Origin: Haliotis rufescens
Taxonomy: Eukaryota
Length of the DNA: 64,000 nucleotides
NCBI RefSeq assembly: GCF_023055435.1
Contig: NW_025964361.1
Location: 31,062,001-31,126,000 of the forward strand
Reading direction: 5' to 3'
Translations under genes and position numbers: made by a program
The notes under the pieces: model-generated
Database searches by the model: none
Told to the model about the DNA's origin: nothing
What the model saw: only the letters and a program-made list of their open reading frames with translations
Shown here: piece by piece, positions 1 through 64,000 of the stretch
How the letters are laid out: every line of letters starts with the position of its first letter
Position numbering within the stretch: the stretch's first letter is position 1

Positions 1-157
1 AGGATCGATCCACGTAATTGGGATACGATGACATGCATCAACCAAGTCAGCAAGCATGATCACCCGATCCCGTTATTCGCTTCTTACGACAAGCATAGTC
101 GCCTTTACAGCATGCATATGTTGCTGAAGAACTATTCAACCCCAAATCTTCACGGGG
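1..157 (-). mobile_element. SINE-like family S4 (no tRNA head), truncated by window edge
   Basis: Matches the S4 copies at 7073-7324 and 17251-17518. Confidence 0.85.
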
Positions 158-258
158 ACCGCTGACATAGTTCACGGTCATGTCTTAGTAGTAGTTAGTT
201 GAAGTACTAAAGCGGCGTCATATTCCATCACACTCTATCCCTGTCATAAGTGGAAAAG

Positions 259-638
259 GACCCGACCTGGGAGCGGAAAATCGGGGATTCGATCCGTCAT
301 ACTTAAAGACGTTAAAAGATGGTATTTGTTGTTACCCCGCCTGGCGCTCAGCATTAAATGCTGAAACAAGGACTAGACGGCTCGGAGTCAGTAGACTGTA
401 TCTGAGTGGGGTAGTCATGTTAAACTGCGGCATGGTATATCAGTGGACTAGCACTATAACATCGGCATTAGTCTGGACTAGTACAAGCACACACACACAC
501 ATACACACACACGCGCACGCGCGCACGCTCGCACGCACGCACGCGCGAGCCCCCACTCAAGCACACACACATACACATGTACACACACACTCGTGGCAAT
601 TATCTTGGACGCGACGTTAAACCCAATTTGGTTTCACC
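259..638 (+). mobile_element. tRNA-derived SINE family S2 (Meta-type core), diverged copy with expanded CA/CGCA microsatellite
   Basis: B-box-like gattcgatcc, core gtcatacttaaagacgttaaaagatggta..., tail cttggacgcgacgttaaacccaat. Confidence 0.85.
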
Positions 639-808
639 CTGTCATGATATGACCCAATGGCGATAAATCAAGGGCTAGCACAACAAAACCGGCTTAAGAC
701 CAGACTGGTACAAACAGCGAAAAACACACGTGACGTTAAATCTCAATTCATCTCAAATGTGGTGGTGTATGCGTAAATATCTGGATGATGCTGTAAAATC
801 CCACTTAC

Positions 809-3090
809 TCCCCATATCATGAGTGTACTCTCATACCGTAGCCTCACAATCTGGTTGCCACTACCAGCACGCAGGTGTGAACCCTCTGGTAGTGAACAAA
901 CAAGAATGCCATCTTGCGTTGTCAGTGTAACATTAGGCAAGACGGAGTTACCTCTCTTATACCACTCACGTCATGTTGTCTTCAGGAAGCGTTGCAATTC
1001 AATGAAGTAATGTTCAAATAATGTACTCACGGCATAATTCTGAAACATAAGAAATGTTCAATATTTATTTTTCTCTAAATAAATTATTTGAGTTTATTAA
1101 ATAACGATGTATGATATGTGTTTAACAAATTAATTACACTCCAGCAACATAAGCATTCCATTCCATTGTGGTTGCATCCGCGAACATAACATCCCTTTTC
1201 GCGAACACCTGGTCTCATCACTATTTGATAGTGATTCATAAACACATGTACATGGTATGGTCGGAATCGTACAACGAACTCGTTATTTTTATGAATATGG
1301 AAAGCGCTTTATAGCTTATATTTAAACATAAACTAAAATTAAAGGAAACATCGTTAGATTGTGAATAAGTTTTAAAACGTGGCTACAGGAAACTGAATTC
1401 AGGTTGATAACGATTGTCTATGCACACCAAAATCATCTTACTGTAAGAAGTCAGTACATTTTGAGAAAACAATTGTCTCTGAAAATATATTTGATTGATA
1501 GAAACAAGGGATTCCATTCAAAATAATTTCATACTTTTAAGTTAACACTGTTTCTTTCATGCTGATTGGCTGAATGGGTAGTCACGTGACTAGCTCAGAG
1601 GTTCACACAGTTTAACCAGCGCTTTTAAAATCGTTCACACTTCAATGAACCCATCCAAACTGACGTTCAATTCTTAATTGAAAAGGAGCCCCAATGATGT
1701 GGGAAATTTAGGGAAATCTAGGCTTGCATCATTTGACGCTTTGGCATTACAGAAGGGGCTGGGCAAAATAATATAAGGGAAATAATATGACACAGGGACT
1801 GTGAGGCAGGTTAAACAACAACGTACAGGAACTTTAACGTGCGCTATTGGAGGAGTGGGACCGCATACCCAATGATGTCATTAGGTGGCTTACGTCATCG
1901 ATGAGGCGACATGTCCTAGGCTTCCCGAGGAGTTCACGCTCAATAATGATGTCATTACCAACGCTCTATGAAAGTGTTCAGATGTTTGTTATCACACTTT
2001 CTGTGAAAGGTTACAGTAATGACAACAGGTGTATTTGATGTTAATTCATCACAGGGCTATTAGTGCCATGGAATTGTCGTTTGGCTCGTTGTATAAATAG
2101 TGATGAAACTTCAAAATGCATTCAAATAAAATGTGTACATTTCGTCGTTTGCTTTTTATAAGCAGTCCATGTCAATGTATACTTTCTTGTGATCAGTAGT
2201 GTATTTGAGACTAGGTACAGTTCGGGACGAAGTACGTGTGATGCCACTTACTGGTTAGGTCTGGTTGAGTGAAGCTAAAGGTAGTTTTCCCCAAAGTAGT
2301 AGCTGTATCTGGTCTCTGATTGGCCACACAGTCCCCCGGGTTCTGAGACAGCTGTATAGTGTCGCCCTCCTTCTGTAAAGCCTGTAGGAACAAAACGAGT
2401 TTCTCACATACTTAGGGGCGGTCGGGTAGCCTAGTGGTTAAAGCGTTCGCTCGTCACGCCAAAGACCCGTGTTCGATTCCCGACATGCGTACAATGTGTG
2501 AAGCCCATTTCTGGTGTCCCCAGCCGTGATATTGCTGGAATATTGCGGCGTAAAACCATACTCACTCGCTCACTCACTCACTCACTTACATACGTATTGT
2601 ATGTGTCAAGTGCTGAAGAACGTAATGCATGGTAAGTGTAGTCATAACAAATCTATTCAAATCATGTTATCACTTATATGTTATCTTGAGAGAGAGAGTG
2701 ACAGTGGTTTAACGCCGCTTTCAACAGAATTCCGGTCGTGTCAACTTAATGTGGGAGGAAAGCCCGAAGAGATAATGAAACCCAGGAGCCCCGGCATGAT
2801 ACTGAGAAACCCAGAAATTTCATCAGGGTGAACGGGATTTGAACTCATGACCCCCTGTTTCTGGCACGCTCTGTGACACAACTCTGCACAGCGAATCTTG
2901 GCGCCTTTGACGCCTGCTCCTATATCAAGAGATGATTGAACGATCCTCATCATAATGTTATATCTGTTACAGATCAGAAACAAAGTGTAAAATGACTGAA
3001 TTATTTTGATGTTTATTTCATCGCCCAGTTACTTAAAAGGATAGCATCAAAAGAAAAAGAAAGACAACATATTTTATTTTTTTATAATTT

Positions 3091-3125
<35 letters not shown>

Positions 3126-3126
3126 T

Positions 3127-3157
<31 letters not shown>

Positions 3158-6100
3158 GGGGGGGGTCTAATCCTAGCATAGTTAGTCTATTGTGTTTTTG
3201 TAAGCCATATTGAACTTCTTAATGATATTTAGTCAGTCCGCCAACTAAATGGACCAAATGTTTTGTCATTTTGTAAAATGACTGAAATATTTAGGCATTT
3301 AATAAATTGCCTATTTGAATCACATTTTACAAATTTACTGTAACACCGGATATCAAGAGCAAATAACTTAACCATGGTTATAAGCAGTCCAAGACGTATT
3401 TGAGATTAGGTAAAGCTCGGGGTGAAGTACGTGTGATGCCAAATACGGGTTGTTAAATAGTTAAGTGTGGGCGTTTATACATATCAAGGTTAATTCTCCG
3501 CCTTCATATAGTTTAGGCCTCGCTGTATGATGGCTCATATTACAAAGAGCTGACGCAAGTGAAAACTATTGTAAATGGTTGAGAAGATATGTTACTACTC
3601 ACTATACATGTGTATCTGAATGTGTTTGTGTCGTTGACTTCGTTATCGTTGTTGTAGACGTGGAGGAAGGTGATGTTGCCGCTGCGAACCTCGTGCACAC
3701 AGATCACACTGCCGTTGGCTGGTGGAGACAAAATACATGTGCAACTTGGCTTGTGTTAGCTTGTGCAACAGTTAGTGGATGGTCCTTACCGCCGCATCAG
3801 CTGGGAAGCAGATGAGGCACCCTTGGTTCGATAAAGTATGTTATTGATGCCACCCTCCCTGATAATGCTAGAATATTGCTGTGTCTCCGAATATTCCCAC
3901 ATTCACTGCCTACTGTAGCATGACACCATCGTTTTGCCCTTGAATATTGACATAGATACCACATAAGGATGATGGTTTTCCAATCATCTGTTGAGATAAG
4001 AGCGGCATGGGTGGTGGCACGGTCATCTACACCGCCGGAATTCGTTGTGCTAAGTTGTATTAAGTAATGTGTCGAAAGCTATATATTACTTAGTATAATT
4101 TGCATTACGCACAACCATAAACTAAGTAATATATTCTTGATTCTGAGTAATGTATTCTTGGGAATCGAATGCAAATGTATCCCTAATGAATTCTCATTTT
4201 ACAACTATACAAGTACAGAGCACTGTATGCGCACAAGGAGCACAGACTGACTTGTGGTATCCAGTGCCCAATCAGGCAGATACAGAAACACGAAGTCATA
4301 CAACAACTTGCGCAAGCGGGCCTGTAGTTGATAGCAGGCGCAGCGGCCGGCAATATATTGACAGGGACGTGTTGGACCCTCGTGACGATCCAGTGACAGG
4401 GACCTGATGGACCCTCGTGACGATCCAGTGCCCTGGATCTGATGGACTCTCGTGACGATCCAGTGCCAGGAACCTGATGGACCCTCGTGATGATCCAGTG
4501 CCAGAGACCTGGTGGATCCTCGCGACGATCGAGTGCCAGGCACCTGATGGAATGCCTCATGACGATCCAGTGCCACCAACTGTCTTCACCAACTTATCCG
4601 ACTAACGGGATAGGGTGTCAGGCTCGGTGACTTGGTTCACTGGCAGAAATAGTTAGTCTACTTACTTACTCAGTGAATTTCACAGTCCAGTCCAGTCAGA
4701 TAAAACAAATACTTGTCAGGAGATTTTACAAACCAGTATTTACTTATTAGACTGGAATAGGTGACCTGTCGACGACTGGTACAATTTACTAATCAGTTAG
4801 TAGAGATTACTATCAATCTTTCGAAGAAACTCATAATTTACTAACTGCAATAGTATATTTGCAAGCTTGAAGTATGTTTTGCTGCACTTTAATAAAAGCT
4901 CATTTCTTGGTCATTTTGCGATAATTCCTGTTGACAACTGCTGAAAACAATTTGCAAAAAAACCCAAGTAAATAACATAAACAATACAGGGGAAAGATCG
5001 CATATGATGCTTTCCAGTGCCAGTTTAAATTTACTTACACAGTACTACGAAATACTAATTGACAGGTAAATACAATTAAAAATATATTGTTTTATACTGG
5101 CAAACTTAACAAACCCCCCTTCTTCATTTGGTACTTGCTAAAAAAAACCATTGCATTAATTAACAACGTTAAAAGGCTAATATCTACCTAACACTCGAAC
5201 TCATAATTATCTACTTTTTGTCTCAAAATGGCGAGCCTGACACGAACCAAGGCGGAAGTGAGGATTGTCACGTGGTCTTGACGCCGAAAATGAACTAAAA
5301 CACATATGTGACGTCAATCTCTCCATTCCTTAGAAATAATGGAGCCGCGGCCCTGAGTTACGAGGATGTTCCCTTAATTAAAACACATCCCTACTTTTGC
5401 ACTTTGATGAAACATTGTCTTGTGGAAAATATTTGAAAAATAAAACAGAACTCTTTGCAGTCTGTATGTATACTGTATGAGTCGCCCTTGTGTGATGCAC
5501 GAGGAATACGTTCTCGGTAGCTGTTGCACGTGTACCCAGCTCCGTCGCGAGGTGACATTTACTATGCATGGTACACGGCTCTTCATTATTTCGTGGGGCC
5601 CTAAAGAAGCATTTTATCAATCGCTTGCACGTTGTAAATACATGCTGACGGGGATTATAGGAAATATAGAGACCGGAACAAGGAGTTATATGTGTACCGG
5701 ATCTCGCCAAAGATTAATTAAATTGCTTTAAATACGAACTTTGTTATTGTTACCTACTGTAATACAAAATTATATACATATTATTTATTTACCTTTAAGG
5801 ATTATACGGGGGCCTCGCGTCTATTGTTTTTTTTAGGAATGGAGAGCAATCTTGCAGACAGGATAGGAAATTTGTTGTTTTCGAACCTTCTGGCCGCCAT
5901 CACATAGCTGGATTATTGCTGAGTGGGCCGTTAAGCAAGAAACAAACAAAACACTTTGCTGGTCAGGACATGCCGTTCCACTCACCACTGAACAAGGGCA
6001 GGATAGTGCAGGAGGAGGTGTTGTCCATCTGGATGTATGAGTTGTCCACACAGGCGTCCAAGGAGGCGGGACAAGAGGGGTCCTGGGTGTTGTACACGCC

Positions 6101-9100
6101 GAGCAGCTCCGTGGGGCACGTCCGAGGCCACGACGAGTGGTTACCTGGTTAACAAGGAATAGGAAAATATAGCCATATATAATTTTCTTGAGTCACCTCT
6201 ACGGAGAGATTTATAAGGAATATATTTATTTAGATTGGTTATTTCATGTGTTTGTTGGTGGTATATCACGGAATACACATGTAGAATAATAAATAGAAAA
6301 CTAGCTAGAATATTACGTTTACGACAAGTGTATGTTAATAGGGAACATAAACAGCAAAGCGATAGAAAGTTGACACTTGAAAATTGTATTTGACTGTGCT
6401 GAAAACATTCTCCGAAACACTGCAAACTTTAGGTCCACATTGAGACCATGCAGGAAGAACATTACTGATGTTCTCACGGTTCTAATGCTGATAACCTCAA
6501 TGCACTGCCACATTCAACCCTTCACAATAGCCAGTTATCATTAGTGATGGATGTAGGGCAGCTGCGGCTGCTTTGTCCAATCATCCGTCATCATATCAGA
6601 TCGTAAATAAAACCGGTACTGGTTTTGGAAAACAAGATGGTGACCGGACGAACACCCCACCGGTTAATGTTTTCGATCTGGAATCCTTATAACCCACAGA
6701 GATCATTACCAGACTTTTCTAACGGGACGATCCCTAACCCCGATCAGCAACATACAGACAAGACTCGTTAGACGATGCATGGTTGAGGGGGTACGGTCAT
6801 CGCAGCTTGGGGTGGGGTTGTTTGTTTGTTGTTTAACGCCACACTCAGCAATAGTCCAGCTGTATGACGGCGAGTTGAATGATGCTCTTTGTTGAAGTCC
6901 CATGCTCGACTGTACCTCAAAAGTTGTGAAATGTAGAAACCAAAGGCTGTAGCCGCTGGAATATTGCTCGGCAAATAGGGAATGTTGACTTTAGGGAAGT
7001 TGAAATGATCCCTCTTGTCATACGGTTTGTGGTAAGAATTTGTCATTCTGTATGCATAGATCTAAATATATTTTGTTTGCTTGTTTGTTTTTTAACGCCG
7101 CACTATATGACTGTGGACTGTAACTATTCGAGTCTGGACCAGACAATGCAATGACTGACATCATGAGCATCGATTCACGCAATTGGGATACGATGATATG
7201 CATCAACCAAGTCGGCGAGCCTAACCGCCGGATCCCGTTAAACGCCTCTTTCGACAAGCATAGTCGCCTGTTAGGGCAAGCATGGGTTGCTGAAGACCTA
7301 CTCTACCCCGAATCTTCACGGGTCGCTTTGGGTGGGGTTGTTACTGACTTGTTTTCAGGAAGACGCTGTACATAGTGGTGAGGTAGGAGGACTCTGGGAT
7401 GTCACAGATACGGGACACAGGATCCGAACCCACTTCAGACAGCTTGAGAAACTTAACGTCATACGGTTTCGTTCCGGGGCCTGCACAAAAACGTGAAATG
7501 TCAATGTTCATATTCGCATATCTATCTTCGACTGGAGTGAACAAGAAAAATGAAAAAGATACAATTCAAGCCAAAAATGAGGCAACTTATGGCGGTCGAA
7601 ACAGTACGTGTTTCTTCACATTCTCGTTGTTTTCTTTAAAGCCATCACACACTGACACAAACCTCACAGACAGTGTAACATCATTATAGCCATTGACGTA
7701 TCTGAGTTAGCATTGTCGTTAAAGTGTTCACTCGTCACGACAAAGACCCAGAAAACTGTCACTCAAAGCGATCTAAGTGTTGCGATTGTCTTAAGTCAAG
7801 GTGAAAATAGATAAGATTCACCGCTTTGGAAAATGGGTCTCGGGTCATATTCCCCAATGCGTTGACATACAGAAAGATACCGAGTCGCTAAAGGTATTGC
7901 CTATTCGCCTAAAATGTTGACATAAATGTTGACTCCATGTCGTTCAATGTGTTGTTAAAAAAATCACTCAATATTACCACATGCCAAATACATGCTTTTT
8001 GAGCAAATAATGTTTATCTACATTTGTACTCTTGGAGAATAATTTATGACGTTCGAGGAATTAATGATCATATTATATTACTCTGCGTAAATTACGTTTG
8101 AATAATAACCCCTCAAAGTGACTATAGTGGCTTTGACGACACAATTTCAGTTTATGATCATGCATCCAGAATGAAAGGTGAGTTAATACAAGGACATACG
8201 ACCCCGGAATGAGATACTAGTGTATGTGTAACTCCCACCTGTTTTGGTAGCTTGGACAAAGGTAGCCTTGATGTCGGACACTACAGTCAGGTCCATACAC
8301 AGGAAGATGTAGCGGAACTCAGCCTCACTTGGCAGCTTGTCACCGAGGACGGAGCTGCAAACACGAACCTTCATCAAGCCGTGTCAACAGACAATTTAAC
8401 ATTGGGACGCCACTCTCATGATGTTGTCGGGAAAAGCGGTTTATCATTATGCTTTTCAGAATTCATTTACTTATACACTCTCAATTATAAATAAAACCAT
8501 GACCTGGAAAAGTAATTCAATTTTGGTTGCATGTAACATGTGGACGCTGCATTTTGAACCACTTAAAACCAAAGGTAGGCTTAAGATAATCAACATGAAT
8601 TATTGAAAGATTGCACAGACTTAATTTCACCAAGTGCGATTTTGAGACAAATAAATCTGTTTTCGACGTTCCAATAATGTTTATAAAACCTGCTATCTGA
8701 GACGTAGACGATGTTATGCATGAAATAGTACACGCGTACTGATGTTCATCATCATCTTCGCAATAACGTTATTTGTTCTTTGTGTTCCGACAATTGTCCA
8801 AATAAACAAAAAATTTCATTAAATATATTTTTGTTAATTGTCCTTACCGGATGACATATTTAGATCCATTATTTGCTAAGCAGTCATATTGTTTGCCAAT
8901 ATCTCCCTCCAGCAGTGGCGCGTCGATAAGACCCAGTCCGTCGATGTGCGACACGTTCACGTTAACAACGGAGTTGTATTTGGACAGCATGTAGGACCCT
9001 TGGAAAGTACTCGGAAACTCACAGAGGCTCTGTGTTCCTGGAGGACAGTAACGCTTAGCATGTACTTATGTTAGATTCATACTGGTAGTAAACGTGTTAT

Positions 9101-9738
9101 GTACTTTATAACGAAAAGATGATGCATTTACTCGCTATTATAAGGCTTATGTGAAACCCTGCCGTCCGCCAATCAGGCATCATTAAAAATAAAATGCAGG
9201 GCAAAAGAAAGTATACATCCATGTTTGATAGGGGCTAAAAATAAAACAAAAAATGGTTACTCGATTGTGATGTATGTGATATAGATATTATAGTTATGTT
9301 TTGGACTTCAAGTTTGCAGTGTTTCGACGACACTTTCAGCAAATCAACGTTTTGATATCCATTTTTTACGTGTATACGTGTCTTTCCGGCAGTTTATATA
9401 CTAGTAACATATTGGTACACACATTTGGGGCTTACAGTTTCAAAACATTTAAGTGTAGTCACGTATGATACGTGTAAATAAAGTGCCCTCATTATTTCAT
9501 ATGTAAATTGAGACCAGCATAATCTCATCGATATGTTTCTCACAAAACAAAAAGAAATCCGTTTCATTCATGAAAACTTGTCTCAGTTGGATGTTACGTG
9601 CATCTCATTACTTAAAAGCAAATGTTTCTTATTTCATTTTCTGTTCATGTGAATTCTGTTATTCCTTAAAATAACTGATCACTCACCTGCAACTTCGAGC
9701 AGAATTAGGAGTAAACTCCAACTAAAGTCAATCTTCAT
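809..9738 (-). CDS. Gene A: secreted or cell-surface Cys-rich two-domain protein, paralog of B and C; 3' end probably outside the window
   Basis: Exons (minus): 9738-9687 MKIDFSWSLLLILLEVAG (signal peptide); 9037-8848 TQSLCEFPSTFQGSY...YDCLANNGSKYVIR; 8354-8239 SVLGDK...YIFLCMDL...ATFVQATKTG; 7480-7349 PGTKPYDVKF...RICD...YSVFLKT; 6144-5986 NHSSWPRTCPTELLGVY...CPASLDAC...; 3718-3603 NGSVICVHEV...FRYTCI; 2381-2252 ALQKEGDTIQLSQNPGDCVANQ...; microexon 1039-1031; tentative 885-809 GSHLRAGSGNQIVRLRYESTLMIWG. All introns GT-AG, phases 1,2,1,1,1,0,1,1, 327 codons with no stop. The last exon is less certain. Confidence 0.88.
1031..1039 (-). CDS. 9-nt microexon of gene A (K-L-C)
   Basis: catttcttatgtttcag|AATTATGCC|gtgagt; phase 1-1; homologous position to the B and C microexons. 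Confidence 0.8.
1165..1310 (+). mobile_element. Penelope-like element 3' UTR fragment
   Basis: Similar to 60180-60340, which follows an RT remnant (acctgg..tcatcact..gatagtgattcataaacacatg..tcggaatcgtacaac). Confidence 0.65.
1800..2203 (+). mobile_element. Tc1-like transposon 3' remnant
   Basis: LEEWDRIPNDVIRWLTSSMRR resembles the Tc1 transposase C-terminus; ends in TIR-like tgtatactttcttgtgatcagtagtgTA related to the ~235-bp MITE ends. Confidence 0.65.
2415..2586 (+). mobile_element. tRNA-derived SINE family S1 (GTC anticodon remnant), (ACTC)n tail
   Basis: A-box tagcctagtgg, B-box gttcgattcc, body tacaatgtgtgaagcccatttctggtgtccc, shared tail. Confidence 0.9.
2697..2917 (-). mobile_element. 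SINE family S3 (tRNA-Leu-like head), degenerate
   Basis: Matches 32903-33183. Confidence 0.8.
4360..4575. repeat. 35-bp minisatellite, ~6 copies
   Basis: Unit ggaccctcgtgacgatccagtgccagggacctgat; period 35 (4374, 4409, ...). Confidence 0.9.
6823..7324 (-). mobile_element. Composite retroposed insert: full S4 + Penelope-like RT fragment + second S4 tail
   Basis: Flanked by an 18-bp direct repeat, 6805-6822 and 7325-7342 (17/18 identical); middle translates YDKRDHFNFPKVNIPYLPSNIPAATAFGFYISQLLRYSRA. Confidence 0.8.
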
Positions 9739-11669
9739 AATTAACGTTCAGTTCTCCGCCATTGTAGTCATACACCTGTAGCTATTAAAAGATGACTCCT
9801 TTCAGCGAATGTTTAAGTGTCATATACCGTCACCTTGCGACCTCATAGTCATGAAAAAGAAGAACTTCTCGCCTTTATGGTGTCTCACTTACACAGTGAA
9901 GGTGGCATAGGCTGTATACAACCAGAGATTGACGCCTCGGCCATCAGAGAAAGCTTTGTCGTGAATGTTAAGCCACGAATGAATACGTCTTTCATGGAGC
10001 AATGGCGATAGAAGTAGAGATCTCTGGAGGTAAACAATAAGTCAGTGTGTGACTGTCGCCATTGAGCATTTGTATATGGAGTGTCCGCTTCTCGGTGTTG
10101 AGAGTAATCCTGTTGTGATCTGGCATATATGTACACATAAATATCGGTTGCTTCTTCAGAACCTGCGTCGATCTTATATATGTGTGTATTAAAGAATATT
10201 GCCTAACGTATGTTGCCGTGATGTTTATCTTGATAAATACATTCAGATTTCATGTTGGGGTTGAATGAATGTTTGAAGCTAATTAAACACATGACAAACG
10301 CTGAGTTCAATTTTGATTCAACTGTAAAAGAACTTAGATAATTAAAGCGTACATGTATTATTTTCAAACGGGTGCTATCGTTTATCATCATTATTTCATA
10401 CTGTGAGGATATAATTTCTGGTGCTGGAAACATGCATGATGGTATATCCTGTGAAAAGGGCATTAATCGGAATTATCACGTTTGTACATGTGATACACCA
10501 TAATGGTTTCAACCTATCTGATGAATAGAAAAATTCACTTCACAATCGTTTGGACATGGGATAAACTGCTTTCTCCGTTGCTGAGGTGTTGTTGCGTATA
10601 TCCATAAAGAAATAAAAAGGTTGAAATTGGTTGGTGTTCGTTGGTTGGTTTGTTGTTTAACGCCACACTCAGCAATATTCCAGCTATATGACGGCGGACC
10701 AAACAATCCAGCGATCGGCATTATCCACGCAAGTTGGATAACTCCATAGCCAAGCCGTACAATGTTACAATAATGTGGTTGATAATTGTTTAACGGTACA
10801 TCAGCTATCTTACGGCAACACATGTATCATATGTAGTCGTGTACATATCAGTACAATACAACACCAAACGTCAATAACCGAGGTATATGTAAACATGTGA
10901 GGTATAATGTTTATTCATATCCATAAATAAGGAACAAGAAACACGTAAAAAGGGTTTCCTTCATGTGAGTATCCTCTGACATCAGTGTGACAAAAGGTTT
11001 TCACCATCGGCGTTATCTGTATCTGTTAATTACATTTACACTGTTGATATTCACTGTCACAAAAACTGTAATAATTAAAGTGGCAAAAGCATGTGTTTGC
11101 TCGTGGTAACTTTTATGATGTATTTATATCACTGCTGAAAATATACACCAATGTTTGGTGGTGGCTAAAAAATGAAACAAATGAGAAATGGTTATTCGAT
11201 GGTGATGTATTTTATATGGGTATCCTCGGCGATATTACATGCATCACATCAATGCGTATCTCACAACAGGTCAGCCTTATAACGCTTATGTAACGTCTGT
11301 AATGTTTGGTCAAAACCAATTTTCAAGTGTAAGCATTCTTTTGCCCGGCATTGTATATACCTCCAAGAGTGTATATTTTGTTCTTTTGTGACTTCATGAA
11401 TTAGGAACAGACTGCTATGATACTAATGATACTATAATGTGCTTTGAGCCAATAAAATTCGAATACAAAGTGAACTCACATACACTTAAAAATACCTTTG
11501 TAAGAACAGTAACTATCGATCCAATAATGATGCGCATATTATTTTCTTTCTGCTTTTAATTGTCTATCTATTGACTATCGTATAATTGTATATATTTAGA
11601 CATGAAACCATCAAGTGCTAGACTTCTTATTCTAGATAATCATGGATTATCGATATGTATTAAAACGAT

Positions 11670-13460
11670 AATAACTAATACATATAAATCATCCCAAGGA
11701 CGTATTGGAATTGATGCCTTACATTTAATATTCTCCGACATCCTAGACAGTAACATTCTGAACAGTTACAGTAACATTCACAGGAAAGTGTTTATCATGG
11801 TATATCATGATGTAAAATCCACTACTTATGGCTGCCATCAGCAGTAGGGGGCTGCTACCAGATCATATTGTCACAGGTGACTTCTCTATTGTTGACAATA
11901 CCAACCTTCGACAACTTTAAAATCATTATGGGTGCTATCGAATAAATAAACGGAACAATAGTGAAAAGCAACATGTTGAATGTCTTTCAGGGTAGGTTAA
12001 ATCTGTGCGGGATGTTGTCATTGGAAGAATGCACAAACTGAAGAAGAGGAAACAGAAATGGAACAAACCCATTCTGTCCCACCCAGCTGTCATCCAAAGT
12101 CTGGCTATCCTACACGAAAAGTCTCTAGTTGTTCCCACTAACAAGGCCTAAAAAACATAACCATGATATGTATGCATTGCTTCATTAATTATTTTATCAA
12201 AGAACTTGGTATAAGTGACATATAAAATAATGCGATAATTATAAGTAAGAAAGAAATCTGCCACAACCTGCATCAGTTCAATCAAACAAACCGTACAATG
12301 AGAGATATATTGCTGTGCACCACATGCACCTTCAAATCCCTGTCTCAACGATTAACCATTCCCTTATACAATCAAAGAAGGAGTTTCGTTATATTCACAA
12401 AGATTTTGAGACAACTGGAATTAATACCATATGGATTCTCAAAATTTCAGAGGATTTGCTCGACTTTTTACAATCTCAGAAAAGAACCACGTTCAATTCT
12501 ATGAAAACATTTACTTTTCCAACTTTGCACACCACTATCTGACATGACAAACTTTGGGGAAAACTTCATTCCTTGGGGATTTTCTTACAAAACGTGGTGA
12601 CCACAGATATAGTTACACATCCTTCTTCAGAGGCTCTGGTCAATTTGTTAAAAGTGAAAGCAAATGTTATCTGAAGTTTACTGAGAAAACTGTATGTGAA
12701 ATGCTGGACCTCCTCATTGATAACATCCATGTAAAATTGTGGGGTAGGACATTTAGGCAAGAAGGCATCCCCATGGGCACCAATTGTGCCCCCCTTCTTG
12801 TTGTTCCTTTTTTTTATGCACATTGGAATTTCTGCTCAAAACAAGGTATTTTGGCCAAGAAGTTAAACTTCAGCTTGAGGGATATCGATGATCTGATTTC
12901 GTTCACTAACCATCAAATAGCCAATTCCCGTCAACTGATTTACCCACCTGAACTAGAAATAAAGGAGACCAGATAGACCGCCTCATCTGTTTCATATTTA
13001 GATCTATGATTAAAGATTCAGAGTGACAAAACACTCTCCACAAGACTTTCAAATAGTATACTTTCCTTTTGTGTCGAGTAATTTTCCTGCAGCTTCAGTC
13101 TTTGGTATCTGCATGTCACAACTTTTGAGGTACAATCGAGCATGCCCTTTCTTCCAAGATTTCAAACAGATTCATACGACTCTTGCTCAGAAGGTGTTTG
13201 ATCAAGGTTACAACATGCAAGGTGTCAGTAAGGCTTTCAAAAAGTTTTTTGGTAAACATGTGGAGGACATTTCCAAAAGTGGACACACAAAAATGTCCGA
13301 TGCAATTCCCTATTTGGACTTGTACCGTGGTTTTATTACAGATGAACGATTGACACACGTTCATGATATAGTCGAAATCGGATGATCGACTCTGCTTTTA
13401 GCAGAGGTTTACTATGAATACGGAAAGGGTTTTGTCGCTTTTTCACATTGCATGGTTTCA
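11670..13460 (+). mobile_element. Degenerate Penelope-like retroelement (probably Naiad-type), RT pseudogene
   Basis: Frameshifted motifs HIVTGDFSIV, LHEKSLVVPTNKA, GIPMGTNCAP, RDIDD, IYPPELEIKET, SQLLRYNRAC, QGY; 3' UTR shared with the 59560-60370 copy. Confidence 0.85.
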
Positions 13461-14444
13461 TGCTGCTAATTATAATTGTTCAAATTGTTTGAAGTCCTGT
13501 TGTTAAGAATCCGGTATATATTCGGTATTTATATAGTATGCTAGGCACTACCTGATGATGCATTAAATAACTGGTATCACCGTTATCTCGTAACTATAAC
13601 TGACGGCACTGGAGGCCCAGACGTCTAGGACGTCGCAATTAATTGTGCAGAGGTTCTTCCCTTACGCGTACCAGGAACCTATGGACGTGCGCCGAATCTC
13701 AGATTACCACCAAACCAAAGCTCGTTCACCAAAGTGATAAAGGATCTCTACCTATTTGAGCTTTCCTTCCACATCAAACTGACAAGGACTGATTAACTAA
13801 TGTACTATTCATAGCGGCGTTAAACCAAAGTCACTCACTCACTTCATCATACCTGATTTCTTTGTTCGATGCCACGTTTAATCTGCAACGTGTATAACTC
13901 TGGTATACCTACTATAATACGTTTTTACAATAAGTAATTGTTTTAATGTTACTTAAGGGACATTTTGGCGACATACCGCATGTGTGTTTTCGTTGTCAAA
14001 TTGTGCCATATATATATTCCGCTGCAAAACAGCCATGTCCATCTTGAAGCAGGTTGTAGACCCAACAGAACATGTACGTTGCTGACTGATCAAAGATCAC
14101 AATTGTGAGACTGGCCGATCCTGACAGTCGATATACAAGGGATGTAACTCTGCAAAGCAAACTGTGGCGCCTGAGACAACTGACTCACTCCTGCCCCCTA
14201 CATATGTCAGAAACATGTTGGTCGCACTGTTTACTCAGGTAAACTACGCGTACAGTGCATAAATAATGTATTCTAGAGGCATGTATATTCGAGAACACGT
14301 ATTTAAAAAGTCTATTGCCTCATTCTTTCATGCATTCACTTATGATTACTTAATTCATGTGTATGTGTGCTTGTTTAAAGAAAACATTTCGGATTATATT
14401 CCAGACACAAAGCGCACATCCTTCCCCTTTTTTGAAGCATAGTA

Positions 14445-14590
14445 GGGCGGTAGGGTAGCCTAGTGGTTAAAACGTTCATTACGCCGAAGACCAAGGTTCG
14501 ATTCCCAACATGGGTACAATGTGTGAAGGCAATTTCTGCCGTGACATTGCTGGTATATTGCTAAAAGCAGCTTAAAACCATTCTCACTCA
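14445..14590 (+). mobile_element. SINE S1, degenerate
   Basis: A and B boxes, shared tail, degenerate TSD gaag(c/t)at(a/t)gta. Confidence 0.85.
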
Positions 14591-14719
14591 GTCGAAGTAT
14601 TGTAACATATACGTTCAGTAGAAAGTCATCTGCATTACAGACTGCTGCTTGTTTGTTGCTTCAATGGGCACGTCGTCACTGTCTACGGCTTTTCACAATG
14701 ATGTCGATGGGCCGACGTA

Positions 14720-15386
14720 TCATGAGCATCGATCCACCAATTGGGATCGATGACATGCATCAACCAAGTCAGCGAGCCTGGCCATCCGATCCCGTTAGTC
14801 GCCTTTTACGAAAAGCATAGTCACCTTTTACGGCAAGCATGGGTTGCTGAAGAAATATTCACGGGTCGGTAGATGAGGGAGGTTATGGACTGGAATTAAC
14901 AAAACAAACGGGGGACAAACATATCCTCAGATATTAATAAATATAATCGTTCGCTGAACATGCTGGATATTCTACAAGTAATTATTTTGGGGTATAAAAA
15001 GTATTGTACTCCTCCTACTGTCAGAGTGAGAGTGAGTGAGTGAGTTTGGGTTCTCATGGCGTGTCAGCTTCATGAGGGAGGAAAGCCCGGAGTGATGCAG
15101 GACTCAGACGCCTACCAGTTTGGTGAAACCCACGAGCACGGGCATGATGCTGACAAACCTAGAAACATTAAAACCATAAAAACACACTATATGACGGTGG
15201 ACTGTAAATAATCGAGTCTGGACCAGACAATCCAGTTATTGACATCATAAACATCGATCTACGCAATTGGGATAGGATGACATGCATCAACCAAGTCAGC
15301 GAGCCTGACCACCCGATCCCGTTTGCCGCCTCTTACAACAAACATGGCTTGCTGAAGGCCAACTCTAACCCGGATAGATCACGGGT
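14720..15386 (-). mobile_element. Cluster of SINE fragments: S4 (14720-14867), S3 (15025-15166), S4 (15188-15386)
   Basis: Direct similarity to full-length copies elsewhere in the window. Confidence 0.8.
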
Positions 15387-16242
15387 AGATCTAAATATGA
15401 CACAGATATGGCGGTTTTTCTGGTCTCCTTTATTTACTGGCTATTTGACCATTATTAAATTACACCAGATCACCCGTATACCTGAAGCTTAAGTTAAAAG
15501 TCGCGGCCAAATTGTCTTGTTTTGAGTTTGCCAGTCAGAGCTAAACTTTCTTTGTGACGGTTTATAAGCCAGAGAAAATAATTATTCCCTTTGGGTTGAG
15601 AATGTAGATCCTCAGGCTGTAAAGGCTCCCTCTCCCTAATATATACCAAAATCGCGAGGCGCGGTTTCTTAATAACATATAACCTTTTCACAAAACAAAA
15701 GTGTGAAATATTACCAAACGTATTGCAGTCCATATCTTTAAACACGTGTGTGGAACAGTTTGTACTTTCCAGTTGAAAGATTATATTACCATCTTTTCAA
15801 CAAGACCAAAAGATCTCAATGCAATATGACCTTCTATGTCGGTTCAAGAGTTGCTTCCACTATGCAATACAAGCATGCCGGACCCTTAATACTAATGCTT
15901 TCATTCACACAATAAACCACCAACATTAATTTGAAATAGGGTCGTCAATAGCAGTAAAGCCACCTTACATATCTGCCCGTGAGGCGCTCTTTTGACACAC
16001 AAGGTCTTCTTCACAAACACCTCGCTTGCATATGTCTCTCTATTGGTGATACACAGTTCACAGTCATACACAACGTTAAACGTGGGGTTAGCACAATGTT
16101 ATAGGTCGTTGTCGGAGATACATTATGTGACAGAGGGGTGTTGTGACTTTTAACCCAGTAGGGAAGTTTGTCGTAGGTGTGTAGCCTCTTAATTGTTGCT
16201 GATCCTGGAGGGCCATTAACATGTTCTTCTGAACATGACAGG

Positions 16243-19200
16243 ATGCTGAAGATGAAGATGCAAACGTGTCTTGTAGTCTTGTGGAGCATTCTCCTCTTTG
16301 TTCGGGAATCAGGTAGGTGATGTCAACACTTCTCTTGGCACAGCATGTCTGGTATTTGTTTTTCATGTGTATTTTTCGGTGTGATTTTCTCAGGAGAGGG
16401 AGCCTGAGAGTTTATATTCTCAACAAAAACCGAGAAGAATTGTTTTCTCTGGTTTATAAACTGTCACAAAGACATTTAAAGCGTTATATTATCATTTTCT
16501 GGACAAAAATATAACTCCAATCTTTAACCCTTTTAGACGAGCATATTGAAATATATATCACACTATCTACACTCAATTTCTTGATAAACAAAGATGCAAA
16601 TATATCCATCCTAGGAAACATCATATTGCAACCGCAAATAGATTTTGAAGAGACTGTCCTAGGATGTGATGTTTCAATTCACGAATGTTTTCATCAAGAC
16701 ATCTGCATTCCGGACAATATCAAGACCTATTAATGTCCAAAATAATTTTTTTTAAATTTTTCATATCTGAACTCTCTGGACAGATTGACAATATCGCCCT
16801 GATAGGATTCCTGGCTTGTCAGCATCATAACGGTGCTCGTTGGCTTCAACAACTGGTAGACGTCTACAGTTTGGGTTTTCCTTCCTCATTAACACACCGT
16901 GACATGAGTTAAATACTGCTCAAAATTGTTGAGCCAAACTCACTCACTAATTCATTTTTACTAGTATTTCGAAGCAGCCATGTAACTTGCACATTCCTGG
17001 AAATTGACATAGGTGATGCCTCTTTTTACAGATTGTCAGTGTGACTTCCCTATACAAGGTAACTGGTACATGTCCAGAAGTAACGAGAAGCTGAGTTTTC
17101 AAGGCTCAAGTGTCCTAGGTTTTACTTTTGAAGGAGGTCCTCTACTTCAGATCGACCTGACAACAACTTACAACTGCATTGCTACCGACGGCAGCAGATA
17201 TGTTATACAGTAAGCACTACTTTCTTGCTGCATCCTGTTGTTGATATCTATGTTTTGTTTGTTTGTTGTTTAACGCTGCACACAGCAATATTCCAGCTAT
17301 ATGACGGCGGTCTGTAAATAATCGAGTCTGGGCCAGACAATCCAGTGATTGACATCATGAGCATCGATCCACGCAATTGGGATACGATGACATGTATCAA
17401 CCATGTCAGCGATCCTGACCACACGACCCCGTTAGTCGCCGCTTACGACAAGCATAGTCGCCTTTTACGGCAAGCATGGGTTGCTGAAGACCAATTCTAT
17501 CCCGGATATTCACGGGTCTGTTGTTGATATCTAATTTACTCCTATGCAGATGGCGACGTTGGCTGCTACACTACAGTCACATCCCCAGTCTAGGGATCTT
17601 GTGGAATAAAAAAATGCTTGCTATTATATCGCATTGATTGTTATCAACGTTTAAGGCGCCGCAATTCGCTTTGAAGAGTTGCGTCCCTTGGGAAGCCTGA
17701 AATCAGAAGCCTATGATTATTGGTTTGAATTCCAGTTCGCGGCTATTATGTTTCTAGATTTGTCAGCACGATACACGTGTTTGGGTTTTTGAGACCTGCA
17801 TCACTGCGGGCATTCCTCCCACATTAAGCTGACTCGCCATGATATGCCTGGAATACTGTTCTAAGATGCGTTAAACCAAACTCCTTCACTCACTTACTCT
17901 TGTCACCAACCACTAGACAGGACTTAACGTAAGGTGTGACAAAGCTATGACACTGCTGGCAGTGGTATAAAACCTGATTTCCTAACTCACTTCGCGCATA
18001 TGCTACTTCTTCGTCATCACATCAGCAAACAATTGGTAAAAGATAATGGCCATCCAAGCAAGCACCATCACGTATGTCTTACCATGTTTAAAGTAATGAA
18101 ATCCAGTCAGTATGAGCGGTTGGTATCTCTGACAGGAGCAGCCAAGGCGTGGCAGAGGCTGGCGGCCTTCAACACGCCTTCACCTGCCTTCACTTCATTT
18201 CCGGGGAAACAACTGGAAATATCGCCACATTCGTTCAAGCCACAATCACAGGTAATACTCATGACATCTGTTCAAAGTCTGACATGTTTGCATGCACAGG
18301 TAATCTGAAATGAAATACGTATCTATTAACCATGAGCACTATAATCAATACACTGTAGATATCGCTTGATCTCACCCAAGCGATATCGACGTTTTGGATG
18401 ATAAACAACAAACAAATATGAACTATTCAATGATTTCTTCAAGGCCCGGCGACAGCTCCATTCCTTGTGAAGTACATCACTGCGGCCGCTTTAAGTGCTG
18501 ATTACCTCACCAACGTGTGTGACCTCGCCACGCCCTACCCTGAACACAGATACCACGTCTTCGTCAGAGAAGGTAGCTGTCGATCATTCCCATTGTTTAA
18601 AACGTGTCATGGATATTTACATGATGAATCTGAAGCATGGGTACTTCAAGGAGGATTTTGCTCTGAGGTCTGGTGTCCATTTTTGCCTTGTTCTAGAGTT
18701 TGTAATTAATACCTGGATGGAATCAAGACATTGTGTCGGTCTAATTTCGGTTACTATTCATCGTTAAACTGATACCCTTCATAGGTGTTAAACCAGCAGG
18801 CACACACGGTCATGTTTTAGGACTTGATTCACATTTCCGAGGACTACAAATTTGCCGGAACCTCCTTCCTTTTAACAGATAACCCGTTAGACAGACAAGT
18901 ATTCAGAAGGATAAACTCTGTATGGAAAGAAGTATTGGACTTCATCGAAGCTATACATAAAATTTGTACTTTAGATACTTGAAAATATTTCTCAATTTCT
19001 AAAAGTGATTTTAATTAGCAATACAAAAAACGCCAACGCCAGAGAATAATAAGTCTCAATTAGCCAAAGAAACAGATTCCATTGGTATTGAAAGGAAAAA
19101 TAGCGGTTACAATTACAGTAAACTACGGTTATAACGAACTCAAAGGGACCCCTTATCTTAGTTCGTAATAACCGTAGTTCGTTATAAGCGTATATACAAC

Positions 19201-22200
19201 AAATGGGCGGGACCAGAATATACAGTTCGTTATATCCGTCAGTTCGTTATAAGCATACTGTATAAGCATAAGTTTACTGTATGTGAATCGAAACTCAACG
19301 GTACGTGGATTGATCCTTTTCGCATTTCCTCCAATAGAAACGTTGTAAGAAAAACAAAATAACACCTTAATATTTCAGTGTTGGTACAATGTAAGGTTTA
19401 ACAGTAGAGTGCCTCACATTTTCAGTATCTGTACAAGGTCAGGTACTATATAGTTTTCATTTAACGATGGAACACAAACACGCTGCGCTCGTTAACTTGA
19501 TTCCCATCTACAGCTGTTCTCGGCAGCGTGGGCGTGGCCTGCCCGGGGGAGCTACAGGGTCTCCTGACGGTCACAAGCCCGCCCACTGCATGTCCAGCGT
19601 CACTGACCGGCTGCAGTAGCTCCACGTCTTTGCAGAAGGGCGACAGCACCACATGCAGCTGCACCGGTTGCTCCGCACCGTTATACTATGGTAGGTATAG
19701 ATATATTGTTGTTGAGATACTAGTATATCATAAAAACCTTTGACTGTAAAGGACAGAAATATTGGAAAGTGGACGCCATGGCCAAACGGAAATAGAAAAT
19801 AAAGTGGCTCCACCACTGAAAACATTGCTCACATAATAAACTATCATTGTGCCAAGGCATAATCTTAAGCTACATGTATATTGCATATATCTACTGGACT
19901 TAATTAGGTGTACTTGATTGGTTCTACTTTTCGAGACACTTTCCGCCATTTTGGTGCGCGTTATTTGTCCACGTGAAGTTAACAGTGTTAAAGTGATTTA
20001 GCTGGCAGTTTGTTTGTTAAATCAATACATTAGAGGATTGCTTCATGCGAATTAGATTAACGTTTCATTTTTGTCCCAGCAACAAACCCGGTGAGATGTT
20101 TGATGAACAGAACAGACACAACCAACAGCAGATCCTACGTCACGCTCATCAACCCGGAATTAACACAGCGCTTTATTTGTATTGTAAGTGCCACGTTATA
20201 CCAAACCTTTGTGCACATCACTTAAAATTGAAATAGATATAGCAAACCGCTTCATTCACATTGCACATTACGTAATCACTAAACCATACTTGAGAATGAA
20301 TGACGATTCGCTGATGTAATAAATTCAAATCTAAGACCCCGCTGAAGGGGAAACGGTGGAACATTCGTCTAGGGTGCCACTGCTGGGTTGCATCTCTTAT
20401 GACAGACAGAAACCTGTGACCGAGGGTTCGAATCCCGGTTTTCCCTATTTATGATTATTTTAACATCTCAGATTAGCGTCATCTCGGGCGTTTTCCAACA
20501 TCAAGCTCACCGGCTTGAAACGGCTTTAAACAAAACTCACTCACTCACTCCCTCCGCGGTAGTGACAATATAATGTTGAATGAGGACGAATTTGAGAATT
20601 AATACATCCGATTCGTATTTTATTTCTATTTCTTTGTGAGGACGTGTATAGTAGATCGCGTGTGTCTGCTATTTTACTCAAGTGTATAAATGAGGTTGTG
20701 CTAACGATAGATAGAACTGAAGACTAAATATTGACAGTAGCGGGTGACCTCGCCAAGATGACCACAACCAAGCTGTCTTCCCGATGAACGTCAGTATGTC
20801 GCGTGATGTTTTTACGTTGACGATCGAGCGAGATATACAGAACTTCTTTAGAGGAATTCCTCAGTGTCGACAAATAACGTCAAATAGGGACGGTATCACC
20901 ATACGATTCAGGCTATGAATGATATGTCTGATCACCGACTTCAGCCACAACTGATCATGATACTGCTCTACCTGCCAAAAGAAATCCCTTAGCTCCACAC
21001 CGTCTTGTAGGCCAACATGCATCGGGAATCCAAACCGCACCGCCTCAAGCTGTACTCCCCGTCTTCAGCAGCTCATCTAGCCTTAGTATGACTCAAACAC
21101 GCACCCAAAGTATACAAAACGTTTTATTAATACATTTTCAGAATCAATCCGGTCTGGAATTCTTTCCAATTCTAGCTTTTCTGGGTGCAACTTCTATTTC
21201 AAATGAATGACATTGACGTAGCAGCCATTTTATGGCTTTTTTAAAAACCAAGGGACGTAACTCCCATGGACTGTTTGGGGCGGATGACGACAAAAGCAAC
21301 TACTATAGTTCGATGTAAAACATTAAAGTTTGGTGTTTAAGTGGATTGTGTTGTTATGTTTTATATATCCGTTAATATAAGGATTAAACTTGTATTTGTT
21401 GACAACAAATACAACTTCAACCCATTAATGGAAATGGTATATGGGTTGGACACATGTAATATCGACATGCATACTTCAGGTTGTGAAGGAATCTACATCT
21501 GTGTCGACCGTCAGCTTCTCACAACGACCTCTGCAATGCGACGAGAGTCAATCCTCCACCACTGCAACAGGGGGTGAAGCTTTCACATTTGGAAAAGGTG
21601 AAGTATTTGTGTCATGACCTTGAATAACTAGTTTCACAAAGGATATATAACAACATGGTATTTTTTAAACATTATATATTTTTGATTTCACCACTTTATA
21701 TACATGGGGCTTGGTGGTATTAACATCTGCACTTCGACAGTGTTACGGACTATGACATGTAATAGATACGAGTACCCAGTCAAGTCTATTTTTATATATA
21801 ATTTCATTTTACATATAAATGTTATATTATCACCGTATTGTTTCCTTTTCAGAAACCTGTCGTAAGTAGACTCACGTCGATCATGACGACCAGGCTTGCA
21901 GTCTTGATGGTATCACTGCGCACCATAGATCAGGTGTTATCTCTGTGGCTTTTTTAGACGTAGATTTAACGTATATTTTAAGGGGAGGATTGGTAGAGAC
22001 GTTTTCATTCATTAAGCACCATATGTCTCAGGTGAGTGATATCTCCATGTGTTCTAAATCCATTTGTCTCAACTCAATATATTAAGAGTATAAGTGTTAA
22101 TGTTAAACGTACATATGTGATATGTGTTGGCTATTTTCTTCAGGGGGGCACGGGTGGCCCAGTCGTCTAAGGCGCCGCGATTCGCTGTGCAGAGTTGCGT

Positions 22201-25200
22201 CCCTTGGGCACGCCAGAAACCTATGATTGTGGGTTCGAATCCCGGTTCGCCCCGATTATGTTTCGTGGGTTTCACCGAAGTGGTAAACGTCTGAGACCTG
22301 CATCACTTCGGGCTTTCCTCCCACATTAAGCTGACACGCCGTGATATAACTGGAATAATGTTAAAAGCGGCGTTAAACGCAACTCACTCACGCACTCACT
22401 TTTTTCTTCAGTAATAATGTAGCACTGTTATAGCATATTGTGTTATGTTGCAGCTCCAGAGCCTAGTGATGGCACACTTAGTGCCACCGCTTTATCCATC
22501 ATCGGGGCTGTTGTGGCCATTATTATCATCATTATCATCATCACTGCCATCGTCATATTCATCATCTGCAAGAGGAGAAAGAAGAGGGAAGAAGAGAAAA
22601 AAAGATTGGAGAGACGAGCTATGAGGAGAGAAGAGAGAAGAAGACGGAGACTTGAGAGACAGGATAGAATACGAAGTATGTGTCTGGTACACGGTGTAGG
22701 TTCTCACCGAACCAACACAATGAGATGTTTACTCTGTCTAGAGTCCCAATACAAGGTCTATTGTGTCTATGTTCCCACATGACCAAAAACGTATATGTCG
22801 TCACACTCTAGATTCTGATCTCCTATGAAATTCCGTGTTAGAATTGATCTTCAGCAACCCATGCTTACCGTAAAAGGCGACTATGCTTGTCGTAAAAGGC
22901 GACTAAGGGGATCGGGTGGTCAGGCTCGCTGACTTGGTTGATAAATGTCATCGTATCCAAATTGCGTAGATAGATGCTTATGATGTCAATCACTTTATTG
23001 TGATCGGATCATTTACATACCGACGTCATATAGACAGAATATTGCTGAGTGCGGCGTTAAACAAACAAACAAACAAATAAACAAATCATCTAACCAGCAC
23101 AAGTACTTTATGTGCATACTGTGTCAATATTCTCACCTAAGGACTACAAATATTCCCTACTCTAGATTCTCACATATTCACAACAATTATCTGTCTACTC
23201 TGTCCAGATTCATAATTTTTTTATAATAATCTAAAGAGATAACAGTATTTTGTTCTGTTTCAAAGTATTGACTTGTAAATATATTGTAAAATGTACATTT
23301 GTTATAGGCTTATGAGTTTATGGTCTGATAATGTATGAAACTTCTTCGTTGAGTGACGACAAGCCTTCACTGATTGTATTGCCCGAGACACATGTGGTGT
23401 TACAGGAGGCCTCCCTGTCAGCGACCTGGACAGCGACTCGGACTCCTGCTACAGCACACAGTCCAACACCACCTTGGAGGAAACAGATGACAAGCCCATC
23501 TTCAAGAGGAAGAAAAGACCCTCCACACCCAAGAAATTAGGAAAGAAATTCAGGAAGATCTACGACGAAAAGGGCAACCTTATTCGAGAGGTACATCCCA
23601 ATTTAACACTGCCCACATGTTGAGTTTAATTTAAGCGCAGACGAAGAAGGGAGGGGGGTAGTGTCACAACTCGGCGTCGCGTCCAAGATTATTGCACTTA
23701 TATAGCGACGTGCATGCAGGTGTGTGTGTGGGGGGGGGGGGGGGGGGTCTGCTTGTCCTAGTCCGGACTGATGCCGATTTATAGTGCTAGCTCACTGAGA
23801 TACCATGCCGCAGTTTAACATGAATACCTCACTCAGACACAGTATACTGACTCCGAGCCGACCAGTCCTTGTTTTAGCCCCTTAATGCCGAGCGCCAGAC
23901 AGGGTAACAACAAGTAACATCTTTTAACGTCTTTTGGTATGACGCGGTCGGGGATCGAACCCCGGACCTTCCGCTCTCCCGGCGGACGCTCTACCACTAG
24001 ATCACGGAGGCGATCCTTCGTGGCATGAACAACATCATGGTGCGATGACATGCAATTAGGCAGCACCACTTGACAGGATCGCCATTTCTGTTCACTTTAG
24101 ACGCAACCATGTGGGACCTGATCTGCTCACACTGACAGGGAGAAACATTGGGTCGTCGGGCTTAGGGGTCGATCATTTGATATTCTAAGTGCGAGAGACT
24201 TGTAAACAATTTACCTCAGGTTTAATCCCAAAAGATAGTTGTTGACAATGCTGGTTCTCCTTAAAGAAATGAGTGCGTGAGTGAGTATGGTTTTACGCCG
24301 CTTTTAGCAATATTCTAGCAATATCACGGCGGGGGACACCAGAAATAGGCTTCACACATTGTACCCATGTCGGGAATCGAACCCGGGTCTTCGGTGTGAC
24401 GAGCGAACGCTTTAAACACTAGGCTACCCGACCGCCCCCTGAAAGAAATGTGTGAATAACCTATTGTACGGTTCCTTATGATCGGTTACATGATCAGTTC
24501 CTTTGAAGTGAAACGTCATCGTTTACAGCTGTACACATGTGGACGCAGGACATTGTGGTAAGGTGTGCTTTCATTGCATCTTTCAGGAAGAGATACCTCC
24601 GGACTCAGATGATTCTGGTGACGAAACGGTAAGAAAACCCAGGTATTTGTTTTGGGTGTTTAATGAGATGCGGTTGTGTGTTGACGCCGCACTCAGCCAT
24701 ATTCCAGCTATATGACGGCGGTCAGTAAATAATCGAGTCCGGACCAGATAGGTTAGTGATTGACATCATGAGCGGCCATCTATGTAAATGAGATACGATG
24801 ACATGCATAAACCATATCAGCAAGCCTGACCAACCGGACAAGGTTGTCGCCTCTTATGACAAGCATGGCTTGCTGAAAACCACTTGTAACTCGGATCTTC
24901 ACCGGTCGTGTTGAATTTTGTCTCTGTTTGACAAAATGAGATGAACAGTTATATTTGCTACACCTTTAAATAGAAAGAAAGTTTTCTCGTCCACAGTTGA
25001 CGTTCTATATACATGCCTTTTCCAGATTTACACAGTAACTGAGGACGGCCGACAGGTGAAGAAGAGACGAGCGAAGAAGACGAGGAAGTACATCAAGGAG
25101 AGGAAACTTCCAAATGGAAAGAAGGTACACCACCACTACAATAGGGGATGAAAATATTAATAAAAGTTATACTTTTATAAAGCTTTGCAGACCTATAAGT

Positions 25201-28200
25201 GGTTATATTTGCATGTTTATTATATATGTGTAATTATAATATTATTTTCATGTTAATTCTATTTGTATGCCTCTCTATGGCCAGGTGAAGGAGTTGGTTG
25301 AGAGTGACTATTGGTCCACATGCTCTGAGGAGAGCATTGAATCATGGGAGGTCGATCCGGTCAGAGCAGAGATTCATCTCGCGAGGCTTCGTCGGAAGAA
25401 GGAGAGGGATGACATGATGGTCGGTATAACTATCGTTCTCGGAGAGTGAATAAGGATAAGTTTTATTCCATACTTGAAGGCCCCAGGCCCATAGTTTATT
25501 CCATACTGAAAGGCCTCGGGCCCATAGTACAATTATGTTTTCGTGAGTGGTTACAGATCCGTTTAAGTTGTAGGAAAGACCGAGGTGATTTAGGTCTTGA
25601 ACGTTTACCACTTTGAAACCACGAACGCAGCTATGTTGCTGACTAACCTGGACATATAATCAGGGCGAATCTGGAATTCAAACCCCCGACGAAAGGTTTC
25701 TGAGACGCCAGGAATTGCTAATTACAGCTCCTTAGACGACTGAGACCCGCAATAAGTTTTTATCCTTTGACCAAAAGTCGCTGTTCAACTATATGTATCG
25801 CTCTGCTGACTGTCGCTGCAGCTTGAACTGGCACAACCCCGCCAAGGCCCTATGGTCACCAGACTCATGTATGAAAAGAAGACGGGGAGAGATGAACATC
25901 GGGGCAGCAAGAAACCTGGCAACTTCAAGAGACTGGCCCGACGCAAGCAGAAGAAGGTGCAGGAGCCTAGGGAAGAGGAGGAGGAGGAGGAGGAGGGTAA
26001 CGATGTGGACGGCCCGGAGAGGGATCAGTACATGGCGCAGTACATGAAGAAGAAGCGGCTAGATGGCGTGCTAGAGGACGAGGGATTCTGGGACGAGGAG
26101 AGGGCGAAACAGACAGCCAGAGAAATATTTGTAAGTTTGTTGTTGTTAGTATAATGTTGTGTGTCTTGTAACAATATTTTTTGTGCCTTTATGAACGCCG
26201 TGCATAGCAATATTTCAGTATATCCAGTATAATATTGTAATTCAGTACTATAGCCAATACATGATCGTATATGGTTCAAGCAAGCAAGGGAATCATGTTA
26301 TGAGCTATGATTCATGCCACTGGGGTACGATGACACGCCAGGTCGCCGAGCCTCACCCCCTGTCCATTTTATAAGTCTCCTCTGAGACCATAGTTTGCTG
26401 AAGAGCTATTATAAATCGTAATCCACACGGGAGAAGAATTCTAAGTGATCAAGAGATATACATTTATATGCTTATTGTGATTACTTGATGTCTACAGACA
26501 GTTGATTGTATTCATATATAATATATACATTCCCAAATTACAATGTTTGAATGATGACCTCTCCGTGTCTCTTTAAAGGAATTCGAACGACTTGATGCCG
26601 AAATAGAAGGCAAAACAGCATACCCGGACATTGAGTTTGTTAGTGAGACTCCCGGCGATGAACAGGTATGTCGACATGTACACACAAACGCATGTACGTT
26701 TTGTAAATTAATCGATAAAATCTTCATCCTGTGGTGAAAATTGTATGAATGGAACACTGATGTTCAGTGATGGCCCAAGCATTCTCACAAAAGGGTAAAC
26801 ATGCAGTTTACAACTAAGCATTTAGCGCATATGCCTAAAACAGGGGAATGTTTAACATGTATTCTTGCGATAGTTTCACACATCGATAACACCGTTAACA
26901 TGTTCTGTGTGTCAACACTATCCACTTGTTACAGCAGTCGTCAGCTATGGAAACATCAACCCAGGAAGTGACTGTTGAAGATGAAACAGAGAAAAAGAAT
27001 TCCATCAACCGGCTCAAAGACAAGGTCCGGCAGAAGGTACATGTTATGAATGTGATATGTAGCTCATAAAAGTAATACCATTGTACAGGGAGGTTACAGT
27101 ACTATAAAATGACCTGGAATAGTCATGTCTATTAAGGATTATTCATACACTGTGTCTTTGTTTATCATTAGGGCAAGGATGAAGCATCGGTGAAGTTTAA
27201 GGACGACGGGATATCTAAGTCAGAGTACGACGACCAGCACGATGATGACAAGGTAATGTACATGTACAAATGTACTAAGTCCTCAAATAATCATGGACGG
27301 CCTCCTTGGTCAGGTGGTAGAGCGTCCGCCCTCAGAGCGGAAGGTCCGGCGTTCGATCCCCGGCCGAGTCATACCAAGAGACGTTAAAGATGGTACTTGT
27401 TGTTACCCTGTAAGGGACTAAAACAAGGACTGGTCGGCTCGGAGTCAGTATACTGTGTCTGGGTGGGGTATTCATGTTAAACTTCTGCATGGTAACTCAG
27501 TGTGCTGGCTCTATAACTCTGCATCAGTCCGGACTAGTACAAGCAGCCGCTCACGCACACACGTGCATGCACGTCGCTATTTAAGTGCCATAATCTTGGA
27601 CGCGACGTTAAACCCCATTTCACCTCACCTCTACTCGATGCTGTTATATATTGTGATCCACTCATATAATTTTCACACATTTTCTCATATGAAATATGCT
27701 TCCATTTCAATAGTTATGCTTTTGCCCTCTTGTGAGAAACTGTTTCCAGTTGTTTTTTGCGTTTCTAGTATTCACCCTTGCATATCTGTTCCTACCTGTA
27801 TATCCTTTTTTCCCGTTTTATCCAGACCAGGAAGCAGGTTACAGCCCGGGTGAGTCAACTCCTCACTCAGAGGCTGCTCGGGGAGGATCATACACAAGAC
27901 AAGAAATCAGCCCTGAAACTGAGCGAGTCTAGAAAGGTAATACCCACATTCTACAAACACTTTACAGAGAGCGTCATACGACTCTTGCTCAAAAGTTGTT
28001 TGATCCGGGCTACAACATTCAAATGGGAATCATTGATTTCATTATTGTGACTTGCACCACATGTTACCCGTCTTTTAGGTGAACAATTGACTTGCCTTTG
28101 CATGTGTTTGTGACGAGTGACCTTTACGGCATGAGGGGATGGTGAACATGTGCAAATGCATGTGTTGTATATGCCTGTTATTAGTGTGTTATAAGAATAA

Positions 28201-31200
28201 GTAGGTAAATCAATGGTCATATAATGTTAGGTATGCTGACGAGGCTTACGTTATCATATGATTGACCACGGGTAAAATGCTTAAGCAAAATTCTATTGAT
28301 TCAGTAAATTGTTTTTTGGAAGTTTCACGGCACAAGGATTACATTGGAACCATGTACATTTAAATTATGTCCGTATGTTGTATATCGGAGGTTGAATCAA
28401 CGCAGTTTACATCTGTCGTCTGGAGAGTGCTGGAACTGAGTGGTTTCTTTGTCGTGATTTCTTGCAGAAGGGTCGGGTCATTTTTGTTGAGGAAATGAAA
28501 CAAAGGCAAGCCCCGGGAACTCAACCAAACAGACCGGGAGCATTAGCACCAATCAAGAAGGTTGTAGGTAAAGGGTCACTTCCGGGTCAGAGACGACCAA
28601 TCACAATGGACCCCGAGCAAGCAGCGATTTACAGAGAAGGACTAGCTAAGGATAAACACATTGTGGATGCATTGACAGGTATGGTGCTTTGATTTGTCAG
28701 CGTTCCCTGACGTTATGTGAAATTCCTTAGTTACATTTAAAAGATGGATGGTGTAGACCAGTGTTAAAAACGTACCCTCAATACAACGACAATCTGGGTT
28801 AGATTTCCCCCATCGGTGTCATGGTGAAGCTGCTACAGTGTCTCCATGGCTGAAACACTGCTGACAGCCTGGAGTGGGGGCTTATTCGTTTAGCTCAGGT
28901 CATTTGGGAAACTGCAGAAAAATAGTAATCGCATGTTGTCTTGCTTATTTCAACCAAAAAACCTTTCTTCTTCTACATTGCAGCTGAAGATTCAAGGGAA
29001 CTAGAGAGTGACAATGAGGTAGGTCAGAAACATTTTCCAGATTTCATGAAAACAAAATTACTAATAATTATGTAGTTTTTTTATTTAAATTTGAGCATTT
29101 TAACTTTTGTGGGTCTATTTCTTTTCCCATAATTTGTGAGAATATTGTTGATGTGTGCTGGTATTTTTATCATGAAGTAATATCATAATGTTTATCACCT
29201 ATATTGCCTCGACAAATGTCTTCCCTTGTATATAGGCTGGTACTGTCAACAACGCGAATCCCTTTATAACCAGACATATTGAGCAATAATGAAAAGTTAG
29301 GGGCTCGACTTCATCAGCGAGTTTTTGTTCATAAGTGACCTGAGTATTGATTGTTTTATATCATATTATACATCGATTTGACCGAACTTTATTTCTGGTA
29401 TGACATGATAAACTTAAAAAATGCGATCTTTCTCGGTTCCCATTTGTTAAAAGTCAGATGATGGACACATCGGGTCGGTGTTCAACAGCAATCTGCGCCA
29501 ATGAACAATCATCAATATTACACACGTTTGGAAACAGCAGTATTAAATGCAGACAGCAACAGAATTATTGACCAAAAGAGGCTCTGACATTTTATTCTAC
29601 ATTTTCCAATTCGCCTAGGATGGAGATAGTGACCTTGACGAAGGTCATTCCCGATTATCACCACTGAATCGTAGGAAAGGCCGTGGTCAACAGATTGGTC
29701 ATTTTCCAAGAGTCCAGGGTATTTATCAACTTAACAGAGCCGCATACAGAGGTGTTGAAAATGTTTGGCGAAATACGATGTAGGATGTTTTTAATTTTCA
29801 CCATGTATGATAAGATATGCAAGTGTTGTGTAACTAGAAAAGCATTGTCTCTGCTTATAAGAGCGTTATTTAGTTACGTGGATAACAGTACCAAACGTAC
29901 AATTAACAAAGCAATGATTGTCATGCCATTGCTTGGTTTTGAAAATAAATTACACTTATAATTGAGTATCAAGGCTTTAGAAATACTTTAGATATGTTGT
30001 GCTTGCAAATGTTCGTGTTTATTTCCACAGGCCACGCCCGCGAAGCCTGGGGTCATGGTGGCTCGGTATGTCGTTTACGTTCATATTGTATGATAAACAA
30101 AGCACCATGGATAGAGATATACACGCTCAGAAACAACAATGATTATGTCTTCTTCGACTGCCTATTTATCAGTTAAATGACAATTTGTGTCCTTTTTTGG
30201 CCCTCTGAAAATGTTTAATTTTGAATCTGCGGGAAACCTATTGGTACGAAACGTATCAGACATGTTCGAAAGGCTGACGGCTGGTATTTCTTTTTCTTTC
30301 TTACACGTGCAAGTTTTGGACTTATGGAATAAAACGTTACATAAATACAATTAAAATGGGTGAACATTTTTCGAAAATATTTTTTAAAATAATACTTGCT
30401 CCTCAAGTTCAAGTACCAGAAGAAATATTCCTGAAAAACTCTTGAATATGATTGTTGGGCACATGTTATAATTAGTCTTAACTGATATTCTCCCAAAACA
30501 TGCACGTGTTTGAAGCCTAAATCTCATTCATATATGAATACAACTGATAACGTTCATAACACTTCCTAAGGTTTAAATTTCCATATTTCTTAAATATGCA
30601 GATCTAGTAGGCCAAAAAGGGTCCTTCTGATACCTTCACTTATGTTTTTTCACTGGGTCACCACATAATTGATACTAAAAAGACATGATGCACAGAAAAA
30701 CCGACGATTTTCGTAACGCAACTGTAACGGTAATATTTGCTGTATACCATGCTGCAGTCAGTATTCCTCGCCCTCATTACAGAGTACGACGGCTGATAAT
30801 AACGGCAAACCAACGGTACCGTACACAGTGTCCGCACCAAAGTTTCACTCTTACCTAAACTTCCTTCGTGGACACGGCTCCGCGGACCGACCAGGGCACC
30901 TGACCGACAGAGACGCCAGCTACTGTAGGGGCATACGGGCGCCCAAGGGGATGACAATGGACGACGCCAGACTACGCCGCCTGCTGGAGGAGCTGTACAG
31001 GGACAAGAAGTACATGGACACCATCATAGATGCAGAAGGTAACACCTTTAGGTTCCTTATCCAGTCGAGTTTTCACGCATTGCCCTTGAGTTCGTTTGCT
31101 TGTGTGTTGTTTAACGCCGTGTGTTGTTTGACGCCACCCCAGCAATAAATCAATCCACTGATTGACAGTATGAGCATCGATCTACACAAATGGGATACGA

Positions 31201-32290
31201 TGACACGCAGTGAACCTGACCACCCAATCCCGTTGGTCGCCTCTTACGACAAGCATAGGTTGCTGTAGACCCGGATCTTCACCGGGTAATTGTCATTGTA
31301 AATAACATTGTCAGTCTATAGCATTCCGGGAACTATTCCAAGCGTGTCGCCCTATGGGAGCCAGGTTAGAAAAGGTATTTTTCTGCTTATCGTAAGGTCC
31401 AACTAAATTGACTCGGGATGTCATACTTGGTGACTTGGTTGATTTCTGTCCTCGAACACAGACGGTGTCGCATGATTGTCAAATATGCACCATTGATTGG
31501 ACTGGCCAAAACTAAGATTTAAATCCGACTGTGAGATTGATGAAACTGCCTTTGTGAAGCCACATTTGGCAGTATATACGCTCGTTCCAATTAAGGTGAG
31601 GTGAGGTGAAATGGGGTTTAACGTCGCGTCCAAGATTATTGCACTTCTATAGCGACGTGCATGTACGTGTGTGTGTTTGTGTCGCTGCTTGTACTAGTCC
31701 GGACTGATGCAGATTTATAGTGCTAGCTCACTGAGATACCATGCCGCAGTTTAACATGAATATCCCACTCAGACACAGTATACTGACTCCGAGCCGACCA
31801 GTCCTTGTTTTAGCCCCTTAATGCCGAGCGCCAGACAGGGTAACAACAAGTACCATCTTTTAACGTCTTTTGGCTTGACGCGGCCGGGGATCGAACCCCG
31901 GACCTTCCGCTCTCCGGGCGGACGCTCTACCACAAGACCACGGAGGCGGTCCGTTCCAATTAAGTCTGAATCCAACATTTACAGGCCGCCGCGATATAAT
32001 TGGAATATTGCTCACTTCGGCATGAAACAACATTGCTGTTGATCTAAAATGAAATATATCAACATTCATTTTCAGAATCTAACGATGAAGAGAAAGTGAA
32101 GCATCTGGCCGCACAAGGGCGGGACTACCTGCTGCAGATGGCGCTGTTCTGGGAGGAAAAAGGTCCACTCCCTCCTCGCCCGTCCGTCACTTCTCTTGGG
32201 TTTAAACTCGAACGATCCAAATCGGCTTTCATTAAGGACGAAACGGAGACACAAAGACCTACAATTGCAAGGCATAAAACAGTATGCTGA
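16243..32290 (+). CDS. Gene B: type I single-pass membrane protein, 1016 aa; Cys-rich two-domain ectodomain plus ~680-aa charged cytoplasmic tail with an ODAD4/TTC25-like C-terminal motif
   Basis: join(16243-16312,17032-17209,18136-18251,18444-18572,19514-19690,20080-20183,21480-21597,21853-21861,22454-22675,23406-23590,24587-24628,25026-25124,25285-25419,25822-26130,26579-26665,26935-27036,27172-27252,27826-27936,28468-28678,28984-29018,30031-30065,30758-31038,32076-32290) = 3051 nt, all GT-AG, continuous frame. Signal MLKMKMQTCLVVLWSILLFVRES; TM IIGAVVAIIIIIIIITAIVIFIIC followed by KRRKKR; ends RHKTVC*; AATAAA at 32519. Confidence 0.88.
17251..17518 (-). mobile_element. SINE-like S4, full length
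   Basis: 15-bp TSD tgttgttgatatcta at 17236-17250 and 17519-17533; starts GACCCGTG, ends (AAAC)n. Confidence 0.92.
17650..17897 (+). mobile_element. SINE S3, degenerate
   Basis: taaggcgccgc...gagttgcgtcccttggg...ttcctcccacattaagctgac...gttaaac. Confidence 0.8.
19116..19279. mobile_element. MITE (Tc1/mariner-pogo type)
   Basis: TA|CAGTAAACT...AGTTTACTG|TA with internal gttcgttataa subrepeats. Confidence 0.8.
21853..21861 (+). CDS. 9-nt microexon of gene B (E-T-C)
   Basis: tttccttttcag|AAACCTGTC|gtaagt; phase 1-1. Confidence 0.85.
22144..22401 (+). mobile_element. SINE S3 with small internal deletion
   Basis: TSD ttttcttcag at 22134-22143 and 22402-22411; A-box tggcccagtcg, B-box gttcgaatcc. 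Confidence 0.9.
22822..23085 (+). mobile_element. SINE-like S4
   Basis: Double atgcttg(t/c)cgtaaaaggcgact unit, shared tail, (AAAC)n. Confidence 0.88.
23672..24014 (-). mobile_element. SINE S2
   Basis: Near-complete match to 53703-54059. Confidence 0.9.
24272..24439 (-). mobile_element. SINE S1, full length
   Basis: TSD aaagaaatg at 24263-24271 and 24442-24450. Confidence 0.9.
24672..24907 (-). mobile_element. SINE-like S4 (single-hairpin variant)
   Basis: Similarity to 17251-17518 but lacking one 22-nt unit. Confidence 0.85.
27296..27630 (+). mobile_element. SINE S2
   Basis: tRNA head, core gtcataccaagagacgttaaagatggtac, (CACCT)n tail. Confidence 0.9.
31095..31287 (-). mobile_element. 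SINE-like S4, degenerate
   Basis: gtcgcctcttacgacaagcat...ccggatcttcac. Confidence 0.8.
31596..31951 (-). mobile_element. SINE S2, full length, young
   Basis: Perfect 13-bp TSD cgttccaattaag at 31583-31595 and 31952-31964. Confidence 0.93.
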
Positions 32291-32518
32291 TATTGAAACT
32301 CCCACTTGGATGTACCCGTGACAGTTGTGAATCATTGATTAAGTGTTGGTGGATCAGCATGCTGCATGAGTGTTCGCAAGACTGTGTGAAAATATATATG
32401 ACTGTATATATGTACAAAGGTACTATACGTATGTACTGTGATTAACCTCCATATTGGATAGAGACATATACAAACATATATTCCTGCATCTTTTCTCGGT
32501 TGTTCATTTTGTCTTTGA

Positions 32519-32524
32519 AATAAA
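32519..32524 (+). terminator. Putative polyadenylation signal of gene B
   Basis: AATAAA ~230 nt after the stop codon, followed by TG-rich sequence. Confidence 0.55.
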
Positions 32525-32785
32525 TTAGTAACACTTGTGTCGTCAAGAATGGACGATCTAAACCCCTCCAGTATTGGTTTATGAAAGTGTGACAGTTATT
32601 ATTGAACCCAACTTATTATTATATGTAATTGAATCACAAATGTAGATGTAGCTTTGATAACCAAATACAAGTTAAGGTTTGTTTCTAAGTGTTTAAAGAT
32701 TATTGTATCATGTGTTGAAGCCTAGTAGTTATTGTGGACGTCTGTAGCCATTGTACCTACTCTGAGTATAACAGACCGGATTAGA

Positions 32786-32880
32786 ACTCGATCCCCGGGG
32801 TAAAACGTCGATCCCCGGGATAGGCACTCTATCCCAAGGGTAAGCACACGAACCTAGAGGTAAGAACGCGATCCCCGGAG
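32786..32880. repeat. 20-bp minisatellite, ~5 copies
   Basis: Unit approximately cgatccccggggtaagcact. Confidence 0.75.
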
Positions 32881-32902
32881 TTCGGGGCGTGATGTAACAG
32901 TG

Positions 32903-33183
32903 AATGAGTGAGTGAGTCGGGTTTAACGCCGCTTTTAACATTATTCCAATTATATCACGGCGTGTCAGTTTAATGTGGGAGGAAAGCCCGAAGTGATGCA
33001 GGTATCAGACGTTCACCACTTCGGTGAAACCCACGAGCACGGGTATGGTGCTGACAAACCTAGAAACATAATCGGGGTGAACCGGGATTCGAACCCACAA
33101 TCATAGGTTTCTGGCGTGCCCAAGGGACGCAACTCTGCACAGCGAATCGCGGCGCCTTAGACGACTGGGCCACCCGTGCCTCC
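32903..33183 (-). mobile_element. SINE S3, full length
   Basis: Imperfect TSD gcgtgatgt(a/t)aca(g/a)tg; complete head, body and (ACTC)n tail. Confidence 0.9.
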
Positions 33184-34769
33184 GCGCGTGATGTTACAAT
33201 GTGCGACACATGGTGGCGCTCAATAAGTTGATCGTAGAGCAACGACTGTCATAATAATAACTCCCATTCTTTCACAACTGTCAGATTAATCGTAACATTG
33301 AAGGACGTTGTCGAGCGATACCCAAAGGCTGGAGGACCAAAACTAACATGTGACCTATAAACGTCACAACGGAATCCTTTTTCTTCACACGACACCAGTG
33401 TTGTAACAACCAGTTAGCACTTTTGTATGGAAAAGTTCGCGAGACTTAACAATAGCACGAGAGGCCTCGTTCTGGGATGTTGCTTGGAGCGTTCATTTGT
33501 TACCTTTAAGAAGTACGCTCCACTGTCTGATCACATTTCCAGTCCAGATGTGAATCGCCCTATATAGTGTGAACTCGGACATTGTGTATGTGTAACCAGG
33601 GAAGTAAGTAATTGTTATATTGGTTAGGATAACAAAACGTGACTTAGCGGATACAAATAATGGCATAAGAAAACTGAATCAAACTTGCAAGGACAATCAA
33701 ATGCCCGAGCAAACTCCGCCTTTAAGATCACTATGCTGCAATCGACCAATCAAGCACGCAAGCAAGCAACGAAGCAGGCAAGCAGTCCAGATATAACAAA
33801 GAAGTATATTAGGACATATTACTAAACATGAAGCTGGGATTTCTTTCTGAAAATAATACTCTGTTTCCGAAAACGACGGATAAATAATATGTCCTCCCGT
33901 TTCTGTAGCGGATATATAAATAGATCACTGGACATGCTGGCTGTTTTGAATCAGGTGTGTGGGTTTGCATTGTGGGCTCCTCACAGAAATGTATGTTTGG
34001 TAGCGCTGACAGAAAACATAATAAACCCCTGGTCGGTCCTAACAACTGTAACCATTACAAACGAATACATGGTGGTTGTAGCATGATGGTGGCGTTTGTA
34101 AATTGTAAAATATAAACCGTCAGATACAATAAAGTATACACTTGAAAACTGGATTTGACCAGAACATTGCAAACGTTATGAAAACAGTCGCCGAAACACT
34201 GCAAACGGTCCCAAACACAACTATCAAATACATCCCCATAGAATAAACATTTCTTATTTGTTTCAACTTTAGCCACCATCAAACATGGGTATATATGTCT
34301 TTTGCTGGGCAGTTAATACAATGCATGCACATGAAGCATGAAAACAAACTGTGAATGTGCGATTCTATATAAAACAAAAACGATGATTCACTTGTACATT
34401 GTGAGAAGGAACTGCGAAATCTACACTATATACATCGCTCGACGGCAGGTCGACCGCATCACTTCGTCCTTTGACATCGTTCACCAGGATAACATGTAGT
34501 GAACATTCCATTATACTCGCCTTCGTGATAAACGTGACGACATAACTATATTTTTTTATAGGGATTATAGTTGGAGACGCTGTGGATCACCGTGTTGACG
34601 TGGAGTACCTACAGTATCATTGTCATTCTTTGACGCCATAGATGTGCGCAACGTGCACCACTGAAAGGAGGATTGAATGATTAACATAGAAACTATCCTC
34701 GGCTGCGGGTTACATTCTTGTGTTAACATGTTGTTGAATGTTAATTAGTCCCTGCCCCGCAGTGTTAGG

Positions 34770-34905
34770 TGAGGTGAAGTTGGGTTTAACGTCGCGTCCA
34801 AGATTATTGCACTTATATAGCGACGTGCATGTACGTGTGTGTTTGTGTGGCCCCGGACCTTCCGCTCTCCGGGCGGACGCTCTACCACTAGACCACGGAG
34901 GCGGT
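34770..34905 (-). mobile_element. SINE S2 with ~210-bp internal deletion
   Basis: TSD cgcagtgttagg at 34758-34769 and 34906-34917; head fused directly to tail. Confidence 0.88.
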
Positions 34906-37050
34906 CGCAGTGTTAGGGAAATATAATAACGTTCTGTCCGCCCGTCATTCTATCTACCCTATCAAAAAGCGTTAGTGGGATAAAGGAGGACAAAGAAATA
35001 CTAATCAAAAGAAGTTAACGATTCTTTCACTTTATTAGTGTTAATATGACACGGAATGACAGATTAACTATAGTAAAATGAACAAATCGGGTGTTCTTTA
35101 ACTTCATTTGAGTATTATACATTGTCTTGAAACTTTACAGTGTTTCGTATTTCATCAACGCCATCATACATCTTCAGTAGCGACAGTGTAGCCGAGTGGT
35201 TAAAGCGTTATCTCGTTACGCCGAAGACACGTTCGATTCCTTAAATGGATGAATTGATCCAGTTCTGACGTCCGGTGCTATGACATTGCTTGATTATTCT
35301 TAGAGCATCATTAATCCATACTCACTCACCCATTTCTCTTGCTGTGGGGAGGGATGAGTATTGATTGATAATGAAAGTCTCGTTTGAAGAGGTCAGTGTG
35401 TGAGTGTGAACCATTTATATTCTCTTCTAGGTTCTCCTGAGTAAAGTATTTTAGGTGTAGTATGAATTATCTGTGTTAGATGTATACTTCCTGATGCTGT
35501 CATCGTGTTTCAACATGTGTACACCTCACGAACAATTATACCTTCGACCCATCGGTTACCATTGTTTGGTTTGGGTAATGACATTCTCCTTCTCTCTTAA
35601 CAGTGACTTCTTACAGGATGTGTCCCGCACGTTAGTGTTGTTGGATGAGACGGCTAGTTTAGGGTCAATAGAAAGTTATAGTAGCGTATGGGCCCAAGGT
35701 GGTATGTAAATAGAATGGAGATATAATATTCTGCATAGTCGATGAATCGTGAGATCAATATACCACAACAAAGCGATAAATGAATGAGGCTGTTCGGTTT
35801 CTTTGTCAGATGGAAGGTGCTGGAGGCGAATCCGTTTAGTTTATCGTTTAAAATGAGAAATAAATAATGAAAAATTCACTTGAAAAGTTTCTGCAATGCT
35901 TTTCCATGATATTGGGAGATATTTTCGCTAAAATGTAGACTGCTGGCAATACAAAGTATACACTTAAAAATACAAACGTTATCAAACCGTTACGAACTAC
36001 TCTGAGGGGCATTTAGAAGTTGGGAGTACTATGTGAGGATAAGATATATGGATGATCAAGGCACCACTTGTTTGATTACAGTGTTAGAATCAACACAGAA
36101 ACGTCGTTCCTAATTGTAATAAAGAAGTTGTTCTATGATATATATTGTCCTTACTTAAACCGTTACCCGTCTGAAAACAGTCGCCGAAACAACTTTAGAT
36201 ACATAACACAGTTATGACACCTGAATCAAATACATCACCATCGAATAACCATTTCTTTCGTTTTTCAATTTAAACCATAATCAAACCTGGATGTGTACGT
36301 TCTTTTGCCAGGCAGTTTACATTGCAAATATTCAATATTTTAGTTATTAGGGGACTAGGGGTAACCAGATTCGGTATTTGACAGTGTGAACCACCATACG
36401 CTTCACTCAGCTTGTTATTGTATTCCCATTCATTTGAATGCATGACTGTCATATGATTTGATTAATCCACTGATTGTTAAATTCAAAATGTCACCGCGAG
36501 AGAATTATCACTTTCGATTATCCGCCAAAATAGACTCCGATGGGCATAAAAGGCAAAACAGTGATGAACGTTACACGAATGGATCACTGAATCTCGGTGA
36601 TGACATCACGTGTTCGCGTTGTATTTCCAAAATTTATCCACCAGAATGGGAACCTGTTTGGTTCTTACTTTTTATCACCTCATGTACACGTATAGATTAA
36701 CCATTATAATGATCATATGTGATCTAACAATGTCGGCATCGTTGTATTACTTGACAGAGAACTATGGCTTTTCTTGGACGTCGTACGTCTGGGCCATCTG
36801 TATTATGACCTTGACCTCCGCTCCCAGTGGGTGCTATCGTTAGGGTACAACATGCTCGCCCGTTCCTGAAACATCTGATGCCACCATTGAAATTATATTT
36901 AATTTTGCTCCCAGCTTGACTGTTCTTTATTTGACTGAAATATGAATATTGACGTTTTTTTCCATTGGGTACCATTGCTCATTTGAACTAAAAACTGATT
37001 TTGACGTTTCAGTTTTCCAGACAAATCAAAATTAACTTCAGACACTTATT

Positions 37051-37056
37051 TTTATT
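37051..37056 (-). terminator. Putative polyadenylation signal of gene C
   Basis: AATAAA on the minus strand ~520 nt after the stop codon. Confidence 0.45.
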
Positions 37057-37576
37057 TTTCAAAACAAACACACACACATATAAATAATCAAATACATCAG
37101 TGGTAGCGTATTGCATATCGCAGTCAATAAACAGCTAACGAAAGTCTACTCTTTCCACATAAACACACACAAGGTATAATTACGGATCATAAACGATCGT
37201 TATTTGATACATATGAATTTGTACATTAATTCATCACATTTAATAATAAACAACGTTGTATCTACGCCATCAAATATATTTTGAAGGAATTAATATGCTA
37301 TTTGTGTGATCTTTACAACCATTATTGTTTAATATATATTTACATAATATCATAACGTTCAATAATAAACAAGATTGTATCTAAGCCATCAAATACAATT
37401 TGAAGAAGTGTTATCCCCATAACAATCCATTTCATATGAGTAATCCCACAACTATCCCACACATGTTGATATGCTCTAATACATGGTGACACAATACATG
37501 GTGACCTGAATCTGATGAAGTAACACATTGTTAGTCCACTAATTTCGTCCTGTCCAATGTCAAGCACAATGCCCTT

Positions 37577-40500
37577 CTACTCTGACTTCTTCTTGTCTTT
37601 CTTCTTCTTCTTTTTCTTCTTCTTCGACTTCTCTACGTTTTCCTCTTGTGGTGCTTTAGAAGTGTCTTCCGGGCTTGATTTGACTGAGCTGTCCGTGGTT
37701 CCTTGTTTCACTGCGCCAGCCTGTTCAGCTTTAACGAGACTTCCTGATGATGCCCCAGCAGGCGTAGTAACAGCAGCAGTAGTTACAGCTGTAGGTTCAG
37801 CTTTAGGAGCGGCGGTGGTAGCAGCTGTTGGTGCAGGTGTAGGGGGAGCAGTAGTAGTAGCAGCTGTGGGCGCAGGTGTAGGGGTAGCAGCTGTAGATGC
37901 AGGTGTAGTGGTAGCAGTAGTAGCAGGTGTAGACGCAGCTGTATTAGGAGCAGGAGTAGTAGCAGCAGCCGAGGGAGCGGTAGGAGGAGCAGTTGCAGCA
38001 GTTGTAGTAGTAGCGGAAGCCGATGGTGTACTTGAAGAAGCAGCTATCGGGGTGCTTGAGGCAGTAACTGGTGTCGTAGAAGCAGGTTTCGCTGTTGCTG
38101 CAGCTGTGGCAGTGGCAGTTGCAGCTGCGGCTGCTGGGATTGCATCAGGCGGTGGGCGTGATGTGGGTTCACTTGGTTTACTCTCAGGTTTAGGGTTATC
38201 CTGGACTTTACTGGGTGACTCCTTTGGCTTTTCTGGTGACTTGTCTGAACTTTTCTCTCCCTTCTTTGCCGCCGTGGATGTTTCGTTGACAGTTGTAACC
38301 ACTGCTGGTGCTACAATCGTGACATGTTTAACATGGCCATTGGTCGGTGTTTTACCGTTGGCAGTTGAGGTTTTGGAAGGATGTGTGGATTTCTTCCCAT
38401 CTGAAAAATAAATGTAAACTTTTGATTGTATCTGTACACAAGTTATGTAAATTTCATTTAGAACTTAAAATATGCAAGCGTTACACACGTCTCGCTCCTA
38501 AAACTGACAGTAGGGGTGTAACGAAAGCTCAAATTTAAACAACGACGCAGTGAGACTGTCCATGGTCCTATTACGTGAAGCAGATAAATCATGGGGACCG
38601 TCGTCGACGATCACGGTTTCGTTATATTTATCAAATTAAATCCTCAAATTACTTATAACCAACGTTGTATGCAATTCTTATTAAGATACATATTGATATC
38701 TATTCAAAACAATGGCAGCTGCATACAAAGCTACCTTCTTTAACTCTCTTACACGTTCCCTGAACCTAGACGCATTGGGTTTCACCTGATATGAAAAAAA
38801 TGATACTGTTCAGAAGGGCGTAAATCCCCATGCTGACACTCACTGACTCATTCACTGACTGACTCACTCACTCACTCACTCACAGGGAGCCACGAAATCA
38901 GCGCACCTGAGAGGTGAAGGTGAATATGATAGAGTATTAGTCCAATGCCCCCGATCGAATGCAACTGGAAGGGACATGGGTTGCGCGGTTGTCTAAGGCC
39001 TAGTTATTCGCTGTGCAGAGTCTATTGCGCGTGGAAGAACCCTATAACAGTGGGTTCAAATCCCAGATTCACCATGATGAGTGTTTCTAGGTTTGTCAGT
39101 ATCGTATCCGTGCTCGAGGGTTTCACCAAAGATACAAAACTTATAAATTCTGCATCATTTCGGCTGACACGTCGTGATGGAGTGAGTGAGTCGGGTTTAA
39201 CGCCGCTTTTAACAGTATTCCAGTTATATTACGGCGTGTCAGATTAATGTGGGAAGAGCCCAAAGTGATGCAGGTCTGAGACGTTTACGCCGTGATGTAT
39301 CTGAAGTACTATCATAAATGGCGTTAAACCAAATTTACGCACTTATCACTCAAACCAATTGTTTTTTAACTATATGTATATTACACTATCAATACGATAT
39401 TTATCAAGCAGAGAACATAACGGCCAGCATGCAGTTTAGAATTTGAAATGACATACCGTCTTGAACTGTATTCAATTTCTTGTTGCGCTTCTTCATTAAA
39501 AAGACAATGACAATAACAGCAATGGCTATCAGGATGAGGATACCAACAGCGGCTCCACCTGCGATGGCCCCGATGCCATCCTCCTCTTCATCTGAAGTTA
39601 TCGCTGGCAACAATCGATTGTGAAGAAGACATAAGTAAACAAGCTGACAAGGAATAGAATGACATCATCTTTGAAAGTGATCTTAACAACAAATGTCGTA
39701 CATATTAAAGTTTATATAATATATAATTCAACAATATTAGTACAAAGCAATAAATGTTAATGTTATGATAACCAACGCAGTTTAGGTTACATGCTGTTTT
39801 ATGTCCATGCATGCCTGAGTTAACTTAGATGTATTAAGTAGTACTTACGACACAGTTCTGAAATAGATAAGGAAATATTTGTTAATATGGATTCCACGAT
39901 CGATTTCTGAAACATGTTTATACACAACAGAATGTTTTCTATTTACAATCACAAAGCGTTGTAAAAAAATGCAGATGCATGGATACTTTCACTGTGGATA
40001 AATGATATCTGCACGATAATATGTGTTATGTTGTGTTCTAGTATCACCTTATACTCAAGTCACACTCAGGGATAGGTGAGCGTGGGGGGCACATACATGA
40101 CAATATTCTTTAATCTGTTAATTGTTATCAACATGTAATTAATATTACAATTTATCATCCGCACTCATCTATATGACGACGGTCTGCAAATAATGTCATT
40201 GACAACATGAGAAAAGATCCACACAAGCGGGATACGATCGCGATGACAATGTCGTTTGTTGTTTAACACCGGAGTCAGCAATATTCCAGCTATGTCACGG
40301 CGGCCTTCGAACCATATAGTGTAATCACAAGAGTAATTCCATCACTATCGAACGAACTGTGAATATGAGAGTCTTGACCAGTCACAAAGATGATTTGTAT
40401 TATGAGCATTACCCACGTCGTCTATGTACGATGACACGCAAGTCACCAAGACTGATCACCCGATCTACGTCGCCGTCTCCCACGGCAAGCAAAGGTTGCT

Positions 40501-43500
40501 GGGGATCTTTATTCGGCATCCCCACAGATACATTGTAAATATAAACAATGTACACGACAATTATTGTGTGAACTGGTATGAATACAATGTCTTGATTTGC
40601 ATAGACATATGCCCGTTCCTTACCCAATCAGAAGCTGGTATTTTAATGTTAAATATTCATTATAAATCAAACTTAAGAAACGTATAACATACCTAAAGGT
40701 ACCATTGAAAGCAAACCGCCTGGAGAGACACTTGATGCGACTTGATTAGCGAAACAGTCCTGAGGAGTGTACGAGGCTGACACCGTACCCCCGTTGTCTT
40801 CAAGTGCCTACATACAGAAAATAGTTATTGCTTCTTCATATGGTGAGTCTTGGTCTGTCGGCAACATATCCAGTTTATGGATTTCACTTAATTGGTAAAC
40901 GTTAACGACCTGTTTAACTGTGGACTTCCTCCCCCATCAGGCTGCCAAGCCGACATATGATGGAAATACTGTTGAAATGGCATCACAATTAACTCACCAG
41001 CTACAACGACCAACTCGCACAACAGATCACACCAGAAGACCTTCAATGAGTTGTCTTTCACACAACGATCACATACATTTCATGAGGTATAACATTTGTG
41101 TTAACAATATGGTGTGTTTCATCCCATACACAACACCAGTTGTAATTATCTTGGTCATCTTATCTTTGAAAATATATTTTCTTTAAATTCGGCAAAAATT
41201 TACAACATTAGTTTTCAAGTATGGTAAGGGGGTCATGTGGTTGCAAATTCATTTCTTACCCCAGTCTTCATTGAACCCAGCCACAAATTAGTTTTTACAA
41301 TCGGTTGCAGGAATGAGTGTTGGATAAATAGGCACAATCGAATCTAACTTTAGTTCTTTCAATTTTCAATTACACAAAATTCTTTCTTTTGACCCTCAGT
41401 TTATGTCAGATCCCACAAATACAACAATTACTGTGGAAGAATGGGTGTGTCACACGAGGTTCTACATACAAAACACACTGTCCTGATGGTGGTGGAGGAG
41501 AAGGTTCCTGTTCCGATCCAGGTCCACAGGTAGGTATTAGCTCCTCGTGTCACAGCGCCCATACACTCCAGGTTTCCGCTAGCTGAAGTAGTACAATGTA
41601 GCATGCTTCAGTTTGTGTTATGGGGGGTCCAGGGTTTCACACTATTTCTTTGAGTCCAAATCCGAAATATTACATTGTTAGCTAGCACTGTGCGGATATG
41701 TCACTCGTCAAACTGAAAAGCACTATTCTAAATGCTCGTATCATCCAAACATGAAATCCTAAGGGGAACGTTCCGCCTCGGCATGTTGCATGCGGTTACA
41801 GAAGGGACATTTAGCTGCCTCACATAATATGGACCAGGGTCTTGGACACGTACGTATACGCTTTCGTTCATGTATCGACGAATATTTAATGTGTAATTCC
41901 ACATAGGTTAAACTCTGCATGTAGTTTGCACAACATGGTTTGCGTTATTCATATGTCAGACTTGCTTGATATTTCGATTGTCCATGGGTCAGACTTACTT
42001 GACACATTGTTTGTCCATCCGTCATACTTTCTTGGCACTTCGTTTGTCCATCTCATACACTTACTTGACATTTTGTTCGCCCATCTGTCAGACTTACCTA
42101 ACAATTAGTTTGTCCATCTGTTAGACGTACCTAACATTTAGTTTTTCCTTCTATCACACTTATTTGACACATTGTTGACCCATCTGAAACACTTTCTTGA
42201 CACTTAGTAAAGCCATCTATCAGACTTACCTAACACTTAGTTTGTCCTTCTATTACACTTACTTGACACATTGTTGACCCATCTGTCAGACTTACCTAAC
42301 AGTTAGTTTGTCCATCTGTCAGATTTACCTAACATTAAGTTTGTCCATCTCTCAGACTTACTTGACACATTGTTGACCAATCTGTCAGACTTACCTAACA
42401 TTTAGTTTGTCCATCTGTCAGACCTACTTGACATTTAGTTTGTCCATCTGTCACACTTACTCGAGTATGCCACCTGATCCGCACATTGGACGTAGTCAAT
42501 GGCGATGTTAGTTCTCCCCGGACAGACAGCGAAACTAGAGTTGCCCGTACACTTCGTCCCATCGAAGGTGTAGTTGTAGTTGCCGTGGATGATACTGGGG
42601 CACGCCACGGCCATCTCCCCCGCGGTGTCGCCTTTGCCTGTCCAAGGATGTCAGATAAAAACTTTGATAATGGTATGTTGAGTTTAAATATATAATCATG
42701 ATGCTTGATAATGTAATCAAGTGCAGAGGTATAAGTCATTCCACTGATTGTAGACAGCGAAGCTGACGATAGTTTTCTTTTCTCTGAAATGATGAGTTAA
42801 ACATGTTTTGGGCTCACGTGTCATATTTTTTTCAGAACTTCCAGCATGCCCAGATATCGTTTTACTTCGCCACCTACACCTGGTGTCATAATTGATTTTC
42901 TGTGATCCATTGATATTATTTTGATCACTATTTTGTTTTCACTTCCAGCCTCTTTATGATGTTGTAAATGTGTGCCGAAAAAGGCAATTTTTCTTTGTCA
43001 AAGGTAAGATGTTTAGTAAGATACTCATCACCAATTGTGTGATGAATCTTTTAAATGTTTAAATGTTTTAAGTCAAATTATATTCTTTAAAAACGTCGTA
43101 TTCCTTGTGTGCTGACTAAGCGCCGCACAGTTCATTTTTGTAGATTTAATATCTCTAATTAAAGATAGTTTCAAATAATATTAAATCAAACAATTTAAGA
43201 TACAATCACCATAGAGGTAGCGTTTCTTTCGCTCCTCAGTTTATATTGGGGAAAAAATATATTTTTCTTCAGAATACCAAATGGTCAGCGACTTCTTCAT
43301 TATAAACTGCCAGGCACAAGAAAGTATACACTCATATTGCATGGTGGTTAAAATGACAAAATTGAAAAAAAATATTGGTTATTCGATGGTGATGTGTTTG
43401 ATGCAGGTATCACAGTTGTGTTTTGGATCTTACGTTTGCATTTTTTCGGTTACTCTTTTCAGCCAAGTGACGTTTTAATAATGATTGTAATTTTGGTCAA

Positions 43501-46500
43501 ATTCAATTTTCAAGTGTACACTTTCTTTTGTCCGGCGGTTTACATGACCTGACATCAGCCTTAACATATACAGGGCAATCTCTTGAAGTATATCATCATA
43601 TGTTTACAGTGTAAGTCAATATGCCTGTATGGGTGAATGTGTTACAGGTCATGATGCCATGATGGGATGTTGTCCTTCAAAGGGAGTAAAGGTGATACTG
43701 ACACAGCATAACGTCTATACAGAACAAAACCAGTTAACCAGCGATCTTGCTTGTGTCTACCCACCGCTTCTGTACATGATATTCGATCTGATCTCCGACG
43801 GTTGAAAGGCACACACGTCAAGTGATGTAAGCGTCGGGTTGATATCCACGAAGCCTTTCACAAGTGTCAGATCAACATCGCTTACCGAGATCTTTGAGCT
43901 GACATCTGCAAAGGAAATATCTAATGTCAACGAACAGGTTAATGTGTGGTGCAAATGAGAAGTACATCCAAGGAAAATAACACGTTTGTGAAACATCATC
44001 ACAATTTCCGCGCTAAAGAACCACAGGTACGAAACTCCACTTGTTATTTAAACAAAGCGACAAAGTCATTTCCATAATCGTAAGAAATCTCTGCTGAAAG
44101 CAGAGTCCATAGTACTATTCGCACTGTACCATGAGCATGAATACATTATGGATCACCATGAACTATTGATGATACCAGGTGTTCGCGAAAAGGCGATCCT
44201 GTCATTTTCCTTGGAAAACACGAATACATGCAAATGTCAGTCAATATTTTATTTGAAAAATAGTCAAAAGAGGTGATTACATTGTCTGTTTCCCTATGGA
44301 AAAGCATATACTTACTTGCTAGGTCTGTCATTAAGAAACTATTGGCGCCGAAGACTTCAATAGCGAGGCATAGATAGACGAACTGGTTATCCACGGTGTA
44401 GGCTCTCGGGAGATCCTGGCTAGACAGGGAGCATACATGCATCAGAAATAACCAACATAGTAGATGAACAACGTGTAGTATGTAGTAATTAAGACGACTG
44501 CGATACACAGAGGTTTGTTGGGAACTAGCAAACATACCAATAGGTTTCACTAATGTTACATATCAGTTTCTTAATCTCATTAAAACAACAGCATGTATTA
44601 TATAGATATCACACGTGTCTGTGAGGGCAACATGGAAATGGAAATCACACATGTCTATGAGGTCAACATGGAGATGTGAATCTCACGTGTCTATGAAGGC
44701 AATATGGAGATGTAAATCTCACGTGTCTATGAAGGCAACATGGAGATGGAAATCACACATGTCTGTGAGGTCATGATCAACATGGAGATGTAAATCGCAC
44801 GTATCTATGACGGCAAATTGGGGATGTAAATCACACGTGTCTATGAAGGTAACATGGAAATGTGCAAATCACACGTGTCTGTGAAGGCAACATGGAGATG
44901 TACGTAACACGTGTCTATGACGGCAACATGGACATGTACGCCCACGGTTCTGTTGATGGCAACATAGAGATATAAATCACATTTGTCTATGAAGGCAAAA
45001 TGGAGATATATATCACACGTGTCTATGAAGGAACATGGAGATGTAAATTACACGTGTCTATGAAGGCAACACGGAGATGTAAATCACACGTGTCTATGAA
45101 GCCAACAAGGAAATGGAAATCACATGTGTCTATGAAGGCAACATGGAGATGTAAATCACACGTGTCTATGAAAGCAATATGGAGATGTAAATCACACAAT
45201 TCTATGAAGGCAACATGGAGATGTAAATCACACGTGTCTATGAAAGCAATATGGAGATGTAAATCACACAATTCTATGAAGGCAACATGGAGATGTAAAT
45301 CACAAGTGTCTATGAAGGCAACAAGGAAATGTAAATCACACGTGTCTATGAAGGCAATATGGAGATGTAAATCGCACGTGTCTATGAAGGCAACATTGAG
45401 ATGGAAATCACACGTGTCTATGAGGTCATGATCAACATGGAGATGTAAATCACAAGTGTCTATGAAGGCAACAAGGAAATGTAAATCACACGTGTCTATG
45501 AAGGAAACATGGAGATGTAAATCACACGTCGTTATGAAGGCCACATTGAGATGCATCATTGAGAAAGTATGTTACTGCTATACAGACATACCAAGGTAAA
45601 ATTAAGTGGTCATACCAAACTGTAGGGACAAGATAGCTCCCAAAGGTAGAGAGATATGTAGTCTACCCAAGTCACATTGGGGCGACTCAATGAAGTAAAT
45701 AATAAACTGAAATGCTTGCAATACAGAGACGTTGCATGGGTACCTATGATGCATGTATTAAAACTATGTCTGAATAAGTAGGTGATATTGTCAGTACTTA
45801 CACAATAACATATGTGGCTCCATTTATCTCCTGGCATCTGAAATCATTGTAAAATTGTGTGCCGCTGTAATAGTTGAACCCTTGAAACGAACTGGACGAA
45901 ATTGTAAACGACTTGCCATCCCTTTCTCGTATCCAGGTGCCCCAGATGGAACTGGGGAAATTGCACTGGCTATCTGAAAAGTGTGAATAAAACTAATTAA
46001 CACACGGTATCTTTTGTCAGAGTCGAAAAGGCTCCATCCGATTTTGTTCTTGTGATAAACTGAAATCCTTTAAAAACACAGCATTTGTTTGTTTTTTAGT
46101 GTTGCCATGGAATGTTTATTATTGGTTCAGGAAATAAAGTGTTAAGGAGTATTGGACAATGTTCTAAACTTATATCTGTGAGTGTTACGAGTCTCAACAT
46201 CACAGCTGGAGCCAATGTATCTGGGTTTCTGTGTACCCAATCTNNNNNNNNNNNNNNNNNNNNNNNNNNNNNNNNNNNNNNNNNNNNNNNNNNNNNNNNN
46301 NNNNNNNNNNNNNNNNNNNNNNNNNNNNNNNNNNNNNNNNNNNNNNNNNNNNNNNNNNNNNNNNNNNNNNNNNNNNNNNNNNNNNNNNNNNNNNNNNNNN
46401 NNNNNNNNNNNNNNNNNNNNNNNNNNNNNNNNNNNNNNNNNNNNNNNNNNNNNNNNNNNNNNNNNNNNNNNNNNNNNNNNTGTGTATGTGTCCTCATACG

Positions 46501-48043
46501 TTCCGAGGATGAAAATGACCACGGTGGTAGTTGCATCTGACAATAAATTATGCAATATATTTAATGAGACAACACAAACACAGTATCTCAAGCGACATGA
46601 TGGAGTGGCTCGATCCTTTTATTACTGTCTTCGCAATGCTTGTGGTTTGACACAGAGGTCCACCTATAGTACGACCAGGAATATGTAGAGGGCGTCATGG
46701 AAAATATAGTTATAAAATCCTTTTGAATAGGCCCGTATACAGCCTCAGACCTATTCAGACCAACAAACCTGATCTTGTCCTGTTTGATAAATGCAATGAA
46801 ATCATTTATATCATTGAATCTTCTGTTCTTTTGACACTAATGTGATTAACAAGATTCAGGAAAAGCATGGCAAATATGCAGATCTCGCTTTCGAAATGTC
46901 ACGCTTGCATCCGAAGTAGTTGTCCGACTCCCCATTGTTCTCGGTGCCTTAGGTATGGTACCCCCTTAATCTGTTGACTGACATTGGGGGAGAACCCGGG
47001 TTTGTTGACAGGAATACAGCCCTTCTCACAATCTGGGTAATACAGAAGGCTGCAGTGTTGGTGAGTCTTCACATTCTCCGAAAAGTTGTAGATGGTTTCG
47101 ACTAGGCAGCGCTTCCTGGGAGAAGTCCAATTCGCTGTCTGGGCAGCGTGTAGAGGGGCCAAGGGTCCGGAGCTGATGATGACTCAAACCAGCCTGACTG
47201 TGCCAGGATCACCCCAACCCTCTTTGTTGCATTTACGTATTTATATCAGTAAACAATAATAATAATAACAAAAAGACAAAACATTTCCATAATCATAGTA
47301 AATCAGAGCGACAAAACCTTTTCCAAAGCTACAAGACATCTTTACTGAAAGCAGAGTCCATTATACGATTCCGAACATATCATGAGCATGTGTTTATACA
47401 TCACTGTCAAATGAAACTAGATGTTCGCGAACAGTTGAGAGTATCCTGCCCCGACCGTGCCACCGGTCACAAAGAACACATTTTGATTATATTAATGTGA
47501 ATGTCAGATAAGTACAATATGTATTTAATACTAAAATAAGTAATGAAAATATTTTTAGGACAGACAATGTACTGCAAAGCATTCTATTAAAATGTCATTA
47601 AAGATTGTTTATAAAATTTTATGTAGGAATATAAAATCGATCTCCCTCGAGTGAGACAACATGTTGTGTATAACTACTTCCAGTCTGCCGGAATCAGACT
47701 ACACTTTTCAGAAAAAGGCCGTGAGCATCCTAAAAAAGCATATTAAAAACATTCATTTTATTTTGTGACCTACAATGTCTATCATGAAAATATTATCTTT
47801 GTCAGGTCAGTTGGAGAGACAAGCAGATTAATCAACAAGAAAATACAAATATGCCCTGTATATTGCCTTTCACAGCAACGTTTACTGATCCATAACGGCA
47901 TGAACAGAGGAATAGCTTGTATTAAATAGAAAAAAATAATTAAAAGCTCGAAAACGAACAACGTATCAAGTTAAATACACACCACAGCCTTGAATGGACA
48001 AGACCACGATAATTATCCATAGAGCCAGGGGAGGAATATCCAT
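37577..48043 (-). CDS. Gene C: type I single-pass membrane protein, 620 aa; Cys-rich two-domain ectodomain plus Ala/Thr/Pro-rich cytoplasmic tail with poly-Lys end
   Basis: Exons (minus): 48043-47983 MDIPPLALWIIIVVLSIQGC; 45973-45802 SQCNFPSSIWGTW...FRCQEINGATYVIV; 44419-44316 QDLPRAY...FVYLCLAI...; 43905-43765 VSSK...LDVCAFQ...IMYRSG; 42637-42461 ...VACPSIIHGNYNYTFDGTKC...QVAYS; 41582-41470 SGNLECMGAV...RTVCF; 40807-40693 ALEDNGGTVSASYTPQDCFANQ...; microexon 39857-39849; TM exon 39603-39457 (AIAGGAAVGILILIAIAVIVIVFLM-KKR); terminal 38400-37577. Total 1863 nt, same intron phases as A and B. Confidence 0.88.
38970..39350 (+). mobile_element. Old SINE S3 interrupted by an inverted S3 3' fragment (39181-39286)
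   Basis: Head and body on plus, inverted tail fragment, then the remaining tail cgccgtgat...ggcgttaaac. Confidence 0.75.
39849..39857 (-). CDS. 9-nt microexon of gene C (E-L-C)
   Basis: ccttatctatttcag|AACTGTGTC|gtaagt; phase 1-1. Confidence 0.85.
41950..42460. repeat. 33-bp minisatellite (~15 copies) built from the gene C exon 5 splice donor
   Basis: Unit tttgtccatctgtcagacttac(c/t)t(a/g)aca..; the array abuts the exon end at 42461. Confidence 0.9.
43307..43540. mobile_element. ~235-bp Tc1-type MITE; related copies near 9160-9395, 11125-11355, 34110-34315, 35935-36320, 63055-63280
   Basis: TIR actgccaggcacaagaaagtatacact / agtgtacactttcttttgtccggcggt; shared core tggttattcgatggtgatgt. Confidence 0.8.
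44608..45555. repeat. 36-bp minisatellite, ~26 copies, in gene C intron 2
   Basis: Unit atggagatgtaaatcacacgtgtctatgaaggcaac. Confidence 0.95.
46244..46480. other. Assembly gap (237 N)
   Basis: Run of n. Confidence 1.
46481..47268 (+). mobile_element. 3' end of an R4/Dong-like non-LTR retrotransposon (restriction-like endonuclease), degenerate
   Basis: Frameshifted motifs YLKRHDGVA, NKPDLVLFDK...IYIIE, EKHGKYADLAFEM, PIVLGALG, IQKAAVL...HILRKVV; ends in (TAA)n. Confidence 0.8.
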
Positions 48044-49778
48044 GATTGAAGTCACCAAATCATGAAGAGTTGTACTGCAGTCCGACACAGGTTATCCCAA
48101 AGGCTGTATTCCAGTCACTGTGTGCGTCCATGCATATCAACGACGTAGGCCTGGCGACAGTTCCTGACTGTGGCTTTATCGCCTTTGCCACGCTGACTCA
48201 ATGGAAGGGTAGGGACTTCTTTCACCAATGGCATTTGTCAGTCTGGACAGAAATTCTTATACATGTACTTGAATTATCTATTAGCTTCGTGATTCACGAT
48301 GTTTAGATTGAAAGATTCGTGTACAATAGTTGGGAAGGTGAAAATATATTTGTTCCTGACAGAGACTATTTGCTTGACGATGTGAATAACATTACTTTTC
48401 GTTATTCATCGTACTATCATTGTGGTGACAGTAGTCGTACTTTTTGTCATTACTGTATCAATCATTATTCATGAAAATCGTTGGATGTCGAAATATGTTT
48501 TATCCTATTTAATCAAGCTCTCCATGGGTGGACATGAAAGAAGTCATTCTGTCTCAAAGATATTGTCTATATCAACAAAAAGTCTAAAATCAAGTGAATA
48601 ACATGTTTGGTATATCTGCCAAAACATATTCCATAATCATATTTAGAAGCTAAGCAGTTGAGAAGTGTAGACGCCAGAAGCTAGAACTGATGGTATGTTG
48701 CTCGCGTTTTAGGGGAAATTAACGACTGGAAAGTCTAAAATATCCATCTCGCCGTACAGCTTGGTACAGAGGTTGAAACTTTAATCTCTATACACAGATC
48801 CAGATTGGACACTGAATCGGGTTTATCGGGTGTTCCTTTGATTTCCAACCCTGGTAGGTAGATGAGGTGAAGATACCCATTTAACTTGGTATTGTTGAAC
48901 GAAGAGAGGTCATCTAAATATCTGGATGTTTATATGGGTGTATACTTTCTTGTGCCCGGCAGTTTAGAAACGTTGTAGACCAAGATTAAAAGTACTTCTC
49001 ACCACAACGGACATTTGTCGGTAAGAAGAACTCGAAGCTATGGTGTATCACAGATCAACACTGTAGTCGCGAGGACGTGTGCCGAGGAATGTCTTTACGT
49101 ATATTGACTAGCTCATAAATCTCCAGGCTTCATTGAAAGAAAGATCTGACATAGTGATTGATTTGTAAACAGTTGCATGGTGATATTTGCATTGCTATGT
49201 TGTGTACACCATAATCTCCTAACACAAACATTGATATAATATCGATCTGTTTAGAGAGCATTTCTATGATGTTCCATTCTCTATAATTTGTGTCTGACCT
49301 AACATAACATAACAGTAACATAACTGTAAAGTATTTGTTTTAGATTCTTGCTTGTGGAGTGTTATAACGATATATTTTCCGATTTTAGTATGCTGCCTTC
49401 ATGGTGAGCCTACACATTGTTGTTTCATCTTATTTAATTGTACTTTATATAATATTATTTTAACCCTACCAAAACATTATAATAACAGTCAATAACCTGT
49501 CATCAGAATGGTACGCAGCGCATAGTCTTATCATCAAAGTATTTTATTTCTTGTTTTAGTATGACGTGGTGAAATATTGTATTTATCAGAAAATATATGA
49601 TCGAAATCTCACTCGAATGAAATAACAGTTAATGCGGAACTTATTCACTGTGGTTTACAGGGAAAGACTTAAGAATCAGCAAGAAAATACATAATGAATA
49701 GCACATTCGTTTTTTTCGAAAATAACATGTTTATCTCATTTCGTGACCTGACAATGCCATCCTGAAATTTTTAACTTT

Positions 49779-50110
49779 GTCAGGGCAGTTGAATATACAA
49801 ACATGTTACTCAACAAGAAAATACAAAGACCCTCTATGTATCATATGTTTACAGCAAGGTTTACTGAGAAACAGTTTACATGATCCATAACGGCATTACC
49901 AGCGCAATAACTGCTATTAAAACGAAACAAATTTACATGATTACATTCTATACTCATTGTCGATTTACGTTTTGCTAGCGGTTACACGCGGCATAATCAC
50001 TAATTAGACATGTAATTAGAAATATTTGCAACTTGTCAGTGCTATTACCGATATAAGAAACATCAGATGGTGACACAACAACGTGCAACATGTACTGAAA
50101 TGTCAGGTGA
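49779..50110 (+). repeat. ~333-bp near-identical direct duplication (second copy 54732-55065; diverged partial copy ~47765-47930)
   Basis: gtcagggcagttgaatatacaaac...gtactgaaatgtcaggtga occurs at both positions. Confidence 0.9.
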
Positions 50111-50393
50111 ATGAATGCGTGAAGGTCGATTATATGCGTGTTTCCACTGATGCCTTTGATTGTGATTGTTTAAAATTTAGCAGATTGGCATGGAGCATGA
50201 AGATATATTGCAGAATGTCATATTTCTTAGAGAACCTAACATGGTACATATTTTCAACATATGCCATGAGTCGAGCATGAAATTTCTTTCAGTACATTCA
50301 TTTCAGTTTTATTTTCCAAGTGAATTGCAACAGAAAAACGTCCAAAAGTTACTATAACTTAATATAGTATCAAGGTTATTTGGTAGCGGGCAG

Positions 50394-50557
50394 GGGGCGG
50401 TCGCGTAGCCTAGTGGTTAAAGCATTCGCTCGTCACACCGAAGACCCGGGTTCGATTCCCGACATGGGTACAATGTGTGAAGCCCAATTGTGGTGTCCCC
50501 GCCATGATATTACTGGAATATTGCTAAAAGCGGCGTAAAACCATACTCACTCACTCA
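50394..50557 (+). mobile_element. SINE S1, full length, inserted into the head of an older S1
   Basis: 13-bp TSD tggtagcgggcag at 50381-50393 and 50558-50570. Confidence 0.92.
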
Positions 50558-51818
50558 TGGTAGCGGGCAGTGGCATAGCTCGATTGTTTAAGCGTGCGCT
50601 CGTCACGATAAAGGCCTGGGTTCGATTCCCCTAATGGTTACAATGTGTACATAATAGCGACAGAAAATACATTTCCAAAGTCATAAGAAATCTCTATTAA
50701 AAAGCATGATAAACTTGTGTTTATAAATCACTATCAATTATAAAAAAATTAAAAGCAAGAGAATAAATAACCAGTCTAGATTATCCAGCGAAGCAGATTC
50801 CATTTGGCGTAAAGGACAAAATAGCTGTGAAAGTTAATGAATTGACCACTGCAAATCTGTGATGAAAAGACCATTTCTTGTGTTCCCTTATGGGATGTTG
50901 CTGGAACATTGCTGAAAACGGCGTAAAACATACATCATTCACAGCGGATTAGCTTACATTTCTGAACTTGTCATTGACATAATCAATACGACTGCGTATA
51001 TCCACAAAGGCACCTCAATGATTCCCTGCTGTGTGCGTCTTGTTATAAAAGTAATGAAAATCCACTTTCAAAACAGAGTTGGATATACAGTATTCCTTTC
51101 ACTAGAACAGGTCTAAGGGCACAGTACAATACAGATTATGCTGCTATCTACATTGGAATCAATGTTTTATGCATGACATTACATCAATAGCTTCACAGGA
51201 CTATTCTTCAAAACACTATGACACCTTCATACAACTAACACTGTGTGTATAACTTCACTGTGAACAATACCAGTCACAGGGCTGCTTCGGTTCAAACCTT
51301 TAGCCTTTAGACCATCACCTGTATAGCGGGCAGTGTCAAGCCATGGATTGGGAAGCCTTTATTAGATCACAGTTATGTACTTCCTGTATAGGTTATTTAG
51401 GATCATTTATACCGAGAGGGATCATAGCTCCCTGTATATTGAAATGGTCTTTTCCAGTTGATTTAAGAACAGGTCACTTGAAAAATATGCTATATTCAAT
51501 TTGAATCATCTGATATGACGAACTTTATATCTTTACAAAATCAAAATGATTTATTTTCATGCTTTTCATATAATCATCCCTTTACTTCGGGTGAACGTTT
51601 CTACCAACGGAACACATTAAACTGATTCCAGTTTCTGTTTAATGTCTGTTTGTAATTATATTATCATGGCCTGACGAATACAATTTTCATCATATTATGT
51701 TTGTGGACTGACAAATATTCAAACTTCATGACCTTTTGAAGATATGTCCGTGTTTCAAATACAATTCGACCAGCAGATTCAATCAATGAGATAATTCAAG
51801 ATACAGTACGATTAATTA

Positions 51819-53071
51819 CGTAGGGCTGGTCAAAAGTTTTTTTAACTATGGGCCATAACAAAGTGAACAAGTCAATGTAGTATATTGTTTTAGAAGTTCA
51901 TTTCAAGTGTGTTTGGTCTTTTGGGGCCGTTTGTACATTAGTGACAGGCACTTGAACGTGATAGGGTTCCAAATGGACACAGAAATGGAAAAGAACGAGA
52001 ACCGAGAAGTCATCAAGATTTTTACTTTGGAGAAAAATACTCCCCAAGAAATTCATAATCGCATGTCACAAGTGTATGGGACCCTAGCTATTCCACTGTT
52101 AAACGTTGGGCAGCTATGTTTAAGGCTAGGAGAACAAGCCTCTGTGTTGACCCTAGGTCTGGACGTCCCTCAGCTTCCATCAATAAAGATTCAATTAAGG
52201 AGATAGAAAAACTTATACTGTCAGGTAGAATTATCATTGCTGAACTTGAGGAAGACACAAATCTAAGCCATGGATCCTTTGAAACTATTATTCATGAACA
52301 TTTACAGATGAAGAAGATATTTCTGGGTGCCAAAGTTTCTAAATTCAGATCTTAAGGAAAAAAGAACTGATACTGCCAGAGAACATTTATGAAAATTTCG
52401 TCAATTCAAAAAGAGATTTGTCACGGGTAATGAAACATGGATCTACCACTATGACCTAGAGTCAAAACGTCAATCCATCGAATGGCGTCATTCTACTTCT
52501 CCGGCACCAAAGAAATCCAAGTCTTCAAGTTCAGTGAAGAATCTTATGGCCACTGTATTCTGGAATGCAAAGGGTGTGATCCTTGTTGATTACTTAGAAA
52601 GTCAAAAGACGATCACCGGTGCCTACTATAATGATTTGCTTGATCGCCTAAGAGATTCTATCTAGGAAAAGCGGGCGAGGACTGTTGGAGTTCTACTACA
52701 TGTACTTCATTAAAATGCCTCTTCTCGTACCTCTCGACTTGCAAAGGCTGCTGTGCGACAATGTGGGTTCGAAAAGCTTCTCCATTCTCCATACTCGCCA
52801 GACCTGGCACCAGGTGATTTCCACCTGTTTCCTTAACTGAAAGAACACCTTCGTGGAAAGCTCTATGACGACAACGATGACGTCAAAGCTGCCGAATTGG
52901 TTTTTCAGGGTGGCTGCAGAAAACTTCTTCGTGACTGGAATTTAAAAACTTCACTATTGATACGATTAGTGTATTAAAAAGCAGGGAGAATATGTTACAA
53001 AACAAAATTAAAAACACTCTCACGACTTTTGTTTTTGTTTGTTAGGTTAAGAACTTTTTGACCGGCACTCG
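51819..53071 (+). mobile_element. Full-length degenerate mariner (DD34D) transposon
   Basis: TA-flanked imperfect TIRs cgtagggctggtcaaaagttttttaac / gttaagaactttttgaccggcactcg; 1253 bp. Confidence 0.92.
51985..53010 (+). pseudogene. Mariner transposase pseudogene
   Basis: EVIKIFTLE..PQEIHNRM, DPRSGRP, VTGNETWIYHYD, MATVFWNAKG, H*NA, HSPYSPDLAPGDFHLFP; stops and frameshifts. Confidence 0.9.
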
Positions 53072-53702
53072 TATAACCCCAGTGGCCATGCTAAGGCCAC
53101 ATCGCCATGTTATTGCCACCTGCGTTTATTGACAACCTTGGTAAGCGTTTTATCTGAAAACGTGATGCCTCCTACACGAACCAACGTTAACGTTTCCCTG
53201 CCCTTAATCTTCTACCCGCGTCATATCACGCGTACAATTGTGAGCCGATCACGACCTCGTATGTTGATGTGTAGCCTTGAAGGTCTGTTGAAGGAAAACA
53301 GTCATATGAAATCACCTGATAATGATCATCAACATATTTACTTGCTATGGTTGATTAAGCATGCCGTGGACGTTTAGAAAGAACCATGGGATACGGTGTG
53401 CATGTGGGCCAGAATATATTGTCCAAGTCATAATAGAAGCGTATAACCGCCATTTCATGTTACCGCGGTACACAGTGCTGCTCCTGAGATTCTTCCTGGA
53501 GGGGATTATTGACATGTAAACACGCTTTGTCACAGAAATCTTTTCACTGGATGTATATGATCCTGATAGTTAAGCTTTGACCGACACCTGGGAAATGTAA
53601 CAGAACAGGAATATAAAGTACACTTGGAATGAGAATACACTATGGCAATACGAGGTGTCCACAAGAGTCAGACGCATCCTTCCGTCGATTTCCATCAGGA
53701 GA

Positions 53703-54059
53703 GACCGCCTCCGTGGTCTTGTGGTAGAGCGTCCGCCCAGAGAGCGGAAGGTCCGGGGTTCGATCCCCGGCCGCGTCATATCAAAAGACATTAAAAGATG
53801 GTACTTGTTGTTATCCTGTCTGGCGCTCGGCATTAAGGGGCTAAAACAAGGACTGGTCGGCTCGGAGTCAGTATACTGTGTCTGAGTGGGGTATCCATGT
53901 TAAACTGCGGCATGATATCTCAGTGTGCTAGCACTATAAATCTGCATCAGTCCGGACTAGTACAAGCAGCCACACACACACATACACGTGCATGCACGTC
54001 GCGATATAAACGCAATAATCTTGGACGCGACGTTAAACCCAATTTCACCTCACCTCACC
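53703..54059 (+). mobile_element. SINE S2, full length
   Basis: 12-bp TSD tccatcaggaga at 53691-53702 and 54060-54071. Confidence 0.93.
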
Positions 54060-55507
54060 TCCATCAGGAGAAGAACCTGTTAATATAACACTAAGGACTC
54101 CGAGCGATACGAGTCTAAGATTGTATTATTATAAGGCGCATCGGGTAATAACTTCATTGACCGTGTGAGTTTGGTTTTACACAGGATTTAGCAATATTCA
54201 CATCAAGGTCCGGTACACCGAGAACGGGCTTCACACACTGTACACATGTGGGAATCGAACTCAATACTTCGGAGTGACGGACGAAAGTTCAACCACTGGT
54301 GACTGTGTACGTATTAAGGTTAAACGTATAAACAACACAGATCCTATATTAGTTATATGTTACGTGGCAATGTTGTCAAGCTATTGTTTAACCACTGGGC
54401 AATATGTAACCCACATAGCTTCTCAGATTGAATGTACTCAAATAGGTTTTGTGTACTTTCCTATAAGAGTGAACGAACAGAAAACATTTTACGAACGTTT
54501 CAAACATGAACACCATACATTTCATAGAAACACGAGCACTTATAAAGTGTCACAGTTGTACAACTGTTTCGAGCTCGGTCTACATATCTTTCTATCAGTG
54601 TTTTACGTTAATACAACAACAGAACTGTATCGTCCATCGTCCCATATATCATTAAACTATACCGTATCAATGCTGGTATATTTATCAAGTGGTTTGTTTT
54701 CTGTTATAAAATTGAGGGACTATTAAAAAAAGTCAGGGCAGTTGAATATACAAACATGTTACTCAACAAGAAAATACAAAGACCCTCTATGTATCCTATG
54801 TTTACAGCAAGGTTTACTGAGAAACAGTTTACATGATCCATAACGGCATTAATAGCGGAATAACTGGTATTAAAACAAAAAGAAATATATATGATTACAT
54901 TCTATACTCATTGTCGATTTACGTTTTGCTAGCGGTTACACGCGGCATAATCACTAATTAGACATGTAATTAGAAATATTTGCAACTTGTCAGTGCTATT
55001 ACCGATATCAGAAAACATCGGATGGTGACACAACAACGTGCAACATGTACTGAAATGTCAGGTGATTGTATCGGTCCCTAACATAACTCTTAACATGTGT
55101 GTCGTACTTTCAGCTTATATCAAGTGAAAGATTATCTGTTATACAATGTATGGATTGGTTAGATAATTATAACGATGAGCAATACCCGTTCAGAATTCGA
55201 GGGTGTTAACATCCCACCTCGTTCTTACAGCACTCAGTCTGCAAAGACGTAGAGAAGCACCTAACCTCTTTCCTTCCACAGACATATCATATGCGCAGAG
55301 TATTCTAGCAGCTTTACCACTCCGACAATATTGGCACTTTGATCAAATGATTTGCTGATCTTGGGTCGCTATTGATAGAAGTGACCATAACAGGAACTTG
55401 CCCTCAAATGGAATGAAGATTGTAAAATTCAAGTAATCTTTTGAGTCATAAATTGTTGTGTGGAAATATCCACTTTCATGACTTGCTGAACACAGACCGA
55501 GATATGA

Positions 55508-55673
55508 GTGAGTGAGTGAGTATGGTTTTACGCCGCTTTTAGCAATATTCAAGCAATATCACGGCGGGGGACACCAGAAATGGGCTTCACACAATGTACC
55601 CATGTCGGGAATCGAACCCGGGTCTTCGGCGTGACGAGCGAAAGCTTTAACCACTAGGCTACCCGACCGCCCC
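55508..55673 (-). mobile_element. SINE S1, full length
   Basis: 13-bp TSD gaccgagatatga at 55495-55507 and 55675-55687. Confidence 0.92.
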
Positions 55674-56598
55674 TGACCGAGATATGAAACAAAATGAATG
55701 CCCACATTGGTTTGTGTCCAATTATCTTAGGTAATTATACATAAAAGTGTCGATGATTGTGAAATGTCAGAAGGAAGTGTTTATGAATCGCTATCAAAGC
55801 CTGTTTCCGGTGCGCCTGGATGGGATGTTGCTGAAATATTGCTGAAAACGTTAAACAAATTTCACTCACCCAACGCGGATAACCTTTTATTTCTGAACTT
55901 GTCATTGACATAATAAATACGTCCCGCAACTTTATCCAATATTGAAAGACGTAATAAATACCGAATCTGTATAATATAAAATGTTTGGGTTAAGTGTTTA
56001 TGCTTGGATCGATCCAGGTGAGCTGCAAGTTGTTAGCGAGTGAGTGGATCGGGTTCAACGCCACTAAAGGGTATTTCAGTTACATGGCAGCGTGTCAGTT
56101 CGATGTGGGAGGAAAGACCCATTCGGGTCGAAGACGTTTACCACTTCCGTGAACATAAAAACGACAAAACCATTTCCATATTCTTAAGAAATCTCTTATT
56201 GCTAAAAGCAGAGCTCATTATTCAATTCCGACTATATCACGAGCATGTGTTTATGAATCACTACCAATCACTAGTGATGTCACCATGTGTGTTTGCGAAA
56301 TGTTGAGCGTTTCCTGCCCTACTGATGGCAAGGTTTCAAACACACGAAAAGGCAAATCAGTTGGGTCTATATTGTACAAATCAAAACGCAGAATTATATT
56401 GGACATAATGTCTGTCCCTGATGGGTCAAATTCAGAAATGTCCTCTACATGTCTACACGTATGGAAATGCAAGTTCTGACTCAAGTGCATTCGTACACAT
56501 GTTGATCATCATTTAGTGATGGAATTCAATACCTTGATTTATATTTATATTTAACATCGGGTAATTACAATTAGTAGGTTTCTTGCCAGGATAATTGG

Positions 56599-56875
56599 GG
56601 TGAGTGAGTTGTGTTTAAGGCCGCTTTTAACAGTATTCCAGTTATATCGCGGCGTGTCAGCTTAATGTGGGAGGAAAGCCCGAAGTATTGCAGTTCTTAA
56701 CAGTTTACCACTTCAGTGAAACCCATGAGCATTGGTATGTTTCTGACAAACCTAGAAACATAATCGGAGCGAACCGGGATTCGAACCGACAATCATAGGT
56801 TTCTGGCGTGCCAAAGGGACGCAACTCCAAACAGCGAATTGCGGCGACTTAGACGACTGGGCCGCGCGTGCTCCC
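56599..56875 (-). mobile_element. SINE S3, full length
   Basis: TSD gccaggata on both sides; matches 32903-33183. Confidence 0.88.
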
Positions 56876-58047
56876 TCGCCAGGATACAGCCAGCTGACGC
56901 ATATTCATGTAGACAGGAAGGTCAGGTAGTGACATTCAGTGTTTACAAACAAACATCACGTCACGTAAAAGGGGATACGCCACTGTGAATCATTCCTCTG
57001 CAGAAACCTTCACCGCCGCGCAAATACCAGCGTCAGGCAAGAACCGGGAAACACGTGACTGATGTTGTTGTGTCGACGCCGAACTAATGACCAGTTAGAC
57101 TCCTAACGTGCAGACATTTCAGCAAAACAAGTTTTTCAAACGCTCATTAAAGCATAGTGTTACGTCATTACCATGTTACCATGTGCTGTCGTTATCGAAA
57201 TAGCAGTCTGAGATGCGGAAAATCAATGTCTACAAAACAAGTTTCAGTTGTAACTACATTGCCCGTTGTCATTGTCTGACTAATCACTGGCCCTGTGACG
57301 TAGTATTAATACGCACATTCCTGGAAAACTTGCACTGTTCAGGTACCGTTTGTGAGAGATGAGAATACTTTCTTTCCACGACGAAATTTAAGAATGCCAC
57401 TATGTATTTAGCTCGCTAAAATACAATGTTTACGCTGAAAACAGGATATTACCATCCAAAAGCATTCACGCGTCAAAATATTAAATAAATCTTTAAGCTA
57501 TGTTGCATGATAAACGTCAGTTTAAGTTTGGAGCGAATGGCAGTCTACTACAGATGTAAAAAGGGCACAATGATTTTTTACAATGAAGAATACGTTTGAT
57601 ACCAAGGCGTGTGAGAGAGTGTTATTGCCGCCGCCGCACAGGTGTTAATACGCCATGCCATATGGCCGGTCATTACAGGAATTGATTGTTCAAACAGCCG
57701 CTGTTCCAACGTCCGTCTGACAACGCCGGTATGTCACTGATAACATACACCAGTTGCTGTCGTTACTCAGATATCTGTAATTAATTATGTGAATTAAAAA
57801 AAATCAACAATAAAAAAATACATAATGGCTGGGAATTAATATATTGCGCTTCTGTTTCAGGTTATTTACAATGGAGAAGTGATAGAGTCAATAGGAAGCA
57901 AGAGATGGGAGCATCCCAATGGATGATGCCCTTTAACACCATGTGCACACAAACTGTTGTCAGAGCGTCGTGGAGAGTCAGTGTCTTGTGTAACCACTCC
58001 TGTTTCTTATTCCTCCCGTGCACATTGACCTCATAATCCTCACCTAC

Positions 58048-58212
58048 ATGGGGTACAATGTGTGAAGCCCATTTCTGGTGTCCCCCGCCGTGATTGTGCT
58101 GGAATATTGCTAAAAGCAGCGTAAAAAACATACTCACTCACTCACTCACTCACTCACGCAGTCACGCACGCACGCACGCGCGCGCGCACGCACGGACGCA
58201 CGCACGCACTCA
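58048..58212 (+). mobile_element. 5'-truncated SINE S1 with (ACTC)/(GCAC) microsatellite tail
   Basis: Body and tail match S1. Confidence 0.85.
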
Positions 58213-58845
58213 CCAGTTTCATAATGATAACCTGGGGTATGGCGGTACACTCCCGTGGGAGAATCCCAAAATTATGTGACACAAAGTTGCTTCTGTAAAC
58301 ACGGCGCCAAAGGTCATCCCAGACTATGTTCATAGATGTCCAGGTGGGACGGCCTAGCAGGCCACTCCATCCTTGGTATAGTCGTGTTGCCGGGCAAAGG
58401 CAAAGACCACATTTCCACGGTATGGACGGGCATTATCGCCATTAGGGAGTTGGGTTTAACGCCACGAGCACGGATATGCTGCTGTCACACCTAGAAACAC
58501 AGGGATTGGAACCCACAGTCATAGATTTCTAAAGTTTTTTGCACAGAGAATATCGCGCGGAACATCTACAGTGACACCTTGCCCTTGTGAACTGCGTTGT
58601 CTTTAAACACACCAACTTCTTCTTGGAAGAAGGGGTTGAATGAAAACTGAACTGACGATGTCTGACGTCGATTGCAACGCTGATGATGTCATTAAAAAAC
58701 CTATGACAAGCTTAAAATGATCCTATCCTGCCTCTGTGTTGTCACCGTGTCATGTCCAGGTCTTTGAGCATATGCAACAGTGCCAGTGGTTTGGTACTGA
58801 AGACCAAGTAACAGTATGGCTGAAGTTAAAACGTACGTGTGTTTG

Positions 58846-58888
<43 letters not shown>

Positions 58889-59056
58889 CCGTGTGTGTGT
58901 TAACGTACGGATTAATGTCGGTTAATAGTGTGCTAGCCCACTGAGACACCTTATAGAGGTTTCAAATGTACAGCCCATTAAGACACAGTAGCCCCTTAAT
59001 GCCAAGCGCCAGGCAGGATAACAACACATACTTTCCTTTAACGTCTTATGGTATGA

Positions 59057-59414
59057 AGACCGCCTCCGTGGTCTTGTGGTAGAGCGTCCACCCGGAGAGC
59101 GGAAGGTCCAGGGTTCGATCCCGGGCCGCGTCATACAAAAAGACGTTAAAAGATTGTACTTGTTGTTACCCTGTCTGGCGCTCGGCATTAAGGGGCTAAA
59201 ACAAGGACTGGTCGGCTCGGAGTCAGTATACTGTGTCTGAGTGGGGTATTCATGTTAAACTGCGGCATGGTATCTCAGTGAGCTAGCACTATAAATCGGC
59301 ATCAGTCCGGACTAGTACAAGCAGCCACACACACACATACACGTGCATGCACGTCGCTATATAAGTGCAATAATCTTGGACGCGACGTTAAACCCAATTT
59401 CACCTCACCTCACA
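59057..59414 (+). mobile_element. Young SINE S2 nested antisense inside an older S2 (58830-59485, minus)
   Basis: 13-bp TSD tcttatggtatga at 59044-59056 and 59415-59427. Confidence 0.92.
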
Positions 59415-59559
59415 TCTTATGGTATGACTCGACCGGAGATCGAACCACCGATCTTTTGCTCTATCCGCTAGACCACTGAGAAAGTCTTTTCGTCTCTCTA
59501 TATATATGAAGAGAAAATCGGTTAGAAAATTTACAGATTACAGATTGTCAGTCCCGAGT

Positions 59560-60370
59560 GAATTTGGTTGGTAAATGTTTAATCCTTATTCAAGAGGGAC
59601 AACTAAATCCGTTATTACGGAGAGGTTATTCTATATATTACCTAAAGTCTTTCTTTTCTTTATGCATATGAATCAGAATTTCTACTCGGATTGGCAAAAT
59701 CTAAAGAAAATAATTTGGCCAAGAGGTGGAAACCTTCCACTGATTTACCCACCTACAAATTAAAGGAGACCAGTGAGACCGCTTCATCTTTTTCATATTG
59801 AGATGCATGAAGATTCCGAGTGACAAAAACACTCTCAACAAGGCTGTATGACAAGAGGGGTGACTTCAACTTTCCAGTAGTCAACTTCTCTTTATGTCGA
59901 GCAAGAGTCCAGAAGCCCAAGCCCTTGGTGTCTACATTTCACAACTTATGAGGTACAATTGAGCATGCTCTTTCTTTCAAGATTTCAAAGACCGTCATAC
60001 AACTCATGCTCAGAAGGTTTGATCAAGGTTACAACATCCAAGGCCTCAATAAAGCTTTCAAAAGTTTTATGGTAGACATGTAAAGGACATTTCCAAATTT
60101 GACGCATCAGTTACAAAAATGATATTAGATGCAATTCCCTATTTTGACTTGTACCATGTCTTGTCTCTGCATGTGGTTATGACGGGTGCTACAGGTGGAA
60201 CATGATACGCTCACCTTTTGGCGAGCACCTGGTATCATCACTAACTGATAGTGATTCATAAACACATGATCATGATATAGTCGGAATCGTACAACTCTGC
60301 TTGTTGCAGAGATTTCTTATGAATGTGGAAAGGGTTTTGTCGCTTTTATTTCAATAAAACGTGGTTTCCT
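59560..60370 (+). mobile_element. Penelope-like retroelement 3' remnant (RT C-terminus plus 3' UTR)
   Basis: IYPP..IKETSET, RLYDKRGDFNFPVVNF, GVYISQLMRY, QGY; same family as 11670-13460. Confidence 0.85.
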
Positions 60371-63300
60371 GATCTCACGTTGAGAAGACATCAGCGAAGC
60401 TAGTCGATTGCTGGAACGACGTCTAATTTTAAATTGTTTTTAATATAAAGAAAAATGAATGGTGCAATCTTCGTCCACATGACGTTATGGGCCTAACTGT
60501 GGAACTAGCCAATCAGCATGAAACAAATCTTCATGGGCCGCATAATCTTGTGACCAAATTACACTTGTCAGTAAAAACGTTAATATGCAAGATGGATGTA
60601 TTTTTTGTGTCATATTCAACTTATAGTGCCGAGACTAAGGTAATACTTCTTTACTTATCCATGGCAATATTCTTAGAGAAATATTCTTGACTACTGGATC
60701 GTGAATTATAATTAGAAATTTAATATTATAAAATTATTATATTGTTGATGATGACGATAAAGACGACGACGATGATGATGATTTCAGTTTTTTTATAATT
60801 ATAAGTAACCGACTGACGACGTAAAAAAGACACACGTACAGTATAACATCCCACTCACCCTATAAGAATCGAAGTTTTCGCCACTAAAATCTCTCCCGAA
60901 TCATATGATATAATGAATATAATCACATCACCAAACTAACAAACTGTAGGACCAGAGGGGTACTAACATGCCAATAACCAGATTTTGTTCTCGCCACAAT
61001 TCCATTGCTACGAAAGGCTGCTATTACTGGTTCCCGTGCACGTCGATATGGGAAATTAACAGTAAAACCTGCCTCCTTGTTTAGCGTTAATACTCGCATA
61101 GTCTCGCTTCCGTTGTCAGGAGTCTACAGAAGTAACGCTTTCACTCAACTGTTGCCAAGGACCCAATAACACATGTTGGATCTCGAAAATCGATTCTTTG
61201 ACACGGTCACGCCATCGTTAATAGCTTTTATTGACAGAAAACATGAGACTGACTTTTTGCTCCGGACAGTGGTAAGTTTGGGACGTTATGTCATGTGGGT
61301 GTGCAGCCCCACCAGCCAGTTGGGGATTGCATCCATAGCACACCATACACTGGAATAAGACAGCCTACATCTCGGTTGGTAATATAAATGTTGTCATTAA
61401 GCTTCGTGGCTTTAAGCGTCTTGTGCTCCGTCTGTTGTTAATGACTGTTATATAGTAGCTGAAGTTACGTGCTGTTATATTGCTTTATAGTAACTTGCGA
61501 TGTTGATTCATCTGTTGTGGTTTTGGTTATGCCATCTGTCGTAGAGTTGATTTGTGTTGTATTTTATTTGATTGTTTAAGTGGAACAGCAATGCCATTCA
61601 GACACCCGAGCGGGATGGCTATAGGATTCAGCCTTAGAGCCGATCATTTTATTTTGGGTGTGTAAGGGCAGAATGGATGTTGCATATGTAAAACAAAAGT
61701 AATTCGTTCATAAATTCGGGCTTCGTTTGTTTCCTGGAGAATTTTTCCTTGGCCCGGATCCTACTTTCACAGAAAATAATTTCACTGAAGACTTGACTCA
61801 AAAGGTATTCTGAGTATTCAAAAGGGCTGTTTGGCCGCGACATTTAAAACAGCCCCCAGCTTTGTTGGTAAACGAATATATTTCCTAAACGTTTTTCTTT
61901 ACTTATAACTAACAAAACCTCTGCACTTGTACACAGCAGACGCTATTCAAAATTAACATATCGTTTTTATTTTCAACAAAGTATAAGTGCGCTGTGTCGC
62001 TGGATTTCTAGTCACTTGATTACTTGATTATCTGGCTTGTTTACAAGCCGCCGTCGCATGACAGGAGTACTGGCAACAAAAACTGTTACTTTCTCATGCA
62101 AATTGTGTGAGTGGCAGGTCTCCGGTAGGACAGGACATGCTAACCCTTTACGCCAACACCTGGTGTCATAACTGATTGTCAGTGATCAATTTATTTAATT
62201 TTAACCGCTATTTCTTCTTTTGTGCCCAATGGAATATGTTTCGGGTGATAATCGAGACAGGTTTCTCTCTGGCGTTGACGTTTTATATTCTCTAGCAATA
62301 TTCGCACAAGTTTGCCGCGATGTTTACTGTTGAAACTCTTGTAAAGAATGTTATACTCACAATTGACGCGATCAAGATAACAACAAACGTTTCAGCAGTA
62401 TCTTTATCTTAAATATTTAGAGTTCATACAATGGGGGTGTGGGGTGTGAGGGGTGTCGAAGCAGTAAAATCTTGTATTTCTGTGGACGTCTAAGCCGCAT
62501 AATCAAATGTTGACACAAATTACAAAATATGAATTGTATCGATATTTTCCACTACAGACCAAATAGGCATTGTTAATTGTCTTGATTAGGCGGCTTACTG
62601 AATCGGGGGGTCAGACGCGGTGATTGCTGATTGAATGTCGTCGTTTCCCAATGGCGTGGATCAACGATGTTCATGAAACCAATCACTGGATCACTGGCGA
62701 TGTTAAACAAAAAGGCATAAAAGCAAACAAAGAAACACACATGTACAGATCCATACATATCTGAGGATGTTAAAGAGGGGACTTCGATCGGGCAAATTGC
62801 CATTGCTGTCAAGTTTGAAGTATGTATTTCCAGCAGTTAATGCCCTAGTTCACACTTCATTACACAGAGACAAACTGTCCAATTACAACGTCTAAATCTA
62901 TAATGGAAATCTTCAACGTGGTGTGGAGCTCCTATTCCTATAAACAAATGCTTTTTTTCTATTTCATCTCAAGCTGTATCTTTTTAACTATAGCAACTAA
63001 CACGTGTATATCTATTATTCTATTCATTAACCATCTGTGTTAGATTACAACTCAATTGCCGGGCAAAAGAAAGTATACACTTGAATAAAGGATTTGGCAT
63101 ACAAACTGGATACAAACGTTATCAAAATGTAACAAGGCTGAAAACAGTCGCCGAAACGCTGCAAGCTTAAGGTACAAAACACAACTATGACACCGAGTGA
63201 AATACACCACAATCGAATAACCATTTCTTGTTTGTGTCATATAGCCACCATCAACCATGGGTGTATACGTCAGTTTATGACATATATAAGGCACGAATGG

Positions 63301-63423
63301 GAAAACCTATGACCGTTGTGAATGTTCAGACATTCGATTCGATATCTGCTTATCAAGGGAAACAGCGGGTTTGATTAGTCACGAACTCAGTCCATGAAAG
63401 TCAATATCAGAGTTAAGTGTCTG

Positions 63424-63535
63424 GGACCCGTTTCAGGAAGCAGTCTTAGCTCTCCGACTTCCTTAAGTCTGTCATATCGTCAACTATGAGAGTCACGACA
63501 GTCGTAGCGCTACGATCGCTTTGTGAAAGAGGGCC
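63424..63535. mobile_element. PIF/Harbinger-type MITE
   Basis: CTG TSD; imperfect TIRs ggacccgtttcaggaagc / gctttgtgaaagagggcc. Confidence 0.6.
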
Positions 63536-64000
63536 CTGTCCTCTTTCGAAATGAAACTGTAAATGTTAATTTGATGCTGTTGTGTCTAGTGCTATATAAA
63601 TCATCATATATCTAAAGATGGCATTACAGTCCGTGAGATTACATCTCGTGGTAGACTAATCACCAAGATTCATGTCCACAAACTCGGTCAAAACTGTAAT
63701 TTGGTGATTTTCCCCTTTTCCCCCCATACAATCACACAAACTATTCGAATCGAGATCAACCTTTAAGTTCCTATAAAGCAAGTTTGCCACCACTTTGCGT
63801 AATAAAAATAGCATTGTGTTACCAGTTAATAACAAGAGAGCTTGACAGGCACGCACGACTAGGTGCAGCCAATGTGCATGCAGATGTCTATTAGTGAACA
63901 GCCATTAACAGTAACACAGCACCGGCTCCGTGTGCGATCAATAGCTCAATAGTTCTTTGACAGAAGTAATTATACCAAACAGATCGTTTAGCCAACTTTC

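What the first reader, a model, noticed from the sequence alone, without database searches (positions are those of the whole stretch)
1031..39857. Conserved 9-nt cysteine microexon in all three paralogs completes an even Cys count
Seen: AATTATGCC (1039-1031, K-L-C), AAACCTGTC (21853-21861, E-T-C) and AACTGTGTC (39857-39849, E-L-C). Each has a strong pyrimidine/TTTCAG acceptor and a GT(A/G)AGT donor, is phase 1-1, and lies at the same position after exon 7. Predicted mature ectodomain Cys counts are 11/13/11 without it and 12/14/12 with it (this depends on my signal-cleavage estimates for B and C). Inference: it supplies the closing disulfide of domain 2. Because it preserves frame, skipping would leave a free Cys, a possible splice switch for dimerisation or folding. 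Gene predictors usually miss such exons.
Basis: partly seen in the sequence, partly recalled or inferred. Interest (0 to 1): 0.82.

Follow-up and report, generated by a model that had tools for sequence, protein, structure and literature searches.

The report
Conserved 9-base cysteine microexon, abalone paralogs
Three neighbouring red-abalone genes for related membrane proteins each carry a real 9-base exon that supplies the twelfth conserved cysteine just outside the membrane; the public annotation already includes it in the middle gene, and nothing here shows that it is a regulated switch.

Summary
All three 9-nt segments sit at the stated coordinates, each with a pyrimidine tract ending in tttcag and a gtaagt or gtgagt donor. 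Each lies between a phase-1 exon 7 and the transmembrane exon 9.

The pattern has only 8 hits in the 1.33-Gb genome, against 4 for a reversed control. Only these three have a pyrimidine tract.

The genome is Haliotis rufescens. Gene B is LOC124148097. Both RefSeq isoforms contain ...FGK-ETC-PPEPS..., and their exon map uses 21853-21861 exactly. The H. cracherodii ortholog model has ETC too. The H. asinina model has AVV there, with no Cys.

Models of A, B and C joined only in local scripts are open, share intron phases and are 25-33% identical. They share 12 aligned Cys; the microexon encodes the twelfth, and exon 9 always adds a Pro after it.

The splice-switch idea has no support. No annotated isoform skips the exon, the 3' splice sites look strong, and no UGC motif lies upstream.

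Inclusion in A and C, and the partner Cys, could not be tested.

The parts
1031..1039 (-). Gene A microexon (exon 8), AATTATGCC. Encodes (A)AA-TTA-TGC-C, which reads K-L-C plus the first base of a Pro codon.
   Evidence: The frame follows from the exon 7 end and the exon 9 start.
2252..2381 (-). Gene A exon 7, 130 nt, phase 0 to 1. Holds conserved Cys 11 (..PGDCVAN..).
21853..21861 (+). Gene B microexon (exon 8), AAACCTGTC, reads E-T-C. Used in RefSeq XP_046374991.2 and XP_046374992.2.
   Evidence: One search found a single GT-AG exon map that reproduces the RefSeq protein.
21480..21597 (+). Gene B exon 7, 118 nt, phase 0 to 1. Holds conserved Cys 11 (Cys278).
   Evidence: RNA contigs cover it.
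22454..22675 (+). Gene B exon 9. Starts with CT (completing Pro), then a stalk linker, the TM helix and a KRRKK stop-transfer stretch.
   Evidence: RNA contigs lie on 22454-22676.
39849..39857 (-). Gene C microexon (exon 8), AACTGTGTC, reads E-L-C.
40693..40807 (-). Gene C exon 7, 115 nt, phase 0 to 1. Holds conserved Cys 11 (..PQDCFAN..).
39457..39603 (-). Gene C exon 9, the TM exon. An acceptor at 39603 gives C-P. A second in-frame AG 12 nt downstream, at 39591, would give C-H. Which one is used was not verified.
16243..20183 (+). Gene B exons 1-6: 16243-16312, 17032-17209, 18136-18251, 18444-18572, 19514-19690, 20080-20183. They encode the signal peptide and the ectodomain.
   Evidence: One search gives the exact map to the RefSeq protein. 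Spliced RNA contig record 25 joins exons 2-5.
3603..9738 (-). Gene A exons 1-6, my model: 9738-9687, 9037-8848, 8354-8239, 7480-7349, 6144-5986, 3718-3603.
   Evidence: The joined frame is open, splice sites are GT-AG, and intron phases match B. No transcript evidence.
41470..48043 (-). Gene C exons 1-6, my model: 48043-47986, 45973-45802, 44419-44316, 43905-43765, 42637-42461, 41582-41470.
   Evidence: The joined frame is open and intron phases match B. No transcript evidence. Exons 1, 3, 4 and 6 are the least certain.

Best explanation
A, B and C are three tandem paralogs in Haliotis rufescens. Each encodes a type I single-pass membrane protein. The ectodomain is a divergent DUF7043/7044-like domain followed by a DUF7042-like domain. 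Each gene has a 9-nt exon 8, phase 1-1, between exon 7 and the transmembrane exon 9.

The microexon most likely is spliced in constitutively, by ordinary strong splice sites. It encodes the twelfth and last conserved extracellular Cys. Exon 9 always adds a Pro straight after it (KLC-P, ETC-P, ELC-P). A linker of variable length (15-32 residues) then runs to the membrane.

The Cys most likely forms an intramolecular disulfide at the C-terminal end of domain 2. The simplest partner is the conserved exon-7 Cys, 22-28 residues upstream.

Shown: the exon exists in all three genes, B uses it, and the Cys is conserved with an even count.
Inferred: use in A and C, constitutive inclusion, and the disulfide partner.
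For: Sequence and chance.

Use in B: the RefSeq protein P0001 (XP_046374991.2) matches exon 9 at 100% identity and reads ...FGK-ETC-PPEPS.... Only one GT-AG exon map reproduces that protein, and it uses 21853-21861. Isoform X2 and the H. cracherodii ortholog model also carry ETC.

Transcription: contigs from public runs are spliced across B exons 2-5 and lie on exon 7 and exon 9. From the depth figures, one X2 contig (depth 8.8) appears to lie on both exon 7 and exon 9, with no depth in the intron between them.

Conservation: the joined A, B and C models are open, have identical intron phases, and are 25-33% identical, with 12 aligned Cys columns including the microexon Cys followed by Pro. 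The Cys codon differs synonymously (TGC in A, TGT in B and C) and the middle codon varies freely, as expected for coding constraint.

Placement: the Cys-to-membrane distance varies (15, about 17 and 32 residues), while its distance from the exon-7 Cys is nearly fixed at 22-28. That ties it to the folded domain rather than to the membrane.

Splice architecture: the pyrimidine tract abuts the AG and no TGC lies within 60 nt upstream. SRRM3/4-dependent microexons typically have a distant pyrimidine tract and a UGC motif (10.1101/2024.09.17.613571).
Against: - The letters between exon 7 and exon 9 in the RNA contigs were not visible. SINE-derived joints filled the joint tables, so I did not see inclusion directly in reads.
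- No transcript or annotated protein was retrieved for A or C.
- The H. asinina ortholog model has AVV in place of ETC.
- Skipping keeps the reading frame, so the genome cannot exclude a minor skipped isoform.
- For B the count is even only if the signal peptide is cut after Cys25.
- The AlphaFold2 model gives no information on disulfides.
Confidence: 0.7

Rival explanations
1. Regulated splice switch. The microexon is skipped in some tissues. This leaves 11 conserved Cys, one of them free, and changes folding or covalent dimerisation.
For: Phase 1-1 keeps the frame when the exon is skipped. The H. asinina RefSeq model of the B ortholog lacks the Cys while keeping the exon-7 Cys. That model could reflect a skipped or different isoform.
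Against: Both RefSeq isoforms of B include the exon. The 3' and 5' splice sites are strong, and no UGC enhancer motif lies upstream. The X2 contig I infer spans exon 7 to exon 9 shows no intron signal. The H. asinina difference replaces three residues rather than simply deleting them, since the stretch from FGK to LSAT has the same length in both models.
Confidence: 0.1
2. The microexon Cys makes an intermolecular disulfide. The result would be a covalent homodimer, or a heterodimer among A, B and C, as with membrane-proximal cysteines of other type I receptors such as LYVE-1.
For: The Cys lies in the stalk, outside the recognisable domain matches and 15-32 residues from the membrane. In canonical DUF7042 proteins of this genome, the Cys that aligns with the exon-7 Cys has no partner inside its own domain. 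An unpaired Cys at that point therefore has precedent in the family.
Against: The conserved count is even with this Cys included. If this Cys linked two chains, another conserved Cys would be left without a partner. The distance to the membrane is not conserved, whereas the distance to the exon-7 Cys is.
Confidence: 0.15
3. In A and C the 9-nt segments are unused relics, and only B splices the microexon.
For: I obtained no transcript or protein record for A or C.
Against: At 25-33% protein identity between paralogs, the flanking introns are unalignable. Yet the acceptor, Cys codon, Pro junction and donor are all intact in A and C. An unused 9-mer would not keep these signals.
Confidence: 0.05

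Closest known systems
Conserved frame-preserving microexons (3-27 nt) of animal genes, including the SRRM3/4 (eMIC)-dependent neuronal programme
   Same: It is 9 nt long and symmetric in phase. It is conserved far better than the surrounding introns, has a near-consensus 5' splice site, and encodes a few residues at a domain edge.
   Different: The pyrimidine tract directly abuts the AG and no UGC motif lies upstream. It therefore lacks the cis architecture described for SRRM3/4-regulated microexons (10.1101/2024.09.17.613571). No alternative isoform is annotated. It looks constitutive.
DUF7042 / DUF7043 / DUF7044 domain proteins of protostomes (Pfam PF23069-PF23071)
   Same: It shares the N-terminal C-x-F-P...G-x-W motif, the order of a 4-Cys domain followed by a Cys-rich domain starting with C-P, and Cys columns that align with two canonical members of the same genome. 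The ESM Atlas nearest clusters are all of this family (score 0.90, 205 shared features).
   Different: Pfam scores stay below threshold: 17 bits against a cut-off of 27 for single exons of A and C, and no hit for the full-length B protein. The canonical members examined in this genome are intronless, about 650 aa long, and carry a second domain set and a ShKT-like Cys motif. A, B and C have nine or more small exons, one domain set, a TM helix and, in A and B, a long charged cytoplasmic tail.
Membrane-proximal cysteines that dimerise type I receptors (e.g. LYVE-1, PMC5122770)
   Same: A single Cys in the extracellular stalk of a single-pass protein.
   Different: Here the Cys completes an even conserved count and keeps a fixed distance to an upstream Cys, not to the membrane. 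No dimer evidence exists.

Membership tests
Microexon (internal exon of 27 nt or less) | Length of 27 nt or less, flanked by AG and GT | tested here: met
   9 nt with cag acceptor and gtaagt or gtgagt donor in all three genes.
Microexon (internal exon of 27 nt or less) | Present in mature mRNA or protein | tested here: met
   Met for B only. RefSeq X1 and X2 contain ETC, and the exon map uses 21853-21861. A and C could not be tested.
SRRM3/4 (eMIC)-regulated neural microexon | UGC motif between the pyrimidine tract and the AG, with a distant pyrimidine tract or branch point | tested here: not met
   No TGC within 60 nt upstream in A, B or C, and the pyrimidine tract abuts the AG. Criterion taken.
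SRRM3/4 (eMIC)-regulated neural microexon | Tissue-specific inclusion | not testable with these tools
   The single read-laying run gave contigs only, and the tissue of each run is unknown.
Pfam DUF7042/7043/7044 | HMM score above the gathering cut-off (27 bits) | tested here: not met
   About 17 bits for exon 2 of A and C (DUF7044, DUF7043) and exon 5 of C (DUF7042). No hit for full-length B at E up to 0.1. Joined A and C models were not sent to the tool.
Pfam DUF7042/7043/7044 | Family-like Cys pattern and C-x-F-P start | tested here: inconclusive
   Cys columns align with two canonical own-genome members, but the segment ends were fixed by me. The Atlas feature search points to the family at 0.90, which is a lead only.
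Type I single-pass membrane protein | N-terminal signal peptide and one TM helix followed by basic residues | tested here: met
   Hydrophobic N-termini in exon 1. TM exon followed by KRRKK, WRRKK or KKRNKK. The AlphaFold2 model puts a helix at 313-375. No dedicated predictor was run.
Disulfide-linked receptor dimer via a stalk Cys | An unpaired extracellular Cys near the membrane | tested here: inconclusive
   The conserved count is even with this Cys included. Pairing could not be modelled.

The most novel reading that the evidence does not exclude
Skipping of the 9-nt exon is used in some tissue, stage or species to switch these receptors between an even and an odd Cys count. The switch would control covalent dimerisation or retention by ER quality control. 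On this reading, the H. asinina model without the Cys reflects that skipped state rather than an annotation slip.
Probability: 0.08. Interest if true: 0.6.

Novelty: new member of a known kind. Interest (0 to 1): 0.27.

Why it matters
This is a clean example of a tiny exon preserved through gene triplication, at 25-33% protein identity, because it carries one structural cysteine. It is useful as a test case for microexon-aware annotation. RefSeq has it in two abalone species, and the H. asinina model has no Cys there, which may be a miss.

It also marks the domain-to-stalk boundary of an uncharacterised family of mollusc membrane proteins. It does not open a new mechanism. The exon is already in the public annotation for gene B, and the regulatory idea has no support so far.

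Tried and rejected
**Read laying.** SINE copies at about 17250-17520 and 22140-22400 filled the joint and loose-end tables. The exon 7 / 8 / 9 joints were among the rows not shown.

**Word-based protein searches.**
- Exon 9 of B found nothing in its length range.
- The ectodomain of P0001 found only B and its H. asinina ortholog.
- An alignment of P0001 with A and C exon pieces again found only those two, because low-complexity words saturated the candidate list.
- The RefSeq proteins of A and C were therefore not retrieved.

**The look-up of encoding contigs.** I could not look for the microexon in the H. asinina gene.

**AlphaFold2.** Run on P0001 with a 5-row alignment. Mean pLDDT was 34.9 and the ectodomain was below 50, so it is useless for pairing cysteines and no fold search was run.

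**Pfam.** Full-length B gave only TM-type noise.

**Other loci.**
- The five other genome hits to the microexon pattern are chance matches without pyrimidine tracts.
- A weak exon-2-like hit on contig C323 has no TM exon or microexon within 20 kb downstream.

**Rejected lead.** The CAG-N9-GTAAGT hits at 2260-2252 and 44324-44316 are not further microexons. They are the 3' ends of A exon 7 and C exon 3.

**Joined models.** The joined A, B and C models were built only inside local scripts, to check frames and count Cys. Searches were done exon by exon, by reference.
Full report
**1. Observation**

- A, 1039-1031 (-): tttcag|AATTATGCC|gtgagt
- B, 21853-21861 (+): tttcag|AAACCTGTC|gtaagt
- C, 39857-39849 (-): tttcag|AACTGTGTC|gtaagt

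The exon before each one ends with a single extra base. The microexons therefore read K-L-C, E-T-C and E-L-C in phase 1-1, as claimed.

Chance cannot explain this.
- CAG-N9-GTRAGT occurs five times on both strands of the window, and three of those are these sites. The other two are the 3' ends of A exon 7 and C exon 3.
- The tighter pattern CAGAANNNTGYCGTRAGT occurs eight times in the whole 1.33-Gb genome, against four for a reversed control.
- The five hits elsewhere have no pyrimidine tract and no transmembrane exon downstream.
- When 129 nt around the three sites are aligned, the only contiguous conserved block is acceptor, exon and donor.

**2. What the genes are**

The window is G000:C583:31062001-31126000. 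The organism is Haliotis rufescens, named by the source records of the matching proteins.

A search of protein cluster representatives with exon 9 of B returned one 1041-aa protein at 100% identity. It is XP_046374991.2, 'uncharacterized protein LOC124148097 isoform X1'. Its sequence reads ...FGK-ETC-PPEPSDG... just before the transmembrane helix.

Requiring GT-AG borders and an exact translation gave a single exon map:

| Exon | Coordinates |
|---|---|
| 1 | 16243-16312 |
| 2 | 17032-17209 |
| 3 | 18136-18251 |
| 4 | 18444-18572 |
| 5 | 19514-19690 |
| 6 | 20080-20183 |
| 7 | 21480-21597 |
| 8 (microexon) | 21853-21861 |
| 9 | 22454-22675 |

The gene runs on to 32287 in about 23 exons.

Isoform X2 and the H. 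cracherodii ortholog model also contain ETC. X1 and X2 differ only by one Gln in the tail. The H. asinina ortholog model has AVV in that place, with no Cys, although it keeps the exon-7 Cys.

**3. RNA**

Contigs from public runs labelled with this or a sister organism are spliced.
- One 925-nt contig joins 17029-17209, 18136-18249, 18442-18570 and 19512-19689.
- Other contigs lie on exon 7 and on 22454-22676.
- From the depth figures, one contig of run X2 (depth 8.8) appears to lie on both exon 7 and the start of exon 9, with no depth in the intron between them.

The nine letters themselves could not be read. SINE copies in introns 2 and 8 filled the joint tables, and only one read-laying run was allowed. 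Direct evidence for inclusion in B therefore rests on the RefSeq proteins. My inference, from general knowledge of how the Gnomon pipeline works, is that it would not place a 9-nt exon without transcript alignments.

**4. Paralogs A and C**

I modelled exons 1-9 of A and C using the intron phases of B.
- The A exons are given. Exon 9 of A lies outside the window, at L004:7677-7408, which is C583:31059408-31059677.
- The C exons are given.

The exons were joined only inside local scripts. All three models are open reading frames with canonical splice sites and identical phases. They are 25-33% identical pairwise.

Twelve Cys columns are shared: four in exons 2-4, six in exons 5-6, one in exon 7 and one in the microexon. 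Exon 9 starts with CT (A, B) or CG (C), so the residue after the Cys is Pro in all three.

The counts are as follows.
- B has the 12 shared Cys, two extra in a C-x-C-x-x-C cluster, and Cys25.
The -3/-1 rule favours that site, but this is my own reading and no predictor was run.

I could not retrieve annotated proteins or transcripts for A or C. The joined models were not sent to any search tool.

**5. Where the Cys sits**

Exon 9 is the transmembrane exon: a linker, about 23 hydrophobic residues, then KRRKK, WRRKK or KKRNKK. The proteins are type I.

The Cys lies 15 (B), about 17 (C) and 32 (A) residues before the helix. In A the linker is rich in Ser, Thr and Pro. Its distance to the conserved exon-7 Cys is nearly constant, at 22-28 residues. 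That ties the Cys to the folded ectodomain rather than to the membrane.

**6. Family**

- Single exons of A and C give sub-threshold Pfam hits to DUF7044 and DUF7043 (exon 2) and to DUF7042 (exon 5 of C), each about 17 bits against a cut-off of 27.
- Full-length B gives none.
- The ESM Atlas feature search places the B ectodomain next to DUF7042/7043/7044 clusters of molluscs and arthropods (score 0.90, 205 shared features).
- The genome holds canonical members on other contigs. The two I read are intronless, about 650 aa long, and score above threshold.
- Their Cys columns line up with those of A, B and C, but I fixed the ends of the aligned segments myself.

A, B and C are thus a divergent three-gene subfamily. 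A profile of exon 2 finds only these three plus one weak hit in the genome.

**7. Mechanism**

The most likely reading is a constitutive microexon that supplies the last structural Cys of domain 2, for an intramolecular disulfide. The exon-7 Cys is the simplest partner.

The splice-site architecture supports constitutive use. The pyrimidine tract abuts the AG, the donors are gtaagt or gtgagt, and no TGC lies within 60 nt upstream. SRRM3/4-dependent microexons typically have a distant pyrimidine tract and a UGC motif (10.1101/2024.09.17.613571).

The disulfide partner is inferred only. AlphaFold2 on the 1041-aa protein with five near-identical rows gave a mean pLDDT of 34.9 and an unstructured ectodomain.

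**8. Rivals**

- A regulated skip remains possible, because skipping preserves the frame. The only hint is the H. asinina model.
- An interchain disulfide is possible, but it would leave another conserved Cys unpaired.
- Non-use in A and C is unlikely, given intact signals in introns that otherwise cannot be aligned.

**9. Verdict**

The exon is real and already annotated for B. The even-count argument holds, with the caveat about signal-peptide cleavage in B. The claim that it closes a domain-2 disulfide is plausible but untested. The switch idea is unsupported.

This is a tidy, ordinary example of a conserved constitutive microexon.

Noticed in passing
P0010 (H. asinina XP_067660566.1), residues aligned to B 298-300: The ortholog model has AVV where H. 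rufescens and H. cracherodii have ETC. The stretch from FGK to LSAT has the same length in both. It could be a missed microexon, a different acceptor or a real change. This model has an odd count of the conserved Cys.
   Followed up: partly
window 39591-39605 (-): Gene C exon 9 has two in-frame acceptor AGs 12 nt apart (ccag|CG... and ttcag|AT...). The upstream one gives the conserved C-P junction. Both might be used.
   Followed up: no
window about 26930-27250 (+); P0001 against P0011: RefSeq isoforms X1 and X2 of gene B differ by a single Gln (GDEQQSS against GDE-QSS) in the cytoplasmic tail, as expected for a NAGNAG acceptor.
   Followed up: no
window 17250-17520 and 22140-22400 (+): SINE copies in introns 2 and 8 of gene B attract very large contig depth (10^5 or more) in all four runs laid. 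They swamped the joint tables.
   Followed up: no
window 44566-45571 (-): Intron 2 of gene C holds a long tandem array with a period of about 36 nt. It reads as a repeated ..IDTCDLHLHVAF.. open frame on the gene strand. It has AG and GT pairs in phase but is not part of the paralog alignment.
   Followed up: no
window 37805-38128 (-): An Ala/Thr/Pro-rich open frame lies downstream of gene C's TM exon on the gene strand. It is unclear whether this is a coding tail exon or low-complexity DNA. No B-like tail exons were detected for C, whereas A has them (L004:4247-4116 and 3222-3031).
   Followed up: partly
L015:340-2295 (-) and L016:555-2546 (+): Canonical DUF7043-DUF7042 genes of this genome are intronless ORFs of about 650 aa. 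They have a ShKT-like six-Cys motif right after DUF7042 and a second C-x-F-P domain set. Three near-identical copies lie on contig C57.
   Followed up: partly
window 46244-46480: A run of 237 N lies inside intron 1 of gene C. It was left untouched.
   Followed up: no

What the first reader, a model, noticed from the sequence alone, without database searches (positions are those of the whole stretch)
809..48043. Three-gene cluster of uncharacterised cell-surface paralogs: one ectodomain, three unrelated C-termini
Seen: A (minus), B (plus) and C (minus) have exon-for-exon homology and identical intron phases over the first 8 exons (CEFPSTFQGSY / CDFPIQGNW / CNFPSSIWGTW; ATFVQATKTG / ATFVQATITG; CPASL in both A and B; exon 3 is 116 nt in A and B, exon 5 is 177 nt in B and C), yet their sequences are strongly diverged, so the duplications are old. 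After the microexon they differ completely: no TM seen in A; TM plus ~680-aa charged tail in B; TM plus A/T/P tail in C. Inference: a receptor or adhesion family in which a common binding module is wired to different intracellular outputs, with A a possible decoy or GPI form. A and B are head-to-head (~6.5 kb between start codons) and may be co-regulated.
Basis: partly seen in the sequence, partly recalled or inferred. Interest (0 to 1): 0.88.

Follow-up and report, generated by a model that had tools for sequence, protein, structure and literature searches.

The report
Three paralogous abalone membrane-protein genes
Three neighbouring red-abalone genes are old copies of one uncharacterised single-pass membrane protein; two of them share a long charged tail also found in a clam and only the third has a different tail, so this is an ordinary but unstudied gene family.

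Summary
The window is Haliotis rufescens. The three paralogs are real. Gene B is the annotated LOC124148097: 1041 aa in 24 GT-AG exons, with exons 2-5 joined in one spliced RNA contig. My models of A and C have the same intron phases over exons 1-9, including a 9-nt microexon that ends in Cys just before the membrane exon. Ectodomain identity is 34% for A-B, 26% for A-C and 23% for B-C.

The claim of three unrelated C-termini, with no TM in A, is wrong for A. Gene A runs off the left edge of the window. Its membrane exon lies 3.4 kb past the microexon. About 13 further exons, reaching 21 kb left of the window, encode a tail homologous to B's with the same phases where they could be scored. Only C differs: a single-exon tail of about 275 aa, rich in Ala/Thr/Pro and ending in poly-Lys.

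The ectodomain is a distant, below-threshold relative of Pfam DUF7043/7044 plus DUF7042. A clam protein has the same microexon motif, membrane segment and tail motifs. The assembly gap sits in C's intron 1, and only the link from exon 1 to exon 2 crosses it; that link is untested. No function is known. A is not a decoy.

The parts
9687..9738 (-). Gene A exon 1: start codon and signal peptide, ends in phase 1
   Evidence: Best hydrophobic ATG..GT candidate with donor gtgagt; 6505 nt from the B start codon
8848..9037 (-). Gene A exon 2 (190 nt), start of domain D1 with the C-x-F-P..G motif
   Evidence: 35% identity to B exon 2, E 3.7e-11; splice sites; weak Pfam DUF7044/7043 match at 17 bits
8239..8354 (-). 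Gene A exon 3 (116 nt)
   Evidence: Same length and phase as B exon 3; shared 7-residue motif
7349..7480 (-). Gene A exon 4 (132 nt), end of D1
   Evidence: z 11.6 against B exon 4
5989..6144 (-). Gene A exon 5 (156 nt), start of domain D2
   Evidence: CPASL motif
3603..3718 (-). Gene A exon 6 (116 nt)
   Evidence: Phase-matched candidate with good splice sites and conserved Cys positions; weak similarity of its own
2252..2372 (-). Gene A exon 7 (121 nt), end of D2
   Evidence: z 6-8 against B and C
1031..1039 (-). Gene A 9-nt microexon (x-Leu-Cys). The gene then continues left of the window: TM exon at L005:7408-7647, last exon at C583:31040728-31040928
   Evidence: pattern, acceptor tttcag, donor gtgagt; continuation shown
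16243..16312 (+). Gene B exon 1: start codon and signal peptide
   Evidence: Protein P0001 threads exactly onto the window
17032..19690 (+). Gene B exons 2-5: 17032-17209, 18136-18251, 18444-18572, 19514-19690
   Evidence: Threading of P0001. One 925-nt RNA contig lies on these four pieces back to back (record 17)
20080..21597 (+). Gene B exons 6 and 7: 20080-20183 and 21480-21597
   Evidence: contig depth in these bins
21853..21861 (+). Gene B 9-nt microexon (Glu-Thr-Cys)
   Evidence: required for P0001 to thread
22454..22675 (+). Gene B transmembrane exon with basic stop-transfer and Arg/Glu-rich juxtamembrane stretch
   Evidence: A 2341-nt RNA contig covers 22454-22676 and runs about 2 kb further downstream (record 21). 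Hydropathy 3.8
23406..32290 (+). Gene B tail, exons 10-24, about 700 aa, charged; stop codon at 32288-32290
   Evidence: One search lists all exons, all GT-AG. Conserved motifs shared with A, H. asinina and Mactra
47986..48043 (-). Gene C exon 1 candidate (signal peptide); lies beyond the assembly gap
   Evidence: Best signal-like ATG..GT candidate; the link to exon 2 is untested
46244..46480 (.). Assembly gap (237 N) inside C intron 1
   Evidence: not filled
45802..45973 (-). Gene C exon 2 (172 nt)
   Evidence: 33% identity to B exon 2, E 7.8e-9; weak Pfam DUF7044/7043 match
44316..44419 (-). Gene C exon 3 (104 nt)
   Evidence: donor gtaagt; fits the D1 consensus that includes P0003
43765..43905 (-). 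Gene C exon 4 (141 nt), the least certain exon
   Evidence: acceptor tttcctttgcag; the V-C..I-M-Y-R pattern fits the D1 alignment; no significant score of its own
42461..42637 (-). Gene C exon 5 (177 nt), start of D2
   Evidence: weak Pfam DUF7042 match
41470..41582 (-). Gene C exon 6 (113 nt)
   Evidence: splice sites and Cys positions
40693..40807 (-). Gene C exon 7 (115 nt)
   Evidence: z 8.0 against A
39849..39857 (-). Gene C 9-nt microexon (x-Leu-Cys)
39457..39603 (-). Gene C transmembrane exon
   Evidence: hydropathy 3.4, followed by a Lys-rich stop-transfer
37577..38400 (-). Gene C tail exon: about 275 aa of Ala/Thr/Pro-rich low complexity ending in poly-Lys, plus the stop codon
   Evidence: no Pfam match; no similarity to the A/B tails

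Best explanation
This is a cluster of three old paralogs of a mollusc-conserved type I membrane protein.

Each gene encodes a signal peptide and two Cys-rich domains of about 130-140 aa. D1 comes from exons 2-4 and D2 from exons 5-7. Both are distant relatives of Pfam DUF7043/7044 and DUF7042. A 3-residue microexon ending in Cys follows, then Pro, one membrane helix and a basic stop-transfer.

A and B then carry a charged tail of about 700 aa encoded by many small exons. AlphaFold gives no confident fold for B's tail, which fits disorder but does not show it. The tail holds short conserved motifs and a conserved C-terminal stretch of about 90 aa that AlphaFold models as helices at low confidence. 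C kept the ectodomain, microexon and membrane exon but ends in one unrelated low-complexity exon.

Shown: the gene structures, the homology, the expression and splicing of B, and conservation of the A/B design in another abalone and in a clam.

Inferred: the proteins sit in the plasma membrane with D1-D2 outside. The ectodomain binds a ligand, and the A/B tail recruits cytoplasmic partners through its conserved motifs. C would bind the same class of ligand without that output. Because a confident model of a canonical DUF7043 domain is a lipocalin-like beta-barrel, a small hydrophobic ligand is my preferred guess. That step is weak.
For: Identity of the locus: P0001 is LOC124148097 of Haliotis rufescens and threads on the window in 24 GT-AG exons with 3 mismatches.

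Splicing of B: one RNA contig joins exons 2-5, and another covers the TM exon and runs into the tail.

A beyond the window: a TM exon with the same Arg-rich juxtamembrane stretch, and collinear tail exons in phase with B exons 9-15 and 18-19. Further collinear, stop-free matches to the H. asinina protein P0034 reach the C-terminus. The last exon is 61% identical to B's and is the only other copy in the genome.

Paralogy: z scores of 15-46, and intron positions that coincide in the alignment.

Family: sub-threshold Pfam matches to DUF7044/7043 on exon 2 and to DUF7042 on exon 5. The Atlas feature match is 0.92 to a mollusc DUF7042 cluster. Protein P0003 matches B exon 2 at E 2.8e-12 and carries DUF7042 at 2.8e-16. 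The Mactra protein P0035 scores 25.2 bits on DUF7042 and shares D2, the x-L-C-P motif, the TM with KRRKK and three tail motifs. Profile comparisons place D1 on both DUF7043 positions and D2 on the DUF7042 position of canonical proteins, with P of 5e-4 to 1e-3.

Fold lead: residues 26-138 of the canonical model have pLDDT 85-95 and match lipocalins and mouse APCDD1 at Z 7.5-9.7.
Against: No RNA evidence was obtained for A or C; the single read-laying run went to B. Neither was found as an annotated H. rufescens protein in my searches, although those searches are word-limited.

The Pfam matches of A, B and C are below threshold, and full-length B gives none. One profile comparison was very weak, with P 0.011.

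The AlphaFold model of B itself failed, with mean pLDDT 36. The barrel fold is therefore borrowed from a distant relative. Z values of 7-8 are in the range the tool calls common.

The function is pure inference.
Confidence: 0.75

Rival explanations
1. One reading: one binding module wired to three unrelated outputs, with A a secreted or GPI-anchored decoy that lacks a membrane segment.
For: Inside the window no TM exon follows A's microexon. An open frame at 809-912 could be read as a further exon.
Against: The exon at 809-912 would leave phase 0, whereas the homologous TM exon needs phase 1. A TM exon and tail exons homologous to B's lie 3.4 to 21 kb further left on the same strand, in order and open. 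The Cys-Pro junction after the microexon is kept in A, B, C and Mactra when A is spliced to that exon.
Confidence: 0.05
2. C, and possibly A, is a decaying or silent duplicate. The intact-looking models would then be products of my phase-guided exon picking.
For: There is no RNA evidence for A or C here. C exons 3, 4 and 6 lack significant similarity of their own. C's tail is low complexity and is also open on the opposite strand. No annotated protein was recovered for either gene.
Against: Ten C exons and at least 15 A exons join without a stop, through canonical splice sites with good polypyrimidine tracts. The Cys framework and the microexon are kept. A's tail has an annotated ortholog in H. 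asinina at 52-83% identity.
Confidence: 0.15
3. The ectodomain has nothing to do with DUF7042/7043/7044. The weak matches would reflect only a shared Cys-rich, beta-rich composition, making this a separate lineage-specific family.
For: All direct Pfam scores are below the cut-off. A genome-wide Pfam scan does not pick up the window. hhalign probabilities are only 4-36%.
Against: Independent weak signals agree on domain order and register. Bridging proteins P0003 and P0035 link B-type D1/D2 to DUF7042. The Atlas feature score is 0.92, and all ten best hits are in the same family group.
Confidence: 0.2

Closest known systems
Pfam DUF7043/DUF7044 + DUF7042 proteins, for example H. rufescens LOC124147718 (P0021) and Patella vulgata LOC126823851
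   Same: Secreted-pathway proteins with Cys-rich domains of about 100-120 aa that open with a C-x-F-P..G-x-W type motif. The DUF7043/44-like domain comes first and the DUF7042-like domain second. They occur in molluscs and arthropods and have no known function.
   Different: The canonical proteins are about 650 aa. In abalone they are single open frames, contain two such domain pairs separated by a ShK-like Cys knot, and end in a short hydrophobic C-terminus with no cytoplasmic tail. A, B and C have one pair, split over six exons, then a microexon, a true membrane helix and a long tail. They score below the Pfam cut-offs.
Mactra antiquata hypothetical protein ACF0H5_010606 (P0035), and the H. 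asinina proteins P0020 and P0034
   Same: The same design as A and B: D2, the x-L-C-P junction, a membrane helix followed by KRRKK, a charged tail with the same three motifs, and the conserved C-terminal block. P0020 is the ortholog of B (81-82% identity) and P0034 is the ortholog of A's tail.
   Different: All are unnamed predictions. The Mactra model lacks D1 and a signal peptide. P0034 starts just after the membrane segment. P0020 lacks the microexon residues. All three look like annotation errors.
APCDD1 (vertebrate WNT inhibitor; structure in PMC10193966)
   Same: A type I membrane protein whose ectodomain is two tandem disulfide-stabilised lipocalin-like beta-barrels, one of which binds a lipid. 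The canonical DUF7043 model matches mouse APCDD1 at Z 7.5-7.6 over 105 residues.
   Different: There is no sequence relationship: no APCDDC Pfam match in B or in canonical relatives. The Z score is tied with ordinary lipocalins. APCDD1 has a short tail. The fold of B itself could not be modelled.

Membership tests
Pfam DUF7042 / DUF7043 / DUF7044 | Score at or above the curated cut-off (27 bits) on the family model | tested here: not met
   Exon-level scores are 17-18 bits, E about 0.005. Full-length B gives no match at E<=0.01. The window is absent from the genome-wide scans. The clam relative P0035 reaches 25.2 bits.
Pfam DUF7042 / DUF7043 / DUF7044 | Domain order and register: a DUF7043/44-like domain followed by a DUF7042-like domain, each opening with a Cys-Pro or Cys-x-Phe-Pro motif | tested here: inconclusive
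   hhalign puts D1 on both DUF7043 positions (P 5.5e-4 and 7.2e-4) and D2 on the DUF7042 position (P 9.8e-4). The whole-ectodomain comparison gives P 3.8e-4. A second comparison gives only P 0.011.
Pfam DUF7042 / DUF7043 / DUF7044 | Linked to confirmed members through intermediate sequences | tested here: met
   P0003 matches B exon 2 at E 2.8e-12 in 1.8 billion proteins and carries DUF7042 at 2.8e-16. The Atlas score is 0.92 to a mollusc DUF7042 cluster.
A/B-type mollusc membrane proteins (LOC124148097-like; unnamed) | Microexon-encoded x-(L/T)-C followed by Pro, then a membrane helix and a basic stop-transfer | tested here: met
   Present in A, B and C and in Mactra P0035.
A/B-type mollusc membrane proteins (LOC124148097-like; unnamed) | Long charged tail with the conserved motifs and the C-terminal block | tested here: met
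   Met by A and B. Not met by C, whose tail shows no similarity.
APCDD1 (Pfam APCDDC) | Match to the APCDDC domain model | tested here: not met
   No APCDDC match in P0001, P0003, P0021 or the other canonical proteins.
APCDD1 (Pfam APCDDC) | Two tandem lipocalin-like barrels in the ectodomain | tested here: inconclusive
   The canonical DUF7043 domain model matches lipocalins and APCDD1 at Z 7.5-9.7. The model of B has pLDDT below 50 across the ectodomain.

The most novel reading that the evidence does not exclude
A and B define a mollusc-wide class of single-pass receptors. Two tandem lipocalin-like barrels would sense a hydrophobic or lipid-modified ligand, as in APCDD1, and would be coupled to a charged tail of about 700 aa, probably disordered, with a conserved C-terminal docking block. 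C would be a natural tail-swapped copy that competes for the same ligand without signalling.
Probability: 0.15. Interest if true: 0.55.

Novelty: new variant of a known kind. Interest (0 to 1): 0.3.

Why it matters
The report corrects a window-edge error: A is a full-length twin of B, not a decoy. It also gives exon-level models for three unannotated or poorly annotated abalone genes. It links a conserved mollusc membrane-protein design to the uncharacterised DUF7042-7044 domains, for which I found no paper. That design is two Cys-rich domains, a Cys microexon, a membrane helix and a long charged tail with conserved motifs. If the lipocalin-like fold and ligand binding hold, the family would be a tractable route to the function of those domains. 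As it stands, this is ordinary gene-family evolution by tandem duplication and replacement of a 3' end.

Tried and rejected
- The phmmer search with B exon 2 returned mostly bacterial repeat proteins (LRR, NHL, FG-GAP, Ig-like). I treat these as spurious multi-repeat matches. Only P0001 and P0003 are relatives.
- AlphaFold on B with a 4-row alignment gave mean pLDDT 36, with only the membrane helix confident. It was not used for fold search.
- Foldseek on the whole canonical model gave TM-scores of about 0.1, which is meaningless.
- An Atlas search with B's C-terminal 112 aa gave no usable hit.
- A PDB sequence search gave only membrane-helix matches.
- The alignment of single exon translations with the full proteins (A1) scattered the C exons. 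It was not used for folding.
- C exon 4 alternative: the read-through frame at 44157-44285 was rejected. It would leave a 30-nt intron after a strong gtaagt donor, and it fits the D1 consensus less well than 43765-43905.
- A exon at 809-912 was rejected because it breaks the phase needed by the TM exon.
- A's TM exon has two in-phase acceptors. I kept the one that preserves the Cys-Pro junction.
- No complex prediction was attempted.
- The joined spliced models of A and C were built only inside scripts from the window and locus files. They were never sent to a search, family, Atlas or folding tool, where only single exons by reference were used. There is therefore no whole-protein Pfam or structure result for A or C.
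Full report
**What the window is.** A phmmer search with the translation of one exon (window:17013-17210) found a 1041-aa protein, P0001, at 98% identity. Its sources name it 'uncharacterized protein LOC124148097 isoform X1 [Haliotis rufescens]'. The window is C583:31062001-31126000 of a 1.33-Gb assembly.

**Gene B.**
- P0001 threads onto the plus strand in 24 coding exons, all GT-AG, with three amino-acid mismatches.
- Exons 1-9 are 16243-16312, 17032-17209, 18136-18251, 18444-18572, 19514-19690, 20080-20183, 21480-21597, a 9-nt microexon at 21853-21861, and the transmembrane exon at 22454-22675. The last exon ends at 32290.
- I laid Logan contigs of four runs on 16700-22699. One 925-nt contig lies back to back on 17029-17209, 18136-18249, 18442-18570 and 19512-19689. 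That is a spliced transcript across exons 2-5.
- A 2341-nt contig covers 22454-22676, with about 2 kb continuing downstream.
- B is therefore expressed and spliced as modelled. It has a signal peptide, an ectodomain of about 280 aa, one strong membrane helix and a 697-aa tail with 21% K+R and 20% D+E.

**The observation.**
- I scanned A and C for AG..GT-bounded open segments with B's phases and scored them against B's exon peptides. This gave collinear models.
- A: 9687-9738, 8848-9037, 8239-8354, 7349-7480, 5989-6144, 3603-3718, 2252-2372, 1031-1039.
- C: 47986-48043, 45802-45973, 44316-44419, 43765-43905, 42461-42637, 41470-41582, 40693-40807, 39849-39857, 39457-39603, 37577-38400 (619 aa, no internal stop).
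- Phases are 0,1,2,1,1,1,0,1,1 in all three.
- All three have a 9-nt microexon with a strong acceptor and donor. It encodes x-(Leu/Thr)-Cys, followed by Pro from the next exon.
- Ectodomain identities are 34% (A-B), 26% (A-C) and 23% (B-C), with shuffle z scores of 46, 17 and 15.
- In a three-way alignment the A and B introns fall in the same columns (within two columns at intron 6). C's fall there at introns 1, 2, 5 and 6. The others are blurred by alignment ambiguity.
- Two caveats apply. The phase rule was used to pick the A and C exons. C exons 3, 4 and 6 have no significant similarity of their own.

- After A's microexon nothing inside the window gives a membrane segment. The open frame at 809-912 would leave the wrong phase.
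- I fetched 28 kb to the left (L004, L005, L006). A stop-free frame there holds a very hydrophobic helix followed by the same Arg/Lys and Glu/Arg-rich stretch as in B.
- With B's phases, this exon (window -2592..-2353, or L005:7408-7647) joins the microexon and keeps the Cys-Pro junction.
- Homologs of B exons 10-15, 18 and 19 follow in order and in phase.
- An H. asinina protein, P0034 (642 aa, found with B's tail at 33% identity), matches this flank collinearly at 52-83% identity. It has no stops, down to the C-terminus at window -21275.
- B's last exon has exactly one other copy in the genome, at C583:31040728-31040928, 61% identical.
- Gene A therefore spans about 31 kb and has the same design as B. 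'No TM in A', 'decoy or GPI form' and 'three unrelated C-termini' all come from the window edge.

**Gene C.** Its tail really is different. It is one exon of about 275 codons with 65% Ala/Thr/Pro/Ser, ending in a Lys run. It has no Pfam match and only low-complexity chance matches to the A/B tails. B and C are tail to tail. A and B are head to head.

**The assembly gap.** The 237 N at 46244-46480 lie 271 nt upstream of C exon 2, inside intron 1 of my model. No modelled exon is interrupted, so no reading frame crosses the gap. However, the only good signal-peptide exon for C (47986-48043) is on the far side.

**What the ectodomain is.**
- Single exons give weak Pfam matches: exon 2 of A and C to DUF7044/DUF7043, and exon 5 of C to DUF7042, at 17-18 bits against a cut-off of 27. 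Full-length B gives none.
- The Atlas feature search puts B's ectodomain at 0.92 next to a mollusc 'DUF7042 domain-containing protein' cluster. All further hits are DUF7042/7043/7044 clusters.
- P0003 repeats a D1-like unit that matches B exon 2 at E 2.8e-12, and it carries DUF7042 at 2.8e-16.
- The clam protein P0035 (Mactra antiquata) scores 25.2 bits on DUF7042. It aligns with B through D2, the x-L-C-P junction, the membrane helix with KRRKK and three tail motifs, including the C-terminal block.
- Canonical family members in the same genome are single open frames of 613-691 aa. They have two domain pairs, a ShK-like knot and a short hydrophobic C-terminus.
- Profile comparisons made in scripts place D1 on both DUF7043 positions and D2 on the DUF7042 position, with P of 5e-4 to 1e-3. 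The tool's own hhalign run was weaker, with P 0.011.
- D1 and D2 also resemble each other, with P 1.4e-4.
- I read this as distant membership of the superfamily, not as a scored member.

**Fold.**
- AlphaFold on B failed, with mean pLDDT 36.
- On a 15-row alignment of canonical proteins it gave mean pLDDT 70.6, with 85-95 over residues 26-138.
- That domain matches lipocalin-type barrels and mouse APCDD1 at Z 7.5-9.7 over about 100 residues. The tool warns that such values can reflect a common arrangement.
- APCDD1 is a type I membrane protein with two disulfide-linked lipocalin-like barrels, one of which binds a lipid (PMC10193966). It is a functional analogy, not a relative: no APCDDC match appears anywhere.

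**Mechanism, with its status.**
- Shown: the genes, the paralogy, B's expression, and conservation of the A/B design in two abalones and a clam.
- Inferred from topology rules: type I orientation, with D1-D2 outside.
- Inferred from conservation: the tail motifs and the C-terminal block are docking sites.
- Speculative: a hydrophobic ligand bound in a barrel, and C acting as a ligand-binding copy without the A/B output.

**Literature.** There are no hits for DUF7042, DUF7043, DUF7044 or the locus names.

**Verdict.** This is a real but ordinary tandem family.

Noticed in passing
window 17250-17500 and 22140-22400: Two intronic stretches of gene B collect thousands of RNA contigs at 90-99% identity, with summed depth of 3-5e5. 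They are a very abundant transcribed SINE-like repeat family. They account for most of the 'share of words' that ranked the sequencing runs.
   Followed up: partly
window 44608-45553 and 41950-42461: Two minisatellites lie in gene C introns. One has a 36-nt unit in 26 copies in intron 2. The other has a 33/99-nt unit and starts directly after exon 5.
   Followed up: no
window 52393-52662 (+), with open frames from 51859: A remnant of a mariner-type transposase (Pfam Transposase_1, E 4.9e-18), outside the finding.
   Followed up: no
P0020 and P0034 (H. asinina), P0035 (Mactra): The public models look faulty. P0020 lacks the microexon residues and has an Asp run instead. P0034 is only the tail of the gene A ortholog and starts just after the membrane helix. 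P0035 lacks D1 and a signal peptide.
   Followed up: partly
G000 C57:15875002-16118716, C57:8748872-8750386, C290:2102950-2104167: Canonical DUF7043/7042 genes of abalone are intronless open frames of 613-691 aa. Three closely similar copies, two with identical scores, sit within 250 kb on C57. This contrasts with the many-exon A/B/C genes.
   Followed up: partly
G000 C323:2407165-2407314 (-) and C583:29433094-29433258 (-): There is a weak match to C exon 2 (E 0.04), and a DUF7042 match 1.6 Mb from the window. These may be further family members.
   Followed up: no
window 30783-32290 and C583:31040725-31041514: The C-terminal part of about 90 aa of the A and B tails is nearly invariant between abalone and clam. 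It has no Pfam, PDB or Atlas match. I found no support for an ODAD4/TTC25 relationship.
   Followed up: partly

Follow-up and report, generated by a model that had tools for sequence, protein, structure and literature searches.

The window analysed here, a 64,000-nucleotide stretch of the Haliotis rufescens genome, contains gene B (LOC124148097), whose isoform X1 protein (P0001, 1041 aa) is annotated as uncharacterised. Alignment of P0001 to the window by tblastn returned 14 exon matches with 95–100% identity, extending from 16243 to 32287, and the database protein agrees with the window exon for exon, including the junction ...DAE-E-SND.... The features of the locus are collected in Table 1. 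At the last splice junction of gene B the genomic DNA reads GAA G/gt at 31038 and ag/AA TCT at 32076, giving ...IIDAE-E-SNDEE...; the intron is in phase 1 because the upstream exon ends at 31038, one base into a codon, and the next exon begins at 32076. The peptide that an earlier, sequence-only reading of this DNA had quoted across the junction is present in the sequence and is joined in the same way in P0001. That reading had placed the start of the feature at 30950; its splice junction was right, but the penultimate exon begins at 30783 and not near 30950. The intron also carries an interspersed repeat at about 31769–31978, in which ARAGORN detected no tRNA.

Table 1 Features of gene B and its paralog B' in the window.
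Feature	Position	Strand	Basis
Gene B coding span, signal-peptide exon to stop codon	16243..32290	+	tblastn of P0001
First coding exon, N-terminal signal peptide	16243..16311	+	P0001 residues 1-23; hydrophobic; AF2 helix 3-20
Transmembrane exon: hydrophobic helix, then strongly basic stop-transfer stretch	22456..22674	+	P0001 residues 302-374; ORF visible
Penultimate coding exon, phase-1 donor at 31039	30783..31038	+	P0001 residues 886-970, 100% identity; donor AAG/GTAAC
Block 1 (helix 1), DD-x-RLRRLLEELY-x-DKKYMD...	30960..31038	+	Conservation, hhalign, HMM, AF2
Intron between module blocks, phase 1	31039..32075	+	GT at 31039-40, AG at 32074-75
Last coding exon; stop codon 32288-32290	32076..32290	+	P0001 residues 971-1041, 100% identity
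Block 2 (helix 2) and proline linker, ...LA-x-x-GR-x-YLL-x5-FWEEKGPLPPRP	32096..32182	+	hhalign, HMM, AF2
Family-specific extension after linker, x-T-x-LG-x-x-x-x-R, predicted short third helix	32183..32230	+	Conservation, AF2
Paralog B' (LOC124148145) ectodomain exons, head-to-head with B	3600..9023	-	tblastn of B-family ectodomains

Hydropathy, AF2 and exon mapping agree on the layout of P0001, namely a signal peptide, an ectodomain, one transmembrane (TM) helix and a cytoplasmic tail of roughly 700 aa. The TM helix has a Kyte-Doolittle value of 3.81 at residue 320 and falls within an AF2 helix at residues 309–374 (pLDDT about 90), and the AF2 model as a whole shows a beta-rich ectodomain, the TM helix and a disordered tail. 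With signal peptide, ectodomain, single TM helix and basic stop-transfer stretch all present, B is on these predictions a type I single-pass membrane protein, as the sequence-only reading had proposed. That reading had also held that B lacks TPRs and is not the ODAD4 gene itself. Pfam gave no TPR match in P0001 or in any of 24 family members, and the absence of TPRs sets B apart from ODAD4 genes.

The last two coding exons of B encode two helices and a PLPPRP linker. In P0001, AF2 places helices at residues 946–971 (block 1), 975–999 (block 2) and 1010–1025 (extension), and in two AF2 models the module consists of a helix-loop-helix plus a third helix at pLDDT 63–78. Block 1 is near-invariant among 20 mollusc homologs, as are T1009 and G1012 of the extension within the B family; the extension with its x-T-x-LG motif and third helix was not found in canonical ODAD4. 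On the best reading, what the two terminal exons specify is a helical module that stands on its own, about 75 residues long and made up of helix 1, a loop, helix 2, the PLPPRPP linker and a short helix 3. No Pfam family covers the module in the B exons, the ODAD4 exons or the 24 family members. A Foldseek search of the PDB with the module model of P0032 returned only generic helical hairpins (E ≥ 0.55) and no ODAD4, a result that is uninformative for a two-helix unit, and an ESM Atlas look-up gave no usable match for the module.

A representative protein search with the B family returned 25 matches at E ≤ 1e-3, and every match for which a source name was obtained came from a mollusc. Against the family profile B scores 151.6 bits, with block 1, block 2, PLPPRPP and T-x-LG all present and their columns invariant or nearly so. 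A homolog search with the whole family alignment returned only two Haliotis proteins, low-complexity words dominating. The TM helix was found in seven predicted full-length members; several predicted homologs, from heterobranch gastropods and including the annotated B', lack it and may be soluble isoforms or truncated models. DUF7042 (Pfam PF23069) was matched by 6 of 24 family members (best E 6e-8). The P0001 ectodomain did not reach the threshold of E ≤ 0.01 for this domain, and exons of B' and of a further abalone gene, C3, can be aligned with the part of bivalve members that holds DUF7042. The abalone has three membrane-protein genes that bear the module: B, B' and C3. Within the window, minus-strand matches to the B' ectodomain lie at 9023-8838, 7481-7353, 6118-6005 and 3716-3600, and its TM and tail exons are upstream of the window (TM in L012 at about 7589; tail at C583:31040728-31041424(-)). 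A fourth gene, C, has the ectodomain and TM helix without the module, and ectodomain and tail are therefore separable units. Other conserved islands in the B-family tail have no ODAD4 counterpart. A search for literature on DUF7042 or on six LOC identifiers found none. The sequence-only reading knew of no description of the fusion, and this still holds: there is no Pfam family, no papers were found and all relatives are annotated 'uncharacterized'.

The true ODAD4 genes of the abalone lie on a separate contig (C334). In PDB searches, locus L021 matched TTC25 with E = 1.4e-11 (residues 214–286) and 1.6e-4 (residues 180–206), L010 matched ODAD4 with E = 5e-10, and L004 had ODAD4 as its top match (E = 5.6e-4); the abalone ODAD4 exons align to human and bovine ODAD4 at residues 180–206 and 214–286. 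The ODAD4 strings that the sequence-only reading had given are correct, corresponding to residues 180–206 of human ODAD4 (8j07_m9) and 214–258 of bovine TTC25. For the ODAD4 genes, B' and C3 the analysis worked on single exons; spliced sequences came solely from database proteins.

The central claim of that reading, that the tail of B ends in an ODAD4-like motif, was borne out by profile comparison with these genes. Test HMMs were built from the 20 mollusc relatives of B only, and their targets were the matching exons of the three abalone ODAD4-like genes. The block 2 HMM scored 29.7, 20.4 and 13.6 bits (P = 1.8e-11, 1.4e-8 and 1.9e-6), the top score belonging to ODAD4-a, and the block 1 HMM scored 13.2, 16.0 and 16.0 bits (P = 3.5e-6, 4.6e-7 and 4.7e-7). 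Among 5014 background ORFs the maxima were 9.5 bits for block 2 and 7.8 bits for block 1 (best P = 3.5e-5 and 1.6e-4, respectively). The expected columns were aligned by hhalign for both the block-2 exons (P = 2e-6, probability 89%) and the block-1 exons (P = 7.2e-5). Given about 4.5e7 six-frame ORFs, the block-2 match of ODAD4-a alone corresponds to E of about 8e-4 genome-wide, and the only clear block-2 matches across the genome are five loci. Both blocks occur in the same order on adjacent exons in B and in the ODAD4 genes. Comparison of the phase-1 intron with ODAD4 genes, suggested by the sequence-only reading, showed the same phase and position in all three: splice sites read directly place it exactly 8 residues past the DK-x-Y tyrosine in B, B', ODAD4-1, ODAD4-a and ODAD4-b, compared with 5 residues in C3.

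Direct searches did not reach mammalian ODAD4. When the B exons were run singly by phmmer on the PDB sequence set, no ODAD4 was found, even at E ≤ 10; hmmsearch of the PDB with the full-length B-family profile returned low-complexity matches only, again with no ODAD4 at E ≤ 10; and a search of 1.84 billion proteins with the B family returned no ODAD4. In a reverse search of the genome with ODAD4-only profiles, B' appeared at E = 1.16 among proline-rich chance matches and B was not listed. The link is therefore asymmetric and dependent on the molluscan ODAD4 genes, and the anticipated profile match to ODAD4 orthologs holds for the abalone exons but not directly for mammalian ODAD4 in the PDB. 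The resemblance between B and ODAD4 is nevertheless statistically real once the abalone's own ODAD4 genes serve as a bridge to mammalian ODAD4. At the level of sequence comparison, homology of the B tail module to the ODAD4 inter-TPR segment is confirmed by two collinear blocks and the same phase-1 intron position. When block 2 (47 columns) was placed in a maximum-likelihood tree, the tails of the 20 core family members grouped together (support 91/89), and C3 and the ODAD4s sat on long unresolved branches, so the donor cannot be named from this tree.

Taken as a whole, the best explanation is a family of B proteins whose terminal module shares ancestry with a segment of ODAD4 and has a candidate docking role (probability roughly 0.7). 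Helices 1 and 2 have a common ancestor with the ODAD4/TTC25 segment between the N- and C-terminal TPR arrays (about residues 180–245 in human). The module forms the C-terminus of a mollusc-wide type I membrane family and is the best-conserved part of its proteins, which start with a signal peptide and an ectodomain of DUF7042 type in several members, have one TM helix and end in a long tail that is charged and for the most part disordered. The homology, the gene architecture and the distribution of the family are direct results, and the origin and role of the module are inferred. Its source was presumably an ODAD4-type gene, since ODAD4 has the module from molluscs to mammals and the membrane family was found only in molluscs. 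The module probably serves to dock the cytoplasmic tail on another protein, with its helical hairpin and invariant proline motif making the contact. [quoted passage not shown] No role for the ODAD4 inter-TPR segment is stated in PMC8595878 or PMC10139691.

The alternative that fares best, although we consider it unlikely, is that the module was co-opted for a non-ciliary role, in which a membrane protein resembling an adhesion molecule or receptor would use the hairpin and PLPPRPP to draw in cortical or signalling proteins. By its look PLPPRPP could be an SH3/WW-type ligand. All of the B family keeps the proline motif and the third helix without change, ODAD4-1 and mammalian ODAD4 read FWRQQKP-x-Y with no PLPPRPP-type proline motif, and the several further conserved tail islands point in the same direction. 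Against co-option, ODAD4-a and ODAD4-b also have a proline-rich stretch after the Trp, which means that such a motif occurs outside the membrane family too.

The function that the sequence-only reading had suggested, a tether that holds the membrane of cilia or flagella (in sperm, gill or larvae) to the axoneme, is less probable still. In its favour, the module has its homolog in a docking-complex subunit, and the type I topology of B puts it on the cytoplasmic side. ODAD4 belongs, as a structural subunit, to the pentameric docking complex that sits on protofilaments A07/A08 (PMC8595878), but its contacts with ODAD1/2/3 or tubulin may well lie outside the segment in question. X-box (RFX) sites showed no enrichment in the window: a scan gave 9 with one mismatch where 15.4 were expected, with none close to the first coding exon, and therefore lends no support to a cilia-type promoter. 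Motile cilia are universal, yet the family turned up only in molluscs. That B-family proteins would link the ciliary membrane directly, and in a genetically tractable way, to the 24-nm axonemal repeat is given little more than a one-in-five weight in our judgement.

A dynamic role is more doubtful again: the module might act as a ciliary-entry or IFT-coupling signal, which in ODAD4 would serve for loading on IFT trains and in B would make the protein an IFT cargo or adaptor and not a static tether. According to PMC10139691 (citing Wallmeier 2016 and Xu 2015), TTC25 gets to cilia without help from the rest of the docking complex, and an interaction with IFT complexes is reported for it, but neither that paper nor PMC8595878 maps the IFT-binding region of TTC25. 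Finally, chance or convergent likeness of two amphipathic helices without common ancestry is disfavoured as very improbable, for the short module, the unspecific structure search and the missing mammalian match are outweighed by two independent exon-level matches well above about 5000 background ORFs, in the right order on adjacent exons, by an intron that shares phase and position across five genes, and by the five block-2 loci being the only clear genome-wide matches.

ODAD4 is a primary ciliary dyskinesia gene whose inter-TPR segment has so far had no domain definition. That the two-exon unit stands nearly unchanged at the end of a mollusc membrane family argues for a self-contained functional module and not filler between TPRs. 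If the partner is axonemal or IFT-related, the B family would represent a novel type of membrane-axoneme connector and a handle on what the ODAD4 segment binds; were the direct link to the axonemal repeat true, the segment would be a portable docking domain. If the partner is non-ciliary, the proteins would be a clean case of partial-gene capture that gave a lineage-specific, receptor-like family its new tail.

Membrane-axoneme and membrane-microtubule linkers of cilia and flagella offer a functional analogy only: the sequence-only reading proposed a membrane protein that reaches the axoneme with its cytoplasmic end, and for B this contact is hypothetical. One close counterpart of B is ODAD4/TTC25. 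Both have the collinear blocks L-x-x-L-Y-x-D-K/R-x-Y-L and G-x-D/N-Y/F-L-x5-F/Y-W in a segment predicted to be helical, on adjacent exons with the phase-1 intron 8 residues past the Tyr in the abalone ODAD4 genes, and paralogs a and b share with B the proline-rich stretch after the Trp. Unlike ODAD4, B has no TPR repeats, carries the module at its C-terminus where ODAD4 has it internally, combines it with an N-terminal signal peptide, an ectodomain and a TM helix, and adds an invariant PLPPRPP-x-T-x-LG extension with a third helix. Another close counterpart is found in the single-pass mollusc DUF7042 (PF23069) membrane proteins, all annotated as 'uncharacterized' or 'DUF7042 domain-containing'. 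The B ectodomain falls below the Pfam threshold and gene C lacks the module, but B, B', C3 and gene C of the abalone have ectodomain exons in common with these proteins, and the scallop, mussel, clam and whelk relatives combine DUF7042, a TM helix and a long charged tail with the same terminal module as B.

The last two coding exons of gene B (LOC124148097), read from their splice sites, form the 3' end of a spliced animal gene at 30783-32290 on the + strand and are separated by a phase 1 intron. They carry a C-terminal unit of ~75 residues, henceforth referred to as the module, in which blocks 1 and 2 are followed by a proline linker and a third, short helix. A profile of the last exon of B and its paralog, searched against 1.84 billion representative proteins, recovered protein P0001 (1041 aa) at 151.6 bits under the source name 'uncharacterized protein LOC124148097 isoform X1 [Haliotis rufescens]'. 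Exon by exon, P0001 aligned to the window in 14 matches between 16243 and 32287. All spliced proteins analysed are database entries. The peptide quoted across the last splice junction by the sequence-only reading is present in the sequence, with an identical junction in P0001; the penultimate exon it proposed also exists, with its start moved by the P0001 model from 30950 to 30783.

Locations of the module-bearing genes and their features (L and C numbers denote genomic stretches and contigs of abalone assembly G000)
Feature	Location	Strand	Observation
B, penultimate coding exon	window 30783-31038	+	ends GAA G/gtaac
B, last coding exon	window 32076 to stop at 32288-32290	+	acceptor ...tttcag
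B' ectodomain exons	window 9023-3600	-	tblastn with B-family ectodomains
B' TM helix	L012 ~7589	-	same open frame, just upstream of annotated start Met
C3	L009:8156-8755 and L013:6003-8096 (G000:C583:29445000-29463500)		Thr-rich juxtamembrane stretch, TM helix, both blocks
ODAD4-1	L021, G000:C334:60793000-60802999		TTC25 E = 1.4e-11 (residues 214-286), E = 1.6e-4 (180-206)
ODAD4-b	L010, C334:60820000-60829999		ODAD4 E = 5e-10, residues 385-447
ODAD4-a	L004/L014 (L014 = C334:60830000-60839999)		ODAD4 top match E = 5.6e-4, residues 286-350

P0001 opens with a hydrophobic signal sequence at the N-terminus. Next come ~300 aa of ectodomain, a single very hydrophobic helix at ~309-340 followed by a Lys/Arg-rich stretch (hydropathy and AlphaFold2), and a charged tail of ~700 aa, most of it predicted to be disordered. 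By these features the earlier description of B as a type I membrane protein is a fair one, and its statement that B lacks TPRs agrees with the Pfam scan of P0001 and the family members, which returned none. Ectodomain, TM helix and module would share one transcript according to the NCBI model and to independent predictions of the like architecture from seven or more further mollusc species. Soluble isoforms are possible, since several models, including that annotated for paralog B', have no TM helix. Further upstream in the tail of B, an exon at 28465-28680 encodes G-L-x-x-D-K-x-x-x-x-x-L, loosely resembling block 1 and kept across the family as GL-x-x-D-x-x-x-L-x-x-L; it was rejected as a repeat of the module at -3.5 bits with the block-1 HMM. 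The last intron holds an interspersed repeat (31769-31978; minus-strand reading ...VVERPPGERKVRGSIPGRV...LKQGLVGSESVYCV) with copies in L009, L010 and L023, in which ARAGORN found no tRNA.

The module was common to all 25 matches of the representative-protein search at E <= 1e-3, and all those that yielded a source name came from molluscs (Haliotis, Elysia, Plakobranchus, Aplysia, Lymnaea, Littorina, Babylonia, Gigantopelta, Mactra, Mya, Potamilus, Sinanodonta, Mizuhopecten, Pecten, Argopecten and Mytilus). All members are annotated as uncharacterised; seven of the longer models have a TM helix, and the ectodomain matched Pfam DUF7042 in 6 of 24. In a 20-sequence alignment the module was by far the most conserved part, with invariant columns in block 1 (LLEE, DK, D) and block 2 (GR, L, A, W, P) and nearly invariant ones in the extension (G-P-L, R-P, T, G). 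In two AlphaFold2 runs the module was predicted as two helices joined by a short loop, then the proline linker and a third, short helix (pLDDT 63-78). No Pfam family covered the module in the B exons, the ODAD4 exons or the 24 family members, and no paper or annotation was found for module or fusion, as the sequence-only reading had anticipated. The architecture is new, assembled from an undescribed segment of a known protein.

Three abalone genes carry the terminal module: B, B' and C3. B' (LOC124148145) is arranged head-to-head with B, with tail exons ~21 kb before the window. Its annotated protein (649 aa) begins at a Met directly after the TM helix, and exons resembling an ectodomain are present upstream of this point, in the window. 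The annotation has probably lost the true N-terminus, unless translation starts internally. C3 is a divergent gene 1.6 Mb away in which exons resembling DUF7042 accompany a TM exon and the two blocks. Gene C (~37500-48000, minus strand) has ectodomain exons in common with B (45992-45709, 47921-47838 and 42608-42456) and a TM helix of its own near 39560. It also contains an ORF rich in Ala, Thr and Pro at 37577-38302; no ODAD4-like module was found in it. Within this cluster the ectodomain and the tail can occur independently of each other. A run of N lies near 46.2-46.5 kb.

A six-frame search of the abalone genome with the last exon of B returned B, B' and two weak loci, one of which (L004, on contig C334) has block-1-like, block-2-like and TPR exons in that order. 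Searches of PDB sequences identified three ODAD4-like (TTC25-like) genes on this contig, in tandem within ~45 kb, and ODAD4 was the sole PDB match of the ODAD4-a block-2 exon. The human and bovine residues in these alignments bore out the ODAD4 strings given in the sequence-only reading. ODAD4-1, with FWRQQKP-x-Y, is the ortholog that resembles the mammalian gene; downstream of it, the copies ODAD4-a and ODAD4-b have diverged. An isolated block-1-like exon, ELLGELFADKEYLEKLYD, lies in L022 at ~3090-3363, minus strand (G000:C334:26139198-26139269; 14.7 bits), with an adjoining phase-1 GT donor and transposon-rich surroundings; no block 2 was found within ~13 kb downstream.

No direct match to mammalian ODAD4 was obtained with the B exons, each searched singly against PDB sequences, nor did the full family profile retrieve ODAD4 there. 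HMMs were built for each block from 20 mollusc family members, leaving ODAD4 out, and scored against 5014 six-frame ORFs of >= 20 aa from ~150 kb of abalone DNA.

Scores of abalone loci with the block HMMs, bits (P)
Locus	Block 1	Block 2
ODAD4-a	13.2 (3.5e-6)	29.7 (1.8e-11)
ODAD4-b	16.0 (4.6e-7)	20.4 (1.4e-8)
ODAD4-1	16.0 (4.7e-7)	13.6 (1.9e-6)
C3	11.7 (1e-5)	24.2 (9.5e-10)
Best background ORF	7.8 (1.6e-4)	9.5 (3.5e-5)

Scaled to the ~4.5e7 such ORFs of the 1.33-Gb genome, block 2 of ODAD4-a alone gives E ~8e-4, which the block-1 match in the adjoining upstream exon lowers by several more orders of magnitude. The proposed likeness was upheld when the family alignment was compared, profile against profile, with two-row alignments of ODAD4 exons; the expected columns were paired in block 1 (P = 7.2e-5) and block 2 (P = 2e-6; probability 89%). 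Whole-genome matches to a five-row block-2 profile were confined to five block-2 loci. The reverse genome search with ODAD4-only profiles reached B' only at E = 1.16 and did not list B, and Foldseek with the module model returned only generic hairpins.

The intron position agrees with ODAD4, a comparison that had been suggested earlier: in B, ODAD4-1, ODAD4-a and ODAD4-b it is phase 1 and follows the Tyr of DK/R-x-Y at a distance of exactly 8 residues. B' likewise has a phase 1 intron 8 residues past this Tyr; in C3 the distance is 5. G is the first base of the split codon, and 13-16 residues separate the intron from the Gly of G-x-D/N-Y/F-L. Common ancestry of the two-exon unit in ODAD4 and the B family is well supported by these comparisons and very likely. 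The upstream exon boundary is phase 0 at 30783 in B but a split codon at the ODAD4-a exon start, and therefore no simple swap of whole exons took place. This solid homology gives a tangible starting point for studying a part of a disease gene that lacks annotation.

The conserved end-piece of B faces the cytoplasm, is probably helical, and is read here as a docking module derived from ODAD4 and borne by a membrane protein (probability roughly 0.7). Three sub-cases of this reading, not mutually exclusive, were considered. A putative partner with no relation to cilia is possible, though tentative. The axoneme tether first proposed is rather unlikely, and the hypothetical membrane-axoneme link is the exciting part of the module reading. 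A putative IFT-coupling signal is less likely still. In the published structural account the TPRs of TTC25 join ARMC4 in a solenoid bridge that connects adjacent CCDC114/151 coiled coils, and residues 180-250 are not mentioned (PMC8595878). TTC25 is reported to interact with IFT and to enter cilia independently of the other subunits (PMC10139691).

As to the origin of the docking module, the segment is present in the ODAD4 of both abalone and mammals, and members of the membrane family turned up in gastropods and bivalves alone. From this distribution, the simplest reading is capture by the membrane gene: an ancestral mollusc DUF7042 membrane gene would have gained an incomplete copy of ODAD4 type, made up of block 1, the intron and block 2, as a new 3' end. 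Sequence features hint at a donor resembling ODAD4-a or ODAD4-b, which the block-2 tree, having no resolution outside the core family, cannot show; ODAD4-a scored highest with the family profile, and both copies contain a proline-rich stretch after the Trp. This stretch is shared with the B family, whereas ODAD4-1 and mammalian ODAD4 lack it.
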